Origin: a virus
Lineage: Duplodnaviria; Caudoviricetes
Direction: 5' to 3' (one strand)
DNA length: 64,000 bases
IMG/VR virus record: IMGVR_UViG_3300028364_000013
How positions within the stretch are numbered: the first letter of the stretch is position 1; each line of letters starts with the position of its first letter. Made by a program: the position numbers and the translations under genes. The notes under the pieces were generated by a model that was not told the DNA's origin, searched no databases, and saw only the letters and a program-made list of their open reading frames with translations. This document shows positions 1 to 64,000 of this stretch, piece after piece.

Positions 1-10
1 TTGTTCCATT

Positions 11-1552
11 TTACTTATTTAAAATTAATTCTTTCTCTTCTTCTGTTAATTCAAAATACTCAAACAACATCTCATTATTCCATTCTCTATCAAAAGGAAC
101 CATTGGAATAAATTTTGTTGTAGCTCCAGTTGTATGATGAGTTTTCTTTCTCAAACTAAGCATAAAATTACAAAATTTTGTATTCATGTAGGAAAGTAAG
201 CTTTTAGCCTCCTCTTCTGAATTTACATAAAAACAAATATATGAACCACTATAAGCCTCGCTTGGATAGCCAATAAACTTATTTCCAAACCCATCTCCTC
301 CTTTACCGCTTGCCTCAGTAACAATTACTTTGTAAGAATCAATGACTGGTTGATTTTTAATTAAAGTTCTGTCTACAAACTTTTCAAATCCTTTTGATTT
401 TGAAACATAACACTTTATGAAGTTTTCGTTTTCTTTAATATTTGATAATTTTTTGTCATTCGTTCTAATATTTAGGAAAACCTTTCCCTCAGGAAGATAT
501 AGGTTATATAAACTTTCATATTTTACAAGTTTTTTAATAATAGCGTGAAATATAGGTTCAACAAAAATATCAAACTCATTTAATTTACATTCAACTCCAT
601 TATACTTAGTTAATCCATTATGATTTTTATCAATCAAAAAATATTGAATTCCTCCCCTAATATCCACATGTTTTCCAAACACTTCTTGTGAATCATTCCA
701 ATGCTTAATAGATTTAATATCAGTTTTATTAAGCATCATTTTTCTAAATTTAGACAACCCCATTCCACCAGTCATCCAACGAGAAGGGTGAATAGAAATA
801 AGTTTATCAGAAATCTTAAGAGCCTTTTCAATAAATGTGTGATAAAGTGGTTTCATTATATTATTACCCTCAATAAGCTCTTGATATGGTGGGTTTTGGA
901 TTACATAGTCATATTTTTCAACACCCCAAACTTCTTTTGAATGTTCGTCAAATTCATCTAACAAAAATGAGCCATTAAATATATTCAACTCATAAATATC
1001 TTGTGGGTCCAAAGCTGCGAGAATCAAAAAAGCATTCTTAGCCTGCAGTTCTGCCATGTGAATCATATTTTCTACAATATGAGTATAACGTTCTTCCTCA
1101 TTTGTAAACACTTCAGAAAGGCCATTCATGAGACGCTCAATAATGACAGCAGGAAAATTGCCAGCTCCAGCGCAAGAATCCAAAAACTTTAAATTCGGAT
1201 TTGACCAATCTTCAGCGGGAATTAAATCCAACATTTCTGAAATTGTCCAATACTTTGTAAAAACTTCACCATACTGCTTCTGTTCTCTATCACCAACTTC
1301 CACATATGACCTTAACATAGAAACAACTTCTTTAATGTGCTCAGTCTTTGTTACATCATTATCGCCAACAATGCCTTTAATCTTAAGAAACATGTCTCTA
1401 TCCTTATCTAATATAGATAAAATTGCCATCCTCTTCTTATCAGTGTCAAGATTCTCAAGCGCTTCTCTAATATCTTGGTCAATCCCTGCGACTTCATCAA
1501 TCATCATTGCATCAATCAATTCCTCAAACTGATTCTTTCTAACTGTTGTCAT
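11..1552 (-). CDS. N6-adenine DNA methyltransferase, Eco57I-like, probably solitary
   Basis: Motif I DSCAGAGNF, motif IV IQNPPY, C-terminal TRD-like region; no adjacent restriction nuclease in the window. Confidence 0.85.
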   Translation of the reverse strand: MTTVRKNQFEELIDAMMIDEVAGIDQDIREALENLDTDKKRMAILSILDKDRDMFLKIKGIVGDNDVTKTEHIKEVVSMLRSYVEVGDREQKQYGEVFTKYWTISEMLDLIPAEDWSNPNLKFLDSCAGAGNFPAVIIERLMNGLSEVFTNEEERYTHIVENMIHMAELQAKNAFLILAALDPQDIYELNIFNGSFLLDEFDEHSKEVWGVEKYDYVIQNPPYQELIEGNNIMKPLYHTFIEKALKISDKLISIHPSRWMTGGMGLSKFRKMMLNKTDIKSIKHWNDSQEVFGKHVDIRGGIQYFLIDKNHNGLTKYNGVECKLNEFDIFVEPIFHAIIKKLVKYESLYNLYLPEGKVFLNIRTNDKKLSNIKENENFIKCYVSKSKGFEKFVDRTLIKNQPVIDSYKVIVTEASGKGGDGFGNKFIGYPSEAYSGSYICFYVNSEEEAKSLLSYMNTKFCNFMLSLRKKTHHTTGATTKFIPMVPFDREWNNEMLFEYFELTEEEKELILNK

Positions 1553-1579
1553 AACATATGTTTTATTGGTTCTATCTTA

Positions 1580-1605
1580 TTATACGCAAATATATAGATA
1601 ATGTT
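1580..1605 (-). promoter_or_regulatory. ECF-sigma-type phage promoter AAC-N16-CGTATAA
   Basis: Minus strand TGAAAC-N16-CGTATAA, 27 nt upstream of the MTase ATG; one of 16 copies. Confidence 0.75.
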
Positions 1606-1792
1606 TCATCAATCATAAAAGTTATTCAATATTAATATAATTATTTTTACAATCAAATTAACCCTCGAATTCCAATCTTTCTTTTTATTTTCTTTTTTCA
1701 TCTCTTTGTTTTTATATATTGGGCTTAATAAAAAAAACCACTATTATAAGTCAAGTATTTTGTTTTTCTTAAGCAAATTCTTACATTTCTAC

Positions 1793-1954
1793 ATGAGCAC
1801 AAAAAAGACATATAAGAGCATCAGCATCGTACTGGAGCCACAAATTCTAAAAAAACTTGAGGAAGGAAACTATAATAAATCCAAGCTAATTGACTCACTT
1901 CTAAGTGATTATTTTAGTAGTGAGGATAAATCTTCAGAAAAAAAGTCGTGTTGA
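1793..1954 (+). CDS. small ribbon-helix-helix-like DNA-binding protein
   Basis: MSTKKTYKSISIVL...NKSKLIDSLLSDYF; strand-helix-helix pattern; ATG at 1793 preferred over track start 1706. Confidence 0.5.
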   Translation: MSTKKTYKSISIVLEPQILKKLEEGNYNKSKLIDSLLSDYFSSEDKSSEKKSC

Positions 1955-2001
1955 CACGGTTTTTACTTTTTTATTCCTATTTATAATAAAACACACAAAC
2001 A

Positions 2002-2172
2002 ATGGGAAGAAAAAAAATAGACACAGAAGATAAAAAACAGAAATTATCAGTAACCATATCTCTTGAGAATGCTCTTAATTTCGATGAGCATGAAATCAAA
2101 AATAAATCTAAATTAATTAACTGTCTCCTGATGGAGCATTTCGGATTAAATAAAGGGGATGGTGTCAAATGA
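2002..2172 (+). CDS. small RHH-like protein (56 aa, not in ORF track)
   Basis: MGRKKIDTEDKKQKLSVTISLE...NKSKLINCLLMEHF; ATGA overlap with next ORF; TATTTATA upstream. Confidence 0.65.
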   Translation: MGRKKIDTEDKKQKLSVTISLENALNFDEHEIKNKSKLINCLLMEHFGLNKGDGVK

Positions 2173-3116
2173 TTATTACAAAAAATGTTAAAATAAAAAC
2201 AATAGGAAAATCAATTAAGTATTATAAAGATTTAGGGTATCCTGCTGAACATAAAAAAACAATAACCATAGATATTAAAGACTTAACTCTTGGTAGTGAC
2301 ATTTTAATAGAAGCTGCATGCGATTATTGTGGTGATTTAAAAGAACTTTCATACAATAGATATAATAATAGTTTAAAGACTTTGAATCTATTCAGCTGCT
2401 TGAATTGTAGGAAATTTAAAATAGAAGAAATATGCTTAGATAAATATGGAGTTAAAAATGTATCTCAAATAAACGAGGTTAAAATAAAAAAGGAAAATAC
2501 ATGTATGAAAAATTACTCTGTAAAGAATCCATCTCATTCTAAAGAAATTTTAAATAAAATAGGAGACTCATTAGAGAAAAAATTAGGAGTTAGACATGCT
2601 CTGCAAGATAAAAATATACTTAAAAAAGCACAATCAAAAACAGAAGAAAAATATGGAGTTAAACACGCTCTTAAAAATCCTCAACTATTAGAAAAAAGCA
2701 AGCAAACTTGCTTAAAAAATAATGGAGTAGAATTTTGTATGCAATCAGATGTTTTTACAAATAAAGCAAAAAACACAAGAATTGAAAATGGTACGCAAAT
2801 TCCTGATGAATTAGTTGACAAATGGGAATTATATAAAAGAAAAGTTAGAAACGAAACTAATAAGTATAAAAAATCTCTTTTTAAAGAATGGGATGGATAT
2901 GATTTTTATGATAATGAATACATAAAAGATAATTTAGATAACTTTAAACCAAGAAATCCAAACTACCCCTCAATAGACCACAAAATAAGCGTAAGCTATG
3001 GGTTTTTAAATGATATATCAGAAAAAACTATAGGAAATATAGAAAATCTATGTATTACAAAAACAATGATAAATTGTTCAAAAAAAGAACTAAACTATAA
3101 TGAGTTTATTTTATAA
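2169..3116 (+). CDS. putative free-standing homing endonuclease (KYGV repeats, C-terminal HNH-like domain)
   Basis: CDYC/CLNC pairs, repeated KYGV units, SIDHKIS...NLCIT...NCSK; antisense to neighbours. Confidence 0.6.
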   Translation: MIITKNVKIKTIGKSIKYYKDLGYPAEHKKTITIDIKDLTLGSDILIEAACDYCGDLKELSYNRYNNSLKTLNLFSCLNCRKFKIEEICLDKYGVKNVSQINEVKIKKENTCMKNYSVKNPSHSKEILNKIGDSLEKKLGVRHALQDKNILKKAQSKTEEKYGVKHALKNPQLLEKSKQTCLKNNGVEFCMQSDVFTNKAKNTRIENGTQIPDELVDKWELYKRKVRNETNKYKKSLFKEWDGYDFYDNEYIKDNLDNFKPRNPNYPSIDHKISVSYGFLNDISEKTIGNIENLCITKTMINCSKKELNYNEFIL

Positions 3117-4348
3117 CACTCCTTTCTAATTTTAATCAACATATTATTTATCAACTCTCTATCAATTTCATTAGGTAAATCAGAATTTACAAATAAATCA
3201 TCTATAATTAAAAGTTCTTTCTCAGCCCATTCAATTATATCTTGAAGGTTCTCTTCCCCTCTTCTTATTGATTTAAGATATTCTGCATCTGGTCTTCTAA
3301 TAACAAACTCTTTTCTTTCTGCTATTTCACGAGACATTCTAATAAGTCTAACTAAATGCATTATATTTTTAGAATCAATTTTCTGATTATGCCCTTTATT
3401 ATCAACATACCTTTGTTCATTCCTATTATTAATCCAATCTATGTATGACTTATAATCTTTACAATGTTGAGAATATCCATCTTTATTAAAGATTATATTA
3501 CAAATTGCTTCTTCTCCTTTTGGAATTGATGAAAGTCTAAGTTGGTTTGATACTCCTGCATTGTCAGATTCACCAACTTTTTGAATTCCTTTATACCCTA
3601 ATCCAACAGCATTACCCTTTTGTTTATAAATTAATTTATTGTGTTCCTTATTAGATTCTGATTCATCAATAGAAAAACAATTGGAGGCTATAGAATCAAA
3701 AAACAACGCATAAACATCACGAGCATTAGACACATTAACAACACCACAAAATTTTTGAACATCACTGTTATATCCATTATTTACAAACCAAGTATTCAAA
3801 GGTATTGTTTTTTGACCATTAATCACATAACAGAAATCAAATATATCTTTTCGAGTTACTTTATCTTTTTCCCAATTTTGTTTTTTATCAAGCCCTTTTG
3901 CTTTTTTACATTGAGCTACAGCATATCCTGCAAAACTATTTTTACACATCTTTGTAACAAAGTCTTCCTTTTTATTTAAAATAACATCAAAAATAGGGTG
4001 CTTATAAATTACACAGTCTTCAGGTGAAAACAAAATAGATAAAGTTGTTGGATTAGCTTTTTGCAAAAGCTGTAAAAATCTTTTAACTTCATAAAACACA
4101 GCGTCATCTTTTTCTTTATCTCCAAAGTCTGATTTACCCTTTTTTTCGTCTATTTGTTCAATATAATTGAATCCGAAAATATCTTCTTTTGATTGTAAAA
4201 ATACTCCAGCAATATCTAAATCTGAAGTCGGAAGATTTGTTCCATATGCTTGAGAACCAACAACAACTATAAATAAAGGTATTGCTCCATTACATTTTGA
4301 ATTAATTAAGTCAAAATATTTATTTTTAATTACTTCCTTATCTTTCAT
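3095..4348 (-). CDS. Pol-beta-superfamily nucleotidyltransferase (PF10127-like)
   Basis: GSQAYGTNLPTSDLDIAGV; C-terminal KNIMHLVRL...IRRG. Confidence 0.85.
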   Translation of the reverse strand: MKDKEVIKNKYFDLINSKCNGAIPLFIVVVGSQAYGTNLPTSDLDIAGVFLQSKEDIFGFNYIEQIDEKKGKSDFGDKEKDDAVFYEVKRFLQLLQKANPTTLSILFSPEDCVIYKHPIFDVILNKKEDFVTKMCKNSFAGYAVAQCKKAKGLDKKQNWEKDKVTRKDIFDFCYVINGQKTIPLNTWFVNNGYNSDVQKFCGVVNVSNARDVYALFFDSIASNCFSIDESESNKEHNKLIYKQKGNAVGLGYKGIQKVGESDNAGVSNQLRLSSIPKGEEAICNIIFNKDGYSQHCKDYKSYIDWINNRNEQRYVDNKGHNQKIDSKNIMHLVRLIRMSREIAERKEFVIRRPDAEYLKSIRRGEENLQDIIEWAEKELLIIDDLFVNSDLPNEIDRELINNMLIKIRKECYKINSL

Positions 4349-4455
4349 AGTGCTTGCTCTTTTAGGAAATGATAAAACTCAAGGGCTTTTTGCTCCTTGA
4401 GTTTCATCTCTTTTTCTTTATCTTTTAAATCTTTTTCAATATCAGTCATAGTAAC

Positions 4456-4481
4456 TTATACGAAATTGATTATAAAATGTT
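4456..4481 (-). promoter_or_regulatory. ECF-sigma-type promoter
   Basis: AGAAC-N16-CGTATAA, 6 nt above an ATG at 4449. Confidence 0.75.
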
Positions 4482-5906
4482 CTAATTATCAAGACCTTTT
4501 TCATGCATGTCGTCTCCTTCTCCCAAACCTATGTCTTCATTGAAGCCTTCGTTTGACCTTAAAGGCGCCTCGTCACAATCCTCTTCTATGCAATAATCTT
4601 CACTATCATCATAATTGTTAGGAACAAGACCCATTTTTTTAGATGAATCTTCACCCTTAAGTTGTCCGCTTTGTAAATAACGAGCATTTGTAATTGTCTT
4701 AACAGTTGTAAGCTCATCTTCAAGTTCTTCTAAAATCCAATTAGCATCATACTTAGTGATGTCAAGAGTTTCTATTTTACGCATAATTTGCTTAGTGTAA
4801 ATGTAAACGTGAGAACCAGTCAACTTAGAGTCATAGAAAAAGTCTACAACTTTTTTGTCAGTGAACTTAGATGTTGCTGGATGATTCTTTCCAAAACCAA
4901 AGTTACTTCTAAGAGATTTCAAAATAATATTTCTAATGTTATCTTGAGTGATTGTTTCGAATGACATAATCTTATCAAAACGACCAGGCCTTTGAGCTGC
5001 AAGGTCAAGAAGGTCAATAGAGTTTGTTGTTGCAATAATTCCAACACCAGCAGAAATCTTATCTGTACCATCAAGGGCATCTAAGAATGTTCCAAGAGAC
5101 CTTGAAACTCCACCCTTAGTTCTTGAACCAAGTGAAAGGTCAATATCATCAAAGATAATAAGCGAAGGCGCAAGTAATTCTGCAAGCTCTACCTTTTCTT
5201 TAAGAGCATCACAAACCACAGTCTTAATAATTGTAACTCCACCATCTTTAAGGATGTTAGAAATAGCAAGAGTAGACTCTGTTTTACCTGTTCCTGGTGT
5301 TCCAGCAAAAAGGTATCTCATTATTTCACCTTTCTTTTCATAAAGACCAGTGAACAATTGAAGGTCTTGCATTGTTTTTTCTGGAAGGTATATGTCTCCA
5401 TAATCTCTTCTCTCAAGAGTTCTTTTTTCCCAAGCCAAAGCATCTGGAGGCATTGTGAAGTAAGACCCTTTAAGGTTTGAATGCGCAATAGCACTATAGA
5501 TTATTTTCTTATAAAGAAACTCAGAACTTACATAAGAAGACTTGTTTGATGTAAATGAAACTTCACTCACCCAATTGTTATCAATTTGGTATCTTGACAA
5601 AACTAAAAGAAGAGTAAGGTCTTCTGATGAGCTTTTATATCCAAGATTGACTTTAAAGTTCAAACCTCCAGAAGCTCTTTCTGGAAGGTTTTCGCAGAAT
5701 GAATTGGAACCATTTACGAAACCATTTACGAACAATCCTTGTTCCTTCTGCATTTTAGGTTTATCATTCAATACATTAAAGTAATCAAACAATATTTTCA
5801 TCAAAGGAGAATTAATTCTCTCACCATGCGATACTCTCGCAATGTACTCATTTTTCACTTCAACCAAAGTGTCTTTCTTCAGTTGTTCAAAATTTAACTT
5901 TTCCAT
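4482..5906 (-). CDS. AAA+ ATPase
   Basis: Walker A GTPGTGKT, Walker B IIFDDID, ATTN sensor, RPGRFD Arg finger. Confidence 0.9.
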   Translation of the reverse strand: MEKLNFEQLKKDTLVEVKNEYIARVSHGERINSPLMKILFDYFNVLNDKPKMQKEQGLFVNGFVNGSNSFCENLPERASGGLNFKVNLGYKSSSEDLTLLLVLSRYQIDNNWVSEVSFTSNKSSYVSSEFLYKKIIYSAIAHSNLKGSYFTMPPDALAWEKRTLERRDYGDIYLPEKTMQDLQLFTGLYEKKGEIMRYLFAGTPGTGKTESTLAISNILKDGGVTIIKTVVCDALKEKVELAELLAPSLIIFDDIDLSLGSRTKGGVSRSLGTFLDALDGTDKISAGVGIIATTNSIDLLDLAAQRPGRFDKIMSFETITQDNIRNIILKSLRSNFGFGKNHPATSKFTDKKVVDFFYDSKLTGSHVYIYTKQIMRKIETLDITKYDANWILEELEDELTTVKTITNARYLQSGQLKGEDSSKKMGLVPNNYDDSEDYCIEEDCDEAPLRSNEGFNEDIGLGEGDDMHEKGLDN

Positions 5907-5973
5907 TATGTTATTTATTTTAGTTGTCTGTTAATTTAGAAGGTCTCTTCAATTCCCTTTCTAAATTTATAAT

Positions 5974-6369
5974 TTATAAAATTTCAGTCTTAGATGTTTC
6001 CATGTCCAGATTCATTCTATATGATTTTGTCTTTCCATTTCTGCTTTTCAGAACCTTGAGTGTAAAGTTATTCCTTTTTCTCCAGAACAGCAAAAAATTT
6101 ATCACTTTTTTCCAAAAACTTTTCTTTTCTCTCTTAATTCCTAATACAAAAGTTGATTCTTCTACCAACTTAGAAGATACCTCCATCATTTCTGCCATTG
6201 TAGTGTTAGCAAGCATCTTTGCTTCTTTTTCAGCTTGTTTTGGGTCTTTAATTGCTGTTACTAAAGGTGCCCCAGAAGTGTTTACAATTATTTTAGTAAA
6301 CATGCTCATAAAGCTAATGTCTCTTAATGTTTTTGTCAATCCCTCTTGATTGTTCTTGATGAAGTCCAT
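5974..6369 (-). CDS. hypothetical protein
   Basis: Probable start MDFIKNNQ at 6369; the longer track ORF runs into the antisense endonuclease fragment. Confidence 0.5.
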   Translation of the reverse strand: MDFIKNNQEGLTKTLRDISFMSMFTKIIVNTSGAPLVTAIKDPKQAEKEAKMLANTTMAEMMEVSSKLVEESTFVLGIKREKKSFWKKVINFLLFWRKRNNFTLKVLKSRNGKTKSYRMNLDMETSKTEIL

Positions 6370-6754
6370 TACACCAAGCAATATATTACAAGGAAAAGGT
6401 TGTCCATCATGTAAACTTTCTAAAGGAGAAAGATTAGTAGAAACATGTCTTAATAAAAATAACATAAAACACAAAAAACAACATAGATTTACAGGTTGTA
6501 AAAATATTTTACCATTACCATTTGATTTCTACTTACCAAAACACAATATATGCATAGAATTCAATGGAAGACATCACTACGAATCAGTAGCTGCTTTTGG
6601 AGGTAACAAATCTTTCAATGCTATTAAGGTAAATGATGAAATAAAAAAAGAATATTGTATTAAAAATAATATTAAACTACTTTCAATTCCATACTATAAA
6701 ATAAAAAACATTGATTCATTAATAAATCACTTTTTATTTGCCAATACCACGTAA
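6350..6754 (+). pseudogene. N-terminally truncated Vsr/DUF559-like PD-(D/E)XK homing endonuclease
   Basis: KGCPSC-SKGE...LPFDFYLP...CIEFNGRHHY; matches only the C-terminal third of 32866..33786. Confidence 0.65.
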
Positions 6755-8439
6755 TTATTTTCCCATATTACTAAGCCACAATTACTTTTTTGAATTACTG
6801 ATTGTGTTGAGATTAAATCAAAACATAAACTTCCTATTTTTTCAAAATCATTAGTGCGATATATATCTATTCTACCATCTTCTGGAGAAAATATCATTCC
6901 CTCAGTTTCATAATTGCCATTGTTATCAACATTTGGAACATAGGCAAAATTCCTCATGCCATCAATATCCAGTTGAGACACCTTAATATTCATTCCATCA
7001 ATCTTAAAGAATTTTTGCTTAATATTTTTCTTGTCTTCATACTGAAGTATACCAACGTTTTTACTTTGATAAATCCCTTTAAGCTTAACTGGAGATTGTA
7101 CAATTGAAGCGTCTTTACCAGAATTGTAGAATAGATTCTGCTTACCAGATGAATTGTGAATGAATCCATTGTGGTTTGTAAAGCTCCTTCCAAAAACAGA
7201 AGAAGTTTTCATAACAATCATTCCTGGACCAATTTCATCCAAAAATAGCTTATACATATCATCCTCTCCTATTACAATAAGAATGTTTCCCATTTGAGTT
7301 ATAATATGCTTGTCTGGAAATGTGAAATTATTCATCTTTTCAAACTTGCCACCACTTTTACATCTCCAAAGCTCACTACCTTTCTTTGCAAGAACCTCGC
7401 TGTTACCAATGAATACTTTATCCCAATCACTCTTGTTAATTCTATGTCTAAGATTAATAAATCCTTTATTTCTTGTATCATATACAATAAATTCAGACTT
7501 AGTTTCAATAAGACCTTGCTTTTCTAAGAAATGGATGTTAACTATTTGCTCACCTTGAATTACCATTGTAATTATAAGCTCATCCTGCTCATAACTCTTA
7601 ACAAGGCTTGGCTTAGCTAAAGGGCTAACAGCAACAATGTCACCATCTACTCCAGATAAAGTTAATATAAACCTTTCTCCATCAATATACATCCTCTTAA
7701 ACTGGGCCATAAAATTAGAATCCTGAATTGGCTCATAGCACTTAGGGGTCTTGATGTCGCTTCCAACAAATACTGGAAGCTTGTTTATCATTCTATCTGA
7801 CAACTTTTTGTATGTGTTATGCATTCCTTTAAAAGGGTGCAAAAATGCAAGCATATTAAATGACAGCACAGAAAGAGCAAAGAAATCACTATCTTTACCT
7901 ACCTTGCCTCCATAATAGTAATCTCTAATATCTTCAAGAAGTCTATCAGAGTGTAGTGAACCTGGAGTTTGATATGAATCTGTATCAATGAATTTAACAA
8001 CACCTCTGTCATTTACAAGGATGTTATAAGGATTAAGGTCTCCTATAACTACATTCTCTCTGTGAGCATAGTTTACAGCTGAAATTAATTTCTCAATAAT
8101 CTTCATCTTAACCTTTTTGTCTATACCATGATTACTGCAAAATTTCTTGCTGTAAATACTTGATAAAGGGAAAAATTCCTGCTGATTTATATAAGCCATT
8201 GTATATCCAATAACAAAACCTTTATCATCATATAAAAGCTCAATAGGAGCCACAAAGTAATTTGGGTCAAGACTACTCAGGAATCTAAATTTACTTGGGT
8301 CTATTGGTTTAATTCCAGCATGATAAATCTTAGCAACTGTATTTGGGTCTATTTCATAAACAACACCTTCACCACCTTGGTTAATTTCACGCTCGGTCCT
8401 GATTTGTATCTTACCCCTCTTTGTTACTGCTGTTATCAT
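6727..8439 (-). CDS. Ser/Thr protein kinase (YegI-like)
   Basis: GGEGVVY, VAKIY, IGDLNPYNILV, IDTDSY, SDFFALSVL. Confidence 0.85.
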   Translation of the reverse strand: MITAVTKRGKIQIRTEREINQGGEGVVYEIDPNTVAKIYHAGIKPIDPSKFRFLSSLDPNYFVAPIELLYDDKGFVIGYTMAYINQQEFFPLSSIYSKKFCSNHGIDKKVKMKIIEKLISAVNYAHRENVVIGDLNPYNILVNDRGVVKFIDTDSYQTPGSLHSDRLLEDIRDYYYGGKVGKDSDFFALSVLSFNMLAFLHPFKGMHNTYKKLSDRMINKLPVFVGSDIKTPKCYEPIQDSNFMAQFKRMYIDGERFILTLSGVDGDIVAVSPLAKPSLVKSYEQDELIITMVIQGEQIVNIHFLEKQGLIETKSEFIVYDTRNKGFINLRHRINKSDWDKVFIGNSEVLAKKGSELWRCKSGGKFEKMNNFTFPDKHIITQMGNILIVIGEDDMYKLFLDEIGPGMIVMKTSSVFGRSFTNHNGFIHNSSGKQNLFYNSGKDASIVQSPVKLKGIYQSKNVGILQYEDKKNIKQKFFKIDGMNIKVSQLDIDGMRNFAYVPNVDNNGNYETEGMIFSPEDGRIDIYRTNDFEKIGSLCFDLISTQSVIQKSNCGLVIWENNYVVLANKK

Positions 8440-9220
8440 CTTCTTCAGAATTAGGTATTATTAATCTTATTATGCTAATGTCATCTTTGTGAGTTGTCTT
8501 GTACTTAGAGCCAAGCACATTAACTTTCTTTGATAACATTATTTTGTTGTCTACCCAATTTTGGTCCACAAGCAAAAAAGTCAATGGGTCAACTTCTCCA
8601 ATCGGAGTGTTGAATGTTAACAGTCCATCTGTGGAAATACTGATGTCTTTTGGATTGTCATGTCTTGTTAAAGTTACGAACCTTTCAAACCATACATCGA
8701 AACCAGAAGGTTGAAGTCCGAGGTCTACAATATCGTATGCAATGTAATTTGGCATATCTCTATATCTAATTGGGTCAGCTAATTTAAACCTTTCATTCTC
8801 CAGGATTGTGAACTCTCCATCATGACAAATTATTCCATCACCAATTGTCATCGTCAGACACTCACCATGAACTTTATCATAAATAATCATCATGAAGGTG
8901 GCGAGCATGTCGTGGTCAAGCAATTCAAGAGTTACTTTTGATTGGAAAAGTTTTCTTACAAACTTTCTCATAAAGTCTTTCGACTTATCTTCTATGGTAT
9001 CTCCAGACATAGCACCTTCTCTAATAATCTGTTTAAATATCTTTCCAAACAATGAAGATGCGAAGTGTGAATCATTTCCACCACTGCAACCATCAAATAC
9101 TGCTCCTATAAAATACCTACCTGCGTCTTCAGTAGACAAGAAGTCTTCGCAAAACACTGGATGGTCACTTCCTTTTCTTATAACTGTTTGCACTTTCATT
9201 CTTCTTCGTTTAGTACCCAC
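8411..9220 (-). CDS. PP2C-like phosphatase (YegK-like)
   Basis: AVFDGCSGG, IGDG, ISTDGL, HKDDISII. Confidence 0.85.
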   Translation of the reverse strand: MGTKRRRMKVQTVIRKGSDHPVFCEDFLSTEDAGRYFIGAVFDGCSGGNDSHFASSLFGKIFKQIIREGAMSGDTIEDKSKDFMRKFVRKLFQSKVTLELLDHDMLATFMMIIYDKVHGECLTMTIGDGIICHDGEFTILENERFKLADPIRYRDMPNYIAYDIVDLGLQPSGFDVWFERFVTLTRHDNPKDISISTDGLLTFNTPIGEVDPLTFLLVDQNWVDNKIMLSKKVNVLGSKYKTTHKDDISIIRLIIPNSEEDDNSSNKEG

Positions 9221-9402
9221 TGAAGGGTTTCAATTTCTTTTTTGAGAATTTCATACTCTGATTCTATTTTTAGAAAATCAGATTCATTAATGCGACCACC
9301 AGTTTGCTTCTCATTAATCATAGAATAATAAGACTCTTCTGCTGCAAACACTTCTGGTTCAAGTGCATCAATTTTGTTTTGTATTTCTTGCTTATTTCTC
9401 AT
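9196..9402 (-). CDS. hypothetical protein
   Basis: 68-aa ORF in operon orientation. Confidence 0.55.
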   Translation of the reverse strand: MRNKQEIQNKIDALEPEVFAAEESYYSMINEKQTGGRINESDFLKIESEYEILKKEIETLQWVLNEEE

Positions 9403-9407
9403 AATAA

Positions 9408-9436
9408 AAAAGGGACCCCAGAAGGAGTCCCTTTCA
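9408..9436 (-). terminator. intrinsic terminator
   Basis: AAAGGGAC/GTCCCTTT stem followed by a U tract on the minus strand. Confidence 0.7.
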
Positions 9437-9460
9437 CCTTCTTAATGTATAAAAGTTATC

Positions 9461-10195
9461 TTAGAAGTTTACAACAGAAATTGCATTTCCGTTTCCACTT
9501 GCATTAGAAACTGAAGAAGAGATGAAGTTTATCATCTTTTTTATCTCGTCTGCCGTGTTGTCGATTGTAACTACGTTATCACCAAACCCCATATCTAAAG
9601 CAGCTTTCTTAAAAGTAGCCTCTTCAGATTTGTTGATTCCGAACAACATTGTTTCAAAAGATGCAAAGTTTCTTTCTTCAGTCAATAAGTCAACAATAAC
9701 TTTCTTAACATCAGCAGCAGTTCCTTTGTCTGGGCAGTTGTCATCACCATCGGTCATAACAAACACAAGAGTTTTGCAATTTACACCAGCATTCTCAAGA
9801 CCTTCTCTATAATTAAGAGCGTTATCAAGAGCTACCTTAGTTCCACCAAACAATGCAGTGCTTCCACCGACATATTTACCGAAATCAATAACTCCAACAC
9901 TTTTAATTGGTTGGTATCCTGAAATTGTTTCTATGTTGTGATTGAATACAACTACAGATACAAATATTTTACTTGCTGAGTGTGAAGTTTGCATTCTTGA
10001 TACAAATTCATTAAACCCTGCATTCAATTCAGCTACATATCCTCCTACTGAAGAAGATACATCTACTACGAATTGAACATTTATTGTGTCCTCTACATCT
10101 ACATCATCTGGGTTAAAATCCCCAAATCCATAGTTGAAATCCACATTTTCTAATCCGCTTTCGGATTTTTCTTGACTTGTCGTTGACGTGTCCAT
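9461..10195 (-). CDS. vWA-domain protein (TerY/YegL-like)
   Basis: MIDAS VVDVSSSV, GGSTALFG, VMTDGDDN. Confidence 0.85.
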   Translation of the reverse strand: MDTSTTSQEKSESGLENVDFNYGFGDFNPDDVDVEDTINVQFVVDVSSSVGGYVAELNAGFNEFVSRMQTSHSASKIFVSVVVFNHNIETISGYQPIKSVGVIDFGKYVGGSTALFGGTKVALDNALNYREGLENAGVNCKTLVFVMTDGDDNCPDKGTAADVKKVIVDLLTEERNFASFETMLFGINKSEEATFKKAALDMGFGDNVVTIDNTADEIKKMINFISSSVSNASGNGNAISVVNF

Positions 10196-10258
10196 AATAT
10201 ATGATTTTATTTGTGTTTAAAAAAGCCAGAGACCAATTGCCTCTGGCAATAAGTTTTC

Positions 10259-11104
10259 TTATGCTGGTTGACCAGCTGTTGAGTTAGAAGCAACCCCTTC
10301 TGCAACAGTTGTTGAGAATCGAACTCCAATCTTAGCTGCAGCATCATAGATAGGCTGAGCTAACTCATCAAACGTAGGAGTAGTTCCTGGTCCGTTTGGT
10401 CCACCTCCAACTGGAGACATCGTATCTTCAAGTACAACAACTTTTTTAGCTACATCTGGAGCCTTGTCAACTAATTGCTTCAAAGTGTTAGCAACACAGT
10501 GAGACTTAGCTTGTCCAGTCAAGTAAATTACATCATACTTCTCAAGAGTCTTTTGAAGACCTAAGTTGTATTGAGTAGCTGGCACATTTTTAATTGGCAC
10601 CTGCGCTTCGAATGCTCCAAAGTGCTCAGAAAAAGGATTTGCCCCCTTTGATACATATTGAACAAAGTGACCTTGTGATGCCCATGATAAAACAGCGTCA
10701 TTAACTTTTGGGTCTAATTGATTTCCCCAAGTTCCAATAACACAGTGTACTGGCCAAATTACGTGTGGGAATGAATTTGTAGCCTCAAGGTCTTGCAAAT
10801 ACTTAAGTGCCGTCTGAGGCTTAACTGCGCTCCAGGTTCCGTTCTCTACATCTGCAGCTGTAATAACTGAAAATGGGTTAGGGTGATTTCCATCTTTGTC
10901 AAACCAAAAATTTGGATGAGCGATGTCCATCATTTGATGACTGTCAAGTGTACAACCAATAAAGTTGATGTCCTCTTTGTTGTCAACAATGAATTTAGAT
11001 AATCTTTCATTATCCTCTACTGCTCCATCAACGAATAAAGAACCCTTTGGGTCACAAAAATCGTTCTGAGCATCAATAATAAGTAATGCTACTTTCTTTT
11101 TCAT
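10259..11104 (-). CDS. pncA: nicotinamidase / isochorismatase-family hydrolase
   Basis: LLIIDAQNDFC, TLDSH, WPVHC, GQAKSHCV. Confidence 0.85.
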   Translation of the reverse strand: MKKKVALLIIDAQNDFCDPKGSLFVDGAVEDNERLSKFIVDNKEDINFIGCTLDSHQMMDIAHPNFWFDKDGNHPNPFSVITAADVENGTWSAVKPQTALKYLQDLEATNSFPHVIWPVHCVIGTWGNQLDPKVNDAVLSWASQGHFVQYVSKGANPFSEHFGAFEAQVPIKNVPATQYNLGLQKTLEKYDVIYLTGQAKSHCVANTLKQLVDKAPDVAKKVVVLEDTMSPVGGGPNGPGTTPTFDELAQPIYDAAAKIGVRFSTTVAEGVASNSTAGQPA

Positions 11105-11139
11105 AATTGTTTATTTTATATTAATACAAATTTACTTCT

Positions 11140-12231
11140 TTATTTAACTTCATCCAAATTTTTCTTCAAATCTCTTAATTGTTCGATAAGGTGAATTTCA
11201 TCTTCAGAATATTCTTCTTGAATAATAAGGTCAAGCTCTACCATGTAATTTCCAAAAGCTCCTTCTGGGGCTGCAGATACACTAAAGTTCTTGCCCAAAT
11301 TCAACATTGGCATTCCATAACCTTTTAGTCTGAATACTTTGCGATTTTGAGTTCCAGGCTTAATTACAAGGTTTGTAACTTTGCCATGAATAGTTGGAAT
11401 CTCCATCTTTGTTCCTAATGCAAGGTCTTCAAAACTAACTTTATGTCTATAAACTAAGTCTTTTCCAAATCTCTCAAATTTATCATGAGCAATTTCCTGA
11501 ATAGTAAAAATAGCATCACCTCTCATTCCTCCTGGATATACTGAATAATGACCCTTTTGCTCTGTCATAAGACTCTCTCCATTTTGAACTCCTCTTGGAA
11601 ACGTTATGATAGCATTTTCAGTTTCAATTACAGTACCTTGTCCTTTGCAGTCCGAGCAGTTTTCGTCAATTATAACTTTTGCACCTTGGCACACATTGCA
11701 GGTAACTATATCTTGTCTTGTAAACGCCCCCATATTTTGAACTACAGCTCTATGCCCAGTTCCTCCACATGTAGTGCAAGAATGATAAGCAGTACCACCC
11801 TTAGCTCTGGTTCCATGACAACTTCCACAAACCTTTTTAACATTAAAAGGAACCTCTTTTGTACATCCAGTGTAACACTCTTCAAGAGTAAGCGCTATTT
11901 TTATAACAACATTATGACCCCTTTGTCTCATCATCTCCTGCTCTCTCCTAAGCTCTTCAAACATTTCTCTGGCAGAACTTCCAAATCCTCCTCCAAAACC
12001 TTGTTTGCTTGCGCCTTCCCAGTTGTGACCATACTGGTCATATAATTTTCTTTTCTCTGGGTCGCTAAGAACATCGTTTGCTTGGTTTAGTTCTTTAAAC
12101 TTTTCCTCTGCATCTGAGTCTCTAGGATTAACGTCTGGATGATACTTCTTAGCAAGTTTTCTGAATGCTTTTTTGATGTCAGCATCAGCAGCGCTTTTTT
12201 GAAGCCCTAATATTTCGTAATAATCTCTCAT
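11140..12231 (-). CDS. dnaJ: DnaJ co-chaperone
   Basis: J domain with HPD, four CxxCxGx repeats, C-terminal domain. Confidence 0.95.
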
Positions 12232-14171
12232 TATAATCTTGGGTCAATTTCTCGTTCGTTTCTTTCTTCAATTACCATCTCACCAAAAGCTTGCACATAA
12301 TGCGCATTTTCTTTGCTGATTTTGTTATATGGAATTTCAAGCAATCTTTTTCCTATTTCCCACTCGTTAACAGATGTTTCCAATTTTCTGAACACTTTTT
12401 TTCTGTTAATAAGCTTTTCAAGTTTTGTGGACATCAAGTAATCTGGTCCATAAATAATTGTCAAGTATCTTGGGTTTCTAACCTTCATTGCAGGAACTAC
12501 ACCTTTAACATAAACAGTCAATGGCTTAAGCATTATTCCCTCCATTTCTTCATCAATGGTAGTCGTATCATAAAACGCTTTAAGCTTCTTAAGGTCTTCT
12601 TCACTCTCAAGGTCAACAACAATATAGTTATCGCTATTTATGGCTTTGTAGATGTCTTCATTTGAAGCGTCAAAGAATAATTTCTCTGCTCCACCTGTGA
12701 ACACTTGCTTTAAGATAGAGAAAGGCTTAAAGTGAACTTCTCCTTCAGAACCGTAAAGCTCAATCTGACGAGAGTAAATCTTAATCATTGCATCAAAATC
12801 ATCTATGCTATCAAATTCTCTGATGTAATCTTTTATTGCTCTAAACGTTCTTTCGTTGTTAGAACCAACCTGATTGATTATATCTTTTCTTGATGTCTTG
12901 TGAGATATTGTTTCAAAATCACAATCTTTATAAGGGCCGTTAACAATTTCGTTAAGAGCTTCTTCAAAACCGTTTTCTTTAAGGAATTCTATCTCACTGG
13001 TAACAGCTTTGTCAACAGTTACAAAATTTCTTTCAATCAACCCTTTTCCAATTGAAGACCAAGGAAGAAGTTCTGCATCCAATATAAGAAGCTCAGTTTT
13101 ACCTTCAAATGCTTCTTTTATAAATGGAATCTCATAAAGAGGCTTGTACGCTTCAGTAAGGTCAAGATTCTCTGGCTTAACCATATAACCCTGTCTTGTT
13201 GTAGTATAATTCTTGCTTGAGTCTTTAAAAAGGTAGATATTAGCTCTTGAACCCATGTATTTAGGTTGTGCTATAATCTTGGTAACTCCATTTTTTCTGA
13301 AATATTCCACCCCTTTATCAAGAGACTCTAATTCACTTTCTTGAAGGTAAATATCTTTATTCTCGTCTCTAACAATGTTTTTATCCGCAGGACATATTGT
13401 TCCAGACACAAAGTTTACACTCTGCTCTGAAGCGTGGAAAATCCTCCCCCTCTCTTTGCCTTCCAGGTTATCCATAGAGATTCTTGGAGGAGGAGTAAAG
13501 AAGAAATCATTTAACTCTTTCTTAACAATGTTTTCATTTGTTGCAGGAGTTTTTCTTGAGATATTTCTACCAAACGGGTTGATAATAATAGAACTCAAGT
13601 GCCCACCGCTAACTGCACCGCTATCAAGGTTTACTTTGTTTGCTTTAATTGCAATCCCTCTTGTTGAAACGTGTCCAAACAAATGGTAAGGCAAAGAACG
13701 ACTTGCTTGCTTTCTAAAGAATCCGAAAAACTTAGACTTTGCAGCCAAGTAATCTTGCGGAGTATCAAACTCTGCTTGCTTAGGGTACACAATCGTTCTC
13801 TGATTTCTTTCTGAAACAGAGCCAAGTTTACCAAGGTACTTCTGGTCACAAGGAGCATGAGTAACAATAAAGTGGTCAGACTTCAAAAATGGCTTCATAA
13901 CTTCGTAGATGTCAAAAAACTTTTGCTTAAGCTCTTCGTCTGCTTCGAAAGTTTTAATGCTATCAAAGTAAGTGTCCATCACATCTTGTGGTGGCAAATC
14001 CTTGGCAGCCATATCATTCTTAAGAAATCTGTATACGAAATTCTCATGATTACCTCTAACCATGTAGAACATATCCATGTTATTGTGAATTAACTCAATA
14101 ACAGAACGAACATCATAACCTTTGTCTATAACGTCTCCACATAAAATGATGCGTTTTTCTTTTTTTTCCAT
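12231..14171 (-). CDS. pnkp: Pnkp C-terminal piece (rest of metallophosphatase plus adenylyltransferase/ligase domain)
   Basis: [20 protein letters not shown], then [34 protein letters not shown] end; lacks the GDIHG motif. Confidence 0.88.
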
Positions 14172-14195
14172 ATTTATTAATGTAACTTATAACAG

Positions 14196-14221
14196 TTATA
14201 CGCAAATTTAATAAAAATGTT
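14196..14221 (-). promoter_or_regulatory. ECF-sigma-type promoter dedicated to the Pnkp C-terminal piece
   Basis: TGAAAC-N16-CGTATAA, 24 nt above the ATG at 14171. Confidence 0.75.
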
Positions 14222-15263
14222 TCAAAATATGGGAAAAAAATGGACAAATAATGATTTTATTTTTTTAAAAGAAAATTATCCAAAAAAAGGCGCTCAGTAT
14301 TGCTCTGAAAAATTAAATAGAACTGTGCAGTCCATTCAAACTATGACTAATAAATTAAATATTAAATTATCTAAAGAAATTAAATCAAAAATACTAAAAC
14401 AAAGTCATATAAAAAAGTTTGACGAATACAAAATTAATCCACAACAATTTATACAAATAAACACCCCTGAAGTTGCATACTTTCTTGGATTTATTTGGGC
14501 AGATGGTAGTGTTTGCAAAAAAACGTACAAAATCACTTTGGAAATAATAAAAGATGATTTAGATACTATTTTACCTAATCTTAATAAACTTGGAGAGTGG
14601 AATATGTATGAAAGAGATAGGAATGATTGGAAGGCTCAAAAATCAATATCAACAAGTAATTATCACATACACTCTTTTTTATCTGAAAATGATTATTTAA
14701 TAAAATCTACAGCATCACCAGATAAAATTATTTCTAAAATTCCAAAAGAATTAAAACATTATTTTTTTAGAGGCTTAATTGATGGAGATGGACACTGGCA
14801 AAACAAAGGTGGAAATTATTATTTTTGCATAGCAGGTACTAACGAACAAAATTGGAATTCTTTTGAATTGATGTTAAAAGAAATAAAAATATCTAACTAT
14901 AAAAAAGAATTGCAAATAAACAAAAAAGGTGGTGGCTCTATTTTAAAAATAACCAACAAAAAAGATATTGCTAAACTTGGTGATTATATTTATAAAAACT
15001 ACGAAAATTACCAAATAGGATTGCCAAGAAAATATGAAATTTATAAATCTATAAAAGAAAAATCTTCAGTTAACAGACATTTAACAAAAGAACAGAGAAA
15101 AATTGCAAGAGAAAAAAACTTAGGAACAAAAAACCCAAACTACAAGCATGTTGATATTAATAAGATAAAAGAGTTAAGGAAAAATGATTATTCTCTTAAA
15201 AAAATAGCCATTGAATTAGGTGTTAGCACTACTATTGTTTCAGATAGATTAAAAAATAAATAA
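14217..15263 (+). CDS. LAGLIDADG homing endonuclease
   Basis: AYFLGFIWADGS and HYFFRGLIDGDGH; antisense, between the two Pnkp pieces; real start may be 14229. Confidence 0.85.
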   Translation: MFQNMGKKWTNNDFIFLKENYPKKGAQYCSEKLNRTVQSIQTMTNKLNIKLSKEIKSKILKQSHIKKFDEYKINPQQFIQINTPEVAYFLGFIWADGSVCKKTYKITLEIIKDDLDTILPNLNKLGEWNMYERDRNDWKAQKSISTSNYHIHSFLSENDYLIKSTASPDKIISKIPKELKHYFFRGLIDGDGHWQNKGGNYYFCIAGTNEQNWNSFELMLKEIKISNYKKELQINKKGGGSILKITNKKDIAKLGDYIYKNYENYQIGLPRKYEIYKSIKEKSSVNRHLTKEQRKIAREKNLGTKNPNYKHVDINKIKELRKNDYSLKKIAIELGVSTTIVSDRLKNK

Positions 15264-15268
15264 TTTAT

Positions 15269-15520
15269 TTAGTAATCATAATCATCTGGATAATGATAAC
15301 CCTCTCTATTACAATTTTCACAATGCAGAGTTCCGTCATCTCCACTATTTATGTGCTCATCATTTTTAAAATGTTCTTGATAATATGAATGTGTATCTAA
15401 TTTTGTTTTCTCTTTATCAGAACTCCACCCACAAGATTCATGATTATCAGAGAAAGGTTTATCACACAAGTCTGTCACTGAAAATTGTTTTTTACACACA
15501 CAACACAACACTATGTCCAT
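15269..15520 (-). CDS. small Cys-rich hypothetical protein
   Basis: CCVC...CENC; lies inside the Pnkp interruption. Confidence 0.55.
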   Translation of the reverse strand: MDIVLCCVCKKQFSVTDLCDKPFSDNHESCGWSSDKEKTKLDTHSYYQEHFKNDEHINSGDDGTLHCENCNREGYHYPDDYDY

Positions 15521-15579
15521 TACAACAAGAGCGCATTGTTATACCATTATCATCAGATTTATATAAACTTTTATTCACA

Positions 15580-16350
15580 TTAACCATCGTCTTTATGTCC
15601 TAATATTTTCTTATTTTCTTTATCAATTACAAACCCATTCTTTTCAAGAAGAGCAACAAATTCATCATAACACCCGTGGATGTCACCAATTGTTACGTAA
15701 TCAAAACCAGAAGGAAGAATACATTCTTGGTATTTATCGTAATCAATTATATCAATACTGTAATCATCAAGGTTATGAGATTTAATCTTTGTAATGTTGT
15801 TAAAAGTCTTTTTACTTACTTCTGACATTACACTTTCTCTCATGTATTTGATTTGACGAGAAGTAACAGCTTTGCTTTCCTCATCCTGAGAAAGGAACTC
15901 GTAGTATGGTTGTCTTCCTTTGTAGTCAAACATTACTACAGCAATGTTGTAGTTATTATCGTCAGCAATTCTTTTAATAGAATCTCTAAAATCTTTACTA
16001 AGACCAGTTGAGTCAACGACAACGAAATCAGCGTTAACTGGGTATGAAGTAAGAGCTCTCACTCTTGCATCAAGAAGTTCGAACGCTGGCTTACTTGCGT
16101 AAAGCATTTTTGCATCTTTCTTTGAAAGAGTTTGGTCTCCAAGAATTTCTCTACGAATTTCATCAGAAGCAATGTGATGAATTTTCACATCACCCTTAGC
16201 TTTTAATTCTGGAATTAATTTGTTTTCAGTAAAGTAAGTTTTACCACATCCAGAAGGCCCAATCAAAAAAACGATTGTATTCATTCTCAATTCAATCTGA
16301 GTAATATCAGACTTAGTTTTCGCTTTTATTTTAAGAGTTTCTTCTTGCAT
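15580..16350 (-). CDS. pnkp: Pnkp N-terminal piece (polynucleotide kinase plus first phosphatase motif)
   Basis: GPSGCGKT, ASDEIR, VVDST, then IGDIHGCYDEF before the stop. Confidence 0.88.
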   Translation of the reverse strand: MQEETLKIKAKTKSDITQIELRMNTIVFLIGPSGCGKTYFTENKLIPELKAKGDVKIHHIASDEIRREILGDQTLSKKDAKMLYASKPAFELLDARVRALTSYPVNADFVVVDSTGLSKDFRDSIKRIADDNNYNIAVVMFDYKGRQPYYEFLSQDEESKAVTSRQIKYMRESVMSEVSKKTFNNITKIKSHNLDDYSIDIIDYDKYQECILPSGFDYVTIGDIHGCYDEFVALLEKNGFVIDKENKKILGHKDDG

Positions 16351-16356
16351 ATTATA

Positions 16357-16382
16357 TTATACGTTATTTTTTAAAAAATGTT
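16357..16382 (-). promoter_or_regulatory. ECF-sigma-type promoter
   Basis: GAAAAC-N16-CGTATAA, 6 nt above the ATG at 16350. Confidence 0.75.
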
Positions 16383-16392
16383 TTCTGTTTTG

Positions 16393-17703
16393 TTACTTAA
16401 ATTTTACAATAAATCCTTGACTTGGTGTTACACCGTCAACAACATCTCCAATTCCAAACCATTCAGCTAACTCAATTCTGTTATTTGGCATTTCAAGAAC
16501 ATCGTTCATAAAATCCTCAAATTCTTCTCTTGTTGGCTCCCAATCATGGTCATCATGACGCATTCCTTCCATAAAGTAGTTATCATTAAATCTTGCATCT
16601 GGAGTTGTAACAATAAGAGTGCTAACGTTGCATCCAAGAATGTCATTCATTAACAACTTAGCATCTTCAATTGGCATGTGCTCAATAACCTCAGTGCAAA
16701 CAACATCAAGTTTTTTTTCTTCATCATAATTGTGATGCTCTGTTTTCATAAACCCCTTGACAGACTCAAAGAAATGAACATTCTTCATGCTCTTTTGCTT
16801 AACTCTCTTTTCGGCCTTAGCTCTCTCAACTGGGTCAATGTCCACAGCAAAATAATCTTTGTCCTTCATGAATCTATTGAACCTGGTGATGTACTTTCCT
16901 TCGCCACAACCAACATCAAGAATGTTGTTATTGAATTCAAGCCTATCTTGTATTGCCATTTGTCTGGCTTGCCATGTGTTACCAAGAGTCATAGTGATTT
17001 CATTCTTTCTATTTTTAGAAAGCTCTTCCTGCAGACCTCTGAATAACTTAAAGTTTTCAAGAAATCTAATCTTAAATAAGTATCTCACAAAGTAAGGAGC
17101 ATCCAAAATATTCATACACCTAATGTATTTAGACGCACTCTCTTCACTCACAAACATTGGTTCATTATTCACAATCGCTTGGAAGATAGAAAATAGACTT
17201 GCGAAATTTAATAATTCGTAAATAGATTTTTTAGTAGTGATTGTGATTTTATAGTTTTTTCCAGAAATTAATTCAGAATTAACCTCAAACCCTGGAAAGT
17301 AATCTTGAAATGCACTTATGTATCTTTCGTTTTTAACATATATCATGTTAATGAAAAATGTGCTCTCAAGTCCACCTTCATCTTTTTTATCTCCATCTGG
17401 AGCAGTGTATTCATCACTTTTAAATGCTGAACGAAACATTTCATCAATTGCGCTAACAACAAATGAAGCAGAATTATATCTACTTGTATTAAGGTATTCA
17501 AACGTTTCTCCTTCATAAGATGGGAATGAAACTTCATCACTACCATCTTTAAAGTAGATATTAAAACTTTGTTCATTGCCTTTGGTGAAAAACCCAAACA
17601 CAACTCCTTGTTTAATATTCTTTGCTACCAACCCTGTTCCAGGATTCTTTTTTATGATAAAGGAAAAATCCTTATTATCACTTTTCAATTGAACTATGCT
17701 CAT
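16393..17703 (-). CDS. hen1: Hen1-type RNA 2'-O-methyltransferase
   Basis: LDVGCGEG, EVIEH, VTTPDARFN, RHDDHDWE, TPSQ; directly upstream of pnkp. Confidence 0.85.
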   Translation of the reverse strand: MSIVQLKSDNKDFSFIIKKNPGTGLVAKNIKQGVVFGFFTKGNEQSFNIYFKDGSDEVSFPSYEGETFEYLNTSRYNSASFVVSAIDEMFRSAFKSDEYTAPDGDKKDEGGLESTFFINMIYVKNERYISAFQDYFPGFEVNSELISGKNYKITITTKKSIYELLNFASLFSIFQAIVNNEPMFVSEESASKYIRCMNILDAPYFVRYLFKIRFLENFKLFRGLQEELSKNRKNEITMTLGNTWQARQMAIQDRLEFNNNILDVGCGEGKYITRFNRFMKDKDYFAVDIDPVERAKAEKRVKQKSMKNVHFFESVKGFMKTEHHNYDEEKKLDVVCTEVIEHMPIEDAKLLMNDILGCNVSTLIVTTPDARFNDNYFMEGMRHDDHDWEPTREEFEDFMNDVLEMPNNRIELAEWFGIGDVVDGVTPSQGFIVKFK

Positions 17704-18448
17704 CAGCTATTGTTTTTTGTACATTTATCATATTCTACCATTACTCTATCATGTTCATCATTAATAAAGTCAGTGAAATACTTAATCTTCTGTGTAGGAG
17801 ATAGATTTTTTGATTTGTCCTTATGCTTATGGTTAACAATCTTTATTGCCTCTTTAAAAGCAACAATGCTTGCCATAGCAGTGTCTAACATGTAATCTTT
17901 TGATATATCGTCCATAAAAATCTCGTATAGTAGTTAGTTATACGATATTTTTTATAAAATGTTCTTAAAATTTAACAAGAACTGCAAGAACCATCATCAC
18001 AATCTGCATCTCCACCATTTCCAATGTTTTTTTGGATTAATTTGTTAATGTTTTGATTGATGTGGTTTTTTCCAAACTTCTTATCTAACTCTTCAGAAAG
18101 AATCTCGTGTGCTAACTTCTTTCTTGGTGCCAATCCAAACTCTACAGCAATCACCTTCTTAGCGTCATCAATTGCATTGTTAAATATGTCGTTAGCAACT
18201 TGTCTTGATTCTTTTTTTGCAAGAGCATCGTGTAGAGCAATCATGTCTTCATCATCTTCTAAAATTGCTTTTAGGTTGTCCCAGTTTAAAACTGCATACT
18301 TGATGAAACCTTTTTGAATTACTTTCTTTAGACCTTCTGCTCTTTCAATTCTTTCTCCTTCATCTTCTGGAGCTAACAATTGTGGTTGAACAAAATATTC
18401 TTGAATGAAACCTCTAAGGTCTTCATTAATTGTCATGTCTTCTTTCAT
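17703..18448 (-). CDS. two hypothetical proteins (17703..17915, 17972..18448)
   Basis: Co-oriented ORFs with normal composition. Confidence 0.6.
17938..17963 (-). promoter_or_regulatory. ECF-sigma-type promoter
   Basis: AGAAC-N16-CGTATAA. Confidence 0.75.
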
Positions 18449-18451
18449 AAT

Positions 18452-19165
18452 TTATCTATTTGATTTATCAGGGTTTTGTGGAGTTGTCTTATTTATAATT
18501 CTTGCAACATTACCCTTAAGTTCCTCTTTGTCGTATTTGTCAATGAGGTGTTCATGTAAAATCTCATGTTCTTTTTTGACTCTTTCTCCATAGTTTTCAT
18601 TACCCATTAGTGGTATAAACACCTTTTGAAGAATCCTTGCTATATTGTAGGCATCATCATCTCCTCTGTGTGGTGTCCCTTCAAATTCTAACCCAAGATG
18701 GTCTAAAGCTTGTCCAACACCAAGGTCTGTACCTATTCCATAGGCAATACTAAACAAAGGCTTCATGTTTATGTGAGTTCTACCAAATGGATACTTTACA
18801 CCCTTTGCTTCACAATCTCTTTCGAACTGCTTTCTATCATATTCACCCCAACTCATCCATATCCTATCGCTGGACTTAAATTTATCTTTAAGAATATTAC
18901 AAGCTTCTTCAAAACTAACACCATGCTCTTCGAGATACTCATCTGTAAGCGTAGTTAATTCGTTACAAAACTTTGATACAGTTGAATATTCTGGTTTAAC
19001 TATGATTGTATCCTTGAGTCTAATTTCTTTTGTCTTGTAATCAACAGCAGAAATTCCAATCTCAATTATCTCACTCTTCATCCCCTCTGGAGTTGGATGG
19101 TCCCAACAGGTAGCTTCCACATCAATCAACAGAACTACATCTCTTTTCATTTTTCTTCTTCCCAT
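18452..19165 (-). CDS. DEDDh 3'-5' exonuclease (ERI1/KapD-like)
   Basis: IDVEATC, EIIEIG, WGEYD, HRGDDDA. Confidence 0.9.
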   Translation of the reverse strand: MGRRKMKRDVVLLIDVEATCWDHPTPEGMKSEIIEIGISAVDYKTKEIRLKDTIIVKPEYSTVSKFCNELTTLTDEYLEEHGVSFEEACNILKDKFKSSDRIWMSWGEYDRKQFERDCEAKGVKYPFGRTHINMKPLFSIAYGIGTDLGVGQALDHLGLEFEGTPHRGDDDAYNIARILQKVFIPLMGNENYGERVKKEHEILHEHLIDKYDKEELKGNVARIINKTTPQNPDKSNR

Positions 19166-19166
19166 T

Positions 19167-19709
19167 TTAATTTCTTTTTATATATTCTGGTGGAACTTCA
19201 TCAGTCAGATAAACACCATTTTCAGAAATGTAAATTTTATGACCATCAGCTCTAAATCTCATGGCTTCAACTTCAAGAATTTCAAACTCACCCCTTCTTG
19301 AACCTACTTTTGCAGCAGTTTCTTTATCAATACTCAAGTGAACGTGATGCCTATTCATTTTCTTCAACCCCTCTTTCATTATTGCATCAATAACTCCCAC
19401 TGGAGCTCCATGATAAAGTGTTACTGGAGGCATAATTTCTGAAAGCTCCAAGTCAACTTTAACTGAGTGACCTTGGTTTGCTCTTATGCTACAAAAATCT
19501 CCACTCAAAGAAAATCTTTGTTTCTCATTATTTTGAACCACGTATTTAAGCTCATTAAAGTCGAACAATAAATTGCTACTCGCCTTTTCAATTAACTCTC
19601 TAACATCTGTCCAACCACTTGAGTTAAGCTTAATTCCAATGTCTTCTGGTTTGTGTCTCAACCAATATGACAATGCTTTGCTTATTTTTTTTTCTCTACT
19701 CTTTTCCAT
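19167..19709 (-). CDS. kptA: RNA 2'-phosphotransferase Tpt1/KptA
   Basis: SYWLRH, KQRF, IRANQGHS, LYHG, RHHVHLS. Confidence 0.95.
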   Translation of the reverse strand: MEKSREKKISKALSYWLRHKPEDIGIKLNSSGWTDVRELIEKASSNLLFDFNELKYVVQNNEKQRFSLSGDFCSIRANQGHSVKVDLELSEIMPPVTLYHGAPVGVIDAIMKEGLKKMNRHHVHLSIDKETAAKVGSRRGEFEILEVEAMRFRADGHKIYISENGVYLTDEVPPEYIKRN

Positions 19710-20244
19710 CTAATTTTTTAATTACATCATTAATAATAAAATCTAAACTTTCTTTACCAATTCCATTTACAGATGTAAAATCAATATTGTTAGATTTCAA
19801 GAAATCTTTTACATTATTATCAACCTCTTTTGCTCCATCAATATCTTGATACCTTCCCTCTTGCTCGTAAGCAACAGTCGTATCTCTTTCAATGAAGTAC
19901 GTCATGTTATCATATTTATTGAATTCCTTCATAATAATAGTTCTTAATTCGTCACAACCAGAAGTGTCATATATACTTGAAAGCACAAATGGAGAATCTG
20001 TAACAATTACATCAACCTCATCTTTCATTGTAAAAAGTTGATACTGTTGTTTTCCAAATATATAAATTTGACTCTGGACCGCTTTCATCGAGCCTTCTCT
20101 AAGTTTCTTTTTGATATACTCTGGAGAAATTTCAGCTGATATAAACTTTCTCTTTAATTCTACAAACACTTCTGATGTTAAAATTGACTTCCCAACTCCT
20201 GGGCCTCCAATTAGGTTTACTACGATACATTGTTCTTTATACAT
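19696..20244 (-). CDS. AAA_28/NadR-like P-loop NTPase
   Basis: GGPGVGKS, VTDSPF, QEGRYQ. Confidence 0.7.
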   Translation of the reverse strand: MYKEQCIVVNLIGGPGVGKSILTSEVFVELKRKFISAEISPEYIKKKLREGSMKAVQSQIYIFGKQQYQLFTMKDEVDVIVTDSPFVLSSIYDTSGCDELRTIIMKEFNKYDNMTYFIERDTTVAYEQEGRYQDIDGAKEVDNNVKDFLKSNNIDFTSVNGIGKESLDFIINDVIKKLDGKE

Positions 20245-20356
20245 ATTTTATCTACAAATAAAAAGAGCCCATATTAGAAGGCTCTTTGTGGTTATTAATT
20301 TACTCTTCTGGAGCAAATGTAGTGAAAATATTTTATGTGACAAACACAAATGTGCT

Positions 20357-20764
20357 TCAATTCTTTTTATCAAGTTCTTTTTTTAATTTTTCAGCTCTTT
20401 CATAATTCTCTTCAGCAACTGCTTTGTTTAATTCCTTTTTCAACCATTCAGCGCTGTCCTTGAAGTTTTCTAAATTTAGAGACTTAATTTCTTCTATGTT
20501 TGTGTCTGGAAAAACTCCAGATATAGAATCTCTATCTTTAAGCTCTATTAGAAGATAATGCTCTCCATCTCTCATGTTTAGTTTTTCATTTACACTTACC
20601 CAATCCATATTGGTTGTAAACAAAACGCCATACTCATTTACTCTTTCTGCTTTTTCAGCAATCTCATTAGAGATGTGAGCTTGTTTAACAGCAACATAGC
20701 TATTCGTCAACTTTTTATTATCTCCACCTTGAAATAATAATAGATATGTTTTTAAATTGCTCAT
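20357..20764 (-). CDS. protein with C-terminal UVR domain
   Basis: LNKAVAEENYERAEKLKKEL. Confidence 0.55.
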   Translation of the reverse strand: MSNLKTYLLLFQGGDNKKLTNSYVAVKQAHISNEIAEKAERVNEYGVLFTTNMDWVSVNEKLNMRDGEHYLLIELKDRDSISGVFPDTNIEEIKSLNLENFKDSAEWLKKELNKAVAEENYERAEKLKKELDKKN

Positions 20765-21273
20765 ATTGAAACCTCCTGTTTTACTGATAGGTTCTGATTG
20801 CTAAAAACTCTTTGACCAGTAACTTCAACAATAACTTCTTTTTCTATAATTTCTGGAATTGTTATGTCTTGATTAATATCATCCAACTCAACTTCCAGAG
20901 TTACCAATTTAACATCATGGTACTCATCAACCTCCCACTTCAAACCACCATGCTCATAAACGTATCTTGTTTTGATGATGTAAGTATGGTCTTCGTGGCA
21001 CATGTCTCTGAATTTCTCTTGAGTAATTTCTTTCTCAATTTCTTCAAACACTCCTGGAGATAAAACTTTCTTTACACATTGAATGTAGTGTCTTTCAACT
21101 TCTGGCTCCGAACCTTTTGTATTGAATTTCTCAGACATACGAAACCTGGTAATTACACCTTTGACATCAACATAGATTTGATGTATGAGATGCTTCTCAA
21201 TTTCTTTCCTATTAAAATTTGGAACATTCTTTAACAAGAACTTCCTTTCTATTTCTAAATTGTCTTTATTCAT
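20761..21273 (-). CDS. CYTH-domain triphosphatase
   Basis: EIERKFLL, IIKTRY, WEVDEY, LEVEL. Confidence 0.88.
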   Translation of the reverse strand: MNKDNLEIERKFLLKNVPNFNRKEIEKHLIHQIYVDVKGVITRFRMSEKFNTKGSEPEVERHYIQCVKKVLSPGVFEEIEKEITQEKFRDMCHEDHTYIIKTRYVYEHGGLKWEVDEYHDVKLVTLEVELDDINQDITIPEIIEKEVIVEVTGQRVFSNQNLSVKQEVSI

Positions 21274-21275
21274 AA

Positions 21276-22754
21276 TTAATTAAATTCGTTTTCAACTGGC
21301 GTTTTAGTGTAATCATAAACTTCGCCAAGCGTTTTTCTCATGTCACCTATATTCAAAACCACATCATTTGTTGTAAATTCACAAGGATGTTTATATCCAG
21401 CAGCATGTGTTACTTGAATTATATCTTTCTTTAAGGTATTAATAAAATTTCCAACTCTATCACCCTTCTCGCTAACATTAACCCCTTTTTCCAACCACCA
21501 CTTATGAGTTGCAATCCCAGCTGGACAATTTCCAGTATGACATATTTGCGCTTGAATGCATCCTGCCGAAATCATTACTTCTCTCGCAATGTTGATAACA
21601 TCAGCTCCCATTGCAAATGCTTTAGCAGCTCTTGTTGGATGCCCCAATTTTCCGCTGGCAATCCAAACCATATTATCCATTGCTCCTCTGAGTTGAAATA
21701 TCTTATAGACAGATGTGAATGCATCATCCAAAGGAAGACTCATGTTATCTGCAAACGCTGCAGGAGCAGCTCCAGTTCCACCCTCTCCGCCATCAATTGT
21801 TATAAAATCTGGACCGACACCTCTTGTCATTTTCTGAGCAAGCTCATGCCAAAATTCTAATTTACCGACAGCGGACTTGATTCCAACTGGCAGCCCTGTT
21901 AGCCTCGCAATGTCTTCAATTAAAGCAATCAGCTCATCAACATTTGAAAACGCACTGTGGTATGCGGGGGAATTAACATCTTTCCCCTTTTCAATACCTC
22001 TTATGTCTGCTATTTCTTTTGTTACCTTCTTCCCTGGCAACATTCCACCTTTTCCTGGCTTCGCACCTTGAGATAATTTAATCTCAATCATTTTGATGTT
22101 CTTGCCCGTGTCTATAAGGTGCAGTAATTTATCCATGCTAAATTGTCTGTTCCCATCCCTATCTGTAGTGCCGCATCCAAAATACCCAGTTCCAAAGTGA
22201 AATACAACATCTGCACCTCCTTTGTGATATTTAGAATATCCACCTTCGCCAGTATTGTGATAAGAATTTGATTTATATGCCCCTCTGTTATTTGCTTCAG
22301 TTGCTCTTTTGCCAAGAGAACCATAACTCATCGCTGAGATATTAATTACCGAATTAGGTCTGTATGGCTTTTCTCTTCTCATCCCAATTGTCTTAGCACA
22401 AGGAAGTACGTCTGGAGCAATTGCGTTAATTGTGTTGTTAATGTTCGTTGGAAACGCATTTGTTTTAATAAAGAAGTTTCCACTTTTATCGAAGTCCATG
22501 TCGGAACCAAATCCAGTCAGATTGTTCTGCTTCTTTGCGCTTGCATAAATATAGTTTCTCCAAACCCTATTAAAAGGTCCCTCCTCTCTATTGTTAGCAA
22601 CCCAGTACTGTCGAAGTTCTGGTCCAATCTTCTCAAGGAAATACCTTAACCTCCCAATCAATGGGAAATTGCTTTTGATTGTATGTTTTCTATTAAAGGT
22701 GTCGTAAACCACCAGCAACAATAACAATCCCAATATAGTGTATAATATGTTCAT
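21276..22754 (-). CDS. FMN-binding glutamate synthase family protein
   Basis: SAMSYGSL, NTGEGG, EIKLSQGAKPGKGG, IDGGEGGTGAAP, CHTGNCPAGIATH. Confidence 0.92.
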   Translation of the reverse strand: MNILYTILGLLLLLVVYDTFNRKHTIKSNFPLIGRLRYFLEKIGPELRQYWVANNREEGPFNRVWRNYIYASAKKQNNLTGFGSDMDFDKSGNFFIKTNAFPTNINNTINAIAPDVLPCAKTIGMRREKPYRPNSVINISAMSYGSLGKRATEANNRGAYKSNSYHNTGEGGYSKYHKGGADVVFHFGTGYFGCGTTDRDGNRQFSMDKLLHLIDTGKNIKMIEIKLSQGAKPGKGGMLPGKKVTKEIADIRGIEKGKDVNSPAYHSAFSNVDELIALIEDIARLTGLPVGIKSAVGKLEFWHELAQKMTRGVGPDFITIDGGEGGTGAAPAAFADNMSLPLDDAFTSVYKIFQLRGAMDNMVWIASGKLGHPTRAAKAFAMGADVINIAREVMISAGCIQAQICHTGNCPAGIATHKWWLEKGVNVSEKGDRVGNFINTLKKDIIQVTHAAGYKHPCEFTTNDVVLNIGDMRKTLGEVYDYTKTPVENEFN

Positions 22755-22790
22755 AAAAAACCCGTTTTCATTAGTTATACGAAAACGGGT
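22755..22790 (-). terminator. intrinsic terminator after gltX, overlapping a promoter
   Basis: CCCGTTTTC/GAAAACGGG stem plus U6. Confidence 0.7.
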
Positions 22791-22801
22791 CTATAAATGT
22801 T
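22775..22801 (-). promoter_or_regulatory. ECF-sigma-type promoter (spacer 17)
   Basis: AGAAC-N17-CGTATAA. Confidence 0.65.
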
Positions 22802-22810
22802 CTATTAAAT

Positions 22811-24352
22811 CTACGCTAATTCCTTAATTTTATTAAGTAGAGCTTCAATTCTTGCTTTAGTTTCTTTAGAACCAATTACATACATTACATCTGGCAGTTG
22901 TGGGCCAGAGGCACCTCCACAAATAGCCACTCTAAGCATTGGCATTATTTTACCAACACCAATGTTCATATTACCAGAGATGTGCTCAAGTTCATACCTA
23001 ATGTTCTTGGGTATCCAGTCGTATTCCTCGAAATTACTCATGAAGTCATCAGCTGCAAATACATTCATAACCTTTATAAACTCTTCAACGTTCTTCATCT
23101 TGATTTCACCTTCAAGAGTAGGAGTATTATAAATGTAGCTCAAGCTATCTTTTAGTTCGTGAGAAAATTCAACACGCTCAACAGCCATACTTGCAATTAA
23201 ATCAAGTTTGTCATGGTCCATAGACAAAAGGAAGTCTTCTGGCATATCAGTCATTTCCGACAGAATAGAGTCAGCATCCCTCGACCTTAAGTAATGAGAA
23301 TTGAAGTTCATCAATTTCTTCTTATCGAACATTGCACCAGCCTTATTAACACTTTCAAGACTAAATAAATCAATCATTTCTTTGATTGACATTATTTCTA
23401 CATTGTTCTTAGGATTCCAGCCAAGAAGAACTAAGAAGTTTAAAAGAGCATCTGGCTCGTAACCTTCATGCTTAAACCCAGTTACATGAGCTTTTTTGTC
23501 CTCATGAGTGATATAGTCCCAAGTCAACGGGAAAATAGGGTAGCCATACTTATCTCCATGTCTCTTGCTTAATTTCTTTCCATCATCTCCAAGAAGAAGT
23601 GGTAAGTGAGCAAAAATAGGAGCATCCCATCCAAAAGCTCTATAAATAAGAACATGAAGTGGCGTAGCAGATAACCACTCTTCACCACGAATAACATGAC
23701 TAATTTCCATTAACTTATCATCAACAATATTTGCAAGATGATAAGTAGGGAGTCCGTCAGAAGATTTCCAGATAACTTTGTCATCAAGGTCTTTCGTATT
23801 GAACTTAACCCATCCTCTAACTTCATCATGAAACTTAATATCTTCAGCTCTTGGCATTTTAAACCTAATTGTATACGCTTCTCCAGCATCAATCTTAGCT
23901 TTAGCATCACTGGCAGACATTGTTAGTGAGTTTTTCATTCTTTCTCTAACAACGCCAGTGTAACCACCTTTAACTCCAGCAGCCTCAAAGTCATCTCGCA
24001 TCTTTGTCAAGTCTTCTTTTGTATCAAATGCATAATAAGCATTTCCAGACTCAACAAGCATTTCAACATGCTCTTTGTAAATATCTTTTCTTTCAGATTG
24101 GATGTATGGCCCATGGTCACCACCTATGCCGTAACCTTCGTCTGGACTTATTCCAAGCCACTTAAGAGAGTCTGTTACATAATCAATTGCTCCATCAACC
24201 TCTCTGCTTGAGTCGGTATCTTCAATCCTTAAAATAAAATCGCCCCCATGCTTCTTGGCAAAGAGGTAATTAAATAAAGCAGTTCTCACGCCACCTATAT
24301 GCAAAGGTCCCGTGGGACTTGGTGCAAATCTTACTCTTATTTTCTTATCCAT
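22811..24352 (-). CDS. gltX: glutamyl-tRNA synthetase
   Basis: RFAPSPTG, HIGG, RIEDTD, IRGEEW, KLSKR. Confidence 0.97.
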   Translation of the reverse strand: MDKKIRVRFAPSPTGPLHIGGVRTALFNYLFAKKHGGDFILRIEDTDSSREVDGAIDYVTDSLKWLGISPDEGYGIGGDHGPYIQSERKDIYKEHVEMLVESGNAYYAFDTKEDLTKMRDDFEAAGVKGGYTGVVRERMKNSLTMSASDAKAKIDAGEAYTIRFKMPRAEDIKFHDEVRGWVKFNTKDLDDKVIWKSSDGLPTYHLANIVDDKLMEISHVIRGEEWLSATPLHVLIYRAFGWDAPIFAHLPLLLGDDGKKLSKRHGDKYGYPIFPLTWDYITHEDKKAHVTGFKHEGYEPDALLNFLVLLGWNPKNNVEIMSIKEMIDLFSLESVNKAGAMFDKKKLMNFNSHYLRSRDADSILSEMTDMPEDFLLSMDHDKLDLIASMAVERVEFSHELKDSLSYIYNTPTLEGEIKMKNVEEFIKVMNVFAADDFMSNFEEYDWIPKNIRYELEHISGNMNIGVGKIMPMLRVAICGGASGPQLPDVMYVIGSKETKARIEALLNKIKELA

Positions 24353-24358
24353 AATTTA

Positions 24359-24384
24359 TTATACGATATTTTGATTAAAATGTT
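24359..24384 (-). promoter_or_regulatory. ECF-sigma-type promoter
   Basis: AGAAC-N16-CGTATAA, 6 nt above the gltX ATG. Confidence 0.75.
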
Positions 24385-24791
24385 CTTGTAGAACCTGAAA
24401 AACTATTGAATATTCTCTTTCTCTCCATGAAATTCTCAAAGTACTCTTTAGATTCCTTAAATCCCATGCCAGTATTTTCCTTTACAAACTTAACCGCTGC
24501 AAGTTTAGATTTGCCACCATCAGATAGCCTAACCATGTTTCTTTCTAAGAATTTTCTGTCGCTGTCGTCTCTTATATCCAATTTCTTAACTCCAGCAGCA
24601 ACAAGATGAGGTTTTGAAGAAGGGAAAGCAGTCGCATACATTTCTTCAAGAATATCATGCTGCTCCTTTGTTACTTGGTGATTTGTTTTAAACCTTCTCC
24701 ACTCAACTCCGTTTTTCAAAACCAATCTCTTATATTTCTTTTTTCCAGTGAAGATAACTTCTCCAGATTCTATTTTTTCTGTTAATACCAT
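24375..24791 (-). CDS. protein with a ribosomal bL12 C-terminal-domain-like motif
   Basis: KLAAVKFVKENTGMGFKESKEY resembles bL12 [22 protein letters not shown]. Confidence 0.6.
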   Translation of the reverse strand: MVLTEKIESGEVIFTGKKKYKRLVLKNGVEWRRFKTNHQVTKEQHDILEEMYATAFPSSKPHLVAAGVKKLDIRDDSDRKFLERNMVRLSDGGKSKLAAVKFVKENTGMGFKESKEYFENFMERKRIFNSFSGSTRTF

Positions 24792-25135
24792 TACTTATGT
24801 TTTAAAGTTATTTCACCTTGCTTAATCTCAATGATTACAGCTATCGTGTTTAATGTGTTTGTGGGTGTCCAATCAATTCCTCTAAGAACTTTTTCTCTTT
24901 CAGCTCCTTCAAGACCAGGAAGTGTCTGTTCCATATACTCTTCTGGAGTCAGCTTTTTTACAAACTTCTTATTGAATTCAGCCTTAGTCATACCATAATG
25001 ATAATAACCATTCTCATCAACAATATCAGTCCTATCTCCGTTAGTAGGAGGTATGGCCATCATATTAGTTCTAACCAACTCTTGGCCTCCAACAGTATAG
25101 CTATCTCTTATATTTAATGTCCACTTATTCTTCAT
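24791..25135 (-). CDS. hypothetical protein
   Basis: Co-oriented 114-aa ORF. Confidence 0.6.
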   Translation of the reverse strand: MKNKWTLNIRDSYTVGGQELVRTNMMAIPPTNGDRTDIVDENGYYHYGMTKAEFNKKFVKKLTPEEYMEQTLPGLEGAEREKVLRGIDWTPTNTLNTIAVIIEIKQGEITLKHK

Positions 25136-25586
25136 ACTTCTTTAAATCTGTCAATAATCTAAGCTTGCCAACAACTGGCTCACAATCTTCAACGTAATTA
25201 GGACCAACTGCAATGCAGGTAAAATTCTCTCCCTCTAACCCATAAAGACCAGCGTCCTTTATCAAAGAAACATTAAGACCAGCCTCTTTAGCTTGGTTAT
25301 ATACTTTTAGAAGTTGACCTTCATTTTTTACTTTCTTGGCAATCTTTGTAAACTTACCCTTCATCCATTGCCTTTCTTCATGCGTACCTTCAAAAGAAAA
25401 AGTTCCAGCAATACCTTCTTCATCACTATTACCTGGAGCACCAGGACAAGTTCCTGTTTTTTCTCTAAAAGTCATTTTATCAAAAAACACTTTTAAGCAT
25501 GCATGAGCAGCTTGTGCCGCAACCTTTCCTGCATTCATTGGAAGGTCTGTTCTTACGATTATATATTGCTTAACCTGCTTTTCCAT
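25125..25586 (-). CDS. peptidyl-tRNA hydrolase, PTH2 family
   Basis: IIVRTDL, GKVAAQAAHA, IKDAG, TCIAVGP; start MEKQVK. Confidence 0.9.
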   Translation of the reverse strand: MEKQVKQYIIVRTDLPMNAGKVAAQAAHACLKVFFDKMTFREKTGTCPGAPGNSDEEGIAGTFSFEGTHEERQWMKGKFTKIAKKVKNEGQLLKVYNQAKEAGLNVSLIKDAGLYGLEGENFTCIAVGPNYVEDCEPVVGKLRLLTDLKKYEE

Positions 25587-26091
25587 CTTCAATTCTTTTG
25601 TTAACAACTTTCTCCCACTTAACATTCTTTACAGCAATCTTATCAACCACTTCCGATTCTTTAATACCATAATAACTTGCCAGGCTCAACACTTTTGAAA
25701 TGCATGTGTTGAATTGGTAAATCAACTCTGGATGATTCTTTTCGAACCTATAACAAATACCTCCAACATATTTATTAACCTTGATTAATAAGTTCTCTGG
25801 GCGAGTGCCATCTGGCTTGTGAGAACCATCTCTAAATTCATCTTTGAAATGGTCGTAGTCAAGCTCGTAAGTGTCAGCAAAAGAAAGCAAGCACTGAATT
25901 GTGTCTGCAGCCTCTTCTTTGATTTCCTCAAGAATCTCATCTGGAGTTAGATTTGTCGCTTTTCTTCCAAGCTTCATATTGACAGCACGAGAAAACTCTC
26001 CTGCCTCTTCAAAAAACTTACACAACCTAAGTTCTGAAGTTGCTGGGTCAAGAGCGTTAATTCTTTGAATATCTTTATAAACTTCTTTCAT
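25570..26091 (-). CDS. MazG-like NTP pyrophosphohydrolase
   Basis: EEAGEF...EEAAD motif. Confidence 0.7.
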   Translation of the reverse strand: MKEVYKDIQRINALDPATSELRLCKFFEEAGEFSRAVNMKLGRKATNLTPDEILEEIKEEAADTIQCLLSFADTYELDYDHFKDEFRDGSHKPDGTRPENLLIKVNKYVGGICYRFEKNHPELIYQFNTCISKVLSLASYYGIKESEVVDKIAVKNVKWEKVVNKRIEDGKAG

Positions 26092-26599
26092 TATTTTTGT
26101 TTAATGCGTATTTTTCTCTAAATTTCCAAACCGTCTCCTGCGCTCTATACAAAGCAACGCTTAATTCAGTCATTTCCTCAATGGTTTCAACCATATAAGC
26201 ATTTGGAAGGTCTAATTGTTTGAAATGTGCCAAAACAAGAGCTCTTGCTCTAATAGATTCCTTTGCAGCAACTTCATTGTCCATTAACTCTGGAGAAAGT
26301 TCTTTTTCAATCAAAAAGATAAAGTCTCTTGAACTATTGAACTTCATTGCTTGAGCAATTGAGAATCCAGTCTCAGCTAAACTACCAGTACCATAAGTTT
26401 CTCCTAACACTGGAAAAAGTACTATCTGGTCTGTAGCAAGATGCTCTGCTTCAATATCAGCAAGCTCTGGCTTCCAATCATCAACTTGAGGATTGAAAAA
26501 CTCAATATTTTCTTTTTCATATGCAGGAATTAACACCTCCTTTCTAAATGTAGAATTCCCACATGTACCAAACATTCCTATTACTAGCTTCTTTTTCAT
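26075..26599 (-). CDS. nucleoside 2-deoxyribosyltransferase-like protein
   Basis: FGTCG...FFNPQVDDW...SLAETG. Confidence 0.6.
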   Translation of the reverse strand: MKKKLVIGMFGTCGNSTFRKEVLIPAYEKENIEFFNPQVDDWKPELADIEAEHLATDQIVLFPVLGETYGTGSLAETGFSIAQAMKFNSSRDFIFLIEKELSPELMDNEVAAKESIRARALVLAHFKQLDLPNAYMVETIEEMTELSVALYRAQETVWKFREKYALNKNNERSL

Positions 26600-26602
26600 A
26601 TC

Positions 26603-28000
26603 TTATAATTTACCTGGTGTTCTTGGGAAAAGAGTCACATCTTTTATGTTCTTCATACCCGTTGCAAATTGAACCAATCTTTCAAACCCTAATCCGAAAC
26701 CAGAGTGAGGTGCTGAGCCAAATCGTCTTGTATCAAGATACCAACTCATTTCTTCATGAGATATTCCAAATGCAGTCATTTTATCTTCAAGCACACCAAG
26801 TCTTTCTTCTCTCTGACTTCCGCCAACTATTTCTCCAATTCCAGGAAAAAGAATATCCATTGCAGCAACAGTTTTTCCATCTTCGTTATCACGCATATAG
26901 AATGCTTTGATTTCTTTTGGATAATCTGTAACAATTACTGGAACCCCTTTGAAGTGTTTCTCAACAAGATACCTTTCATGCTCTGACTGGAAATCCATTC
27001 CCCAATCTTCTACTGGGAATTCAAATTTACCTTTCTTTGCTGGCTTTGAGTTCTTAAGAATATCAAAAGCTTCAGTATATGTAACTCTTTCAAACTTGGT
27101 AATAGCTACATCTTCGAGCTTATCTCTAAGAGGAATACTTCTATCCTCTTTTTTCATGTTCTTTTCCTCTTCTTGAATATACTCATCAAGATAATCAATT
27201 TCAGCAGAACACTTCTGCAAAACATATCCTATAACATTTCTAAGATATGCTTCAGCAAGCATTGCTGTATAGTCAAGGTCGGCAAATGAAATCTCTGGCT
27301 CAATCATCCAGAACTCAGCAAGATGTCTTGATGTCTGACTTTTCTCTGCCCTAAATGTTGGACCGAATGTATAAACTCTACCAAGCCCAAGAGCTGCAGT
27401 TTCAGCTTCAAGTTGTCCAGACACAGTTAGACCCGCATCCTTTCCAAAAAACTCAATAGCCTCATCTACTCTAAACATTTCTCCAGCTCCTTCACAATCA
27501 CTTCCGCTTATAATAGGTGTATCAACCTGAATGAAACCTCCTCTATCGAAAAACTCGTGAGTCGCCATCTTAAGTTGGTGTCTTATTCTGAATATTGCTT
27601 GAAATAACTTTGTTCTTGTTCTTAGATGTGGATGAGCTCTAAAAAACTCCATCGAGTGTCTTTTTGGTTGCATTGGATAATCTTCTCCAGCTGCCCCTAT
27701 CAACTCTACAAATGCAGCATCAAAATCAACAGCTTGTTCTGAACCTTTTGATTCAACAGCTGCTCCAACAACTCTAATTGACGCTCCAGATGAAAATCTA
27801 GTTAAGTCAATTCCAAGTTCAGCACTAACAACCACTTGTAGGTTTTCAAACGTAGAGCCATCATAAAATACAATAAAAGAAACATTCTTGCTACCTCTTA
27901 TCGTTCTTATCCATCCAAATAATTCTACTTCTTCTCCAAATTTAATTAGAGGCATCTGCTCTGATGCTGTCAATATTGAAAATACACTTGCTCGTTTCAT
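26603..28000 (-). CDS. asnS: asparaginyl-tRNA synthetase
   Basis: GWIRTIR OB fold, LTVSGQL, FRAEKSQTSRHLAEFWMIEPE, GGSQREER, GFGLGFER. Confidence 0.95.
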   Translation of the reverse strand: MKRASVFSILTASEQMPLIKFGEEVELFGWIRTIRGSKNVSFIVFYDGSTFENLQVVVSAELGIDLTRFSSGASIRVVGAAVESKGSEQAVDFDAAFVELIGAAGEDYPMQPKRHSMEFFRAHPHLRTRTKLFQAIFRIRHQLKMATHEFFDRGGFIQVDTPIISGSDCEGAGEMFRVDEAIEFFGKDAGLTVSGQLEAETAALGLGRVYTFGPTFRAEKSQTSRHLAEFWMIEPEISFADLDYTAMLAEAYLRNVIGYVLQKCSAEIDYLDEYIQEEEKNMKKEDRSIPLRDKLEDVAITKFERVTYTEAFDILKNSKPAKKGKFEFPVEDWGMDFQSEHERYLVEKHFKGVPVIVTDYPKEIKAFYMRDNEDGKTVAAMDILFPGIGEIVGGSQREERLGVLEDKMTAFGISHEEMSWYLDTRRFGSAPHSGFGLGFERLVQFATGMKNIKDVTLFPRTPGKL

Positions 28001-28029
28001 AATTTTTTTTATATTCTGTCCACAATACA

Positions 28030-28055
28030 TTATACGCAAAATATGAGCAAATGTT
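28030..28055 (-). promoter_or_regulatory. ECF-sigma-type promoter
   Basis: GTAAAC-N16-CGTATAA upstream of asnS. Confidence 0.75.
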
Positions 28056-28235
28056 TACTTGTTAGCCTTTTTTATTTTCTCAATGAAAATTTTATTAATT
28101 TTTGATGGCGACTTTCCACCTGGATAATCTTCCATAAAGTGATGATTTCTAACAAAGTGTTCAGCACCCCAAGGATAAGTATCAACTACTCCTATGTACC
28201 TTCCTTGTTCGTACCATTGCCCTTTTGTGTAAATG

Positions 28236-29216
28236 TCATTTTCCATCTCTTGATTCTTTGTTGAGTTTATATAAATCTTCCGCTAAGGTATGAATTTTTT
28301 CTGACCAAGTAATCTTTTCTCTCCAAGGAATTGCATTTAATCCATAATATGCTCCTGCAATCTGTCCATAGACAGCTCCAGTTGTATCTGTGTCATCTCC
28401 AAGAGAAACAACTTTTTTAAGACCTTCTTTGTATGAATCAGTATTCAAAAAAGCCCAAAGAGCAGCTTCCAATGTGAGCACACAATATCCATCACCACTA
28501 ATTTTGTCTGATAAATAACCAGAATACTTCATCTCCTTGATGTCTTCTATTTTTCCATTATTATGACAACCATACTTGGAATACATCTCTTGATAATAAT
28601 TCTTTCCATTTTCATCGAAAAGATATTCAAATTTCAAAATTCTCGTCTTATCTCTTTCTCCAGAAAGTATTTTGTCAATAATTGCCCCCATAAGCATGGT
28701 GCATTCTATTGATTGACTCGATGGGTGTGTCATTCTTGATTGCTCAGCGCATGATGCCAGGACCGAATTTACATTACCATGAAGAATCATTGGAATGGCT
28801 CCCATTCTCATAAGAACCCCATTTCCTGCAGCTTGAGTGTCTTTTACATATTCTCTACCTTGAGTCATGTTAAACCACCCAAGAGCTTTCCTTGTTGCTC
28901 CTCCAATGTCGAAGCACTCTCCAGTAACAGAATTATACCCTTGTTGCCACCAGTTGATGTATTTCTTCATCTGGTCACGAGGGTCCCAACCTTTCTCAAC
29001 TAATGATTCTGCAAGACAAAGAGCCATTGACGTGTCATCAGTCCAATCTCCTGGTTGAAGCTTAAACGGTCCGCCTCCAACAATTTCATCTGGCAGCTCG
29101 TTTTCATCTGGCATTTGATTTCTACCTCTAAATTCGTATGTGGTTCCATAGGCATCGCCTACAGCAAGACCAACCAAGCAGCCCATTACCATATCTTTCT
29201 TTCTATCTTCTGTCAT
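28236..29216 (-). CDS. ADP-ribosylglycohydrolase
   Basis: AVGDAYG, WTDDTSM, GNGVLMR, GDDTDTTGA. Confidence 0.95.
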   Translation of the reverse strand: MTEDRKKDMVMGCLVGLAVGDAYGTTYEFRGRNQMPDENELPDEIVGGGPFKLQPGDWTDDTSMALCLAESLVEKGWDPRDQMKKYINWWQQGYNSVTGECFDIGGATRKALGWFNMTQGREYVKDTQAAGNGVLMRMGAIPMILHGNVNSVLASCAEQSRMTHPSSQSIECTMLMGAIIDKILSGERDKTRILKFEYLFDENGKNYYQEMYSKYGCHNNGKIEDIKEMKYSGYLSDKISGDGYCVLTLEAALWAFLNTDSYKEGLKKVVSLGDDTDTTGAVYGQIAGAYYGLNAIPWREKITWSEKIHTLAEDLYKLNKESRDGK

Positions 29217-29222
29217 ATTGTT

Positions 29223-31146
29223 TTATTTTGATAGCTTGCAGTCTTCTAAATCCTTCACCTCTCCATAATAAGTTTTTCTGTATTCATGTAAAGTTTTTAT
29301 TGGAAATAAACCGAAAAAAAACACCTTAATTCTTACTACTGGGACTTTTAATCTTCCCATTTTTTTATGGTATCTATTTTCGTATTTAGTTTTTCTTTTT
29401 ATTTTTAAAAACATATTTTTATTTTTCAAGCGCTTTATGAGCTGACTCTAAATTATCAATTTTAACCCAAGATGTAGCAACAAAACAATTCACACACCTA
29501 TGGTCTCTGAAGAGTCTACCCCAAGTATACTCCATATTACCACCTCTTGCTTTTCGAGCATCAAGGTCAACAAAAGAATATGTTTTATTGTCTTTATTTA
29601 GTTGAAGCCGCTCTCCATCATCAACTCTATCTATGATAAATGGAACATATCCCATATTAAATTCAGCAACATCCACTACTTCGTCATCTTCAAAATCTTG
29701 AAGGAACTTATCAAAAAAATCTTTATTACGCTTCGGGGTCATATAATGTATATTTAGCAGTTAATTCTTCTCCAGCCTCAATGCCTCTTAGGGTCTCAAA
29801 GAAGATATATTTTTCTTCGTGGATTACAACGCAATTTGGGCCCTTAGAGTTGTGGTTGAAAAATCCTCCAATTGGAAGCCTTATTAGACCGTCTTCAAAA
29901 ATAGGGTCATCTGTCACAACATGCGTCATCCACCTTGTTCCCTTTAAAATTGCTATGTTTGCAAACAAGCCCAACTCGCTCCTGCCAGTTATGTCACTTA
30001 AATATTTGCTTTCTCTAATTCCAACTTCTGGAGGTAATGGTCTGTAATGGCTCATAATTTATTTTCTAATTCCTAAGCGCAAATTTAATACATATTCATG
30101 AGAACTCAAAATTCTTGACTCACAAACTTTATTTGAAATAAGAGTTGTTTGTCCTTGGAATCTGGAAGCTATGAATTTTCTTTGCTCTTCAAGCATTGTG
30201 TTAACTTCCTCAACTGTGTAAGAAGTTCTGTTCATAAATAACATAACCTCTGCTCTTTCGTTCTCTGTTAGAGAGCCCCAGGACTTCGGATTGCATACTT
30301 TCTCCCATTCTAAATTCATAATTTTTGTTTTAACTCTTTTCAAAAACTCTATTGCATTCTTCTCTTTTAATTGAGAACACAAAATCACTATTCAAATCTT
30401 TGCAAAATAATACTTCACCAAAATCGTTCTTAATTTCCACGTTCCACTTGCTTATTATATCAAAACCAATATAGTCTTCTCCAGTATTTGGAAATGTTAT
30501 TATTACTTTATCTTCCAATGTTTTTGTTCTTGGTATTCCACATTTATCCAACCACCTTCTCCAGTTTTACTGCTAAACCAATCATTAGCTCTCTTTCTAC
30601 ATAAAAAACTACTCATAGACCTCTTACCTGTCACAGTATCTCCACTACCATCATCTTTTTCCTCTTCACCAACTCCAACATATTTATCTATATAAATCTG
30701 GTATCTCTCTTCTGTAGTCAACTCAATCATATTTCTCTTTTATTAATTTCGTGCTGAATTCTGCTTGCTTCTTCATACTCCTCTTTTTCAATTGCGCTAT
30801 CAAGGTCGCATACAAGAGCAGTGTCAGACATGCTATCATATTTGCTTCTCGGCATTGCGTTAACTATGGTTATTGGGTCTATGTAGTGAGCCCATCCATT
30901 TTCAAATTTGTGAAGCGGAAGACTGACTGGTTTTCCTTTCTCCAACAGATAAGTAAATGAATCAGTCGGCTCAAAATAAGCACAACCGTTTGCTATTCCA
31001 ATGAATATCATTTTCTCACCAACATAGGCACCATCGTAATCAAGGCCGCCCATAAACATGACTTGGTTAATCTTAACCACTGGTTCAATCCTGGTAACTA
31101 TATCACCAGGCTTGAAATCATAAATTGATTTTGGTTCTTGTTTCAT
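29223..31146 (-). CDS. run of small hypothetical ORFs (29223..29429, 29419..29742, 30059..30388, 30330..30551, 30503..30730, 30727..31146)
   Basis: Tightly packed or overlapping co-oriented ORFs without recognisable motifs. Confidence 0.5.
29726..30055 (-). CDS. SET-domain protein
   Basis: GLFA, FFNHNSKGPN, ELTAKY. Confidence 0.8.
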   Translation of the reverse strand: MSHYRPLPPEVGIRESKYLSDITGRSELGLFANIAILKGTRWMTHVVTDDPIFEDGLIRLPIGGFFNHNSKGPNCVVIHEEKYIFFETLRGIEAGEELTAKYTLYDPEA

Positions 31147-31210
31147 AAAATATCTTTTTATAAATATAGAAATTCAATGGCACTAAATCAAAATTATTTC
31201 AATTTGTTAT

Positions 31211-31879
31211 TTATTTTTCATATGACTTGAGCCATTTTCTAATAGCATTATCAGACACGCCATACTTTCTGCCAGTGGCAGAATACCCTAATTCGTCTAT
31301 TTCCTGTTTAAGTTGTGCAAACGGAGGTCGTTTAACTATTCTTTTTTTAAAATCAGATTTTTCCCTAATACTTGGGTCTTTTTTTTGTTTTGGTTTTGCA
31401 TTATGTTTACCGCAGTGAGTTGGAAGTGTTGCATTACAATTTGCGCAAACAATTCTGAGATTTTCAAGTCGATTATCATTATAGACCCCATTGATATGGT
31501 CGATAATTAAACTCATCTTCTTTCCCATCCAAATCTCGCCCTGGCCACAACCTGACATCTCGCATTTTTTTTCCTTTAAGCCCTCTTCATATAATCTCTT
31601 TTTTAAATGAGTCCTTCCATATGTTGAATCTTCGATAAGTATTTCTGAAAGAGGTTTCTTTCTTCTTAAAGCATTAGCGCCTAATGACCTTTTATATATT
31701 TCATCTCTTGTCTCAAAATGAGATGTATCAATACAGTGCATTTTTACATATTTGTGAAATACTTTATAGTTTCCACCTGCAGCTCTTAAATCTAAGTTTT
31801 TTAGCGCCCCTTTTATTGACCTTGCACTCTTTATTGCTTTCTCAAAATTTTCTTTTGAGTATCTTTCTTGTCTATTCAT
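31211..31879 (-). CDS. HNH homing endonuclease
   Basis: IDHING...DNRLENLRIVCANCNA; C-terminal HTH (YGVSDNAIRKW). Confidence 0.88.
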   Translation of the reverse strand: MNRQERYSKENFEKAIKSARSIKGALKNLDLRAAGGNYKVFHKYVKMHCIDTSHFETRDEIYKRSLGANALRRKKPLSEILIEDSTYGRTHLKKRLYEEGLKEKKCEMSGCGQGEIWMGKKMSLIIDHINGVYNDNRLENLRIVCANCNATLPTHCGKHNAKPKQKKDPSIREKSDFKKRIVKRPPFAQLKQEIDELGYSATGRKYGVSDNAIRKWLKSYEK

Positions 31880-31944
31880 ATTTATAAATAGACAATAAAA
31901 AAGGAAACACTATTGTTCGAACCTAATAACGTGTTTCCTTCTTG

Positions 31945-32020
31945 CTGCTCAGGAAGGCTTCGAACCTCCAAAAACTCCACATTCAAAGTGTGGCGACTTT
32001 ACCAATTTGTCCACTGAGCA
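31945..32020 (-). tRNA. tRNA-Gln(UUG)
   Basis: TGCTCAG/CTGAGCA acceptor, CCACA-CTTTGAA-TGTGG, TTCGAAG T loop. Confidence 0.9.
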
Positions 32021-32026
32021 ATTTAG

Positions 32027-32100
32027 TTGTAAGAGAAGGCTTCGAACCCTCAAATTCTCGATTCAGAGTCGAGTGACTTTACCAGTTTGTCTATCCTACA
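32027..32100 (-). tRNA. tRNA-Gln(CUG)
   Basis: CTCGA-CTCTGAA-TCGAG anticodon arm, full cloverleaf. Confidence 0.9.
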
Positions 32101-32166
32101 ATATCGCACACATTACTAATATCCCAACCCCTGCAGAGGTTGTCGTTCATAAAGCATATGCATACT

Positions 32167-32252
32167 TGGTTGTACAGGTAGGGCTCGAACCTACACGCCT
32201 TTTGGGCACCCGCTTCAAAGGCGGGCGAATCTGCCAGTTTCTCCACTGTACA
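32167..32252 (-). tRNA. tRNA with Gln anticodon UUG and a Leu-like long variable arm
   Basis: CCCGC-CTTTGAA-GCGGG, variable arm TGCCCAAAAGGCGT, A73, encoded CCA. Confidence 0.85.
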
Positions 32253-32293
32253 ATATTACACTTTACTATCAATGGTCAATAGTAAAGTGTTTG

Positions 32294-32364
32294 TTTCGGG
32301 GAGAAGATTCGAACTTCTATGGTCACTGTCAAAAAGTGAAATCCTGCCATTAGACGACCCCGAA
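32294..32364 (-). tRNA. tRNA-Gln(UUG)
   Basis: TTCGGGG/CCCCGAA acceptor, TCACT-TTTTGAC-AGTGA. Confidence 0.85.
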
Positions 32365-32375
32365 ATATTAAACAC

Positions 32376-32407
32376 AAAAAAAAGCCTGAACGTTCAGTCC
32401 AGGCTTT
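32376..32407 (-). terminator. attenuator terminator of the Gln leader
   Basis: AAAGCCTGGAC-TGAAC-GTTCAGGCTTT, 8-U tract. Confidence 0.9.
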
Positions 32408-32436
32408 AAATATTTTTGTTTTATTAACTAAAATGT

Positions 32437-32517
32437 TCAGGCACCACCAGGACTGTCCTCTTTCGAAGATTGTTGCTGCTGTTGCTGCTGTACGTTTATG
32501 TTAATTACTGTTTTCAT
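32437..32517 (-). CDS. poly-Gln leader peptide MKTVININVQQQQQQQSSKEDSPGGA
   Basis: 26 codons with CAG CAG CAA CAG CAG CAA CAA; terminator 30 nt downstream, then four Gln-anticodon tRNAs. Confidence 0.9.
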   Translation of the reverse strand: MKTVININVQQQQQQQSSKEDSPGGA

Positions 32518-32577
32518 TACTTTTAAATAGTATTCTTTTTTTGTTTACCAATAATCAGCGTGGTAATCCGCTATTTG

Positions 32578-32659
32578 TGACCCAGGTCGGAGTCGAACCG
32601 ACACGTCTTGCGACACACGCCCCTTAAACGTGCGTGTCTACCAATTCCACCACTGGGCC
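32578..32659 (-). tRNA. tRNA-Leu(AAG)
   Basis: Class II cloverleaf, CACGT-TTAAGGG-GCGTG, A73. Confidence 0.88.
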
Positions 32660-32763
32660 AATTTAACCATAACTTAGTAAAGTGCCTCTACCGTTCTACT
32701 GTCGAAGTTTGTTCGGGTGTTTACTCGCCTTGATAAGGACTGTCGATTGTTATAATTAATTTC

Positions 32764-32789
32764 TTATACGCAAATGTAATACTTTTGTT
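32764..32789 (-). promoter_or_regulatory. ECF-type promoter of the Leu(AAG)-Gln tRNA unit
   Basis: TGAAAC-N16-CGTATAA with embedded TACATTTG. Confidence 0.8.
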
Positions 32790-32865
32790 TCAATTATTCA
32801 ACTCTTTTTTTAATTATTTTTGTCGTAAGCAATAGGGTTCAGAAATTTTTAATATATTTATTGAT

Positions 32866-33786
32866 ATGAACAAAGAATCTAAAACAGAAAAGTTTATTCA
32901 AAAAGCAATTTGTGCTCATGTAGATAGATATGACTATTCTCTATCTAAATATTCAAATTCTAAAATTAAAGTTATAATTATATGCTCAAAGCATGGTCAG
33001 TTTAGTGTAACTCCAGATAATCATATAAATAAAAAATCTGGGTGCCCTAAATGCAATGGTGGGGTTAGATTATCTATCAATGAATTCATTGAGCAATCTA
33101 ACAAATCTCACAATAGCAAGTATGATTATTCTTTAGTAGAATATAAAAATAACGCCACTAAAGTGACAATAATATGCCCAGAGCATGGAAAATTTAAACA
33201 GAGGCCTCAAGACCACATGAACAAACTTGGATGCTCTAAATGTGGCATTAAAAAAAGAGCTAATTCAAGAACTTCAAATGCAGAAGAATTTATTAAAAAA
33301 GCAATTTATACTCATGGAGACAAATATGATTATTCAAATGTTGAGTATAAAAAATCAAACTTAAATGTAACAATAATATGTAATCAACATGGTGAATTTC
33401 AACAAAAACCAAATGACCACCTTAGCAATAAAAATGGCTGTCCTATCTGTTGTGAATCTAAAGGAGAAATTGCAATAAGAAATTTCTTAACAGAAAATTC
33501 AATAAAATTTATACCTCAAAAAAGATTCAAAGATTGTAAAGACAAAAGAACACTTCCTTTTGATTTTTATTTGCCAAAATTAAATCTTTGCATAGAATAT
33601 GATGGCATTCAGCATTTTAATAAAAAAAACAGATACTATTCAGATGACAGAAAGAAAAAAGATGAAATCAAAAATCAATATTGCACAGGCATAAATGATA
33701 AACCTAAAATTTTAAGAATATCTTACCTTGAAATTGATGATATTAATCAAATTCTAACAAACTCTGTCAAACGACAAAAACAATAA
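32866..33786 (+). CDS. homing endonuclease with DUF723-like repeats and a Vsr/DUF559-like nuclease domain
   Basis: Three YDYS...ICxxHG.F repeats, SKGE, LPFDFYLP, CIEYDGIQH. Confidence 0.8.
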   Translation: MNKESKTEKFIQKAICAHVDRYDYSLSKYSNSKIKVIIICSKHGQFSVTPDNHINKKSGCPKCNGGVRLSINEFIEQSNKSHNSKYDYSLVEYKNNATKVTIICPEHGKFKQRPQDHMNKLGCSKCGIKKRANSRTSNAEEFIKKAIYTHGDKYDYSNVEYKKSNLNVTIICNQHGEFQQKPNDHLSNKNGCPICCESKGEIAIRNFLTENSIKFIPQKRFKDCKDKRTLPFDFYLPKLNLCIEYDGIQHFNKKNRYYSDDRKKKDEIKNQYCTGINDKPKILRISYLEIDDINQILTNSVKRQKQ

Positions 33787-33796
33787 ATCAAAGAAC

Positions 33797-34045
33797 TTAA
33801 AATAGATTTCTCAAAAAACTTTTTAGTGAGTTGAATCTATTCTTAATATATTTAAAAACGTTAATTTTAGCTACAAAGAAGTATGCTCCAAAAAACGAAG
33901 CTGACAATAGGTAGAAAATAGACATAGTAGTCCAATAATCTCCCGTCCATTTCATCACAACTGCCGTTGCAGCATCGAATCCTATTGGACAAAAGAACAT
34001 TCCCATCATTAGGAACATTATACCTATGTTCTTTCTGTTTCTCAT
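33797..34045 (-). CDS. small membrane protein
   Basis: Two hydrophobic segments. Confidence 0.55.
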   Translation of the reverse strand: MRNRKNIGIMFLMMGMFFCPIGFDAATAVVMKWTGDYWTTMSIFYLLSASFFGAYFFVAKINVFKYIKNRFNSLKSFLRNLF

Positions 34046-34124
34046 AATCCCCTATACTGTCTGATTCCATTTAATCAAGTTTTGTTAATAATTTTCCACC
34101 AAAAGTGGACTCTTCTATAAATAG

Positions 34125-34796
34125 TTTAAATTCCTTCAACAAGAATTTGATACAGCTAAAAGCGATGACAAACTACCTTGTCAATGCTCAGTTTGCAAAG
34201 AAACTTTTTATCTAACAAAACACCAAACACAAAGAGTATTAAATCCAAATCAACAAAAAAATGGAAATTTTTGTTCTAACAAATGTAGAGCAAAAAACAA
34301 CACTAAAAAAGAAACAATAAATTGCACAAACTGTGATGAAGAATTTGAAAAACAATATAGCCAAATTAAAAAATCAAAAAACCACTTTTGCTCTCTCTCT
34401 TGTAATGCAACCTACAACAACAAACACAAAACCCACGGCACTCGTAGGTCAAAACTTGAAGTTTGGCTGGAGGAGCAGTTAACCAAGCTTTATCCAAATA
34501 TCCAAATAGACTTCAACAAGAAAAATACTATAGAGTCTGAACTTGACATCTATATACCTTCATTAAACCTTGCTGTTGAGCTCAATGGAATCTTTCACTA
34601 TGAACCTATATACGGAGTTGATAAACTCCAGCAGATTCAAGAGAACGACATCTCCAAATCCAAGGCATGTCATGACTTAAAAATCGACTTATGCACCATC
34701 GACACAAGTGGTCAAAAATACTTCAAAGAATCTACTTCCAAAAAATATCTTGACATCATAAATAATATTATCAAAGAACGCATGTTAACCTCTTAG
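34125..34796 (+). pseudogene. start-less Zn-finger PD-(D/E)XK homing endonuclease (not in ORF track)
   Basis: 224-codon open frame after an in-frame TAG with no upstream ATG; CSVC, FCSNKC, CTNC, FCSLSC, ELDIYIP, VELNGIFHY. Confidence 0.75.
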
Positions 34797-34852
34797 CCAG
34801 CTTTACCTGTTTCCAACAACCGCTACGTGGAAGCGGGTTAACTTTGGTTGTC

Positions 34853-34943
34853 TACTCCTGGTCGGACTCGAACCGACAACGTTTACCTGCATGGGTATCA
34901 GATTTTAAGTCTGATGCGTTTCAACCAATTTCGCCACAGGAGC
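34853..34943 (-). tRNA. tRNA-Leu(UAA)
   Basis: TCAGA-CTTAAAA-TCTGA, long variable arm, A73. Confidence 0.9.
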
Positions 34944-34952
34944 ATTTGTTTG

Positions 34953-35033
34953 TACAGATAGCGAGAGTCGAACTCGCACGCCTCTCGGCCATAGCTTCTA
35001 AGGCTATTGTGTCTACCATTCCACCACATCTGC
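34953..35033 (-). tRNA. tRNA-Leu(UAG)
   Basis: ATAGC-CTTAGAA-GCTAT, long variable arm. Confidence 0.9.
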
Positions 35034-35046
35034 ATGGCGCTGTAGA

Positions 35047-35595
35047 TTAATCTACAGCTTTATATTTTCTAAAAGTCATACTCACTCTTGGGCCACAATC
35101 TCTATCGTGCTTAGGAATCCTGTGCAAATTTGTATCTTGGAATCCTGGAGGCATATAGAATAAAGAACCATTTTCTAACTTTCTCTTATTCTCTTCTGGA
35201 ACTACTCCTTTTTCTCCTTTTAACTTCCACCAAATTTCTCTTTCAGCCCCAAATGATACAACCGCTATCCCATCATTATGGTCAATTGAATGAGAGTCGT
35301 CAGCGTGCCATCCTAATCCATTTCTTGAGTTCATATATAAATTCAAGAAGCAAATATCCAAACTTGTTCCCAACTTTTTATTAACCTTTTCCATTATTTC
35401 CCTAATCGCAGGCAACATTGGTGTTGATTTATAAGTTGGAGCTCCACTGTGGTCTAAGTAAGAGTATTCAATGTCAGAATCTGCCATAAAACACTCTCTT
35501 CTCATCTTCGTCTCATCAATCCAACTAACATCCCTTACCAAGGTGTCAATAAAATCTTCATTGACCAAATCATTTATGTATACTAACTTTTTCAT
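35047..35595 (-). CDS. AlkB-like 2OG-Fe(II) dioxygenase
   Basis: NLY, GWHADD, HRIPK, RVSMTFR. Confidence 0.88.
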   Translation of the reverse strand: MKKLVYINDLVNEDFIDTLVRDVSWIDETKMRRECFMADSDIEYSYLDHSGAPTYKSTPMLPAIREIMEKVNKKLGTSLDICFLNLYMNSRNGLGWHADDSHSIDHNDGIAVVSFGAEREIWWKLKGEKGVVPEENKRKLENGSLFYMPPGFQDTNLHRIPKHDRDCGPRVSMTFRKYKAVD

Positions 35596-35609
35596 TTCAT
35601 TTTTATTTG

Positions 35610-35682
35610 TAACTCCACCCAGATTCGAACTGAGACTTTAACGTTCGTAGCGTTAGGTGCTAATCCATTACACCATGGAGCT
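35610..35682 (-). tRNA. tRNA-Arg(ACG)
   Basis: TAACG-CTACGAA-CGTTA. Confidence 0.9.
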
Positions 35683-35985
35683 ATGAATTTCAAAGTGACA
35701 ATTAGCACAAACCAACATACACTTATCTAATTCTTCTTTTATTTTTTTATCAAACTTATGCGACTTCATTTTACTTAAAGCAAAACCTTTTTCTTTTGGG
35801 TCAAGGTGATGAAACTGTAAAGCTCCAACATATTTATCATATCCACATTTTTCACAACAACCACCTTTGTATTCAACGCATTTAATTTTAAACTTTCTAC
35901 CACGTTCTCTACTCTCTTCTTTATATCCAAGAGCCTCTAAAATTATTGGAAGTGCTGATTCTGTGTAAAATATTCTCGGTTTCAT
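35668..35985 (-). CDS. HNH endonuclease
   Basis: YKGGCCEKCGY, LQFHHLDP, CMLVCANCHFEIH; probable start MKPRIF. Confidence 0.85.
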   Translation of the reverse strand: MKPRIFYTESALPIILEALGYKEESRERGRKFKIKCVEYKGGCCEKCGYDKYVGALQFHHLDPKEKGFALSKMKSHKFDKKIKEELDKCMLVCANCHFEIHSSMV

Positions 35986-36000
35986 ATTTAAAATTTTTTG

Positions 36001-36081
36001 TACAGATGACGAGAGTCGAACTCGCACGCCTTTCGGCACTGGTTTCTAAAACCAGCGTGTCTACCATTCCACCACATCTGC
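36001..36081 (-). tRNA. tRNA-Leu(UAG)
   Basis: CTGGT-TTTAGAA-ACCAG, variable arm TGCCGAAAGGCGT. Confidence 0.92.
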
Positions 36082-36141
36082 ATATTTTTGGATAGTTAGT
36101 CGGAATATTTCCGATTATCCTATCACAATTTTACATTTTTG

Positions 36142-36215
36142 TAGGAGTAGAGGAATTCGAATCCCCGACATCTGACATGTAAAATCAGCGCTCTAACCAA
36201 CTGAGCTATACTCCT
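36142..36215 (-). tRNA. tRNA-Val(UAC)
   Basis: CTGAT-TTTACAT-GTCAG. Confidence 0.9.
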
Positions 36216-36394
36216 ATTTTTTCTAAATTTATAAATTTCATCTTAGGTCAAACCAAGAAGGGCTCGAAATTTAATTTTTAATATATTTTTTAATAAAAAC
36301 TATTAAAAAATATCTTGACATCATAATCAATATTATCAAAGAACGAACATTAAATGCTAAAACCTAAATAATAATTATTTCAAAGAACTTATAG

Positions 36395-36468
36395 TGGAAT
36401 AGGGTGGATTCGAACCGCCAACGCTCACCGCTTCAAGATGACGCTCTACCAATTGGAGCTACTATTCC
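36395..36468 (-). tRNA. tRNA-Phe(GAA)
   Basis: TCATC-TTGAAGC-GGTGA. Confidence 0.88.
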
Positions 36469-36521
36469 ATTTATTTCAATAATTTTCCTTTCGAATACCA
36501 ATGGACGTTTCCATAGGGCAC

Positions 36522-36554
36522 AAAAAAAGCCCGAACAATTATGTTCGGGCTTTT
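36522..36554 (-). terminator. attenuator terminator of the Leu/Phe leader
   Basis: AAAAGCCCGAACA-TAAT-TGTTCGGGC followed by 7 U. Confidence 0.9.
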
Positions 36555-36584
36555 AAAATATCTTGTGTTATATAATTTACATCA

Positions 36585-36689
36585 TCACACTAAAGACATA
36601 TCACGTCCGAACTTTTGTCTACTAAAGACAAACAGTAACTGCAAGAATTGCAGTGATAACTGACGTAATATGTTGTTAATGTTTTTCAT
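36585..36689 (-). CDS. Leu/Phe-rich leader peptide MKNINNILRQLSLQFLQLLFVFSRQKFGRDMSLV
   Basis: 7 Leu, 4 Phe, 3 Arg, 2 Val in 34 codons; between promoter 36730 and the terminator. Confidence 0.8.
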   Translation of the reverse strand: MKNINNILRQLSLQFLQLLFVFSRQKFGRDMSLV

Positions 36690-36729
36690 GTTATTTCTAA
36701 ATATACTAAAATTTTGTTTTCTCGTTTTA

Positions 36730-36755
36730 TTATACGCAAATATAATACTTTTGTT
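36730..36755 (-). promoter_or_regulatory. ECF-type promoter of the Phe/Val/Leu/Arg tRNA unit
   Basis: TGAAAC-N16-CGTATAA with embedded TATATTTG; nearly identical to 32764..32789. Confidence 0.8.
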
Positions 36756-36821
36756 TCAATAAAACCTAATCTTTTTTAGATAAAATTAAAATTAATTTAT
36801 AATCACTTGATTGTTAGCGCT

Positions 36822-37304
36822 TTATTCTATACTAATTTTTCCTTCATCATCCCAGAAAACATTTCTCTCTCCCATTTTTGAAGCTATTTGTGATAATTTT
36901 TCTCCGACATCTCCAAGTCCTCTATCCCAAAAACCAGCACCATGACCATTTCTTGTAAGCCAAAGGTCATGTCCAATTTGAGAAGGGTCTATATTATTAA
37001 GAAGACTTCCTGCAGCATTAACAAAATCTCTAATATCTGTATAGGCATCAATTTTTGAATCGTTGTTTATATAAGATTCAAGGTCACCTTCTGAACCAAG
37101 CTCTTCTTCTGCTGTGAAAATAGCAGCTTCAATATAACTATCCAGCATGCTTATTGTATCTTTGCTTGCTACTTCATTTTCTATCATTAGAAATTCATCT
37201 TGAAGCTTTTTTTTCTCATTCTCAAGAATTGACTTTTTTGTAACTTTATTTGTTCCTTCAGATATAATAGAACTTAATTTTGATATGATTTCTTTTTTTT
37301 TCAT
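36822..37304 (-). CDS. phage protein of unknown function, possibly virion-associated
   Basis: IGHDLWLTRNGHGAGFWDRG; N-terminal IISE; TATTTA upstream. Confidence 0.6.
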   Translation of the reverse strand: MKKKEIISKLSSIISEGTNKVTKKSILENEKKKLQDEFLMIENEVASKDTISMLDSYIEAAIFTAEEELGSEGDLESYINNDSKIDAYTDIRDFVNAAGSLLNNIDPSQIGHDLWLTRNGHGAGFWDRGLGDVGEKLSQIASKMGERNVFWDDEGKISIE

Positions 37305-37370
37305 GATAAAAGTACCTTTTCTATAAATACAAAAAAAAACCCGACACTTATGTACCAGGTTTTTAAAATT

Positions 37371-38696
37371 TTACCACCAATCCCAAAGGCAACTGTGCTT
37401 GTGGTTGTATCTGAATTCTACGAAGTCATCGCAGTAATCAGAAAGCCAACATCCCCAGTCATCGTTGATGTCATCATACTTCGCAAACATCATGCTCATG
37501 TTCTTTTTGAGCGCTTGCTTGTTGTGATGTCTATCGGCTCTGTTGTAGAGTTGAACCATGTCTTTGCTTGGTCCACTTCTCCATCCGTGCTTTTTCTTTT
37601 CATTAAAAAATGTAGTTTCTAAAGCAGCGTCAATTTCAGCCTCTTCTTGCTTAAGCACTTCATCAATCACTTTGTAGTGAGTCTTGTAGTGCTTAGACTT
37701 TTTTAGCTTAAAGTAGTACTCAGGTAAATTAACCTTGTAAAACTTTTTAACACTTCCCCAGTAAACTCTGTCTTCTGATGGGGCGTATACGAAGAATCTT
37801 TTGCACCACGGAAGAAGTCTTTCATAAGTACCTTCGTCAATTAATTTGAAGTAAGGCTTAATGTCAACTTCTCTTTTTTGCTTATAATCATATATGGTAA
37901 AAGACTTGTCTCTGCACCAAACTGATTTACCAAAGTGATAAATTAGATTCTCAATATCCTCTCCATCTTTACTTCTGGCAATGTCTGCTCTAAGCTTCCA
38001 TTCGCCATCGTAACCATCGTGGATTGGTTTATCAAGTGGTTTGTAACCAAGAGCTCTTTGAGCTTCCCAGTTTTCGTTTAACTCATTTTCCTTTCGGAGA
38101 TAAGCCTTGAACTTTTCAGTTCTCTCATTTCTTTTCATGCTCTGTGTTTTTCTAAGTGAATACTTAGAACACGGAGCCCTTTCTTGAAATTTTTGTCATT
38201 TTTTTGTCGCTTGTTTATATATACGTAAAATTATGTAAAATGTTGCCTTTAATCTAAATAAATTTCATATTTATTTATCATATTGAAATCATGAGCATAA
38301 CCTTTTGCTATCCAGAAGTTAATTTCCCACTCAGTTGTAGACTCTTCTAACCTTGTGATAATCATATCAGCATACCACTGGGCCCACTTGTGAATTTTAC
38401 TTAATCTCCACTTTTTAAACTGTTCTATCTTCTTTTTCATCTTCTTTTTCATCTTCTTTTATAAATACTGTTTTACTTGGGTCAACCCACACTGGAGGTT
38501 GGCTCTGTCCAGATACAACCCCAAGCCATACCTTCCCATAGAATAAAGTTTTTAACCTTTCTTTCCACGTCATCTTCCAGCAAGATATGCATTGTTGACC
38601 ATCACTATAGACCCACATTGAATTACATTCTTCGTCAGTCATTGACGCTGGCTTGGCCAAGTTCTTTGTCGCCTCTTCAAATTTAATTGGTTTCAT
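37371..38696 (-). CDS. three hypothetical proteins (37371..38138, 38249..38452, 38415..38696)
   Basis: Co-oriented ORFs. Confidence 0.6.
38219..38244 (-). promoter_or_regulatory. ECF-sigma-type promoter
   Basis: GCAAC-N16-CGTATAT. Confidence 0.65.
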
Positions 38697-38846
38697 CTTC
38701 TTTGATATTTAATTTTTCTTTTATGTCTGTCTCAATCTTCTCTGCTATAGCTGCACAAAATTCAGCCTCCCAATCCATGACACACAAAACTCCTCATAAA
38801 ACTCCATTCTATTTTGAAGTTATGTAAGGATTTTTTTGAAATATAC

Positions 38847-39161
38847 TTATCGTACATAGCTCTTTTTGTAATCGTCATAATCCTTGTGTTCTCTATCTCG
38901 ATGATATGAGCTCCACTTTGGAAGTACGACATCATACAAATACTTCATATACCTTTCCTCTCCAGTATAAATAGCTTTTGCCAGAGGAGAATTGTAATGT
39001 TTCTTACAAGTGTTTATTATCTCTGGAATGTAGTCTGCAGCTTCAGGTGTTTTTGAAACTATCCTTCTAATTATAGGAAAAATAACTGTATCTAACTTTT
39101 CATTTATTTCGATAACACGGCCAGTTATTTCGTGAACCATATCAAAATGCTTATAGTCCAT
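38847..39161 (-). pseudogene. 3' part of a gene interrupted by the IS605-type element
   Basis: Rejoins in frame with 40952..41119 when 39164..40953 is removed. Confidence 0.75.
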
Positions 39162-39218
39162 TAGTGAACTACCCACAAACGTAAAAACGATTTGTGGGCT
39201 TCGTAATCAAAGCGTGTA

Positions 39219-40337
39219 CTAATGTACTACTTTAGCGATTGCAGGATTGTTCCTAATCCCGAAATTCATTATATTTTTACCTGCATTAACATCTCTATCT
39301 TCCGAATGTCCACACTTATCACAATTATATGTCCTATCTGAAAGTTTAAGGTCTTTCTTGATATTCCCACAAACATTGCACAATTTACTACTTGGTTCAA
39401 ATCTTCCGATTACAACAAGGTTTTTACCTTGCCATTCAGATTTATATTCAAGCATTGTTCTTAATTGCCCCCAACCCATATCAGATATAGCCTTTGCTAA
39501 ACAATGGTTTTTAACCATATTAGAAACTGCTAAATCCTCAATACAAATTGTTTCATAAGTATCCACTAATTCAGTAGATATTTTATGCAAATAGTCAGTC
39601 CTTTGGTTACGGATTTTCTCTTGCAATAATGCTACTTTTAATTTTTGTTTTTCTCTATTACTACTTCCTTTTACTTTTCTTGCTAAACTTCTTTGTTCAA
39701 CTCTCAGCCTTATTTGTTGTGATTTGAAAAAGTTTTTATTTTCATACACAACTCCATCAGAAGTGATAGCTAAATCTTTAATCCCAAAATCAATTCCTAC
39801 ACTTGTACTTGTTGTAATTATTTTCTTTTTAGGTATTTCTTTATCATTATCAACTAAAATAGATACAAAATATTTACCTGTTACAGTCTTAGTTAATGTT
39901 ACTCTTTTTGGTATTCCTTTAAATTCTCTATGATAATCAATAGCAACTTCTTTTAATTTAGGAAGTTTAATAACATTGTCCTTAAATGATATTTCAAAAC
40001 CTTGCGGAAATGTAATTGATTGTTTAGAATATCTATTTTTATATTTAGGAAATTGCCCCCTGCCTTTAAAAAAGTTTTGATATGCAGTATCTAAATTAAT
40101 TAAACTATGTTGCAAAATTTGGCTTGGGCATTCCTTTATGTAATCAAATTCTTTTTTTAATTCGGGTAATTGTTTAATTAAATCATACTTAGATATTGAT
40201 TTTTTGTTTGAAGCATACGCAGTAGTCTTAGTTTCTAACCCTAAGTTAAAAACCAATCTATTAACTCCAAAGTACCGTTGTAATTGGTCTTTTTGAGTTT
40301 CCGTTGGGAAAATTCTGTATTTATATCCTTTTAACAT
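39219..40337 (-). CDS. tnpB: TnpB RNA-guided nuclease
   Basis: YKYRIFPT HTH, VGIDFGI, ICIEDL, SSKLCNVCG, CDKCG, DRDVNAGKNI. Confidence 0.93.
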   Translation of the reverse strand: MLKGYKYRIFPTETQKDQLQRYFGVNRLVFNLGLETKTTAYASNKKSISKYDLIKQLPELKKEFDYIKECPSQILQHSLINLDTAYQNFFKGRGQFPKYKNRYSKQSITFPQGFEISFKDNVIKLPKLKEVAIDYHREFKGIPKRVTLTKTVTGKYFVSILVDNDKEIPKKKIITTSTSVGIDFGIKDLAITSDGVVYENKNFFKSQQIRLRVEQRSLARKVKGSSNREKQKLKVALLQEKIRNQRTDYLHKISTELVDTYETICIEDLAVSNMVKNHCLAKAISDMGWGQLRTMLEYKSEWQGKNLVVIGRFEPSSKLCNVCGNIKKDLKLSDRTYNCDKCGHSEDRDVNAGKNIMNFGIRNNPAIAKVVH

Positions 40338-40483
40338 CTATTATTAAATAGTCTAATTTTTTGTAAAGATACATAATTTTTAATTAAAACTTGTGTTTTG
40401 GTTAAATTATATTTAATTAATACCGTATTTAGTTTAAATCATTCCGTCTTTGGTTGTAAATAATTTAAACTAAATACTACATT

Positions 40484-40888
40484 ATGCAATCAAATTACAT
40501 TTCTACAAATCATTCAAAACATTACTTAAAAGCTCATATTATTATAGTTTGCAAGTATCGTAAGCCATTATTAGTTGGTCAACTCAAACAAGATATGCAC
40601 AATATTCTACAAAATATTATCTCTAATTCAGATTTTAGTGTAGAAGTATATGAGTCAGATTTAGACCACTATCATTTTCTTATTCGTTACATACCCCGTC
40701 TTTCAATCTCTCAAATAGTTCGTAGGTTAAAACAAGAATCCACTAAACACATTTGGCTACTACACCCAGCATTACTTCGTAGAGAATACTGGTACAAAAA
40801 TACATTTTGGAGTGATGGTTATTTCGTTTGTTCAATAGGCAAAGCAAGTCCTGATACTATTCGTCAATATATTTTAAGTCAAGGTTAA
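40484..40888 (+). CDS. tnpA: IS200-type Y1 HUH transposase
   Basis: AHIIIVCKYR, DHYHFL, LKQES, FWSDGYF, IRQYI. Confidence 0.93.
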   Translation: MQSNYISTNHSKHYLKAHIIIVCKYRKPLLVGQLKQDMHNILQNIISNSDFSVEVYESDLDHYHFLIRYIPRLSISQIVRRLKQESTKHIWLLHPALLRREYWYKNTFWSDGYFVCSIGKASPDTIRQYILSQG

Positions 40889-40951
40889 TCGTTACCTTTG
40901 TCGCTTACATCTCACCCACGCAAAAGCGATGAGTGAGTTTTACGCTCCGTT

Positions 40952-41119
40952 TTATAAAAAATGTGATGTTATCTCATAAGATAACGCTACTTTCATTGCA
41001 ACCTCTTTATCAAGACCTTCTAAAAAACCATACTCATCCCATCTATTAAAGATGTAGTGATTGGAAATTCTGTCTTTATCAAGGATTCCAAACCTTCCGC
41101 TGTTTAATAATTCACTCAT
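40952..41119 (-). pseudogene. 5' part of the IS-interrupted gene (MSELLNSGRFG...RWDEYGFLEGL...)
   Basis: 55 codons; its TAA is created by the element junction. Confidence 0.75.
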
Positions 41120-41246
41120 GAGGAAATATACAAAAGATAATTCATAAAATCAAAAAAAGCCCTTAGAATAATCCAAGAGCTTTTTATATTATTCAGCGCA
41201 AAACCTAATCATCACCGTTGGTGTGACTGGGAGGATTGGGGGTTTT

Positions 41247-42275
41247 TTATTTAATCAAAAATTCTTGGAGAACCTCACTCCCAAACTCTCCTTTGGTTAA
41301 ATTAATTATTTCTGTAACTGAATATTTTTCTTTCTTATTTATTTTATTTCTCTCAACAAAATCTTTAACACCAAAACTGCAAGCTCCAGTTATAGCTCGA
41401 TAACAAGAAACTGCTTGCTCAAAACTTAACTTATCTGTTAGCTTTAAGTTTTTAAAATCATCTTTGTTTACATCAGAATTTAACTTATAAATCAAATCTT
41501 CTCTTGCTTCTGAAAGAGAGTCTCCATGAGCATATCTGCCATTCCCATCTGTAACCAAATAAAAAACCTTCTCTTTAAATAGCTCTTTAACTCTGAAAAC
41601 ACCGCCTCTCACAGAAATAATCTCTGTAAATATACCATCTGCCTTTATGTATTTATCGCCCCACATAACTGGTCCAATTAATTTCGTGTAATCACAAGTC
41701 AAACCTCCCAAGTCCAAACCTCCTCCAACGGTTGGGTTAAATCCCTCTGGAATCGAAGTCAAGTTGTTCAAGTACAAACCTTCTCCAACAGTTGGGTTAA
41801 ATCCCTCTGGAATCGAAGTCAAGTTGTTCAAGTACAAACCTTCTCCAACAGTTGGGTTAAATCCATCTGGAATCGAGGTCAAACTGTTCAAGTCCAAACC
41901 TCCTCCAACGGTTGGGTTAAATCCCTCTGGAATCGAAGTCAAGTTGTTCAAGTACAAACCTTCTCCAACAGTTGGGTTAAATCCATCTGGAATCGAAGTC
42001 AAACTGTTCAAGTCCAAATATCCTCCAACGGTTGGGTTAAATCCCTGTGGAATCGAGGTCAAACCGCTCAAGTCCAAACCTCCTCCAACGGTTGGGTTAA
42101 ATCCCTCTGGAATCGAAGTCAAGTTGTTCAAGTACAAACCTTCTCCAACAGTTGGGTTAAATCCATCTGGAATCGAAGTCAACCCTCTCAAGTGCAAGCT
42201 TCCATTTATTTTAACTTCACCAGTAAACTGCTCTTCAGTTAAATTGTATTCCTTGCAAAATTCTTTTTTATTCAT
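41247..42275 (-). CDS. 20-aa LRR-like repeat protein, copy 1
   Basis: 8 tandem LTSIPEGFNPTVGxxLxLxx units; 342 aa. Confidence 0.85.
   Translation of the reverse strand: MNKKEFCKEYNLTEEQFTGEVKINGSLHLRGLTSIPDGFNPTVGEGLYLNNLTSIPEGFNPTVGGGLDLSGLTSIPQGFNPTVGGYLDLNSLTSIPDGFNPTVGEGLYLNNLTSIPEGFNPTVGGGLDLNSLTSIPDGFNPTVGEGLYLNNLTSIPEGFNPTVGEGLYLNNLTSIPEGFNPTVGGGLDLGGLTCDYTKLIGPVMWGDKYIKADGIFTEIISVRGGVFRVKELFKEKVFYLVTDGNGRYAHGDSLSEAREDLIYKLNSDVNKDDFKNLKLTDKLSFEQAVSCYRAITGACSFGVKDFVERNKINKKEKYSVTEIINLTKGEFGSEVLQEFLIK
41700..42195. repeat. 60-bp coding tandem repeat x8
   Basis: GTTGGGTTAAATCC recurs every 60 nt. Confidence 0.95.
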
Positions 42276-42283
42276 AATGTTTT

Positions 42284-43831
42284 TTATTTTGTTTCTAATT
42301 TTATAAATGGTTTAATCTTTTCACACTGTTTTAGTGCGACTCTAATTTCTTCAAATTTTCCAGGAATTACTGGATAGTAGAGTTCATTTATTTTCGTAAT
42401 GGCATAGTGAATCTCTAGGACTAGCGGCCAACCTTTCTCAAGGTCTTTCCAAGGTTCTGCATCACCAATTCTCTTATTAAGTTCTTTTACAAGCTTGTTT
42501 GTCTCTTGAAGGGCGTCTGAAATTAGATAGTTGTTCCAAAGTGTTTTTATATTGTCAATTCTCTGGTCAAGTCCAACACACCATTTTTCTTCAGACACAT
42601 AAGAGTGGTCTAATTCAATATTTGGGTCATCCACGAACTTGTCGAGAGTCTTACTAGCCAATACGGTGACTCTGGTGACTAAATTACCATAATCATCAGC
42701 AAGGTCATTGTTGTATTTAGCTACAAGCAACTCTTCATCCCAAGATGAGTTTCCATAAGTTCTTAAACCCGCAAGCGCATAGTAACGAACTGCATCAACT
42801 CCATATTTTTTAACTTGGTCAATAGGGTCAACAACATTTCCAACAGACTTACTCATCTTACGTCCATCTTTATCCAAAATAGTTCCATGAACAAGTAATT
42901 TATCTGTTTTTTTGATTCCTGCAGACATTAATAGTCCCTGAAATATTACAGACTGGAATTTAAGGTTATCTGGGCCACAAATCTGAATTACTTCAGACTC
43001 ATTCCACCTTTCTTCAAAGTCATGGTCGTCATGAAGGTCATTAGGGTAGTATCCTGCAGCAAATATGTAGTTTAACAAAGCATCAAACCATACATATATG
43101 ATTTGGTCTTCATCTCCTGGAACTGGGATTCCCCAACTAACAGTTTCTTTAACTCTGGATATAGAAATGTCCTGAAGATTCTCTATAATCTTATCGAATT
43201 CTCCAATCTTATTCTTTGGTTCAAAAAATTTGTCATTTACATGCAGCCACTGAAGAAACCTTTCTCTATATTTAGAAAGTTTGAAGAAATAGTTTTCTTC
43301 TTCAACTTCTTGAAGCTCTGTTGTTGGGTGGTCTGGACAAACTTTTCTTTTGTGTATATGCACCTTAGGATATTCAAGAGCAGGGTCAACTCCTCCAATA
43401 ATTCTATCCTCAAGTTCTCTATCGCTTTTGAATGACTCGCATCCAACACAATAGGTTCCAGTGTATTTCTTTTTGTAGATGTCGCCTCTATTGAAGGCTT
43501 CAACCCAGAACTGCTGAACATTCACATAATGCTCTGAGTCAGATGTTCTGTAAAATGAATCCCAGCTATCAATCTTAAGTTCTTTAATGAAATCTTCCCA
43601 ACTGTAAAGAAGGTCATCAACATATGCTTGAGGAGAAATACCCTTAGCTTCAGCTGCTTGCTGAATCTTTAAGCCATGTTCATCAAGACCAATATTGAAA
43701 AATACATTATCACCACGATATTTGAAATATCTCACCAAAGCATCAGCTATGATAAATTCAAAAGCGTGTCCTATGTGCGGATTTGAGTTCGCATATGGCA
43801 ATGTGGTCGTTATGTATTTATTTTTATTCAT
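42284..43831 (-). CDS. metG: methionyl-tRNA synthetase
   Basis: YITTTLPY, HIGH, YCVGCE, YVWFDAL, KMSKS. Confidence 0.95.
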   Translation of the reverse strand: MNKNKYITTTLPYANSNPHIGHAFEFIIADALVRYFKYRGDNVFFNIGLDEHGLKIQQAAEAKGISPQAYVDDLLYSWEDFIKELKIDSWDSFYRTSDSEHYVNVQQFWVEAFNRGDIYKKKYTGTYCVGCESFKSDRELEDRIIGGVDPALEYPKVHIHKRKVCPDHPTTELQEVEEENYFFKLSKYRERFLQWLHVNDKFFEPKNKIGEFDKIIENLQDISISRVKETVSWGIPVPGDEDQIIYVWFDALLNYIFAAGYYPNDLHDDHDFEERWNESEVIQICGPDNLKFQSVIFQGLLMSAGIKKTDKLLVHGTILDKDGRKMSKSVGNVVDPIDQVKKYGVDAVRYYALAGLRTYGNSSWDEELLVAKYNNDLADDYGNLVTRVTVLASKTLDKFVDDPNIELDHSYVSEEKWCVGLDQRIDNIKTLWNNYLISDALQETNKLVKELNKRIGDAEPWKDLEKGWPLVLEIHYAITKINELYYPVIPGKFEEIRVALKQCEKIKPFIKLETK

Positions 43832-45613
43832 ATTAATACGTCAAAATTTTCAAGTAATTCTTTTAATGTTCTATGTTGTAATACTTTTGGATTTTTTGCT
43901 ATCATCTCTATTACCGACAACTGGTCAATCCTAACCTTATGGGTGTCATCTAAGTCTTTTTTTTCTACATGAAATAAAGCACATTGAACATCTACAACCC
44001 ATTCTTCAAACTCTTCTTTATTCATTATCTTGTACAAAATTTAAAGGGTTTAATGGGTCTCTACTTTTCTTCCATTGATTATTCATGTCTGTCCAGAATT
44101 CAATTGCCTGGCTGTATGTCAAACCATACTTCTCAGCAATCTCTTCAACTTCCTTGAAGTTTTGAGAATTCTTTTTATCAATTGAGTGATGGCTGTAATC
44201 TGATTTCTTATTCTCAGTGTTGTTGAAGCTGTATTCACCAGAGTGAATGCTTACATTTACTCCATACTTATCAAGTTGCTCTGCAAACTTTTCGTAAATA
44301 ACCTCAGTATAGTTTTCAGCCCTAAATGTTGACTCTTGCCAATCATAAAAAGCATCAGATAATTTTTCATCAATTAGAAGCCTCCTCATCTCATCTTTTT
44401 CAGACCAACCATTTGGAAAGGTCATAGCATCCTTGGTGAAGTCATCCACCATCTTTCCAAACCTATACCAGAACATGAATTTAATCATCTCGTCTCTGGT
44501 AAGCCATTCATCATTAATCCAACCATCAGCAACAGAAGTCCAGAATTTATATCTTTTCCCATGCTTCTTAGTTTCTTGTATTTTTAAGCTCCAACCCATT
44601 ATTCTTCTATTTTAAGACTACTGTAAGCAACATCCATTTCTGCGCCATTGTCAAATTTAACAGCCACAAAATGGTCAAATTTACCAAAAGTTCCAAATGC
44701 TTTATTTGGTATTGTTTTGCCCTCAGAGCCAACCACACATTTACTATTGTATTTGGTCAAACCTGATTTTAATGTTACCTTCTGAGGTTCTCCGCCTAAC
44801 TGCATAATATAAATTTTTAATAGTTTACAATTCGTGGAGAATCAACTTTAAGTCGAAGTTCAAGCCACTGAAGCAATCTTTTAGAATCATCTTCAGCACC
44901 TTTGTAGCCTTCTTCCCACTTGACAATAAAAGTTGGAATCGTGTCCACCTTTCCATCAAAATTGAGCTCCACACTTTCGTTATACGATAATTTCTCAACT
45001 TTGTTGTAATTTATTTGAATTTCTTTTTCGATTTCCAAAAGAGGAACACTTGTTTTGTTTAAATTAGACAATTGTGACTCAAGGAATTTAATCTTTTCAT
45101 CCTTGTCATGAATTTGAATATCCTTCTCCTTATAAAGGTCTTCAATAAAGTCTGCACTCAAGTGGTCTTCAGCAATTTCTCCAGTCATATTCTTAGCCTG
45201 GCTTACTGTAAACTTTGCACCTTCAAGACCGTGCTCATCTAACTGTTGCCTCCAAGCTTCTCAAACATTGTGACAGCTCCGTATATGCCACCAATTTCAT
45301 TACAGAAATCCATCATCCACTTTCCAGTTGGAGATGTTGTTCCTCTTAATCTAATTACAGCCCCTTGAAGCTGGCTTCTTTCTATGCCATCCTTGCCTTT
45401 GACTTTAATAGCACTTTTCTCTTCCCAAATCTTGTCACTATCTTCTTTTGATAGGATGTCAACTTCATCAATACTTTTAAGGTGCTCTAACTTCTCTTTA
45501 TCGAAATTCAGAAAAATATATGAATCATTAAACCCCCAATATTGAGTTGTTCCAAATTGTCCTTTTTTAAGAGCAGTTTTTCTATGTCCTGGTTTTTCTA
45601 TTATTTCTTCCAT
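43828..45613 (-). CDS. run of hypothetical ORFs (43828..44037, 44018..44599, 44599..44805, 44817..45188, 45239..45613)
   Basis: Tightly packed co-oriented ORFs. Confidence 0.55.
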
Positions 45614-45638
45614 TAATAAAATTATTGGTTCACTTAGT

Positions 45639-45663
45639 TTATACGAAAAAAAAGAGGAATGTT
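45639..45663 (-). promoter_or_regulatory. ECF-sigma-type promoter (spacer 15)
   Basis: AGAAC-N15-CGTATAA. Confidence 0.6.
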
Positions 45664-46077
45664 CTAATTCCTCTTCTTATTTTTATTATTTCTATATGTA
45701 ATGTGGTCTACAAAACCTTTTTCAGTATGATAACCCCACTCTTTTTCTTTTCTCTTTCCGACAATTGCCAACGTGATTACTTTCTTTGACACAACCTGTC
45801 TGATGCAGTGGAATCTATCCGAATTTCGGTATCCCATGTTTAAAAACGTTCTAACCTTATGAGTTTTATCCTTCCCGTTCTTCATCAAGAGCTCCTCTAC
45901 ATAAGAGCCCCACAATATCATCGTCCAAATACTCCAAGGATGATTGTGAAGATGGTCATCCTGGTCTTCCTTGTAAATACCATGGATGTACACACAAAAC
46001 CATAGAGTCTTTAACAACTGCCATCTCCTGAAGTGCAATTCTCCAGATTTGCTTATTATTTCTTTTACTAAATTCAT
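45664..46077 (-). CDS. cupin-fold protein
   Basis: HLHNHPW...GSYVEE...FHCI. Confidence 0.6.
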   Translation of the reverse strand: MNLVKEIISKSGELHFRRWQLLKTLWFCVYIHGIYKEDQDDHLHNHPWSIWTMILWGSYVEELLMKNGKDKTHKVRTFLNMGYRNSDRFHCIRQVVSKKVITLAIVGKRKEKEWGYHTEKGFVDHITYRNNKNKKRN

Positions 46078-46093
46078 AATTCAAATATTAAAA

Positions 46094-46334
46094 ATAAATA
46101 AAGGCTCATAACCAGGTTCCTGTCGTGGGTTATCATTTGTCTATTGTCCTCTACCCGTACCTCACTGGAGCAGCTCACCCTCCTAAGTACTGTTTGAGTT
46201 TCATCTCGGCAGGAATTACACTTATGGTGGTACAATAACGCTTTTCAGCTCCCACACCGCCTAAACTGTGATGGCCTGAGTTTGTCCTCTCATCCCAACA
46301 AGTGGGGTAGAGCGATAACCTCGCCTTTATTTAT
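46094..46334 (-). ncRNA. rnpB: RNase P RNA-like ribozyme, reduced (about 240 nt)
   Basis: P1 ATAAATAAAGGC/GCCTTTATTTAT, P2 GGTTATC/GATAACC, P4 AAC-U-CAGG/CCTGGTT with bulged U, CR-like GAGGACAAA, GGGTAG, AGACAAATGAT, ACAGGAACC. Confidence 0.75.
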
Positions 46335-47133
46335 ATTCTTTCAACACTGGATACATTGCAAAAGCTTCTGCATCTGTTGTTGGCATCTTGTGGTAACGAA
46401 TGTAAATCTTTTTCTTATAATTCTCTTCATAAGCTTCATGACCCTCTTCATCCTCTTTAACATATCTCAAATTAGGGTCGTAATCTGGAGCAGTAAACTC
46501 AAGACTATACTCACACCCTCTATACTTGTATTTTTTCCAACCAAGTTCTTCAAGCAAATTTAAGAAAAATTCTTGATTAAGAAAATTCTCTTTTGATTTC
46601 ATCGCTTCTTCATGCTTTTTTTTGCTCCAGTGTCCACCTTCTGTACTCCAAATGTGTCCACCATTATGTTTGATGTCGCTGTTGAAGTCTTCTTTAATTT
46701 CATATAAATACCAAGCAACTGGAACTGATTCATGCGAAAGTGTTTTGAATATAGCGAAGTTTCCAAGTTCGTCTACCCAATGTAATTTCTTCATGTGAGA
46801 AGTGGTGTATCCAGAATAAAATTCACAAAACATGTCAACAAGGTCTTGGTTGTAATCGTTTACATCCAAACCTCTCTTCATGTCATCAAGCATATCTTGC
46901 AGATATGATATTTCTCCTTTTTTAAATTTTATTTCATCTCTAACTTCCTCTTTATAGTCAACAACAATCTCTGTCTGCTTTCTCTCAGCAAGAGTAAGCT
47001 CCTGGCGAAGTCTTTTGACCTCATCAGTAGCATCCTGATATTCAGGCAAGAATTTATAACCATCAAGAATCTCTTTCAAGTCTTCTCTCTCCTTGGCTAT
47101 CATTCTTTTTATTTCTGCTTGAGTATGTGACAT
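46327..47133 (-). CDS. hypothetical coiled-coil protein
   Basis: Probable start MSHTQ (or TTG at 47151); stop overlaps the 5' end of the RNase P-like RNA. Confidence 0.65.
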   Translation of the reverse strand: MSHTQAEIKRMIAKEREDLKEILDGYKFLPEYQDATDEVKRLRQELTLAERKQTEIVVDYKEEVRDEIKFKKGEISYLQDMLDDMKRGLDVNDYNQDLVDMFCEFYSGYTTSHMKKLHWVDELGNFAIFKTLSHESVPVAWYLYEIKEDFNSDIKHNGGHIWSTEGGHWSKKKHEEAMKSKENFLNQEFFLNLLEELGWKKYKYRGCEYSLEFTAPDYDPNLRYVKEDEEGHEAYEENYKKKIYIRYHKMPTTDAEAFAMYPVLKEYK

Positions 47134-47156
47134 TTTAATATATTGGTTCAATTTAG

Positions 47157-47182
47157 TTATACGTCAAAATAAGAAAAATGTT
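47157..47182 (-). promoter_or_regulatory. ECF-sigma-type promoter
   Basis: GGAAC-N16-CGTATAA. Confidence 0.75.
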
Positions 47183-47287
47183 CCAAAAAAAATAATTATC
47201 CAATTATAATGTTATTAAATTGAAAAGTTTTGTATATTTGCGCCTGGTTTCAAAATCTTAGTATATTTACTTTAGAAGATAAACAAG

Positions 47288-47491
47288 ATGAACACAGAGA
47301 TAATAGAGATGAAAGAAAAGAAAGAGACGTTCAACGTTCCATTGTTACCAGTTACAACTAAAGTTCCTGCTAAATTATTGGGTCCTGATATTTTGACCCT
47401 GGAGCAGCAGGCAAAAAACTACAGAACTTCAAGAATAGAAAGGGTTATCAAAAGCTTCATCGCAGTAAAATACATTGGAGAGTTAAAATAG
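47288..47491 (+). CDS. hypothetical protein
   Basis: Preceded by Bacteroidota-like TATATTTG (47233..47240), followed by a hairpin terminator. Confidence 0.5.
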   Translation: MNTEIIEMKEKKETFNVPLLPVTTKVPAKLLGPDILTLEQQAKNYRTSRIERVIKSFIAVKYIGELK

Positions 47492-47769
47492 TGACCATAA
47501 AAAAGGGCGAACTCCAAAGAATCCGCCCTTAAAAAATAAACAACCCAATCACATCGGCATGCCCTTATTCAAATGGGAAACTCCGATAAACTCAGGAAAC
47601 ACTCCTGGCAGTGATGGTTCGCAACTAATCAACATAATCAAACTTTTATTATTAAACTTAATAGTAGTAAGTCAAATCATGTGCCATAGCAATTTATATG
47701 ACATAATGACAAAAAAGACCTAAAATTTAAAAATTTAGGTCTGCCATATTATTCATTATATTTCAATTT

Positions 47770-48441
47770 CTATAAATATTGGTCATACCAATAATTTTCT
47801 GCAACATCAATCGCTTTTTGTATGTCAAAGCCATTTCTAATAAACTTACTTGCTCTTGTCAATAGTTCTTTATATTGTTCGTCTTTATTTAGATAATAAG
47901 CAGTATTAAATATTTCAATGGTTTTAATTTCTTCTTGACTTGCTTCCTGAAACCATTCTTGTTTTTCTTCTTCTGAACCAAAATCATCTTCACTAAATAA
48001 GATGTCAAACTTAAAATATGGACTATCTGGTGAAAGCGTCTTTTTCTTGATGTCAGCTCTATCATAAAACTGTTTCCAAACACCCCACGCTTCGCCTCTA
48101 ACATCTCCATCTCTTGACGGCATAAGTCCTTTACCATTTCTTCCAGCATGCATCATTGCAAGTTCATATATAAATGGCCCAAACCCTTTTTCTGCAGCAA
48201 CACCAGTTACAAAATAATCTGGACCAAACTCATTTCTATAAACCACTGTTATTGTTCCATAAATCTTTTTATTAGTTGGGTCATAAATAACAAGGTCATA
48301 ACCTTGGTTTATATCTCTTACAAATAGCGCTGCTGTTTCTGGAAGGTCTTTTGTTCTTAGTGCGCTCTCTTTAAAAAAAACTTCATCAACAACTTCTCTT
48401 ATTATTTTTATAATATACATATTGTCATTTAATTTTCTCAA
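47770..48441 (-). CDS. putative virion-packaged protein, GNAT-like
   Basis: IIREVVDE N-terminal motif; VAAEKGFGPFIYELAM resembles GNAT motif A. Confidence 0.5.
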   Translation of the reverse strand: MRKLNDNMYIIKIIREVVDEVFFKESALRTKDLPETAALFVRDINQGYDLVIYDPTNKKIYGTITVVYRNEFGPDYFVTGVAAEKGFGPFIYELAMMHAGRNGKGLMPSRDGDVRGEAWGVWKQFYDRADIKKKTLSPDSPYFKFDILFSEDDFGSEEEKQEWFQEASQEEIKTIEIFNTAYYLNKDEQYKELLTRASKFIRNGFDIQKAIDVAENYWYDQYL

Positions 48442-49012
48442 TAAATTCTATAGCTCCTGGATTAAATACTATAATATGCTTATCTCCAGACACTCCAGAT
48501 GGAGCATCTACAATTATTCCATCATAACCAAGCTTAACCATATTTCTAACATAATCAACAGAATTATATCTGTAAAAATCTGCCTCTATTTGTTGAAAGG
48601 CTTCAGCTTCATCGTTATTATATTTAATTGCCATGTTAGCTGCTTCGTAAGCGCCAGTTTCTGGGTCTTCAGAATAATCTTGAGCATCCATCTCCCATTC
48701 ATCCTTCATTTTAATAAGCCTAACAAGCTCTTCTGGGTCAACACTGTCAATTGGAGCGTTTCTATCAAGAAACTTTCCCTTTATAAGAACTTTGTAAATG
48801 TGGTCACCATAATAAGAAGCATCTTCAGCGTTAGTTGCAAAATATATCCCAGCACCTTGTGCGTCATTAGCTTTTTCTCCTCCAACAAAGTCATCTGTAA
48901 ATCTTTCAATCTCATTTGGACTACCATGATATGCTTCAAACGAATCTTCTATTATTTCATTAATAAATGATTCTTTTAAAACTTCTCTTATTATGTTTCT
49001 TACCTCTTTCAT
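48425..49012 (-). CDS. putative ADP-ribosyltransferase-fold protein
   Basis: Start MKEVRNIIREVLKE; AYHGS...QGAGIYFAT...GYDGII. Confidence 0.65.
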   Translation of the reverse strand: MKEVRNIIREVLKESFINEIIEDSFEAYHGSPNEIERFTDDFVGGEKANDAQGAGIYFATNAEDASYYGDHIYKVLIKGKFLDRNAPIDSVDPEELVRLIKMKDEWEMDAQDYSEDPETGAYEAANMAIKYNNDEAEAFQQIEADFYRYNSVDYVRNMVKLGYDGIIVDAPSGVSGDKHIIVFNPGAIEFIEKIK

Positions 49013-49842
49013 TAAACTTTTTGATAACGTCCTTTGAATTTTGGAATGTCTTCTTTTGCTAAGTTCAAGCACACATATTCTTCACCAGCTTTAATGGCTC
49101 CCATAATTCTATGGTGACCATCTCTCAATTGAACTACGAACTTATTGAAGTCTCCTTCTTCATTTACTTTGGCTGATTTTAATGCTATTTCTAAATTTAT
49201 AAACTCGCCAAATGCTTCAACTTCATCTTCATCTGGACCAATGGCCATAAATCCTTCTTTAAGTTGTTCTGGAGTATATCTTTCACCAATAACATCAAAT
49301 TTATGATTTTCAAAAAACTCTAAAGCTTCTGGTCCAACGCTATATGCAAAATCCATGTCTTCAATATTTTTCCCCGCATATTGGTCAAGCTCTTCGCTTC
49401 CAGTTGATGCTGCCTCTATCTTTCCATCATAATCACTATCAAACCTATCTTCGGCTACAGCGTTCTGCTCTTCCTTGATGTCTATAATATCTATGATTCC
49501 ACCAATTCCATAAGAACACTCAAGTTCTATTTTCTCTGGATAATCTGAAATAAGTTTTACAATGTATCTCATTTTGGCTGGGTCATATATATTTCCAAAC
49601 ATACCCTCAATCTGGTCTTTATGGATTACAATCATTTGGTCTGGGTCTCCATACCAAACAACGTTACGGCCTTCATATTTGTGGCTCCACCCTTTTATTT
49701 CATTTGAAATTGTTGGAGTAAAATATTGTTCACCCTCATCTTCCATATAGTGCTCATCATCACCATATTCTTCCTCATCTTCGTAATACTCTTTAAGAAT
49801 TACTTCACGAATAATCTTCCTTATTTCTAATATAATATCCAT
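49012..49842 (-). CDS. acidic protein with C-terminal ParB/Srx-like motif
   Basis: IRKIIREVILKE; LRDGHHRIMGA. Confidence 0.55.
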   Translation of the reverse strand: MDIILEIRKIIREVILKEYYEDEEEYGDDEHYMEDEGEQYFTPTISNEIKGWSHKYEGRNVVWYGDPDQMIVIHKDQIEGMFGNIYDPAKMRYIVKLISDYPEKIELECSYGIGGIIDIIDIKEEQNAVAEDRFDSDYDGKIEAASTGSEELDQYAGKNIEDMDFAYSVGPEALEFFENHKFDVIGERYTPEQLKEGFMAIGPDEDEVEAFGEFINLEIALKSAKVNEEGDFNKFVVQLRDGHHRIMGAIKAGEEYVCLNLAKEDIPKFKGRYQKV

Positions 49843-49853
49843 TCCAAAGTCAT

Positions 49854-50642
49854 TTAGTTAATCATATTTTTACCTAACAAACCTTCACGATACATTCTTT
49901 TTAGCAAATCCCTCTTCCATTTAGTCTTAATATCACCAACTAATTGACTGTTTACAATATTCAATGTAGTAGATAATTTTAACAAATCTTCAAACGTCAA
50001 TGAATCCCATATATCAGAATATTCTTTTTTAAGTTGGACTATATTATGTATCTGTCCTTGTATCTCCATTTTGTCTGCATTAATTGGCAAACCTCTTTTA
50101 GTCATTCCGCCACCAGTCTCAAGAGCTTTATTTGCTCTTAATTTTATATGACCATTATGAAGTGTATCATCAATCCAGTGTGCAAGCTCATGATGAATAC
50201 TTCCTTTTATTTTAGACTCTGAAAACTCATTGCTTAAATTTATAGACTGCTCCTTATTTCCACTAAGTTTTAATTCTAAAATTGCCTTATTTAAGTTTCC
50301 ATTAAAATTTTCTAAAACAAAATCAACTGCATTATCTGACACACCCAACGCAATCACAGATGCTTTTGGATTGTAATGATTAGCTCCTATATTTATAAAT
50401 ATTTTACACCTATTTAGCTTATCCGCTTTCTTTGCAAGGGAAGAATTTAAGAAACTTGTATTATATTCTTTTTTTTCAAAATCAACATCATATAAAGAAT
50501 TTGTGCTTTTTACCTTTTCAATATCATCTCTGAAGTAATAATCATATATCATATCAACATCGCTGTCAACATCCATCAACCTCTCATTGATTAGTTCGAC
50601 ATCTTCACTCAACACTTCTCTTATAATTCTTCTAATATCCAT
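49854..50642 (-). CDS. putative zincin-like metallopeptidase
   Basis: IRRIIREVLSE; HHELAHWID. Confidence 0.55.
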   Translation of the reverse strand: MDIRRIIREVLSEDVELINERLMDVDSDVDMIYDYYFRDDIEKVKSTNSLYDVDFEKKEYNTSFLNSSLAKKADKLNRCKIFINIGANHYNPKASVIALGVSDNAVDFVLENFNGNLNKAILELKLSGNKEQSINLSNEFSESKIKGSIHHELAHWIDDTLHNGHIKLRANKALETGGGMTKRGLPINADKMEIQGQIHNIVQLKKEYSDIWDSLTFEDLLKLSTTLNIVNSQLVGDIKTKWKRDLLKRMYREGLLGKNMIN

Positions 50643-50644
50643 TT

Positions 50645-51712
50645 TTAATGTTGTGTAAGTAAGATGCTCTTAACATCACCTCTAAATGCTGCGTCATCTC
50701 CATCATTAGGAGTTACTATAACATTCCACTTAGCAGGACCATCTTTTGGAGTAGACATAAGGTCATCATAAGTTATGACATCCTTTGGGTCAAGTTTAAA
50801 AAACTCTGCAACTCTTGCTTTAAGTTTCTTCTCATCATCAACTCTCATTAAATCTAAATCCTTAAAAAGAGCCTTTGGAACTACAAGCGCAGACTTGTGA
50901 CCTGCTCCCATTTGAGAAGACTGTCTCTTATTTGCTCCAGACGAAAATGTAGTATCAAGGTTAGAATCATTTGCAACACCAGCAACTTTTGTATAAGCGT
51001 AGCTATCTACATTATAACCTTCCGCCTTTAGCCTTGACATAACATTTTCAGCTATGTCTGTATATTTTTTTGCAAAGAAATCTCCAGAATCATTCCATCT
51101 TAGAATAACTCTTGACTTATAGCCTTCAAGCGCTTTGTACTCTTTAGCTTTAGCTTTAAGCTCGTTGTACATTTGCATTTCATATTCTTCTGGGTGATTA
51201 AGAAGAAAGTTTAACCTTCTGGTCATTGAATCGTGAGATGCTGGATATTGAATATATCTGCCTTTTAAAGCGTAGCATATTACAGCACAACTTCCTGCCC
51301 CTGGGCAAGTGTTGATGTAATGGAACTTGCCTGTACTTTCATCATAAGCAATTCCTCTAAAAGCTGGGATACCAGTTTTATAAACATATTCATGAGGTCC
51401 ACCAGACTTTAAAATCTTCTCATTTGTATTAATTACATTAAGTGGTGGCTGCGTCATCTTTGCGATAAAGTGGTCGATGTCAACGACATCTTGCTTTGAA
51501 TCGAAGAATGAAGACTTAGCGTGAACAAATGGTTTGTCTGCTTTAAATTTCTCTCTATCCTTTGTTTTAAGAGGAGCATTGGCTCTAACTCTATTGAGAT
51601 AGTCAACAACATCTTTAGGTGCAATGCAGCTTTGCTTAACGTCACCAAAAGTGTCTTCCCAGTCAATTTCGTTTAATACCTCGCTAATGATTTTTCTTAT
51701 ATCTTTACCCAT
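50645..51712 (-). CDS. Gp88-like protein
   Basis: IRKIISEVLNE; CPGAGSCAVICYA, LRWNDSGDF, YAYTK. Confidence 0.65.
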   Translation of the reverse strand: MGKDIRKIISEVLNEIDWEDTFGDVKQSCIAPKDVVDYLNRVRANAPLKTKDREKFKADKPFVHAKSSFFDSKQDVVDIDHFIAKMTQPPLNVINTNEKILKSGGPHEYVYKTGIPAFRGIAYDESTGKFHYINTCPGAGSCAVICYALKGRYIQYPASHDSMTRRLNFLLNHPEEYEMQMYNELKAKAKEYKALEGYKSRVILRWNDSGDFFAKKYTDIAENVMSRLKAEGYNVDSYAYTKVAGVANDSNLDTTFSSGANKRQSSQMGAGHKSALVVPKALFKDLDLMRVDDEKKLKARVAEFFKLDPKDVITYDDLMSTPKDGPAKWNVIVTPNDGDDAAFRGDVKSILLTQH

Positions 51713-51791
51713 GACTATAAATAGCCATAAAAAATATGATTTTTAACCTATAAACAACAAAAAAGGCGAGAATTTCTTCCCACCTTATTAT

Positions 51792-53219
51792 TTAGTATTT
51801 CCTTTTTGAAGGGTCGTCATCAGCCATCCTAACCACTTGTGGTGTGAATGTACCAAGAATATCAATCAAGTTGTTTTGCGCTTCCATTACTTTCGTAATA
51901 TCTTTATAAGCATATGGAGCCTCATCGAGACCGCCACCAACAAGTGTTACCTTGTTATCTTTAAGAAGCTTAGTAACTGAGCTTTGAGTAAACGAGTTTC
52001 TCGCCACCTTTCTTGACATAGCTCTACCAGCACCGTGAGAAGCTGAAGATATTGAGTCAACAACACCTCTTCCTCTAACAATGAACCCTGGAGAAACCAT
52101 AGAACCTGGGATTATACCAAGGACACCTTTTCCAGCAGGAGTTGCTCCCTTACGGTGAACAATAACCTCTTTACCATCAATGATTTCCTTCCAAGCAAAG
52201 TTGTGGTGATTTTCAATCTTAGCCACTGGGTTTAACTTTAGCTCTTTGGTAATTCTTCTGTGAATCTCGTTGTGACAAGCTTGCGCATAATCACCAGCCA
52301 TATTCATAGCTATCCAGTATTCCACACCAGCTTCCGAATTCATATCAAGCCACGCAAGGTGTTGAGCTGCCTTTGGAAGAGGTGTTGTGTTCATAGCAAT
52401 TTCATGATACTTGTTGGCAAGTGTAGCACCGAACCCTCTTGAACCAGAGTGAGTTAATACACCAACATATTCTCCAACCTCAAGACCGAAGTCGTTAGTT
52501 GGGTCAGTTATCTTAACTATACCAAAGTCCACAAAGTGATTTCCACCTCCTGAAGTTCCAAGTTGTTTCCAAGCTTTGTCCTTAAGAGCTTTTATGTTTG
52601 GTATTTCATTGAACTCTTTCCTATCAAGGAATTCGTGTTCAGTTAATTTACCATCATTCTCAACTCCCATTCCGAAGAATGACTCAGACTTAAGAATGTT
52701 TTCAATCTTATCTCTATTTCCATCAATGTATGAACCACCTTTATCGTAGATGGTCATGTGCATTCTACAACCTATGTCAACACCAACTGCATATGGAATA
52801 ATAGCATTATCTGTAGCAAGGACACCTCCAATTGGAAGTCCATAACCTTGGTGAGCATCTGGCATAAGAGCTGCAGCAACAGAGATTGGCAATCTTGCAG
52901 CAAGTTTTATTTGCTCGTGAGCGCCTTCTTCTATGTTGTCTCCACCATATACAGTATATGGCACACCAACTTCTTTAAGTGGGATTTCAATCACTTCCTC
53001 TTCTACAGCTGGAATCAATAATTCAGCGATTGGCCCAAGAACAATGTCTTCAACATAATCTTCTGGAGTCAAAAGTACAGCCTTTAAAATATCACGTACA
53101 GTATCAAGGTCACTGTGCTTGTAAGCTTTTGTTACAATCTTCAATGTTACACCCATAACTTTACCTGGCTCCATTCCGAACGCCATAAGGTCTTTGCCTG
53201 TTATCTTTAACTTTACCAT
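51792..53219 (-). CDS. rtcB: RtcB RNA ligase
   Basis: MPDAHQGYG, GVDIGC, GTSGGGNHF, HSGSRG, HHN, VHRKGA, SHGAGR, DEAPYAYK. Confidence 0.95.
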   Translation of the reverse strand: MVKLKITGKDLMAFGMEPGKVMGVTLKIVTKAYKHSDLDTVRDILKAVLLTPEDYVEDIVLGPIAELLIPAVEEEVIEIPLKEVGVPYTVYGGDNIEEGAHEQIKLAARLPISVAAALMPDAHQGYGLPIGGVLATDNAIIPYAVGVDIGCRMHMTIYDKGGSYIDGNRDKIENILKSESFFGMGVENDGKLTEHEFLDRKEFNEIPNIKALKDKAWKQLGTSGGGNHFVDFGIVKITDPTNDFGLEVGEYVGVLTHSGSRGFGATLANKYHEIAMNTTPLPKAAQHLAWLDMNSEAGVEYWIAMNMAGDYAQACHNEIHRRITKELKLNPVAKIENHHNFAWKEIIDGKEVIVHRKGATPAGKGVLGIIPGSMVSPGFIVRGRGVVDSISSASHGAGRAMSRKVARNSFTQSSVTKLLKDNKVTLVGGGLDEAPYAYKDITKVMEAQNNLIDILGTFTPQVVRMADDDPSKRKY

Positions 53220-53222
53220 ACT

Positions 53223-54170
53223 TTAATTTTTTTTCAAATCCTCTACTTTAATAGGGAAAATATTTTTATTTTCACAAGCCTCATTAAACAGAGGCTCATA
53301 CTTATCTTCTATTTCATAATCTAAAAGATAATAAGAATTATTACTAAAATAGTAATCTGATTTTTCTTGCCAATAATTCTGTAGTTTTATATATTGAACT
53401 AACAATTTTCTTAGCCTAATTTGTTTTCTCATTTCTCAAACACATCTTCAAACCAACATTCAAAAGCTGTTTCTCTACCTTTTGTTTCTAATTCTAACTC
53501 ATCATCACTATAAAGTTTTCCCATCTTCAAACGCCCTCTTAAGGTCTACTTGTGAATACTCTATCTTTGTATCCATTGGAATTGTTTCTGGGAAATGCTC
53601 CACAATCTTCTTTACTGCACCAGCGGTTCCTGCAAGACTTCCTGCTCCCATAGAAACTGCAGAGATAATATTACTCTGCACAAGAGGCCTAAGCCTTTCA
53701 AGTGCTTGTTTTTTTGTTTGAACTTTTTCACTTTCCAGCCACTTAATTACTGGTTCTGTGCTATGCATATAAAGGTATAACTCTAATGCTTTCGAATTCA
53801 TAATTTATTTTTTTGGTATTTTACTTAGGTCAATTTTGCCAACCACTTTGAAGTTTGCATTTTCAATATCAAGAGCTCTCTCTCTTCTTTTTCTTATTGC
53901 AATTTCCTCTGGAGTTGGCACATGCTGCTTCACATTAAGCTTGTCTCTGTACTTGTCGGTTATGGTTTTGCCATTTCTACCAATGTGGTACTTGTGACAA
54001 CACTTACACTTGTAAGATACAACCTTGCTAATCCTATGAGCTTGCGCATTTAATTTTTTACAAGCCTCAATAGCCTCGTCAAGAGAGTGAAACTTCTTTT
54101 TATCCTTATATACTTTTGTGCCATCACTTTCTTCTCTGACTAAAGTATTACAAAATTTTTTTTTATTCAT
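53223..54170 (-). CDS. three hypothetical proteins (53223..53432, 53508..53801, 53805..54170)
   Basis: Last has YKCKCCHKYHIG and begins MNKKKFC like the repeat proteins. Confidence 0.6.
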
Positions 54171-54233
54171 AATGTTTTTTGTCTGCGGAAACCAAATCAT
54201 CACCTTATGTGTGACTGGAATTAGCAGAGCTTT

Positions 54234-55262
54234 TTATTTAATCAAAAATTCTTGAAGAGCTTTACTTCCGAACTCTCCTTTGGTTAAATTAATTATTTCT
54301 TTAACTGAATATTTTTCTTTCTTATTTATTTTCTCTCTCTCAACAAAGCCTTTAACACCAAAACCGCAGGCTCCAGTTATAGCTCGATAACAAGAAATTG
54401 CTTGCTCAAAACTTAACTCATCTGTTAGTTTTAAGCCTTTAAAATCATCTTTATTTACATCAGAATTTAACTTGTAAATTAAATCCTCTCTGGCTTCAGA
54501 AAGAGAGTCTCCATGAGCATATTTGCCACCCCCATTTGTAACCAAATAAAAAACCTTCTCTTCACATAACTTCTTAACTCTGAAAACACCGCCTCTCACA
54601 GAAATAATCTCTGTAAATATACCATCTGCCTTTATATATTTATCGCCCCACATAACTGGCCCAACCAATTTCGTGAAATCACAAGTCAAACCTCCCAAGT
54701 GCAAACTTCCTCCAACGGTTGGGTTAAATCCCTCTGGAATCGAAGTCAAACTGTTCAAGTCCAAAGTTCCTCCAACGGTTGGGTTAAATCCCTGTGGAAT
54801 CGAGGTCAAACCGCTCAAGTCCAAATATCCTCCAACGGTTGGGTTAAATCCCTCTGGAATCGAAGTCAACCTGTTCAAGTACAAACCTTCTCCAACAGTT
54901 GGGTTAAATCCCTCTGGAATCGAAGTCAACCTGTTCAAGTACAAACCTTCTCCAACAGTTGGGTTAAATCCCTCTGGAATCGAAGTCAACCTGTTCAAGT
55001 ACAAATATCCTCCAACGGTTGGGTTAAATCCCTCTGGAATCGAGGTCAACCTGTTCAAGTACAAACTTCCTCCAACGGTTGGGTTAAATCCCTCTGGAAT
55101 CGAAGTCAAGCTGTCCAAGTACAAACTTCCTCCAACGGTTGGGTTAAATCCCTCTGGAATCGAAGTCAAGCTGTCCAAGTCCAAAGTTCCATTTATTTTA
55201 ACTTCACCAGTAAACTGCTCTTCAGTTAAATTGTATTCCTTGCAAAATTCTTTTTTATTCAT
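54234..55262 (-). CDS. 20-aa LRR-like repeat protein, copy 2
   Basis: 342 aa, 8 repeats, termini nearly identical to copy 1. Confidence 0.85.
   Translation of the reverse strand: MNKKEFCKEYNLTEEQFTGEVKINGTLDLDSLTSIPEGFNPTVGGSLYLDSLTSIPEGFNPTVGGSLYLNRLTSIPEGFNPTVGGYLYLNRLTSIPEGFNPTVGEGLYLNRLTSIPEGFNPTVGEGLYLNRLTSIPEGFNPTVGGYLDLSGLTSIPQGFNPTVGGTLDLNSLTSIPEGFNPTVGGSLHLGGLTCDFTKLVGPVMWGDKYIKADGIFTEIISVRGGVFRVKKLCEEKVFYLVTNGGGKYAHGDSLSEAREDLIYKLNSDVNKDDFKGLKLTDELSFEQAISCYRAITGACGFGVKGFVEREKINKKEKYSVKEIINLTKGEFGSKALQEFLIK
54690..55190. repeat. 60-bp coding tandem repeat x8
   Basis: GGGTTAAATCCCT recurs every 60 nt. Confidence 0.95.
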
Positions 55263-55319
55263 AATGTTTTTTTCTTCAGAAACCCAATCATCACCGCATG
55301 TGTGGTTGGGTTATTGACA

Positions 55320-55345
55320 TTATACGCAGTAAATCAAAAAATGTT
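55320..55345 (-). promoter_or_regulatory. ECF-sigma-type promoter
   Basis: AGAAC-N16-CGTATAA. Confidence 0.75.
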
Positions 55346-55346
55346 C

Positions 55347-55616
55347 TTAATCTTCAGAAGCATTTTTCTGCATCTCTTCCACAAAGTTTCCAAAATGCAA
55401 CACCAAAGCGGGTTCATAACCAAACATTTTAAATGGATGCTCTGAAGCAAGTATCACATCCATCGGAGATTTAGGATACCAACTTTCAGCTTTTTCATCA
55501 CCCACTATTTTTCTCAAATACTTATCAAACTCAGGCCACATTTCATCGAGACCATCATTACTCAACTCAACACCTGGGTATTGAATTCTTACAAAATGTC
55601 TAAAACAATCTTTCAT
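55347..55616 (-). CDS. hypothetical protein
   Basis: 89-aa ORF directly below a promoter. Confidence 0.6.
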   Translation of the reverse strand: MKDCFRHFVRIQYPGVELSNDGLDEMWPEFDKYLRKIVGDEKAESWYPKSPMDVILASEHPFKMFGYEPALVLHFGNFVEEMQKNASED

Positions 55617-55622
55617 TCTACT

Positions 55623-55648
55623 TTATACGTAAAATAATTAAAAATGTT
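55623..55648 (-). promoter_or_regulatory. ECF-sigma-type promoter
   Basis: TGAAAC-N16-CGTATAA, 6 nt above the ATG. Confidence 0.75.
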
Positions 55649-55661
55649 TCAGAGATAGCGG

Positions 55662-56468
55662 TCAGATTGTATAATTTTCATCCCACTCCCTAATTTTCTC
55701 TTTCAATTCTTCTAACGTTATTGAACTATCGTAGTTCTTGACATTATTATCACTATGTTTCATCAACCCGCAGTTTGCTGGGTGAGCTATTATCTCTGGA
55801 GCAACCTTATTAATAAAACCATCTCTTACACTATACGAATGGTCTCTACTGACCCCGTTAATATTATTTCCTTTATTTGATGGGCTGTACCAACCATGTT
55901 GTTCAATCAATGTGAAATTAAATTCTTCTTTAAAATCTCTAACATCAAACTTAAACTCACACGCAGGCCGATAAGCCTCGTAATATTCCATCCTACAATC
56001 GTCACAAATCAACTTATGCTTCTTGGATACTTTAAATTCATCACAATATCTACACTTCTTTTTTCCATTCACTTTTTTGGTTCTTTTTTCTATACTAATT
56101 CCACCTTTCCATCTTGAATTATTTTCTCCACTATTCTTTTTTATTGTTTCATCACTTACTACATGCCCAAAAAGACTTTCTCCTATCTTTTTTTTAGTTT
56201 CATTACTATGAGTACTTCCAAAATTATTAAATGAAGCAGAACAAGAACTTGAACAGAATTTTCTTTTTGATTTAATTAAATCAAAAAAACTTACACCGCA
56301 GTTATTACAACTATATTCTTTATGATTAATGATATTCAACCCTAATCTATAACACCTATTTCTAACACTACTTTTAGTGACCCCTATAACTTGAGCAATA
56401 TCTTCATGTTTTTTACCAATAAGAATTAATTTCCTTAACTCTTCATCCAAATTTTTACTCCATCTCAT
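55662..56468 (-). CDS. putative homing endonuclease (HTH, Zn finger, NUMOD3-like, HNH-like)
   Basis: FCSSSC, HSNETKKKI, NSRWKGG, SRDHSYS...HPANC. Confidence 0.7.
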   Translation of the reverse strand: MRWSKNLDEELRKLILIGKKHEDIAQVIGVTKSSVRNRCYRLGLNIINHKEYSCNNCGVSFFDLIKSKRKFCSSSCSASFNNFGSTHSNETKKKIGESLFGHVVSDETIKKNSGENNSRWKGGISIEKRTKKVNGKKKCRYCDEFKVSKKHKLICDDCRMEYYEAYRPACEFKFDVRDFKEEFNFTLIEQHGWYSPSNKGNNINGVSRDHSYSVRDGFINKVAPEIIAHPANCGLMKHSDNNVKNYDSSITLEELKEKIREWDENYTI

Positions 56469-56523
56469 ATTAATAAATATGATAAAAAAAGCAAAAACAA
56501 GATTTCGAGCCAGTATGATTTTG

Positions 56524-56595
56524 AGACAGCGAAGGGATTCAAACCCTTATAACCACACTTTGCAGGTGCGTACCTTATCAATCGGCCACGCTGTC
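56524..56595 (-). tRNA. tRNA-Cys(GCA)
   Basis: CGCAC-CTGCAAA-GTGTG, U73; D loop TGAT and T loop TTTGAAT. Confidence 0.85.
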
Positions 56596-56608
56596 TTATA
56601 TTTTATTG

Positions 56609-56693
56609 AGGTCAGGGAGGGATTCAAACCCCCGATGGGCTTGCGCCTACAGATTTGCAGTCTGTCGTCTTCAATCACTCGAACCACCCGACC
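56609..56693 (-). tRNA. tRNA-Cys(GCA) with long variable arm
   Basis: ACAGA-CTGCAAA-TCTGT, variable arm GGC-GCAA-GCC, U73. Confidence 0.82.
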
Positions 56694-56712
56694 TTATAAA
56701 GGGGAAAGTCAA

Positions 56713-57384
56713 TTAAGACCTTCCACCTTTACAGATTATATCAGCTGCACAAGTTGCAGCCCAAGAGTTAGGCTTAAACCTTACTCTGTATCCTAATCCC
56801 TCAAGATGCGCTTTTGCAGCAGCATAAACAATGTGGGACCTGTTCTTTGGAATACCTGGAGACTTACCTGCTCTGATAAGTTCTTTTTGCCAAGAAGTCC
56901 AACCAGCATCTGGGTTAATGTCAATATCAATATCAACTAACTTGGTTTGGTTTGACTTGTAACCTTTAGCAACAGCTTCTTCTGGTGTCATCCTCTTGTA
57001 CTTCCCTTCAAGCTCTCTCTCAAAGTATTCTCCAAGTTCGAAAAGCCTTTCGGTTTCATGCCAGATTCTTTGGAAAATAGATGAAGTCAAATTCTTTCTG
57101 TGAAGCTCTTTGTCTTTAACTTTGTTTCCAGTCTTGCTGAATTTAACTTGGTTACCAGAAATAAGCTCTCTATTGAAAATGTAGTGTACACCGTCATTTC
57201 TGTCGTTATCGTAAAACGCTACAACATCTGCATACATAATTTTTCTACCATTTCTTCTTACATCAGAGTCGCATCCAATGTAAACAGTTTCTCCTGGAAA
57301 TTTCTCAATGTGTCCTCTAACGTACTCACCAAGGTCAGCAATTATTTCACCTCCAAATTTCTTAAATACTCTTTCTTCCATCAT
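56713..57384 (-). CDS. RNase H-like protein (DUF458-like)
   Basis: VYIGCDS, IWHET, IDIDIN, KPNSWAATCAAD. Confidence 0.75.
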   Translation of the reverse strand: MMEERVFKKFGGEIIADLGEYVRGHIEKFPGETVYIGCDSDVRRNGRKIMYADVVAFYDNDRNDGVHYIFNRELISGNQVKFSKTGNKVKDKELHRKNLTSSIFQRIWHETERLFELGEYFERELEGKYKRMTPEEAVAKGYKSNQTKLVDIDIDINPDAGWTSWQKELIRAGKSPGIPKNRSHIVYAAAKAHLEGLGYRVRFKPNSWAATCAADIICKGGRS

Positions 57385-57475
57385 TTCTTCTTTTTTTAGT
57401 AGTCCTAAAAAGTTGTCAGTTTTTTCCAGTCTAATTCATCATTATTACTTGTTTTTTGTTTTTAAATTTGCGCAT

Positions 57476-57512
57476 AAAAAAAAGCCCAAACTATTCGAGA
57501 TAGCTTGAGCTT
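57476..57512 (-). terminator. attenuator terminator of the Cys leader
   Basis: AAGCTCAAGCTAT-CTCGA-ATAGTTTGGGCTT, 8-U tract. Confidence 0.85.
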
Positions 57513-57536
57513 AAAATTTCTTTTATTATTATAAAT

Positions 57537-57647
57537 CTACTTCATAACACTCAAACTAACGTTTTTTTTGCAAAACGGACATACCCCTTCCAGGCCGCAA
57601 TCAATCGCTTGCGAAGTTGGTCTCCAATATGTCATGTTAGTTTTCAT
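57537..57647 (-). CDS. Cys-containing leader peptide MKTNMTYWRPTSQAIDCGLEGVCPFCKKNVSLSVMK
   Basis: 36 codons, 3 Cys; terminator 24 nt downstream, then an RNase H-like gene and two tRNA-Cys. Confidence 0.7.
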   Translation of the reverse strand: MKTNMTYWRPTSQAIDCGLEGVCPFCKKNVSLSVMK

Positions 57648-57669
57648 CTGTTTATAAATATATTATTTT

Positions 57670-57945
57670 TTATCCAAGCAGCAATCCGCTCTTTTTTTCT
57701 TGTTTTTTTGCATCTTTCCATTTCCATCCGAGGAAGAATCTGGTACACGCTCTATGAAACCAATTTGGCTTCTTTGTATAGTTGAAGACGATTGAACCTT
57801 CTACTTGGTTGCTTCCTGTTATATCATATCCTCCAACAACTGGTGGTGGAGTGTATATTTTAACATCTGCAACATCAATTGCTTCATCAATTTCTGGCTT
57901 TTTTCTTTCACCAGAATATTCTTGTTCTTCCCAATATATATTCAT
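57670..57945 (-). CDS. hypothetical protein
   Basis: KKPNWFHR...FFLGWKW. Confidence 0.6.
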   Translation of the reverse strand: MNIYWEEQEYSGERKKPEIDEAIDVADVKIYTPPPVVGGYDITGSNQVEGSIVFNYTKKPNWFHRACTRFFLGWKWKDAKKQEKKSGLLLG

Positions 57946-58022
57946 ATTGTAAATATATAAAAATAATATTTAATATCAAATTAATAACCTTTTATTTACG
58001 CAGGGACTTATATTATTAATTG

Positions 58023-58096
58023 TGGGCCCCATCAGACTCGAACTGATAACCTTTTCATTATGAGTGAAATACACTAACCAATTGTGTTAGAGGCCC
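58023..58096 (-). tRNA. tRNA-Ile2(CAU) (or elongator Met)
   Basis: TTTCA-CTCATAA-TGAAA; C4-G69 and C5-G68 (TilS determinants) favour Ile2. Confidence 0.8.
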
Positions 58097-58105
58097 TTAA
58101 ATTTT

Positions 58106-58184
58106 GTCGGGAAGGTGAGATTCGAACTCACATGTAACCAATTACCCTTTCTACAAGATATAAGCTTGAGGGGATACAACCCGA
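58106..58184 (-). ncRNA. rearranged tRNA-like RNA with a UAU anticodon-like loop
   Basis: TCGGG/CCCGA acceptor, canonical T arm, hairpin CAAG-CTTATAT-CTTG, no normal D arm. Confidence 0.65.
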
Positions 58185-58225
58185 TACATATGTCTATTTC
58201 ACTTTCCATTTTATTTATTTTTTTG

Positions 58226-58323
58226 TGGACAATACGAGAATCGAACTCGTATCTCCAGTTTGCGCTATCCTGTGTGGTTGCACTTCATAGCCTTCACCGA
58301 TTTACCAATTAATCTAATTGCCC
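58226..58323 (-). ncRNA. tRNA-Ala-like RNA with an extended anticodon region
   Basis: G3:U70, A73, normal D and T arms, 47 nt instead of about 22 between them. Confidence 0.75.
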
Positions 58324-58328
58324 TTTTG

Positions 58329-58398
58329 TTGGTGTAGAGGGACTCAAACCCCCGACCCCCTGAATTACAGGTGCTCTAATCAACTGAGCTATACACCG
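58329..58398 (-). ncRNA. tRNA-like RNA with a shortened anticodon arm
   Basis: CCTG-TAATT-CAGG (4 bp, 5-nt loop), C1:A72, TGAT/TTTGAG elbow. Confidence 0.7.
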
Positions 58399-58442
58399 AA
58401 CTCTTCAATCGCCTTAAGTCGATTTCCGAGCTACTTAAGTAG

Positions 58443-58525
58443 TAGTGACGGTGGGAATTGAACCCACTTTGTACTTACGTACCCACGTTATCAGCGTGGT
58501 GCCTAAACCATCCAGCCCCGTCACT
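58443..58525 (-). tRNA. tRNA-Ile(GAU) with long variable arm
   Basis: CCACG-CTGATAA-CGTGG, variable arm GTAC-GTAA-GTAC, A73. Confidence 0.82.
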
Positions 58526-58536
58526 ATAAAAACTCT

Positions 58537-58773
58537 TTAGAAGAGTCTTTCTATTTCAATCCAAGTATAGGAATAAACTCCATTTTGAACTGGTATTCTT
58601 TTGCTAATATCCGCTCTTAACACTTTGAACATTGGATACTCTACCAAAAATCTTTCAAGCGCCTCGCTTGGCGTTATCATGTCTCCATCAAAATCAACAA
58701 GCCCGCCAACTACTTCCCACTTGTGTGATTGCCTCCATGTAGTGCAAATACTAAATAAAATATACTCTTCCAT
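58537..58773 (-). CDS. hypothetical protein
   Basis: 78-aa ORF inside the tRNA array. Confidence 0.5.
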   Translation of the reverse strand: MEEYILFSICTTWRQSHKWEVVGGLVDFDGDMITPSEALERFLVEYPMFKVLRADISKRIPVQNGVYSYTWIEIERLF

Positions 58774-58780
58774 TGCTCTA

Positions 58781-59551
58781 TTAATTCTTTACTTCATCTA
58801 AAATATTATATTTTAAACACCATTTTCTAACTGTATTATCAGAAACTGCATACTTATTTCCAACCCTTGTAAAATATTTAAATTTTTTAAAATCATCCAA
58901 TAGAACCATTTTGTTTGGTATTCTGCTTTTTCTTTTACAATTATATTCTTTGCACCACTTTTTAATTACACCCAATGAAACCCCTAAGTGTTTAGATAAT
59001 TCTAAATCACTTTTAAATTTCGAAAATACCAACACAAATTCTTCTTTATTTATTTTTGGTAAAATATTTATTTCACTAATTACCTTTCCAAGTTTTTCAT
59101 ATTCTCTTTTTATTTTATGACATCTTTTATAATTACCACCTTTAGGGGTTAATCCAGTTTGTATTAATGACTTTCTCATATTCCAGTCATTAATCAACAA
59201 ATATTCTAATAATTTTTCATTACTAATTTTTTCTTTTTTTATTTTATTTCTACCCCTCCAATTACTTGTTAAACCATGGCAGTTTGGACATAGACACTCA
59301 AGGTTTGTTTTTTTATTATTTGTATTATCCCCATCAATGTGATTAATTTCCAAAGGTATATTACACCCTTGCCATTTATTTAATTTACATTTTTTACAAG
59401 TTCTTTTATTTTCATATATAATATATTCTCTAATCATATCCCAAGATAAATCATCAAAATTTTTACTTAAAATATATTCTTCACGTTTTTTTCTTTCTTC
59501 TAAATTATATAACTCCTTTTTTTCACTAATTCTTAACCACTGACTTGACAT
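58781..59551 (-). CDS. HNH homing endonuclease
   Basis: LEINHIDGDNTNNKKTNLECLCPNCH; C-terminal HTHs. Confidence 0.88.
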   Translation of the reverse strand: MSSQWLRISEKKELYNLEERKKREEYILSKNFDDLSWDMIREYIIYENKRTCKKCKLNKWQGCNIPLEINHIDGDNTNNKKTNLECLCPNCHGLTSNWRGRNKIKKEKISNEKLLEYLLINDWNMRKSLIQTGLTPKGGNYKRCHKIKREYEKLGKVISEINILPKINKEEFVLVFSKFKSDLELSKHLGVSLGVIKKWCKEYNCKRKSRIPNKMVLLDDFKKFKYFTRVGNKYAVSDNTVRKWCLKYNILDEVKN

Positions 59552-59637
59552 AATATTTGTTTTTTATTATAAATATTATGAAAAAAGTAAAAGTTCGATT
59601 TTTTGTTAAATTAATTCGAACTTTTACTTTAAATTAG

Positions 59638-59710
59638 TCTCCCCGATAGGACTTGAACCTATTCTCTTTCGATTAAAAGTCGAAGGCTTCCCCTGTTAAG
59701 CTACGAGGAG
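59638..59710 (-). tRNA. tRNA-Lys(UUU)
   Basis: TTCGA-CTTTTAA-TCGAA. Confidence 0.88.
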
Positions 59711-59726
59711 GTTTTTAATTCTTTCG

Positions 59727-59798
59727 TGAACCCACCGAGAGTCGAACTCGGTTCCATAGATTAAGAGTCTATAGCATCACCACTAATGCTTTGGGTCC
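59727..59798 (-). tRNA. tRNA-Lys(CUU)
   Basis: ATAGA-CTCTTAA-TCTAT. Confidence 0.88.
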
Positions 59799-59899
59799 AG
59801 AATATGTTTATTATCAAGGCCTGCAACTCTATTGCTTGAGCAAGCCTCTTAACGTTTCTTATATTTCATCTTTTTATATTTCATTTTCTTTCTTTTTTG

Positions 59900-59972
59900 A
59901 GCTGTTGACAGGGGTCGAACCTGCGACATCTTCATTACAAGTGAAGTGCTCTACCAACTGAGCTACAACAGC
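59900..59972 (-). tRNA. tRNA-Thr(UGU)
   Basis: CTTCA-CTTGTAA-TGAAG. Confidence 0.93.
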
Positions 59973-59990
59973 ATATTATTATTTTTCTTG

Positions 59991-60063
59991 AGCTGGAGAT
60001 GGGTCTCGAACCCACAGCCTACTGCTTACAAAACAGTCGCACAACCAATCGTGCTCCTCCAGC
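59991..60063 (-). tRNA. tRNA-Thr(UGU)
   Basis: ACTGT-TTTGTAA-GCAGT. Confidence 0.88.
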
Positions 60064-60069
60064 ATTTTA

Positions 60070-60750
60070 TTACCAAGATTTTCCTTCTTTATAATTTTTT
60101 CTTCTTCTCTTTCTTCTTCTACTATACCTACCATCCCCTTCTGATATAGCTTTCCAACTTTTAGTTAATGCATGATGATTTGGGCATAAAATCTGCAAAT
60201 TATCTACTTTATTATTATCTGGATTACAATCTACATGATGCAACTCCAGCGGTATTTTACCTGAATATTTATTTACCTCTTTCCATCCGCACTCCATGCA
60301 TTTTTCTCCATGTATAGATATAAGATAAGTCTTATAAATTTTGGTATGCTCAGTAGTATATTCTCCTTTTTCTATTTTATCAAAAATCTCTTTTCTTTGA
60401 AATTCTTGTTGACACTTATTATTACAATATTTCTTATTTCCATCTATCTGCTCTTTACAGTTTGTACAATTATTAAACTTTTTTCTTTTTCTATTGTTAT
60501 AACTCACCCCACATGATTTGCAACAAAACTTTTTTGGATTAGACTTATTAACTTCAAACCCACATTTACACTCTAAACAACTCCTATCCTCACTACTTGA
60601 ATTATGTTCTGAAAATTTAACTCCAGATTTATTCATTTTATTCCTAACAGAATCAACACTCCTATTTAATTCTTCAGCTATATGATGAAATCTAAACCCA
60701 TCTATAACAAGCTTTTTAGCTTTTTCAAACTCTTCTTTGCTCCATTTCAT
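60070..60750 (-). CDS. HNH homing endonuclease
   Basis: LELHHVDCNPDNNKVDNLQILCPNHH. Confidence 0.88.
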   Translation of the reverse strand: MKWSKEEFEKAKKLVIDGFRFHHIAEELNRSVDSVRNKMNKSGVKFSEHNSSSEDRSCLECKCGFEVNKSNPKKFCCKSCGVSYNNRKRKKFNNCTNCKEQIDGNKKYCNNKCQQEFQRKEIFDKIEKGEYTTEHTKIYKTYLISIHGEKCMECGWKEVNKYSGKIPLELHHVDCNPDNNKVDNLQILCPNHHALTKSWKAISEGDGRYSRRRKRRRKNYKEGKSW

Positions 60751-60830
60751 ATCTATCTATTTTATAATAAATAGTTAAAAATAATGAGCTTTCAAAATTA
60801 TTCGAAAACTATACCACTTTCATATACCAG

Positions 60831-60904
60831 AGCCTTGTATGGGACTCGAACCCATCTTTCAGACTTACCGAATCTGTACATCAATCCAACAATGCTTACA
60901 AGGC
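60831..60904 (-). tRNA. tRNA-Thr(GGU), atypical C33
   Basis: CAGAT-TCGGTAA-GTCTG. Confidence 0.8.
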
Positions 60905-60930
60905 ATATTTCAAATAACTTTTACTTTTTG

Positions 60931-61016
60931 GGTGAAAGATGGGTTCTGACCCCACGACCTCCCGATTCACAGTCGGGCGCTCTACGACTTTCGTCTCCAG
61001 CTGAGCTACAATCACC
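60931..61016 (-). tRNA. tRNA-His(GUG) with an extra hairpin in the D loop
   Basis: G-1:C73, CCCGA-CTGTGAA-TCGGG, GAC-GAAA-GTC insertion, T loop GTCAGAA. Confidence 0.75.
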
Positions 61017-61053
61017 ATATTAAATTAAAAAGAACTTTTTCTTTTTTTTGTTG

Positions 61054-61126
61054 AGGACCCACCGAGACTCGAACTCGAAATCGCAGATTAACAGTCTGAA
61101 GTGATAACCAATTTCACCATAGGTCC
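61054..61126 (-). tRNA. tRNA-Asn(GUU), atypical U73
   Basis: TCAGA-CTGTTAA-TCTGC. Confidence 0.82.
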
Positions 61127-61136
61127 TTAATTTATT

Positions 61137-61595
61137 TTATTTACTCTTTTCTATTTCTTCATGTATTTCAGCATGACAATTAGAACACACTAAAATACAT
61201 TTATCTAATTCTTTTTTTACTTTTTCCCAAGACCTCGTATAACCTTTGTGACCTATACCAAATTCTTTTTCATTTGGGTTTAAATGATGAAACTCTAAAG
61301 CTCTACTACATTTATTATACCCACACCTTTCACAACAACCACCTTTATACTCAATTGACAATTGCTTAACCTTTTTCCTTCTATTTTGAACTGCTTCAAC
61401 ATTTTTCTTTCTTTTATCTTCTTTTTGAAGGGGTGATAAAGTTCTTTTACTTACATATTCTAACACTGTAGTTTTACTCACTCCAAACTCTTTAGCTACA
61501 ATCCTTGATGATTTTCCAGAATTATACTCTTTTTTAATTAATTTAATTAGTTCTTCACTAATTTTTTTTCCTTTTTTACTTTTTAATTCGTCCAT
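61137..61595 (-). CDS. HNH endonuclease
   Basis: YKGGCCERCGY, LEFHHL, CILVCSNCHAEIH; same family as 35668..35985. Confidence 0.88.
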   Translation of the reverse strand: MDELKSKKGKKISEELIKLIKKEYNSGKSSRIVAKEFGVSKTTVLEYVSKRTLSPLQKEDKRKKNVEAVQNRRKKVKQLSIEYKGGCCERCGYNKCSRALEFHHLNPNEKEFGIGHKGYTRSWEKVKKELDKCILVCSNCHAEIHEEIEKSK

Positions 61596-61649
61596 AATAT
61601 TAACTTTGTTTGTTAAAAAATAGGACTAAATTTTTCAAAGCATCACTTG

Positions 61650-61721
61650 CGACTCCAACGGGGCTCGAACCCATAACAAATGATTAACAGTCAAACGTGA
61701 TACCAATTTCACCATAGAGTC
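61650..61721 (-). tRNA. tRNA-Asn(GUU)
   Basis: Loop CTGTTAA, G73, weak anticodon stem. Confidence 0.8.
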
Positions 61722-61770
61722 ATATTTCAAATTTTAAGATTCTGAACGTTTCTCAAAAACCTTTGGACAC

Positions 61771-61799
61771 AAAAAAAGCCCGACCTATTGGCCGAGCTT
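61771..61799 (-). terminator. attenuator terminator of the Asn/Ile/Thr/Lys/His leader
   Basis: AAGCTCGGCC-AATA-GGTCGGGC followed by 7 U. Confidence 0.9.
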
Positions 61800-61825
61800 C
61801 TGTATATTTTAAATTGTACTTGTGA

Positions 61826-61936
61826 TTAAATTAGTTCATCACTTCCATTTTTGCTTATACATAGCTCGACCATACCATTTTGCTTTTTATTGCAAATCGT
61901 ATTATTAATCGTTGTATGTATATTTAATGAGTACAT
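61826..61936 (-). CDS. leader peptide MYSLNIHTTINNTICNKKQNGMVELCISKNGSDELI
   Basis: 14 of codons 5-20 are N/I/H/T/K; between promoter 61985 and the terminator. Confidence 0.85.
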   Translation of the reverse strand: MYSLNIHTTINNTICNKKQNGMVELCISKNGSDELI

Positions 61937-61984
61937 TGTGTTTCTTTTTTCTAAATAGTAATTAAAAATTCTTTTTTTGTTTTC

Positions 61985-62010
61985 TTCTACGCAAATATAT
62001 AACTTTTGTT
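61985..62010 (-). promoter_or_regulatory. ECF-type promoter of the Asn/His/Thr/Lys/Ile tRNA unit
   Basis: AGAAC-N16-CGTAGAA with embedded TATATTTG. Confidence 0.7.
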
Positions 62011-62115
62011 CTATTAAATCCAAATCTTTTTTAAAGAAATATTGAAAATAATTCGTAACTGCTTGATAATCAAATAAAAAGGGAGTAAACTTTTTTTCAC
62101 TCCCTTTCAATTATT

Positions 62116-62415
62116 TTACCTGTTTGGCTGTGGTCTACGTGTCCACGTTCCATTTTCAAGTCTGTAAACTCCTTGTTTAACCCATTTCTCCCAGCCGTTA
62201 GATTTGATTTTGAAGTGGTCCTCCAAGTGTGATACAGTAAAATTCCAGGATTCGAATCGACCTAAGCCTGATTCATCTCTCGCTATCCTGATAGCCTCTT
62301 GTTCCGATTTCTCTCTTGTCCAAGCTTCTGGTGTAGAAGTTTCGATGTAGAAAGAGGGGGCACGATGGCCAGCGCTGTGCTGGGTATCCACCCTCCATAA
62401 TCTTAGTTTATTCAT
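62116..62415 (-). CDS. hypothetical protein
   Basis: 99-aa ORF followed by a hairpin terminator near 62077..62108. Confidence 0.6.
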   Translation of the reverse strand: MNKLRLWRVDTQHSAGHRAPSFYIETSTPEAWTREKSEQEAIRIARDESGLGRFESWNFTVSHLEDHFKIKSNGWEKWVKQGVYRLENGTWTRRPQPNR

Positions 62416-62492
62416 AATATGAATTTAATCCATTGACTAAATCCAAGTTATGTGCTATCGAGGTAATATGTTTTTGTGTTCTTCATGCGTTT

Positions 62493-63227
62493 TTAAATAA
62501 GTATTTTTTTTGTAATCTCATCCCAACGTGCCTCAAGCATTTTGCAATAAGCAATTTTATTTAGTCCATATGCACTAAGACCAAATGCGTCATTCATTTC
62601 TATAAGAAGCGTTTTTCCATCTGCAGTAACTCCGAAATCAATTGAGTAAGCCATTGGCTGAACTGCATAATCTCTTATTGCAGACTCAATAATACTATAA
62701 TCTGGAGATATAGTAAAGTCCCCAGTATAATTCTTGCTCCCTATAAGACCTCCATTTAATACAAAACATCTATACTCTGTGACAAAATCAACACATTCTG
62801 ACACTATCAAAGGAGTGTTCGGATTGCATCTAAGCTTCGCTTGCAACAAGTCATGCTTTGATTTAACTACATAACCAGTAAACAACTTATGCTGATATAG
62901 CGGCTTTATAAAGAAAGGAAAAGCTCCTTCTGTTTTAGAATATTCTTCAACATCTTTAAATTCCATTTCAAAAACTTTTCTTCCCATATATTCTGGAAGG
63001 TGGTGATGCGGATTATCTATCCTTGGCTGAAGTATGTGAAGCTCATCAAATATTTTTCTGATTGTATTGATTCCTCCTACAACAATTGGGTTTGTACTAT
63101 GATTAATTTCCTCTGAATTTTCAAAACCAATCACTCTATATCCCATTTGCCCAAAACCAGCAGCGGCTTCATAACAGTTAACGCTTAAGAATTTATTCCC
63201 AGCTCTTTGTATATAGACTTCTCTCAT
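62493..63227 (-). CDS. ATP-grasp protein (DUF4343/R2K-like)
   Basis: FFIKP...KLFTG, EYRCFV, SIDFG, LIEMND. Confidence 0.8.
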   Translation of the reverse strand: MREVYIQRAGNKFLSVNCYEAAAGFGQMGYRVIGFENSEEINHSTNPIVVGGINTIRKIFDELHILQPRIDNPHHHLPEYMGRKVFEMEFKDVEEYSKTEGAFPFFIKPLYQHKLFTGYVVKSKHDLLQAKLRCNPNTPLIVSECVDFVTEYRCFVLNGGLIGSKNYTGDFTISPDYSIIESAIRDYAVQPMAYSIDFGVTADGKTLLIEMNDAFGLSAYGLNKIAYCKMLEARWDEITKKILI

Positions 63228-63295
63228 TATTCAAATTTAGTAAAAAAAGGGGGAAACTAAAATATTAATTTCCCCTTTCTCTTATAAGATGGTTT

Positions 63296-63676
63296 TTAGA
63301 ACGGTAAATCATCCGCAGCTTGAGCTCCTGGAGCTGCTACTGGCGTTTGGTTTACTGGGGCCTCTGTTGGCGCAGAAGCTGCCGCAGGAACACCTGCTTC
63401 AATTCTCCACATGTCAAGAGAGTTCCAATATCTTACGTTACCTTGAGCATCAGGTTTCCCTTCTCTACCTCTAAGGTTGTAGTGTACTGTTACATCACTT
63501 CCTACTGTGAATGTGCTCAACGCATCGCACTTATCGTTTGTTGCTTGAACTGTGATATGTTGTGGGTATTGACTATCTGCATCAATAGTTACAACAAATT
63601 CTCTTACTTTAAAAGTATCAGAAATGTTTTTCACTTCGTTTAATACTTTAATTTTTCCTGTTAATTCATTAGACAT
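63296..63676 (-). CDS. DUF3127-like OB-fold ssDNA-binding protein
   Basis: ELTGKI, REFVV, YPQ, YNLRGRE, acidic DDLPF tail. Confidence 0.8.
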   Translation of the reverse strand: MSNELTGKIKVLNEVKNISDTFKVREFVVTIDADSQYPQHITVQATNDKCDALSTFTVGSDVTVHYNLRGREGKPDAQGNVRYWNSLDMWRIEAGVPAAASAPTEAPVNQTPVAAPGAQAADDLPF

Positions 63677-63750
63677 AATCTTTCTTTTTTATTTTCTTTA
63701 AATTATTATATTTTAATATACAGAATTCCAGTACTAAAATCAAGTATTTT

Positions 63751-63981
63751 TTACTTTTTTTTCACTTTTTTTTCTATTCCAAAATCATAATTATACCACG
63801 CCCTCTCGTGAAGGTAATATAAAACAAATTTTATGATTACATCTGCAGCTCCAATAGACAAACCAGCCTTAATATCTCCCGTAACTCCCCAAGCAAGAAA
63901 AAAACTTGTCAAGGATGCAATTATTCTCCAAGTTATAGCTTTGAATAAATGTCTTTTCCTATCTATATTTGGTTTAGTCAT
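63751..63981 (-). CDS. DUF2061-like membrane protein
   Basis: RHLFKAITWR...LYYLHERAW. Confidence 0.85.
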   Translation of the reverse strand: MTKPNIDRKRHLFKAITWRIIASLTSFFLAWGVTGDIKAGLSIGAADVIIKFVLYYLHERAWYNYDFGIEKKVKKK

Positions 63982-64000
63982 TGATTAAGTATTTTGCCAC

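Follow-up and report, generated by a model that had tools for sequence, protein, structure and literature searches.

The three modules of the RNA-repair enzyme Pnkp (kinase, phosphatase and ligase) are not encoded on a single polypeptide in the phage genome examined here, but in two ORFs lying 1408 bp apart. The best overall explanation, which we hold to be likely, is that pnkp has been split by a homing endonuclease gene, that its product is made as two polypeptides forming a working composite phosphatase, and that the splitting cassette has spread. Judged from the sequences, this is probably a functional endonuclease-fractured gene of the same kind as nrdA-mobE of phage Aeh1, and it adds one case to the few known endonuclease-split genes that probably still work.

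Organization of the locus

The window, i.e. the whole stretch of 64,000 nucleotides analysed (IMG/VR record IMGVR_UViG_3300028364_000013), comes from a large, uncultured phage from a lake. Every element listed in the original prediction was recovered in place, and the features of the locus are as follows (window coordinates):

16393..17703, minus strand: hen1, RNA 3'-terminal 2'-O-methyltransferase, partner of Pnkp (Pfam Hen1_N 1.3e-67, plus methyltransferase domains)
16357..16385, minus strand: promoter-like motif of the N piece, GAAAACAT...CGTATAA, a variant, 6 nt upstream of the N-piece ATG
15580..16350, minus strand: pnkp N piece, 256 aa, kinase and phosphatase motif GDIHG (Pfam AAA_33)
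14172..15579, no strand: inserted cassette, i.e. the gap between the pieces, 1408 bp, apparently mobile
15269..15520, minus strand: Cys-rich ORF, 83 aa, two CxxC pairs, doubtful as a gene
14217..15263, plus strand: LAGLIDADG endonuclease gene, 348-aa ORF antisense to pnkp (Pfam LAGLIDADG_3 1.5e-9, HTH_38)
14196..14223, minus strand: promoter-like motif of the C piece, GAAACA-N14-CGTATAA, 24 nt upstream of the C-piece ATG
12231..14171, minus strand: pnkp C piece, 646 aa, own ATG (Pfam Metallophos and PNKP_ligase)
11140..12231, minus strand: dnaJ-like gene, its start overlapping the C-piece stop (ORF list)

The hen1 gene lies directly upstream of the N piece and occupies the same position in all related loci, where DnaJ, according to Pfam annotations, is the conserved downstream neighbour. 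The cassette stands out as a dip in composition, with a G+C content of about 25-30% against about 35% in the flanks. An assembly artefact was ruled out as the source of the arrangement by independent assemblies bridging the same junctions, namely the related allele L011 and, from other studies, contigs of runs X3, X4 and X5.

Domains and catalytic residues of the two pieces

The N piece carries a kinase module (AAA_33, 6.2e-9) with the P-loop GPSGCGKT at residue 31, whose G36 and K37 are invariant in 51 homologues. After the kinase come phosphatase strand β1, bearing the GDIHG motif (residues 222-226, with D223 and H225 as metal ligands), and helix α1; the motif had been predicted at the end of the first ORF and indeed lies 31 residues before its stop. 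G222, D223, H225 and G226 are invariant. The tail matches residues 16-40 of the phosphatase of Clostridium thermocellum Pnkp (CthPnkp; PDB 4j6o), and the piece ends with the split-specific sequence ...DKENKKILGHKDDG, followed by the stop. Homologues of the N piece measure 239-264 aa and share 58-92% identity.

The remaining phosphatase motifs had been placed near the start of the second ORF, and they are found there: GDVIDKG at C-piece residues 12-18, GNHE at 40-43, THAP at 104 (with H105), FGHV at 165 (with H167) and LDSG at 182. The corresponding residues D13, K17, N41, H42, H105, H167 and D183 all fall in invariant columns. Further on, the C piece has a ligase/adenylyltransferase domain (PNKP_ligase, 9.3e-31) with KYMGS at 304, which aligns with KYMGS of Rnl. 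Its best PDB match is in fact Rnl of the Pnkp1-Rnl-Hen1 complex (4xrp, 9.5e-54), and its ligase also matches the CthPnkp ligase 3ty9 (6.8e-19). The C piece is 89% identical to the intact 898-aa protein P0132 of a related phage.

The essential phosphatase residues of CthPnkp are Asp187, His189, Asp233, Arg237, Asn263, His264, His323, His376 and Asp392 (PMC3675462). All are matched here, with K17 in place of the Arg, but they are spread over two ORFs.

Intact and split alleles in related phages

The original prediction had suggested a comparison with uninterrupted alleles; such alleles exist in close relatives and place the break at a defined codon. Related phages encode uninterrupted Pnkp proteins of 890-920 aa, up to 89% identical to the split form. 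They include L012 (P0132, 898 aa, 89% identical) and L001 (a 902-aa ORF from a TTG start, called as 894 aa, P0140; 70% identical), which both show the same hen1-pnkp-dnaJ synteny and lack the cassette, and about 24 further intact forms.

The break recurs at this codon in at least 11 further metagenomic alleles. The split is accompanied by the endonuclease gene in L011, L006, L014, L018 and L019/L020, the last being a ligase-less kinase-phosphatase. It occurs without the endonuclease gene in L009 (2.85-kb gap occupied by other genes), L016 (>4.4 kb) and L017 (510 bp), and thus outlives the loss of that gene. L009 and L016 retain remnants of 72 nt and 46 nt, respectively, of the endonuclease 5' end with the promoter, and both of their pieces are intact; in L009, L016 and L017 both ORFs remain free of stops over 239-248 aa and 646-653 aa. 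Split N pieces end in ...KKI[IL]G[HYQ]K... before the stop (...GKIVGVK in L017), and C pieces begin with M[QE][KE]K[EQN]K. In one sample (L007 and L014), the N and C pieces possibly lie on different contigs. The motif I residues D and H are preserved in L019, whose N piece has a P-loop without the lysine; not every split allele therefore retains every activity.

Separate start signals for the second piece

The second piece was predicted to have its own ATG and its own copy of a promoter motif; both are present and conserved in relatives. GAAACA-N14-CGTATAA occurs in five exact copies in the window, against 0.02 expected, and its CGTATAA part in 16 copies against 3.3 expected. Fifteen of the latter are on the coding strand, and an ATG follows within 3-40 nt in 14 of these 15. 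The C-piece copy sits in the 57-nt divergent spacer between the starts of the endonuclease gene and of the C piece. The motif is kept upstream of the C pieces of L011, L006, L009, L014, L016, L018 and L019, and upstream of N pieces and intact pnkp genes in relatives; it is absent before the C piece of L017. These features suggest that transcription starts from the promoter-like motif.

The endonuclease gene and the Cys-rich ORF

The antisense LAGLIDADG gene noticed in the gap proved genuine by both its Pfam and its fold match. It is a free-standing gene of the double-motif LAGLIDADG type, present in a single copy in the genome, and its true start is likely 14229 (MGKKW), the start used in relatives and by the gene caller. 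The protein comprises an N-terminal helical domain, two LAGLIDADG motifs (YFLGFIWADGS and FFRGLIDGDGH) and a C-terminal HTH; D96/G97 and D189-G192 are invariant in 23 homologues. Its AlphaFold2 model (pLDDT 90.2) is matched by Foldseek with probability 1.00 to WhiA, I-AniI, the bI3 maturase, I-OnuI and I-SmaMI. Endonuclease lineages share 68-71% amino acid identity (dS 0.8-0.95), evolve with a dN/dS of 0.19-0.27 between them and are always found at this pnkp site.

The Cys-rich ORF, also part of the original prediction, is present in the gap at 15269-15520, but as a gene it is weakly supported. It belongs to no Pfam family and has no homologue in the gaps of the other split loci, its only match being the near-identical L011 copy; there and in run X3, an A-run shorter by 1 nt puts the first 10 codons, with the first CxxC, out of frame. 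It is probably irrelevant and not a conserved part of the cassette.

Signature of homing and co-conversion

In the gene-body tree, split alleles are scattered among intact ones with eight changes of state, and a single split clade is rejected (lnL -893, p-AU 8.5e-9). A tree of the 46-residue junction tract places all 11 split alleles on the same side of one branch, albeit with a weak support of 51; none of 500 shuffles was as low, and eight of the split alleles form a clade (95*). The window is about 90% identical to the intact L012 everywhere except within about ±40 codons of the junction, where identity is 44-68% to L012 but 80-84% to the split L006/L009. The gaps of the window and L011 are 99.86% identical over 1408 nt, with identical endonuclease genes, between flanks with a dS of 0.38-0.60 in pnkp, 1.47 in hen1 and 1.72 in dnaJ. 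The scattered tree, the clustering at the junction and a near-identical gap in diverged flanks are, at the level of sequence, the signature of homing with co-conversion, and they support movement of the cassette between phages.

Selection on both halves

Whole-gene dN/dS is a poor guide to selection after the split, as much of the gene-body divergence between split alleles may be older than the individual homing events. The case for selection draws on the short junction tract, on one small clade made up entirely of split alleles, and on the endonuclease-less lineages. In the split-specific junction tract, synonymous sites are saturated (pS 0.6-0.9) while pN is 0.06-0.23, and dN/dS of the split-specific sequence is about 0.03-0.25. 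Within the all-split clade, L006 and L018 differ by a dS of 0.237 and a dN of 0.018 (ω 0.077). The claim that both pieces are otherwise intact holds, the catalytic residues of kinase, phosphatase and ligase being invariant in all Pnkp-type split alleles. Terminal branches are somewhat longer in split lineages than in their intact sisters (e.g. 0.12 vs 0.05-0.06), which could reflect mild relaxation. Together, the sequence data support continued purifying selection on both halves.

A model of the proposed two-chain phosphatase

We modelled the N piece with C-piece residues 1-245, alongside three controls. The ipSAE was 0.94 for the pair and 0.00 for the best control, a level attained by 58 of 80 solved complexes but also by 2 of 110 mismatched pairs, and one that the pair may owe to likeness to solved single-chain phosphatases (4j6o, lambda phosphatase relatives). 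Runs agreed in at least 99% of contacts with partner pLDDT of at least 88, and residues 218-221 of the N piece paired with 7-10 and 194-196 of the C piece. The model thus rebuilds the phosphatase fold, and indicates pieces compatible with that fold rather than proving that they bind.

Discussion

The endonuclease gene sits in the part of pnkp that encodes the surface loop joining motif I (GDxHG) of the phosphatase to motif II (GDxxDKG). The cassette brings a stop for the upstream part, an endonuclease gene on the opposite strand, and a promoter motif and ATG for the downstream part, so that Pnkp would be made as two chains, one with the kinase and β1/α1 (256 aa) and the other with the remaining phosphatase and the ligase (646 aa). 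The strand and helix of the N-piece tail may slot into the metallophosphoesterase sandwich of the C piece, bringing D223 and H225 beside D13, N41, H105 and H167 and rebuilding the binuclear metal site. We infer that the split Pnkp assembles in trans and is active; it would act with Hen1 in the repair of RNA breaks, probably in tRNA. The endonuclease would cut intact pnkp alleles near the cassette site, and repair from a cassette-bearing genome would copy the cassette along with some tens to hundreds of bases on its flanks, the insertion presumably being tolerated because the split enzyme works. The endonuclease gene may later decay or be replaced, leaving the two-gene state to persist.

The pieces might instead work separately, the N piece as a kinase only and the C piece as a ligase and Hen1 partner, with a dead phosphatase and 3'-end healing by another enzyme. 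Kinase and ligase are indeed autonomous domains in Clostridium thermocellum Pnkp (PMC3675462), bacteria have a naturally divided Pnkp1-Rnl-Hen1 (PMC4411300), and the lysine lost from the L019 P-loop indicates that single activities can decay. We nevertheless consider such a division of labour unlikely: in all Pnkp-type split alleles, the phosphatase residues flanking the break (GDxHG before it; GDxxDKG, GNHE, H, GH and D after it) do not vary, junction-proximal codons combine saturated synonymous sites with an ω of 0.03-0.25, and in lineages long without the endonuclease gene a non-functional domain of about 245 residues would not have remained intact. L019 itself keeps the motif I D and H despite the decay of its P-loop, which suggests that its N piece is retained for the phosphatase strand. 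The endonuclease-less lineages L009, L016 and L017, with new genes in the gap and ORFs still open, also speak against a recent, neutral-to-harmful disruption in which pnkp is inactivated and looks intact as the insertions are young, a transient stage of the homing cycle. The window cassette is very young relative to its background (99.86% identity to L011, flank dS 0.4-1.7), intact alleles occur frequently and are intermingled with the split ones, and pnkp/hen1 likely serves an accessory function, all in keeping with such a stage. It is made decidedly improbable by the age of the endonuclease lineages at this one site, by a split junction haplotype that keeps its protein sequence, stop position, ATG and promoter despite saturated synonymous sites, and by the low ω of the L006/L018 clade.

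A single-chain Pnkp could also be restored if the pieces were rejoined, either by a group I/II intron carrying the antisense endonuclease ORF or by split-intein halves; in phages, genes for endonucleases commonly reside in introns or inteins (PMC3943268, PMC2677866), and phage LAGLIDADG enzymes are often intein-borne (PMC10448857). An Rfam search at a permissive E≤1 returned no match in window positions 11500-18000, nor in L006, L017 and L019. Immediately past the N-piece stop, the loci have unrelated sequences; their gaps measure from 510 bp to >2.8 kb and are unrelated in content, apart from a common stretch of about 70 nt comprising the endonuclease 5' end and the promoter, and there is therefore no conserved ribozyme core. 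Every C piece has its own ATG and, except in L017, the promoter motif. Residues unmatched in the intact protein number just 4-9 at the end of the N piece and 6 at the start of the C piece, not nearly enough for intein halves, which leaves no room for protein splicing; nor is there a Cys, Ser or Thr at the +1 position. The possible location of N and C pieces on separate contigs (L007, L014) points the same way. Rejoining is accordingly hard to credit, and RNA processing that joins the pieces is presumably absent.

Within the favoured reading of a split and working Pnkp, a bolder version, to which we give slightly less than even chances, would make the cassette a self-sufficient gene-splitting module, its endonuclease gene having evolved jointly with a stop, a promoter of the phage and a start codon. 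The split would become permanent after endonuclease decay, the intergenic space would gather unrelated genes (L009, L016) and the halves would finally be unlinked (L007, L014). If true, such a module invades the active-site region of an enzyme without intron or intein, has paralogous targets in the three-domain Pnkp and the ligase-less kinase-phosphatase, and offers a path, natural and still in operation, by which a one-chain enzyme becomes a two-subunit one whose active site is composite.

Comparison with known systems

Like the 'fractured genes' of environmental phage-like DNA (Dassa et al. 2009, PMC2677866), split pnkp consists of two ORFs with an endonuclease gene between them; those genes have split inteins, whereas the pnkp pieces are without intein halves. 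With the Pnkp-Hen1 of Clostridium thermocellum (PMC3675462) it shares the kinase-phosphatase-ligase order, all catalytic motifs, the lambda-phosphatase-like binuclear metallophosphoesterase and an adjacent hen1. It differs in being phage-encoded, in comprising two chains, with the break falling between the counterparts of Asp187/His189 and that of Asp233, and in having in motif II (GDxxDKG) a K where CthPnkp has R237, in split and intact phage alleles alike. The Pnkp1-Rnl-Hen1 system of Capnocytophaga gingivalis (PMC4411300; PDB 4xrp) is likewise divided and assembles from separate proteins. Its division, with no mobile element, follows a domain boundary (kinase-phosphatase / ligase), whereas that of the window lies inside the phosphatase domain and leaves the ligase fused to the phosphatase remainder.

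The closest parallel in kind is nrdA of Aeromonas phage Aeh1 (Friedrich et al. 2007; Crona et al. 2011, PMC3045599), which is interrupted by mobE, a free-standing gene for an HNH endonuclease, and for which function of the split form was shown biochemically; comparable splits affect T4 gene 39/60, with mobA, and gene 43 in phages of Aeromonas (PMC2988022). In both, related phages have an uninterrupted gene, the two polypeptides are translated separately and carry short new tails where the break falls, and the active site is rebuilt from two chains, as is predicted for pnkp. The split gene here serves RNA repair and not nucleotide metabolism, its endonuclease is a double-motif LAGLIDADG protein with an HTH encoded on the opposite strand and not an HNH enzyme, and the break falls inside a single small β-sandwich domain, between metal-binding motifs I and II. 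What pnkp adds to the Aeh1 case is a population view, with many split and intact alleles, a co-conversion tract, endonuclease-less lineages and the same cassette in a ligase-less paralogue.

Organization of the split pnkp locus

The window belongs to an IMG/VR virus record of 195 kb from lake-water metagenomes. From 11.1 to 17.7 kb its main genes are all on the minus strand, with pnkp present as two separate ORFs, referred to here as the N piece and the C piece.

Main features of the pnkp locus in the window
16393-17703, minus strand: hen1 (Pfam Hen1_N, 1.3e-67)
15580-16350, minus strand: pnkp N piece, 256 aa; AAA_33 kinase with P-loop GPSGCGKT, and GDIHG at residues 222-226
14172-15579: gap between the pnkp pieces, 1408 bp
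12231-14171, minus strand: pnkp C piece, 646 aa; GNHE, THAP, FGHV and LDSG, followed by PNKP_ligase (9.3e-31) with KYMGS
11140-12231, minus strand: dnaJ-like gene, its start overlapping the C-piece stop

Within the gap lie an 83-aa minus-strand ORF with two CxxC pairs and a 348-aa plus-strand ORF matching Pfam LAGLIDADG_3 with a C-terminal HTH; G+C content is about 25% over the endonuclease gene versus about 35% in the flanks. The original prediction had placed GDIHG on the N-terminal ORF, the remaining phosphatase motifs on the second ORF and an antisense LAGLIDADG gene between them; all of these elements are present and the split of pnkp is confirmed. The arrangement represents real DNA, since contigs of three other studies bridge the window's junctions. 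In sequencing runs X1, X3, X4 and X5, no contig joins across the insertion (an intact allele with near-identical flanks), the listed joints having sides of only 21-22 letters or involving diverged stretches. Base 12231 is common to the C-piece stop and the dnaJ start, an overlap kept in the related loci L009, L011 and L012 that suggests translational coupling.

Intact and split alleles in related viruses

Uninterrupted alleles, with which the original prediction proposed a comparison, exist. A search with the C piece returned intact proteins of 889-920 aa (best P0132 with 89% identity, then P0133 with 88% and P0134 with 83%) as well as 646-653-aa proteins that share the C piece's starting point and read M[QE][KE]K[EQN]K...GDxxDKG. 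The related viral contig L001 shows the hen1-pnkp-dnaJ order with pnkp as a single uninterrupted 902-aa ORF beginning with TTG (P0140, called as 894 aa), whose junction reads ...GDIHGCYEEFLALLDRNGFEIKDGKISHVEENKRIILVGDLVDKG... The search with the N piece gave nine proteins of 239-264 aa with 58-92% identity. Among GenBank phages, megablast with the region gave no match, and tblastn with the C piece gave only distant Pnkp-ligase/phosphatase matches (at most 31% identity; XacN1, Vibrio, Stenotrophomonas and Microcystis phages).

Split pnkp arrangements in related contigs
L011 (N piece 92% identical): N piece, small ORFs, antisense LAGLIDADG, C piece
L006 (63%): arranged like L011
L014 and L018: antisense LAGLIDADG and C piece
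L009: no endonuclease; eight ORFs in one orientation fill a 2.85-kb gap, and one of them has a GmrSD_N domain
L016: no endonuclease; the C piece is preceded upstream by small ORFs over more than 4.4 kb
L017: two small ORFs in a short gap of 510 bp
L007 and L014: the two pieces on separate contigs of one sample, each contig lacking the partner over at least 7 kb

The L007 and L014 contigs (L007:3321-5570; L014:5914-8941) occur together in JGI sample 3300050210 and, a second time, in a single Logan run, and the pnkp halves are possibly unlinked there. In L009 accessory genes have settled at the split site, which serves them as a landing pad; the GmrSD_N-domain protein (187 aa, Pfam 1.7e-13) is one of the eight ORFs at L009:7748-10602.

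The cassette also splits the kinase-phosphatase of a more distant phage (L019:4280-6752, and L020 too). There, the endonuclease (P0022, 59% identical) is flanked by a P-loop protein of 238 aa with the ending ...SDVHGCFEEL... and by a phosphatase of 225 aa beginning MEKKEKTIIILGDAIDKG; the host gene is a ligase-less kinase-phosphatase and hen1 is not nearby. The P-loop of the L019 N piece, GPDNSGQT, is without lysine, while the D and H of its motif I (SDVHG) are kept, a pattern in which kinase activity may be gone but the phosphatase strand preserved.

A Thg1-like gene (tRNA-His guanylyltransferase family) adjoins the pnkp pieces in L007 and L017 (region L017:3726-4535), and the upstream region of L006, L009 and L019 contains Tpt1 (PTS_2-RNA) and an RNase_T-type exonuclease; together these genes look like an RNA/tRNA repair island around pnkp. 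DUF723, GIY-YIG/NUMOD3 and LAGLIDADG genes are dense in these phages. In L006 a 444-aa ORF that matches both the DnaJ J-domain and DUF723 (L006:11662-12996) separates the C piece from the regular dnaJ; it may be another gene that a DUF723-type endonuclease has disturbed or duplicated.

Mobility of the cassette

The endonuclease, which starts at MGKKW in relatives and according to the gene caller, has two LAGLIDADG motifs with invariant acidic residues, and its model (pLDDT 90.2) matches I-AniI, bI3 maturase, I-OnuI-type meganucleases and WhiA with probability 1.00. Its dN/dS between lineages is 0.19-0.27. No paralogues were found in the same genome, and a pattern search of IMG/VR returned no close relatives. 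L009 and L016, which are without the endonuclease gene, retain 72 nt and 46 nt, respectively, of its 5' end together with the promoter; the gene was therefore once present, then deleted or replaced.

In the gene-body tree, split alleles are scattered among intact ones, requiring 8 state changes of which at least 7 are forced by starred branches: split L009 is sister to intact P0142, and the window and L011 are sisters of intact P0132. Forcing all split alleles into a single clade costs 893 log-likelihood units (p-AU 8.5e-9). The tree of 46 junction residues places 11/11 split alleles on one side of a branch, a result as low in 0/500 label shuffles; support for that branch is weak (51), eight of the 11 forming a 95* clade. 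Along the protein, identity of the window to intact L012 is about 90% except for some 40 codons on each side of the break, where sliding-window identity is 44-68% to L012 and 80-84% to split L006 and L009; likewise, L006 and L009 rise from about 65-70% to 86-92% near the junction. The gaps of the window and L011 differ at 2/1408 positions, with identical endonuclease genes, while dS between the two is 0.38-0.60 for the pnkp pieces, 1.47 for hen1 and 1.72 for dnaJ. The first ~660 nt of their C pieces are 95-98% identical (one 60-nt bin at 78%), followed by ~80-87%. Scattering of the gene bodies, clustering of the junctions and a near-identical gap in diverged flanks are the footprints expected of homing with co-conversion of flanking DNA, by which the cassette probably spread.

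Other readings of the gap were considered. The intron reading was rejected: Rfam gave no match at E<=1 in the window region or in three related loci; in addition, the sequence following the N-piece stop is unrelated between loci and gap length varies between 0.5 kb and more than 2.8 kb. A split-intein reading, modelled on published 'fractured genes' (PMC2677866), is excluded because the junction alignment leaves only 4-9 and 6 residues at the break without counterpart in intact proteins.

The Cys-rich ORF that the original prediction noted in the gap is indeed present, as the 83-aa minus-strand ORF, and is not conserved in other gaps: across split loci, no conservation of small gap ORFs was found except between the window and L011, and the ORF was dropped from the mechanism for this reason. 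In both L011 and run X3 an A-run lacks one base, which takes the first CxxC out of this ORF.

Probable separate expression of the C piece

A motif, (G/A)AACAT...N...CGTATAA, is common to the upstream regions of N pieces, intact genes and C pieces. Five exact copies of the GAACA-type-N14-CGTATAA form occur in the window versus 0.02 expected, and CGTATAA alone occurs 16 times versus 3.3 expected, 15/16 on the coding strand; 14/15 of these coding-strand sites have an ATG 3-40 nt further downstream. The copy at 14196-14223 sits in a 57-nt spacer bounded by the C-piece ATG and position 14229, where the endonuclease likely starts. The earlier observation that the C piece has its own ATG and its own copy of the promoter motif holds, both being kept in the C pieces of relatives; in L017, neither the motif nor an endonuclease remnant was found. 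The promoter-like motif (G/A)AACAT-N~14-CGTATAA is phage-wide and may represent a class of promoters specific to the phage or to its host (Bacteroidota-like?). The 15 minus-strand sites include 1580-1607, 4456-4462, 17938-17944, 22775-22781, 32764-32791, 36730-36757 and 55623-55650, and the short leaders after the motif carry no Shine-Dalgarno sequence. A sigma-70 and terminator consensus scan of 13900-16500 was uninformative, as it yielded fewer promoter-like sites than shuffles and no terminator after the N piece. A look for the stretch among RNA runs returned none.

Selection on the divided enzyme

Whole-gene dN/dS between split alleles is 0.07-0.13, a value set aside for post-split selection because each background may have been recently invaded. 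Four other lines of evidence are stronger. At the split-specific junction haplotype, which retains the stop position, ATG and promoter, synonymous sites are saturated (pS 0.6-0.9) and pN is only 0.06-0.23. Within an all-split clade, the L006 and L018 C pieces give dS 0.237, dN 0.018 and omega 0.077. The N and C ORFs are uninterrupted in the lineages holding other genes in place of the endonuclease (L009, L016 and L017). Essential phosphatase residues of Clostridium thermocellum Pnkp (Asp187, His189, Asp233, Asn263, His264, His323, His376 and Asp392; PMC3675462) are invariant on both sides of the break in all Pnkp-type split alleles, the L019 N side being the exception, and so are the kinase P-loop and the ligase KYMGS in all Pnkp-type split alleles.

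Modelled as a complex, the N piece and C residues 1-245 reached an ipSAE of 0.94 versus 0.00 for the best of three controls, a pass that indicates fold compatibility and not binding, because a single-chain structure of the domain exists (4j6o). The mark applied is reached by 58/80 solved complexes and 2/110 mismatched pairs. Runs agreed in at least 99% of contacts, with partner pLDDT of at least 88; N strand 218-221 pairs with C strands 7-10 and 194-196, and N helix 228-234 packs on C 23-24 and 192-194. Overall, the comparative evidence is unusually rich and speaks for a split state that is mobile, long-lived and selected. The reading of a composite active site formed in trans is supported, with assembly, activity, promoter use and the endonuclease's target as predictions.

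These loci offer a natural allele series, from intact through freshly invaded and old split with endonuclease to split without endonuclease and possibly unlinked halves, so that the life cycle of the element and the birth of a two-subunit enzyme become directly testable. For practical use, they supply a naturally evolved site at which the lambda-phosphatase/Pnkp fold could be split for complementation, and a new LAGLIDADG scaffold whose predicted target is the intact pnkp allele.

Comparison with known systems

To our knowledge, only a handful of fractured genes function without RNA or protein splicing (Aeh1 nrdA-mobE, T4 39/60-mobA and split gene 43), and the window's pnkp joins the rare class of endonuclease-fractured phage genes. 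It adds a different enzyme class, RNA repair, a different endonuclease family, free-standing phage LAGLIDADG, and a break within a compact metallophosphoesterase domain. Phage endonucleases have been associated mainly with the HNH, GIY-YIG and EDxHD families (PMC3943268), and at least 8/20 LAGLIDADG genes in a phage survey are intein-borne in nrdA (PMC10448857). A review of T4-type mobile elements lists gene 39/60 as the site of mobA and split gene 43 as that of a seg-like gene (PMC2988022). Bacterial Pnkp1-Rnl-Hen1 is naturally divided at a domain boundary (PMC4411300), and the window's ligase part is closest to its Rnl (9.5e-54). Aeh1 nrdA, cited as precedent in the original prediction, is the closest one: there, tails made by the mobE insertion are essential to assembly of the active enzyme (PMC3045599). 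The present case differs from Aeh1 in its host gene, pnkp, in an endonuclease that is LAGLIDADG and antisense, unlike mobE in both family and orientation, and in a break that falls inside the small metallophosphoesterase domain.

What the first reader, a model, noticed from the sequence alone, without database searches (positions are those of the whole stretch)
31945..62010. Phage tRNA clusters controlled by cognate leader-peptide attenuators
Seen: four times on the minus strand, a 26-36 codon ORF is followed 24-30 nt later by a strong hairpin with 7-8 U, then by tRNA genes. Each leader is enriched in the amino acids of those tRNAs (Gln; Leu/Phe/Val/Arg; Asn/His/Thr/Lys/Ile; Cys). In each, the distal leader codons carry a near-copy of the terminator 3' arm that can pair with its 5' arm. 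Three of the four units begin at near-identical promoters. Established: this is the architecture of ribosome-mediated attenuation (trp, his, thr, pheST leaders). Inference: the phage senses shortage of specific charged tRNAs, from starvation or host anticodon nucleases, and transcribes only the matching tRNA block. This would also explain why the tRNAs are sorted by amino acid. I know of no description of leader-peptide attenuation of tRNA genes, but could not search the literature.
Basis: partly seen in the sequence, partly recalled or inferred. Interest (0 to 1): 0.96.

Follow-up and report, generated by a model that had tools for sequence, protein, structure and literature searches.

The report
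Codon-matched attenuators gating phage tRNA blocks
A large lake-water phage places a tiny test gene, rich in the codons read by the tRNAs downstream, plus a switchable transcription stop in front of each block of its tRNA genes. It therefore probably makes each tRNA set only when ribosomes decode those codons slowly, a control I could not find described for tRNA genes.

Summary
The window is part of a 195-kb phage record with a T4-like portal, Bacteroidota-type promoters and at least 40 tRNA genes.

- **Units.** Four units lie in the window and two more outside it. Each has a short ORF, then a 22-31 nt spacer, an 11-13 bp hairpin with 7-8 U, and then tRNA genes.
- **Codon match.** Every leader matches its own tRNA block best (best of 720 pairings).
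- **Relatives.** Related phage contigs carry homologous and novel units whose leaders track their own tRNA content. Examples are poly-Gln before Gln, LCLC before Leu+Cys, EESEE before Glu, and Tyr, His or Leu codons that appear together with the matching tRNA.
- **Antiterminator.** In 13 of 21 units the distal leader codons are the best partner of that unit's own terminator 5' arm.
- **Translation.** Indels inside the leaders keep the reading frame.

No expression data exist, so function is inferred. I found no paper describing this. The same scan has noted the idea on other genomes.

- The Cys unit is followed by a protein gene before its tRNAs.
- Antiterminators are weak in units U2, U5 and U6.

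The parts
32767..32807 (-). U1 promoter, Bacteroidota type (TTTG, 19 nt, TAnnTTTGCGTA). It drives tRNA-Leu(AAG) at 32577-32659 and then the Gln leader.
   Evidence: -7 box consensus from PMC7641319.
32437..32517 (-). U1 leader ORF, 26 codons. Seven consecutive Gln codons (CAG/CAA) lie at 32470-32490.
   Evidence: Homologous poly-Gln leaders precede Gln tRNAs in L249 and L250.
32445..32456 (-). U1 antiterminator strand (codons 21-25). It pairs with the terminator 5' arm at -13.9 kcal/mol.
   Evidence: P 0.02; rank 0 of 20.
32373..32407 (-). U1 intrinsic terminator: 11-bp stem and 8 U, ending 12 nt before the first tRNA-Gln.
31944..32364 (-). Four tRNA-Gln genes (UUG x3, CUG x1) gated by U1.
36733..36774 (-). 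U2 promoter, same motif as U1.
36585..36689 (-). U2 leader ORF, 34 codons. Sixteen of 33 residues are Leu/Phe/Val/Arg, concentrated at 36618-36668.
   Evidence: Homologues occur in G003, L250, L251 and L252.
36606..36613 (-). U2 candidate antiterminator strand (GUUCGG). It is weak here (6 bp) but forms 7-8 bp in L251 and L252.
   Evidence: (P 0.13).
36522..36554 (-). U2 intrinsic terminator: 13-bp stem, 7 U, about -20 kcal/mol.
34852..36468 (-). tRNA block gated by U2: Phe, Val, Leu(UAG), Arg(ACG), Leu(UAG), Leu(UAA). HNH and 2OG-oxygenase-like ORFs lie in between.
61988..62029 (-). U3 promoter, same motif as U1.
61826..61936 (-). U3 leader ORF, 36 codons. The run NIHTTINNTICNKK lies at 61883-61924.
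   Evidence: Homologues occur in L237, G003 and L241.
61862..61873 (-). U3 antiterminator strand (codons 22-25). It forms 10 bp with the terminator 5' arm at -18.5 kcal/mol, and alternatively pairs with the regulatory codons (regions 1:2).
   Evidence: (P 0.003).
61771..61801 (-). U3 intrinsic terminator: 12 pairs and 7 U.
58022..61721 (-). tRNA block behind U3: Asn x2, His (Rfam only), Thr x3, Lys x2, a hairpin with U tract at 59581-59630, Ile, two odd tRNA-like genes, and Met. HNH ORFs are interspersed.
57537..57647 (-). U4 leader ORF, 36 codons with Cys codons 17, 23 and 26. The peptide is conserved in relatives (TYW..DC..VCPF).
57548..57561 (-). U4 antiterminator strand (UAGUUUGAG), conserved in five relatives.
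57476..57512 (-). U4 intrinsic terminator: 13 pairs and 8 U.
56523..57384 (-). Genes behind U4: a 223-aa RNaseH-like ORF (56713-57384), then two tRNA-Cys (56608-56693 and 56523-56595).

Best explanation
Each unit is a ribosome-mediated (leader-peptide) transcription attenuator placed between a host-type promoter, or an upstream tRNA, and a block of phage tRNA genes.

**Proposed mechanism.** RNA polymerase transcribes the short leader ORF and a ribosome translates it.
- If the codons read by the downstream tRNAs are decoded quickly, the ribosome runs into the distal codons and covers or unwinds the segment that could pair with the terminator's 5' arm. The terminator hairpin with its U tract then forms and the tRNA block stays silent.
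- If charged tRNA for those codons is scarce, the ribosome stalls on the cognate run a few codons upstream. The distal segment pairs with the 5' arm as an antiterminator, and transcription runs on into the matching tRNA genes.
- The new tRNAs relieve the stall, giving a negative-feedback supply loop per tRNA set.

**Shown from sequence:** the architecture, the cognate codon enrichment, the alternative pairing in most units, coding-type evolution, and covariation with tRNA content in relatives.

**Inferred:** translation, termination efficiency, stall-dependent read-through, and the natural trigger. Candidate triggers are codon-usage mismatch, host tRNA loss during infection, tRNA-cleaving defences, and starvation.
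For: 1. **Six units in one genome share the order** promoter/UTR box, ORF, 22-31 nt, hairpin of -15 to -20 kcal/mol, 7-8 U, tRNAs. Short ORF plus strong terminator with no larger ORF ending there is almost confined to the heads of tRNA blocks.
2. **Leader matches tRNA block.** Each leader fits its own block best. The true pairing is the best of 720 and Fisher P is 1.4e-6 against random short ORFs.
3. **Blind test.** The two units outside the window were found by position alone. One carries RWSRWSSSS before Ser x5, Arg x2, Cys and a weak Trp. The other carries PMGYMGAPAADD before Pro, Asp, Tyr, Gly and Met.
4. **Relatives were reached through the portal, an RNaseH-like gene and a 139-aa gene**. 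Fifteen further units were found. The pairing is the best of 120 in G003 and the best of 5040 over seven units.
5. **Gains go together.**
   - Tyr codons appear with tRNA-Tyr (G003, family 2).
   - Leu-rich LCLC leaders occur only where tRNA-Leu(UAA) precedes the Cys tRNAs.
   - EESEE precedes tRNA-Glu.
   - A His/Thr/Leu/Phe/Cys leader precedes exactly those tRNAs in G004.
6. **Arg codons follow the isoacceptor.** They are AGR 11 of 11 before Arg(UCU/CCU) and CGU 2 of 3 before Arg(ACG).
7. **Antiterminator.** In 13 of 21 units the unit's own upstream region is the best partner of its own 5' arm among 16-20 non-homologous ones. The partner always lies in distal codons, downstream of the cognate run. 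Within G000, Fisher P is 6.5e-4.
8. **Stem conservation.** A double compensatory change keeps the terminator stem between G003 and L241.
9. **Coding-type evolution.** Indels inside the leaders are multiples of three while nearby non-coding indels are not. Synonymous changes occur in the U4 family.
10. **Precedent.** uORF attenuators do respond to knock-down of tRNAs and tRNA synthetases in the whiB7 system (PMC10274678).
Against: - There is no expression, Term-seq or ribosome-profiling data. Only DNA runs hold the phage.
- Antiterminator pairing is weak in G000 units U2, U5 and U6 and in some relatives.
- In U3 the ORF runs 34 nt past the antiterminator strand. A ribosome at the stop codon therefore does not cover it, and termination must rely on kinetic coupling or on 1:2 pairing.
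- The match is imperfect. The U6 leader has three Ala codons but no tRNA-Ala was found in this genome. U3 has Cys and Gln codons without matching tRNAs.
- U4 gates a protein gene first, and its peptide is conserved beyond the Cys codons.
- Two relatives (L251, L252) have Gln tRNAs without any leader.
- About nine tRNA or tRNA-like genes of this genome lie outside the units.
- Transcription-translation coupling in the presumed Bacteroidota host is assumed, not known.
Confidence: 0.8

Rival explanations
1. The units are translation-coupled switches without amino-acid specificity. Any slowing of translation, or simply the timing of infection, opens all the terminators, and the cognate enrichment has little functional weight.
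For: All units share one promoter type, a UTR box and an MKT/MKN start, so they could be co-regulated. Leaders also contain non-cognate codons. The whiB7 uORF responds to many starvations.
Against: Six different leaders match six different tRNA sets in one genome, and the same holds in relatives. Codon runs change together with tRNA content. This is hard to explain without selection for specificity.
Confidence: 0.08
2. Stalling on the leader acts after transcription rather than by antitermination. It might direct RNase processing or protect the precursor, and so control the release of tRNAs.
For: Antiterminators are weak in U2, U5 and U6. U1 and a relative's Glu unit sit behind an upstream tRNA on the same transcript. 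A conserved GAAACGTYCA box follows three terminators.
Against: Strong canonical terminators with U tracts lie exactly between leader and tRNAs. Specific complementarity of the distal codons to the 5' arm is seen in 13 of 21 units.
Confidence: 0.07
3. The small ORFs are ordinary micro-proteins or chance ORFs, and the hairpins are constitutive terminators or insulators. The tRNAs are then made from other promoters or by leaky read-through.
For: AT-rich DNA yields many Asn/Lys/Ile/Leu/Phe-rich ORFs. The U4 peptide is conserved as a peptide. A near-match to a -7 box lies between the U3 terminator and the first tRNA-Asn (own reading).
Against: The permutation and short-ORF nulls argue against chance. 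Runs such as Q7, RWSRWSSSS and GGAGYAPAYDYSYGSGY are not an effect of AT richness. I saw no canonical promoter motif in the 12-78 nt between terminator and first tRNA.
Confidence: 0.05

Closest known systems
Leader-peptide attenuators of amino-acid operons in Proteobacteria (trpL, hisL, leuL, thrL, ilvL, pheL; Rfam RF00513, RF00514, RF00512, RF00506)
   Same: Both have a short ORF with a run of regulatory codons, a distal segment that can pair with the 5' arm of an intrinsic terminator, and a position between the promoter and the regulated genes. Multivalent leaders (thr: Thr/Ile; ilv: Leu/Val/Ile) resemble the mixed leaders here.
   Different: The regulated genes here are tRNA genes, not biosynthetic enzymes, so the product is the sensed molecule itself. 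The units are phage-borne, present in 5-6 paralogous copies per genome, and use Bacteroidota-type promoters. There is no sequence membership: only sub-threshold Rfam matches of 25.5 bits on the terminators.
pheST (pheM leader) attenuator of E. coli (recalled from own knowledge, not tested here)
   Same: Leader-peptide attenuation controls a component of the translation apparatus in response to charging of one tRNA.
   Different: It controls a synthetase, not tRNA genes. It is a single unit and is cellular.
whiB7 uORF attenuator of mycobacteria (PMC10274678)
   Same: A uORF coupled to antitermination whose amino-acid content sets what is sensed. It is activated by knock-down of tRNAs and synthetases.
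   Different: It controls a transcription factor and is Ala-biased but broadly responsive. It is not phage-borne and no tRNA genes lie downstream.
T-box riboswitches
   Same: They couple tRNA status to antitermination before translation-related genes.
   Different: T-boxes bind uncharged tRNA directly through a specifier codon and have no translated ORF. No T-box match was found here.
Phage tRNA clusters as counter-defence or codon supplements (PMC10264068, PMC11464382, PMC11555353)
   Same: These are phage-encoded tRNA sets thought to replace host tRNAs that are scarce or cleaved.
   Different: Of these three I searched only PMC10264068 for control elements; it has no occurrence of attenuator, leader, terminator or promoter. 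The other two I saw only as abstracts, which do not mention such control.

Membership tests
Leader-peptide (ribosome-mediated) transcription attenuators, as a mechanistic class | A short ORF between the promoter and the regulated genes, with a start codon and an in-frame stop | tested here: met
   Frame-preserving indels and synonymous changes occur in relatives.
Leader-peptide (ribosome-mediated) transcription attenuators, as a mechanistic class | Enrichment of the codons whose decoding is being sensed | tested here: met
   best of 720, 120 and 5040 pairings; Fisher P 1.4e-6.
Leader-peptide (ribosome-mediated) transcription attenuators, as a mechanistic class | An intrinsic terminator directly downstream of the leader and upstream of the regulated genes | tested here: met
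Leader-peptide (ribosome-mediated) transcription attenuators, as a mechanistic class | A mutually exclusive antiterminator whose 5' strand is masked by a ribosome that finishes the leader | tested here: inconclusive
   Clear in U1, U3, U4 and in 13 of 21 units overall. Weak in U2, U5 and U6. In U3 the stop codon lies too far downstream to mask it.
Leader-peptide (ribosome-mediated) transcription attenuators, as a mechanistic class | Read-through rises when the cognate charged tRNA is scarce | not testable with these tools
   No RNA data exist for this uncultured phage.
Rfam leader families (Thr_leader, Leu_leader, His_leader, Trp_leader) | A covariance-model score at or above the gathering threshold | tested here: not met
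   The best scores are 25.5 bits against thresholds of 55 and 50, and both fall on the terminator hairpins only.
T-box riboswitch (RF00230) | A match to the T-box model (specifier loop and T-box sequence) | tested here: not met
   No match even at E up to 1 in the regions of the four units.

The most novel reading that the evidence does not exclude
A whole lineage of lake-water phages with T4-like portals carries a modular, codon-addressed tRNA supply controller. Each tRNA block has its own leader 'test strip', so the phage measures in real time which codons the infected cell can no longer decode, for instance after tRNA-cleaving immunity or host tRNA turnover. It then switches on only the matching replacement tRNAs. 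The leaders evolve in step with gain and loss of tRNA genes.
Probability: 0.55. Interest if true: 0.92.

Novelty: new variant of a known kind. Interest (0 to 1): 0.87.

Why it matters
- **Function of phage tRNAs.** This has been debated for decades, with codon supplementation set against escape from tRNA-targeting defences. A built-in sensor that turns each tRNA set on only when its codons are decoded slowly would show that supply is demand-driven. It would also give a direct experimental handle: leader reporters.
- **Reach of a textbook mechanism.** It would extend leader-peptide attenuation to tRNA genes, to viruses and to Bacteroidota-type expression signals.
- **A natural parts set.** The units form a set of orthogonal sensors for the decoding of particular codon sets.
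- **A natural experiment.** The paralogous units and their relatives show how leader codons co-evolve with gene content.

Tried and rejected
- **GenBank phages.** Megablast found only tRNA or HNH fragments and no close relative.
- **IMG/VR, neighbouring genes.** Relatives sought through the 160-aa, 99-aa, 255-aa and 55-aa neighbours were distant or absent and had no tRNA units.
- **IMG/VR, DNA patterns.** Searches for the promoter, the MKTVI start and a conserved tRNA-like arm gave unrelated contigs or only G001. Two unrelated phage loci with tRNA clusters had no such units.
- **Portal-positive fragments.** Ten of them held no tRNAs.
- **Tool limits.** Metagenome records and virus 'relatives' cannot be searched as genomes.
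- **Expression.** No RNA holder is listed for the 5.8-kb stretch. One metatranscriptome shared a few words, but its contigs lie on conserved tRNA parts of other organisms. No conclusion on expression can be drawn.
- **Ribosome-mask folding.** This is illustrative only and gave mixed results for U2, U5 and U6.
- **Known RNA families.** T-box and Rfam leader families are rejected as memberships.
- **Origin of the leader runs.** I considered and dropped the idea that they derive from tRNA gene sequence, because I saw no similarity.
- **Literature.** Seven searches found no description of attenuators before tRNA genes (text checks).


Full report
**What the window is.** It is the reverse strand of positions 108042-172041 of a 195,333-bp IMG/VR virus record that is estimated to be 78% complete.
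- The genome has a T4-type portal and terminase and an intein-split DNA polymerase III alpha. In the window it carries three aminoacyl-tRNA synthetases, RtcB and a PNKP-like ligase.
- ARAGORN finds 40 tRNA genes, all on one strand. Rfam and a relaxed ARAGORN run add about eight more.
- DNA runs that hold the sequence are lake-water and salt-lake metagenomes.
- A strongly conserved promoter motif recurs seven times in canonical form, with two looser matches, on the coding strand. It reads TTTG, 19 nt, TAnnTTTGCGTA, which fits the -33/-7 consensus. PMC7641319 describes the -7 box as conserved in Flavobacterium and Bacteroides. The host is therefore probably a member of Bacteroidota; this is an inference.

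**The observation.**
- Leaders have 26, 34, 36 and 36 codons.
- The spacer from stop codon to hairpin is 24-30 nt.
- The hairpins have 11-13 pairs (-15 to -20 kcal/mol) and are followed by 7-8 U.
- U1, U2 and U3 start at the shared promoter.
- Three details need correction:
  - U1's promoter first transcribes a tRNA-Leu(AAG), and the Gln leader sits behind that tRNA.
  - U4 has no such promoter, and it is followed by a 223-aa RNaseH-like gene before the two tRNA-Cys.
  - U2's antiterminator is short.
- Rfam also shows a tRNA-His(GUG) with a long D-loop insertion at 60931-61015. ARAGORN missed it, and it matches the His codon in the U3 leader.

**A blind test inside the same genome.** Two further promoter copies outside the window head the remaining large tRNA blocks.
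- The first, U5, lies at genome 80165-80257.
  - Its 30-codon leader contains RWSRWSSSS.NR and is followed 23 nt later by a terminator.
  - The block behind it holds a tRNA-Ser-like gene, Ser x4, Cys, Arg(UCU), Arg(CCU) and a weak tRNA-Trp.
- The second, U6, lies at genome 95710-95829.
  - Its 39-codon leader contains PMGYMGAPAADD and is followed by a terminator.
  - The block behind it holds Pro, Asp, Pro, Asp, Tyr, Gly, Gly and Met.

**Statistics within the genome.**
- Scored against proteome composition, each of the six leaders fits its own block better than any other block. The true assignment is the single best of 720.
- Against 726 random short ORFs from all six frames of this AT-rich genome, the leaders fall in the top 0.14-6%. 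By the best 12-residue window, U1, U5 and U6 are at the floor of the test. Fisher P is 1.4e-6.
- A short ORF ending just before a strong terminator, with no larger ORF ending there, is almost restricted to these units.

**How relatives were found.**
- Portal homologues (54-90% identity) led to G003 (154 kb, 40 tRNAs), G001, G002 and G004.
- An alignment of the RNaseH-like protein led to metagenome contigs.
- A 139-aa neighbour led to four more loci.

**What the relatives show.** An objective rule was applied: a terminator within 150 nt upstream of a tRNA, and the longest ATG ORF ending within 70 nt before it. Manual inspection followed where ARAGORN missed the first tRNA. The result was homologous units with conserved logic:
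- **Gln family.** Poly-Gln leaders precede four or five tRNA-Gln in L249 and L250.
- **Leu/Phe/Val/Arg family.** Homologous leaders occur in L250, L251, L252 and G003.
- **Asn family.** Asn/His/Thr/Lys/Ile leaders occur in L237, G003 and L241.
- **Ser family.** Ser/Arg/Trp leaders precede Ser x3, Arg and Trp in G003 and G001.
- **Gly family.** A Gly/Ala/Tyr/Pro/Asp leader precedes Pro, Asp, Tyr, Ala and Gly in G003.

The differences between relatives go the predicted way:
- G003's version of the U2 family gains Tyr codons and has a tRNA-Tyr at the head of the block.
- Leaders of the U4 family become Leu/Cys-rich (LCLC..LCL, LCGLDCLLLPL) exactly where tRNA-Leu(UAA) genes precede the Cys genes.
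- G004 has a leader reading LHTTSLHCLTTF before His, Phe, Cys, Thr and Leu.
- G002 has EESEE before tRNA-Glu.

The pairing is the best of 120 within G003 and the best of 5040 over seven non-homologous units. Homologous units are not independent observations, but the gains and losses are. The element is dispensable: L251 and L252 have Gln tRNAs without a leader.

**The switch.**
- When each unit is folded up to the terminator loop, the 5' arm pairs with a segment in the distal leader codons in U1, U3 and U4.
- Against random genome windows this pairing gives P of 0.02, 0.003 and 0.06. U2, U5 and U6 are not individually significant. Fisher P is 6.5e-4.
- The stronger test is a swap across 21 units whose terminators differ in sequence. 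In 13 units the unit's own upstream region is the best partner of its own arm among 16-20 non-homologous ones. The pairing segment always lies downstream of the cognate run and before or at the stop codon.
- U3 and U2 also show pairing between the regulatory-codon region and the antiterminator strand, which is the classical 1:2 helix.
- Between G003 and L241 the terminator stem keeps pairing through a double compensatory change. The U4 family keeps both UAGUUUGAG and its partner.

**Evidence of translation.**
- In the U4 family all indels inside the ORF are multiples of three, and several differences are synonymous.
- In lake-metagenome variants of U3 the ORF carries -3, -3 and +3, whereas the neighbouring non-coding indels are -1 and -2.
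- Arg codons follow the isoacceptor present: AGR before Arg(UCU/CCU) and mostly CGU before Arg(ACG).

**Known families.**
- No Rfam family reaches its threshold on the units. The Thr_leader and Leu_leader models give 25.5 bits on the terminators only, and there is no T-box match.
- The units therefore work like leader-peptide attenuators without being members of any curated family.
- Seven literature searches found no description of attenuation before tRNA genes, in phages or in cells.
- The whiB7 work shows that a uORF attenuator does fire when tRNAs or synthetases are knocked down.
- Earlier notes of this same scan report the same idea on at least eight other genomes. I treat those notes as leads, not as evidence.

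**Limits.** Nothing here shows RNA ends, ribosome occupancy or regulation. The trigger is unknown. Some units have weak antiterminators, and the codon/tRNA match is imperfect (Ala in U6). I put 0.8 on codon-specific attenuation and 0.55 on the fuller picture of a demand-driven, block-by-block tRNA supply controller.

Noticed in passing
window 34784-34852 (-): Sub-threshold match to the HDV-like ribozyme model RF02682 (35.9 bits against a gathering score of 44, E 4e-4). It lies immediately 3' of tRNA-Leu(UAA) and may be a processing element at the end of the U2 block.
   Followed up: no
window 58226-58323 and 58329-58398 (-); genome 104045-104144 and 104229-104301: tRNA-like genes with odd anticodon regions: a 43-nt insertion, a shortened loop, a 25-nt intron-like insert and a 6-nt loop. 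tRNA-Thr(GGU) at 60830-60904 has C instead of U at position 33.
   Followed up: partly
genome 73284-73356 (outside the window): A tRNA with anticodon CUA, an amber-suppressor type that ARAGORN labels 'Pyl', next to a tRNA-Lys. G003 has one too (L226). The U4 leader and its relatives end in UAG.
   Followed up: no
window 57537-57647 (-) and L233, L235, L237, L238, L239: The U4 leader peptide is conserved as a peptide (TYW..SQAIDC.LEG.VCPF) with synonymous differences, beyond what Cys sensing needs. A peptide-specific role, such as nascent-chain stalling, is possible.
   Followed up: partly
window about 36495-36505, 61745-61755; genome about 95915-95925: A conserved box GAAACGTYCA lies about 20 nt downstream of the terminators of U2, U3 and U6. 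Its function is unknown.
   Followed up: no
window 31211-31879, 35668-36039, 55662-56468, 58781-59551, 60070-60750, 61137-61595 (-); 32866-33786 (+): Homing-endonuclease-like ORFs (HNH, Cys-rich) are interspersed among the tRNA genes. Metagenome variants join the U3 terminator region directly to a tRNA-Thr, skipping 1756 nt.
   Followed up: partly
window 12231-14171, 22811-24352, 26603-28039, 42284-43831, 51792-53219 (-): A translation and tRNA-repair gene set: PNKP-like ligase, GluRS/GlnRS-type, class II Asp/Lys/Asn-type and MetRS-type synthetases, and RtcB. Relatives add Pth2, GatB/YqeY and PPK2. None is preceded by a leader-terminator unit.
   Followed up: partly
genome 80020-80136 (outside the window) and L227: A small ORF lies between the promoter and the U5 leader. 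It contains ..LEALEGWMKQL.. and is conserved in G001 as ..LECLEGWIRQT... Its function is unknown.
   Followed up: no
10-20 nt upstream of each leader ATG (for example window 36695-36706 and 61950-61962): A conserved A/U-rich box (TATTTAGAAA or TATTTATAA) precedes every leader start in this genome and in relatives. It may be a translation-initiation signal in a host that lacks Shine-Dalgarno use.
   Followed up: no

What the first reader, a model, noticed from the sequence alone, without database searches (positions are those of the whole stretch)
32167..32252. Gln-anticodon tRNA on a Leu-like class II body
Seen: UUG anticodon, 14-nt variable arm TGCCCAAAAGGCGT almost identical to TGCCGAAAGGCGT of tRNA-Leu at 36001, 3-bp D stem, A73 and encoded CCA. 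Established: bacterial LeuRS largely ignores the anticodon and uses A73 and the tertiary core, and tRNA-Gln is normally class I. Inference: either a CAA-to-Leu missense tRNA that rescues Gln-starved ribosomes, or a Gln tRNA reshaped to evade host nucleases. It sits under the Gln attenuator.
Basis: partly seen in the sequence, partly recalled or inferred. Interest (0 to 1): 0.7.

Follow-up and report, generated by a model that had tools for sequence, protein, structure and literature searches.

The report
Phage glutamine tRNA on leucine-type body
A large lake phage of Bacteroidota carries a real glutamine-reading tRNA that has a glutamine-type acceptor end on the long-armed core normally seen in leucine tRNAs. 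It most likely still delivers glutamine, so it is an undescribed tRNA design and probably not a tool for mistranslation.

Summary
Window 32167-32252 (-) is an 86-nt tRNA with anticodon UUG, a 14-nt hairpin variable arm, a 3-bp D stem, A73 and an encoded CCA. It lies third in a row of four tRNA-Gln genes behind a poly-Gln leader and terminator.

The gene is a mosaic. Its D arm, variable arm and T arm are Leu(UAG)-type. Its acceptor stem (U1-A72, G2-C71) and anticodon loop are Gln-type.

A73 is not a leucine mark here. The phage GluRS points to Bacteroidota hosts. Five of five such genomes have GlnRS, and their tRNA-Gln genes carry U1-A72, G2-C71 and A73.

I found 28 distinct long-armed tRNA-Gln(UUG) sequences in phage contigs. 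Their stems covary. Their acceptor features match ordinary phage tRNA-Gln and differ from tRNA-Leu. They usually sit beside ordinary tRNA-Gln genes, and eight loci also have a poly-Gln leader upstream.

Best reading (0.62): a Gln-charged isoacceptor remoulded from, or recombined with, a Leu gene. A Leu or Tyr missense role is not excluded (0.14). The benefit is unknown; escape from tRNA-cutting defences is untested. There are no RNA or charging data.

This scan has noted long-armed phage tRNA-Gln before on other DNA. I found no paper describing it.

The parts
32167..32252 (-). Long-armed (class II-shaped) tRNA-Gln(UUG), 83 nt plus encoded CCA
   Evidence: ARAGORN; Rfam tRNA 44.7 bits; sequence read
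32246..32252 (-). Acceptor stem 5' strand UGUACAG, giving U1-A72, G2-C71 and U3-A70 with 32171-32177
   Evidence: Acceptor-only profile scores Gln best (-15.7; next Phe -18.0). Same 1-72, 2-71, 3-70 and 73 as the phage's ordinary tRNA-Gln(CUG). Host tRNA-Gln share U1-A72, G2-C71 and A73.
32227..32243 (-). D arm GAGAAACUGGCAGAUUC (3-bp stem, A13.A22), Leu-type
   Evidence: Positions 8-26 match 19 of 20 bases of a phage tRNA-Leu(UAG) at L331:10229-10316. D-arm-only profile: Leu -20.6, Tyr -23.6, Gln -24.5.
32209..32225 (-). Anticodon arm CCCGC CUUUGAA GCGGG; anticodon UUG at 32216-32218
   Evidence: Loop is identical to the neighbouring ordinary tRNA-Gln(UUG) at 31944-32020, and to tRNA-Gln(CUG) except at position 34
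32195..32208 (-). Variable arm UGCCCAAAAGGCGU: 3-bp hairpin, Leu(UAG)-type flanks UG...GU
   Evidence: Near-identical to the Leu(UAG) variable arm at 36000-36081. Folds as a hairpin; 2% of shuffles fold as well.
32178..32194 (-). T arm GUAGG UUCGAGC CCUAC
   Evidence: The 15-mer GGCGTGTAGGTTCGA (variable-arm 3' strand plus T stem-loop) occurs in phage tRNAs for Leu (49), Tyr (25), Asn (13, most long-armed) and Ser (9)
32167..32170 (-). Discriminator A73 and encoded CCA
   Evidence: Read directly. A73 is the discriminator of five host-clade tRNA-Gln genes.
32293..32364 (-). Ordinary tRNA-Gln(UUG), first gene of the Gln row
32026..32100 (-). Ordinary tRNA-Gln(CUG), next gene downstream
31944..32020 (-). 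Ordinary tRNA-Gln(UUG) with a 7-nt variable loop, last of the row
32437..32517 (-). 26-codon leader ORF with seven consecutive Gln codons (CAG CAG CAA CAG CAG CAA CAA)
   Evidence: Similar poly-Gln mini-ORFs lie upstream of long-armed tRNA-Gln genes in seven other phage loci.
32376..32407 (-). Hairpin plus U-run (terminator-like) between the leader and the Gln tRNA row
   Evidence: Read directly
36000..36081 (-). tRNA-Leu(UAG), the in-genome look-alike for the variable arm

Best explanation
This is a working glutamine tRNA built as a mosaic. Its acceptor stem, discriminator and anticodon loop are Gln-type. Its D arm, variable arm and T arm are of the long-armed Leu(UAG) kind. It most simply arose from a Leu(UAG)-type gene by one anticodon change (A35 to U35) plus remoulding of the acceptor end, or by recombination between neighbouring Leu and Gln genes. 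It is transcribed with three ordinary Gln tRNAs behind the poly-Gln leader and terminator. The host GlnRS charges it with glutamine through U1-A72, G2-C71, A73, G10 and U35-G36, and the extra arm points away from that enzyme. It then reads CAA, and probably CAG, as glutamine. Shown here: the gene, its fold, the mosaic, conservation in other phages, and its place among Gln genes. Inferred: charging with Gln, and any benefit. One possible benefit is a second, differently shaped Gln decoder that survives host tRNA-cutting defences.
For: 1. The RNA is real and under selection. It scores 44.7 bits on Rfam tRNA. Across 23 distinct long-armed phage tRNA-Gln(UUG) sequences, 97.4% of stem cells pair and 18 of 20 pairs are compensatory. 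Of 28 variable regions, 23 form hairpins of 3 bp or more.
2. The acceptor end is Gln-type. The acceptor-only profile ranks Gln first. Long-armed Gln (n=28) have U1-A72 in 75%, G2-C71 in 68% and A73 in 39%. Ordinary phage Gln (n=68) have 79%, 63% and 49%. Phage Leu (n=146) have 6%, 18% and 94%.
3. The target has the same 1-72, 2-71, 3-70, 73, G10 and 37-38 as the phage's own tRNA-Gln(CUG).
4. Host context fits direct charging. The 80 best genomic matches kept for the phage GluRS (45-50% identity) are all Bacteroidota. Five of five such genomes have GlnRS at 711 bits or more, and one of five has GatB. Their five tRNA-Gln genes all carry U1-A72, G2-C71 and A73.
5. GlnRS should tolerate the arm. 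In the E. coli complex, GlnRS contacts G2, G3, G10, 34-38, A72 and G73 and no variable-region base (PMC5766645). A long-armed amber tRNA-Ser was switched to Gln identity by acceptor-helix changes alone (PMC9976931, glutamine identity section).
6. Gene neighbourhood is Gln. Twenty of 33 long-armed Gln genes have an ordinary Gln gene within 600 nt, and 4 have a Leu gene. Eight of 33 have a poly-Gln mini-ORF upstream.
7. In paired loci, the long-armed copy has G73 or U73 while all its ordinary partners have a different base in seven loci (six of them A73). The reverse never occurs. This fits avoidance of LeuRS and TyrRS, which need A73.
8. Cost of the alternative. CAA makes up 1157 of 52291 codons in long open frames, so a co-expressed Leu-charged reader would be costly.
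Against: There are no expression or charging data. This copy combines A73, a Leu-type D arm with A14, A15, G18-G19 and A20a, U48 and a Leu-type variable arm. That is close to what E. coli LeuRS needs (A73 plus tertiary core, PMC9976931), so some leucylation cannot be excluded. TyrRS also uses A73 and U35. U3-A70 and A38 depart from the E. coli GlnRS set (G3-C70, U38). Identity rules for Bacteroidota GlnRS and LeuRS have not been measured. The profile classifier is crude (resubstitution accuracy 44-85%), and over the whole body Gln ties with Tyr (-64.7) with Leu close behind (-66.1). The nearest-neighbour minimum-energy fold is not the cloverleaf (-27.6 against -23.0 kcal/mol). My set of phage relatives was fished with patterns that fix CUUUGAA and GGTTCGA, so the counts are biased.
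Confidence: 0.62

Rival explanations
1. It is a missense tRNA. Because LeuRS (or TyrRS) ignores or only partly reads the anticodon, the Leu-type core with A73 is charged with Leu (or Tyr). The tRNA then inserts that residue at CAA/CAG, possibly only when the Gln leader opens the operon.
For: The D arm matches a phage tRNA-Leu(UAG) at 19 of 20 bases. The variable arm is Leu(UAG)-type. The core profile ranks Leu first, then Tyr. A73 is present, whereas the closest orthologues (L001, L002) have G73. There are precedents: nev-tRNAs are leucylated in vitro (PMC3333845), and allo-tRNAs insert Ser at Leu codons (PMC5389517).
Against: The acceptor stem is remoulded to the Gln type in this gene and in 75% of its phage counterparts, which LeuRS does not require. 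A73 is simply the host tRNA-Gln discriminator. All main positive GlnRS elements are present. Many orthologues carry G73 or U73, which blocks LeuRS and TyrRS. CAA is a common codon. The genes cluster with Gln genes and not with Leu genes.
Confidence: 0.14
2. It does not act in translation. It is either a decoy that soaks up a host tRNA-directed nuclease or modification enzyme, or a neutral by-product of recombination in a tRNA array rich in homing endonucleases that has not yet decayed.
For: HNH-type endonuclease genes interleave the tRNA blocks, which could shuffle tRNA modules. Three other Gln tRNAs already cover CAA and CAG. The predicted minimum-energy fold is not the cloverleaf. Phage tRNAs are known to counter tRNA-cutting defences (PMC11555353, PMC11464382).
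Against: All four stems covary across 23 distinct sequences from many phages, and the anticodon loop and the Gln-type acceptor features are kept. The sequence is identical in three other lake samples. The encoded CCA and a canonical 7-nt anticodon loop argue for a decoding tRNA. A pure relic would not recur in 28 distinct forms.
Confidence: 0.1
3. Same function (Gln-charged) but a different origin. It is an ordinary phage tRNA-Gln that gained a hairpin in its variable loop, and the Leu likeness is convergent.
For: The whole-body profile ranks Gln at least equal to Leu. In one search the segment 8-25 (positions 8-9 plus the D arm) matches 14 of 19 bases in own-genome Gln paralogues and 13 of 19 in own-genome Leu(AAG). 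Several other long-armed Gln tRNAs (L032, L054) have clearly Gln-type D arms, so arms have been added to Gln bodies elsewhere.
Against: The D arm matches a Leu(UAG) at 19 of 20 bases. The variable arm and T arm of the orthologue in L001 are identical to those of a Leu(UAG) in L189. The related L003 form shares its anticodon stem and variable arm exactly with this phage's Leu(UAG) and differs by A35U.
Confidence: 0.2

Closest known systems
Canonical bacterial tRNA-Gln (E. coli GlnRS identity set; Bacteroidota tRNA-Gln genes)
   Same: UUG anticodon with U35 and G36, A37, G10, U1-A72 and G2-C71. A73 matches Bacteroidota tRNA-Gln. The gene lies among ordinary tRNA-Gln genes.
   Different: It has a 14-nt hairpin variable arm in place of a 5-nt loop, and a Leu-type D arm. 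It has U3-A70 and A38 where E. coli has G3-C70 and U38. The anticodon loop CUUUGAA differs from the host's UUUUGGU at positions 32, 37 and 38.
Bacterial and phage tRNA-Leu(UAG)
   Same: The D arm, variable arm (UG-stem-GNRA-like loop-stem-GU), T arm module and A73. The anticodons differ by one base (UAG against UUG).
   Different: The acceptor stem is U1-A72, G2-C71. Phage Leu tRNAs have G1 paired with C or U at 72, usually with C2-G71. The anticodon reads Gln codons. The gene sits in a Gln cluster.
Nematode nev-tRNAs (PMC3333845, PMC4300185)
   Same: A long-armed, Leu-like tRNA carrying an anticodon of a class I family.
   Different: nev-tRNAs keep the Leu acceptor identity and are leucylated in vitro. 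Here the acceptor end is remoulded to the family named by the anticodon. The setting is a phage, and a cognate-codon leader lies upstream.
Allo-tRNAs of bacteria and phages (PMC5389517)
   Same: Long variable arm with varied, non-cognate anticodons. Also found in phage tRNA clusters.
   Different: Allo-tRNAs have 8/4 or 9/3 acceptor and T branches and Ser identity. This tRNA has the normal 7/5 layout and no Ser marks (no G1-C72 with G73, and a short 3-bp arm).
Alloacceptor tRNA remoulding / anticodon shift (PMC4783518, PMC3923123)
   Same: [quoted passage not shown] One anticodon base separates the two families.
   Different: Remoulding is described in mitochondria and eukaryotic nuclei, mostly between class I bodies. 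Here it crosses the class I / class II shape boundary in phages, and the acceptor stem is rewritten as well.
Engineered amber tRNA-Ser switched to Gln identity (cited in PMC9976931, glutamine identity)
   Same: A long-armed tRNA body is accepted by GlnRS once the acceptor helix is made Gln-like.
   Different: That was a laboratory construct in E. coli with a CUA anticodon. This is a natural sense-codon tRNA.
Phage tRNAs that rescue infection from tRNA-cutting defences (PMC11555353, PMC11464382; Septu cuts the tRNA-Tyr variable loop, PMC13096335)
   Same: Phage-encoded extra copies of a tRNA that differ in sequence or shape from the host copy.
   Different: Those cases rest on experiments and mostly on anticodon-loop differences. 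No nuclease is known for this case, and the idea is untested.

Membership tests
tRNA (Rfam RF00005) | Cloverleaf with conserved D and T loop bases, scoring above the gathering score | tested here: met
   44.7 bits against 29; ARAGORN call; covariation
Bacterial tRNA-Gln (GlnRS substrate) | Anticodon YUG with U35 and G36 | tested here: met
   UUG at 32216-32218
Bacterial tRNA-Gln (GlnRS substrate) | U1-A72 and G2-C71 | tested here: met
   UGUACAG/CUGUACA; the same in five host-clade tRNA-Gln genes
Bacterial tRNA-Gln (GlnRS substrate) | G3-C70, G73 and U38 (E. coli rule, PMC9976931) | tested here: not met
   The target has U3-A70, A73 and A38. Bacteroidota tRNA-Gln also have A73, and some have A3-U70. 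The phage's tRNA-Gln(CUG) has U3-A70, A73 and A38. The E. coli rule therefore does not transfer unchanged.
Bacterial tRNA-Gln (GlnRS substrate) | G10 | tested here: met
   G10-C25
Bacterial tRNA-Gln (GlnRS substrate) | Short (class I) variable loop | tested here: not met
   14-nt hairpin arm
Bacterial tRNA-Gln (GlnRS substrate) | Charged with glutamine | not testable with these tools
   Needs aminoacylation assays
Bacterial tRNA-Leu (LeuRS substrate) | A73 | tested here: met
   A73. It is uninformative here because host tRNA-Gln also have A73.
Bacterial tRNA-Leu (LeuRS substrate) | Long variable arm and Leu-type D arm and tertiary core | tested here: met
   D arm 19 of 20 identical to a phage Leu(UAG); core profile ranks Leu first. 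Tertiary pairs are inferred from sequence only.
Bacterial tRNA-Leu (LeuRS substrate) | Leu anticodon and membership of a Leu isoacceptor set | tested here: not met
   The anticodon is UUG. The acceptor stem is unlike the 146 phage Leu tRNAs. The gene lies in a Gln cluster.
nev-tRNA / allo-tRNA type missense tRNAs | The parent family's acceptor identity is kept, so charging follows the body and not the anticodon | tested here: not met
   The acceptor stem scores as Gln, not Leu or Ser. Actual charging was not tested.
Alloacceptor-remoulded tRNA | [quoted passage not shown] | tested here: inconclusive
   The core is closer to Leu, the acceptor is closer to Gln, and the whole body is a near tie

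The most novel reading that the evidence does not exclude
The tRNA is a conditional missense adaptor. Only when ribosomes stall on the poly-Gln leader does the phage switch on a UUG-anticodon tRNA whose Leu-type core and A73 let LeuRS (or TyrRS) charge part of the pool. Starved CAA/CAG codons would then be read through with Leu or Tyr at the price of statistical proteins. A less radical but also undescribed reading has a probability of about 0.3: phages systematically graft acceptor ends and anticodons onto Leu or Ser cores to make shape-variant tRNAs that escape tRNA-cutting defences.
Probability: 0.08. Interest if true: 0.85.

Novelty: new variant of a known kind. Interest (0 to 1): 0.55.

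Why it matters
The split between short-armed and long-armed tRNAs (Leu, Ser, bacterial Tyr and Sec) is one of the most constant features of translation. A conserved family of natural phage tRNA-Gln genes that crosses this split would show three things. GlnRS, EF-Tu and the ribosome accept such bodies in nature. tRNA genes in phage arrays change amino-acid family by anticodon shift plus acceptor remoulding. The discriminator base must be read against the host clade, since it is A73 in Bacteroidota tRNA-Gln. The design also offers natural chassis for engineered orthogonal tRNAs. If the extra arm protects against tRNA-cutting defences, it would be a new counter-defence principle. Charging assays would settle whether any natural mistranslation occurs.

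Tried and rejected
- RNA evidence: no RNA holder is listed for this stretch. Only DNA contigs could be laid, so nothing can be said about expression.
- Phage GluRS as charger: it is a bacterial-type GluRS at 460.8 bits. It has Arg aligned to T. thermophilus Arg358, which I recall as the mark of discriminating enzymes. The alignment confidence there is only moderate. Neither GatB nor GlnRS is in the 195-kb record. I therefore rejected this route as the likely one.
- TAG recoding, prompted by a tRNA(CUA) elsewhere in the genome: reading TAG as sense adds fewer long frames than reading TGA or TAA as sense. There is no sign of recoding.
- Seryl identity: rejected, because of U1-A72, A73 and a short 3-bp arm.
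- Thermodynamic folding alone does not return the cloverleaf. The same is true of this phage's tRNA-Leu(AAG), so I did not count it against the gene.
- Literature searches for phage or bacterial long-armed tRNA-Gln found no description. The library lacks most subscription journals, so this is not proof of absence.
- Complex prediction and structure tools were not used, because they cannot decide tRNA charging.

Full report
**What is there**

ARAGORN finds 22 tRNA genes in the window, all on the minus strand. They include a row of four Gln-anticodon genes at 31944-32364. The third gene in transcription order, 32167-32252, is 86 nt long.

Rfam's tRNA model matches it at 44.7 bits against a gathering score of 29, with E 2.4e-7. 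This is the same score as the phage's tRNA-Leu(AAG). Read directly, its parts are:
- acceptor UGUACAG/CUGUACA
- U8 and G9
- D arm GAGAAACUGGCAGAUUC, with three pairs and an A13.A22 mismatch
- anticodon arm CCCGC CUUUGAA GCGGG
- variable region UGCCCAAAAGGCGU
- T arm GUAGG UUCGAGC CCUAC
- A73 and an encoded CCA

That includes the near identity of the variable arm to UGCCGAAAGGCGU of tRNA-Leu(UAG) at 36000-36081. Upstream of the row lie a 26-codon ORF with seven consecutive Gln codons (32437-32517) and a hairpin with a U-run (32376-32407).

**The genome and its host**

The window is part of a 195-kb IMG/VR virus record, estimated 78% complete, with 40 to 46 tRNA genes on one strand. It has 34% G+C and shows no sign of stop-codon recoding.

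The phage encodes a bacterial-type GluRS (window 22811-24352) and a MetRS. All 80 best genomic matches kept for the GluRS, at 45-50% identity, are Bacteroidota. This agrees with host notes made earlier in this scan.

I checked five of those genomes: two Flavobacterium, Mariniflexile, Maribacter and Draconibacterium. All five have a full GlnRS at 711-745 bits against a cut-off of 426, and only one has GatB. The phage record has neither GlnRS nor GatB. In this host clade, tRNA-Gln is therefore charged directly by GlnRS.

**A73 is not a leucine mark here**

Five tRNA-Gln genes from four of those genomes all begin U1-A72, G2-C71 and all have A73. Two of the phage's own ordinary Gln tRNAs also have A73.

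The ordinary tRNA-Gln(CUG) shares every position of the classical Gln identity set with the long-armed gene: U1-A72, G2-C71, U3-A70, A73, G10, A37 and A38. The E. coli rule of G73, G3-C70 and U38 (PMC9976931) does not carry over unchanged to this clade.

**A mosaic gene**

I compared the gene with other phage tRNAs region by region.
- Its positions 8-26 match 19 of 20 bases of a phage tRNA-Leu(UAG) (L331:10229-10316) and of a long-armed tRNA-Asn(GUU) (L238:4722-4806).
- The 15-mer that joins its variable arm to its T arm (GGCGTGTAGGTTCGA) occurs in phage tRNAs for Leu (49), Tyr (25), Asn (13, most long-armed) and Ser (9).
- The orthologue in the 635-kb phage LR745206 (L001) has a variable arm and T arm identical to those of a Leu(UAG) in L189.
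- A related form in L003 shares its anticodon stem and variable arm exactly with this phage's own Leu(UAG). Within that span it differs only at position 32 and by A35U.

I then built simple position profiles from 1040 distinct phage tRNAs:

| Region scored | Best families (log score) |
|---|---|
| D arm | Leu -20.6, Tyr -23.6, Gln -24.5 |
| Core (D arm + anticodon stem + T arm) | Leu -43.3, then Tyr -44.2 |
| Acceptor stem | Gln -15.7, next Phe -18.0 |
| Whole body | Gln -64.7, Tyr -64.7, Leu -66.1 |

The classifier is crude, with 44-85% resubstitution accuracy, so this is moderate evidence. The same split appears in the two other long-armed oddities of this window. tRNA-Cys(GCA) at 56608-56693 has a Cys-type acceptor on a Ser-type core. 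tRNA-Ile(GAU) at 58442-58525 has an Ile-type acceptor on a Ser-type core.

**A recurrent phage design**

Pattern scans of IMG/VR gave 28 distinct long-armed tRNA-Gln(UUG) sequences. On an alignment of 23 of them, 97.4% of stem cells pair and 18 of 20 pairs show compensatory changes. No shuffle of 500 reaches this, and sliding the partners drops pairing to about 44%. Twenty-three of the 28 variable regions fold into hairpins.

Their acceptor features follow ordinary phage tRNA-Gln and not tRNA-Leu:

| Set | n | U1-A72 | G2-C71 | A73 |
|---|---|---|---|---|
| Long-armed Gln | 28 | 75% | 68% | 39% |
| Ordinary phage Gln | 68 | 79% | 63% | 49% |
| Phage Leu | 146 | 6% | 18% | 94% |

Twenty of 33 such genes have an ordinary Gln gene within 600 nt, and only 4 have a Leu gene that close. 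Eight of the 33 loci, including this one, have a short ORF with a run of Gln codons upstream.

In loci that hold both kinds, the long-armed copy has G73 or U73 while all its ordinary partners have a different base in seven loci (six of them A73). The reverse never occurs. The numbers are small, and some loci share the same sequence. The direction still fits selection against LeuRS and TyrRS, both of which need A73.

My scans fixed CUUUGAA and part of the T loop, so these counts are a biased sample.

**How it most likely works**

GlnRS reads the acceptor end, G10 and the anticodon loop. In the E. coli complex the bases within 3.3 Å are G2, G3, G10, 34-38, A72 and G73, and none lies in the variable region (PMC5766645). 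A long-armed amber tRNA-Ser became a Gln acceptor after acceptor-helix changes alone (PMC9976931).

The target offers the host-type acceptor end, G10 and U35-G36. I therefore expect host GlnRS to charge it and expect it to read CAA, and probably CAG, as Gln, alongside its three neighbours and under the same leader-controlled transcription.

The origin is most simply one of two routes. One is a Leu(UAG)-type gene changed by A35U plus acceptor remoulding. The other is recombination between adjacent tRNA genes in an array interleaved with HNH endonuclease genes. Why the phage keeps it is not shown. Phage tRNAs can rescue infection from tRNA-cutting defences (PMC11555353, PMC11464382), and one defence cuts a variable loop (PMC13096335). 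A shape-variant backup is therefore plausible but untested.

**What speaks for the rivals**

This copy, unlike its closest orthologues (G73 in L001 and L002), keeps A73 together with a Leu-type D arm and variable arm. E. coli LeuRS needs little more than A73 and the tertiary core (PMC9976931), and TyrRS uses A73 and U35. Partial mischarging cannot be excluded. The published precedents for long-armed tRNAs with foreign anticodons, nev-tRNAs (PMC3333845) and allo-tRNAs (PMC5389517), are charged according to their body.

Three points argue against a missense role. The acceptor end has been rewritten to Gln. Other copies have G73 or U73. CAA makes up 2.2% of codons in long frames, so mistranslation would be costly.

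The phage GluRS has Arg aligned to T. thermophilus Arg358 (moderate alignment confidence), and I recall this as the mark of discriminating enzymes. No amidotransferase is at hand, so the GluRS route is unlikely.

**Other samples**

Contigs from three other lake-water runs carry the tRNA unchanged. One salt-lake contig differs by C16U in the D loop and by one spacer base, at low depth. No RNA run holds the stretch.

**Novelty**

I found no paper describing long-armed tRNA-Gln in phages or bacteria, but the library is incomplete. This scan has already noted long-armed phage tRNA-Gln and related cases on other genomes. I checked the recurrence myself.

This case adds four points:
- the region-by-region mosaic
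- the link to Leu(UAG)
- the finding that A73 is the host's own Gln discriminator
- the repeated placement behind poly-Gln leaders

I class it as a new variant of a known kind: a tRNA-Gln isoacceptor and an instance of alloacceptor remoulding that crosses the class I / class II shape boundary.

Noticed in passing
window 56608-56693 (-) and 58442-58525 (-): Two more long-armed tRNAs with class I anticodons, Cys(GCA) of 86 nt and Ile(GAU) of 84 nt, each with a short stem and a GNRA-type loop. Profiles give a Cys or Ile acceptor stem on a Ser-like core, the same mosaic as the Gln gene.
   Followed up: partly
L001, L002, L005, L032, L070, L085, L088 (upstream of their long-armed tRNA-Gln genes): Short ORFs with runs of Gln codons lie 107-323 nt upstream of long-armed tRNA-Gln genes in seven other phage loci, for example MKTNFVQQQQQQQTLNKGSGIAMS and MNNLVQQVQQQQINLMIDWTRIG. 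The Gln leader design is therefore not unique to this phage.
   Followed up: partly
L238:4722-4806 (-): A long-armed tRNA-Asn(GUU) shares the D arm (one mismatch), the variable-arm type and the T arm with the target, but has an Asn-type acceptor (UCUGCCG...G73 CCA). The same core appears to be reused for two amide amino acids.
   Followed up: partly
window 31944-32364 compared with L327-L333: Three of the phage's four Gln tRNAs have C32 and A37-A38 in the anticodon loop, and the fourth has U32, A37 and C38. Bacteroidota tRNA-Gln have U32 or C32, G37, and U38 or A38. The phage copies therefore differ from host copies in the loop as well.
   Followed up: no
window 32195-32225 (-): The loop and 3' strand of the variable arm (AAAGGCG) are complementary to CGCCUUU, which spans the anticodon-stem 5' strand and the loop up to U35. 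The nearest-neighbour minimum-energy fold uses this pairing instead of the cloverleaf (-27.6 against -23.0 kcal/mol). The same complementarity exists in L001.
   Followed up: partly
G000:C1:73284-73356 (outside the window): A tRNA with a CUA (amber-reading) anticodon, although reading TAG as sense lengthens open frames less than reading TGA or TAA as sense. There is no sign of TAG recoding.
   Followed up: partly
window 21276-22754 (-) and 22811-24352 (-): A protein with a glutamate-synthase FMN domain (PF01645, 254 bits) sits directly downstream of the phage GluRS (TIGR00464, 461 bits). This is a Glu-related gene pair in a phage.
   Followed up: no
window 35047-35595 (-), 35668-36039 (-), 31211-31879 (-), 32866-33786 (+): An AlkB-like 2OG-Fe(II) oxygenase and HNH or other nuclease-like ORFs are interleaved with the tRNA genes. 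One HNH ORF overlaps the 5' part of tRNA-Leu(UAG).
   Followed up: no
window 34784-34852 (-): A sub-threshold match to the HDV-like ribozyme family RF02682 (35.9 bits against 44, E 5e-4) lies directly downstream of tRNA-Leu(UAA) at 34852-34944.
   Followed up: no
window 58226-58323, 58329-58398, 60931-61015 (-): Rfam tRNA matches of 98, 70 and 85 nt that ARAGORN did not call (G000 113719-113816, 113644-113713, 111027-111111). The long ones may be further long-armed or intron-bearing tRNAs.
   Followed up: no
window 28236-29216 (-): An ADP-ribosylglycohydrolase family protein (PF03747, 240 bits) lies a few kb downstream of the tRNA block on the coding strand (lower window coordinates).
   Followed up: no
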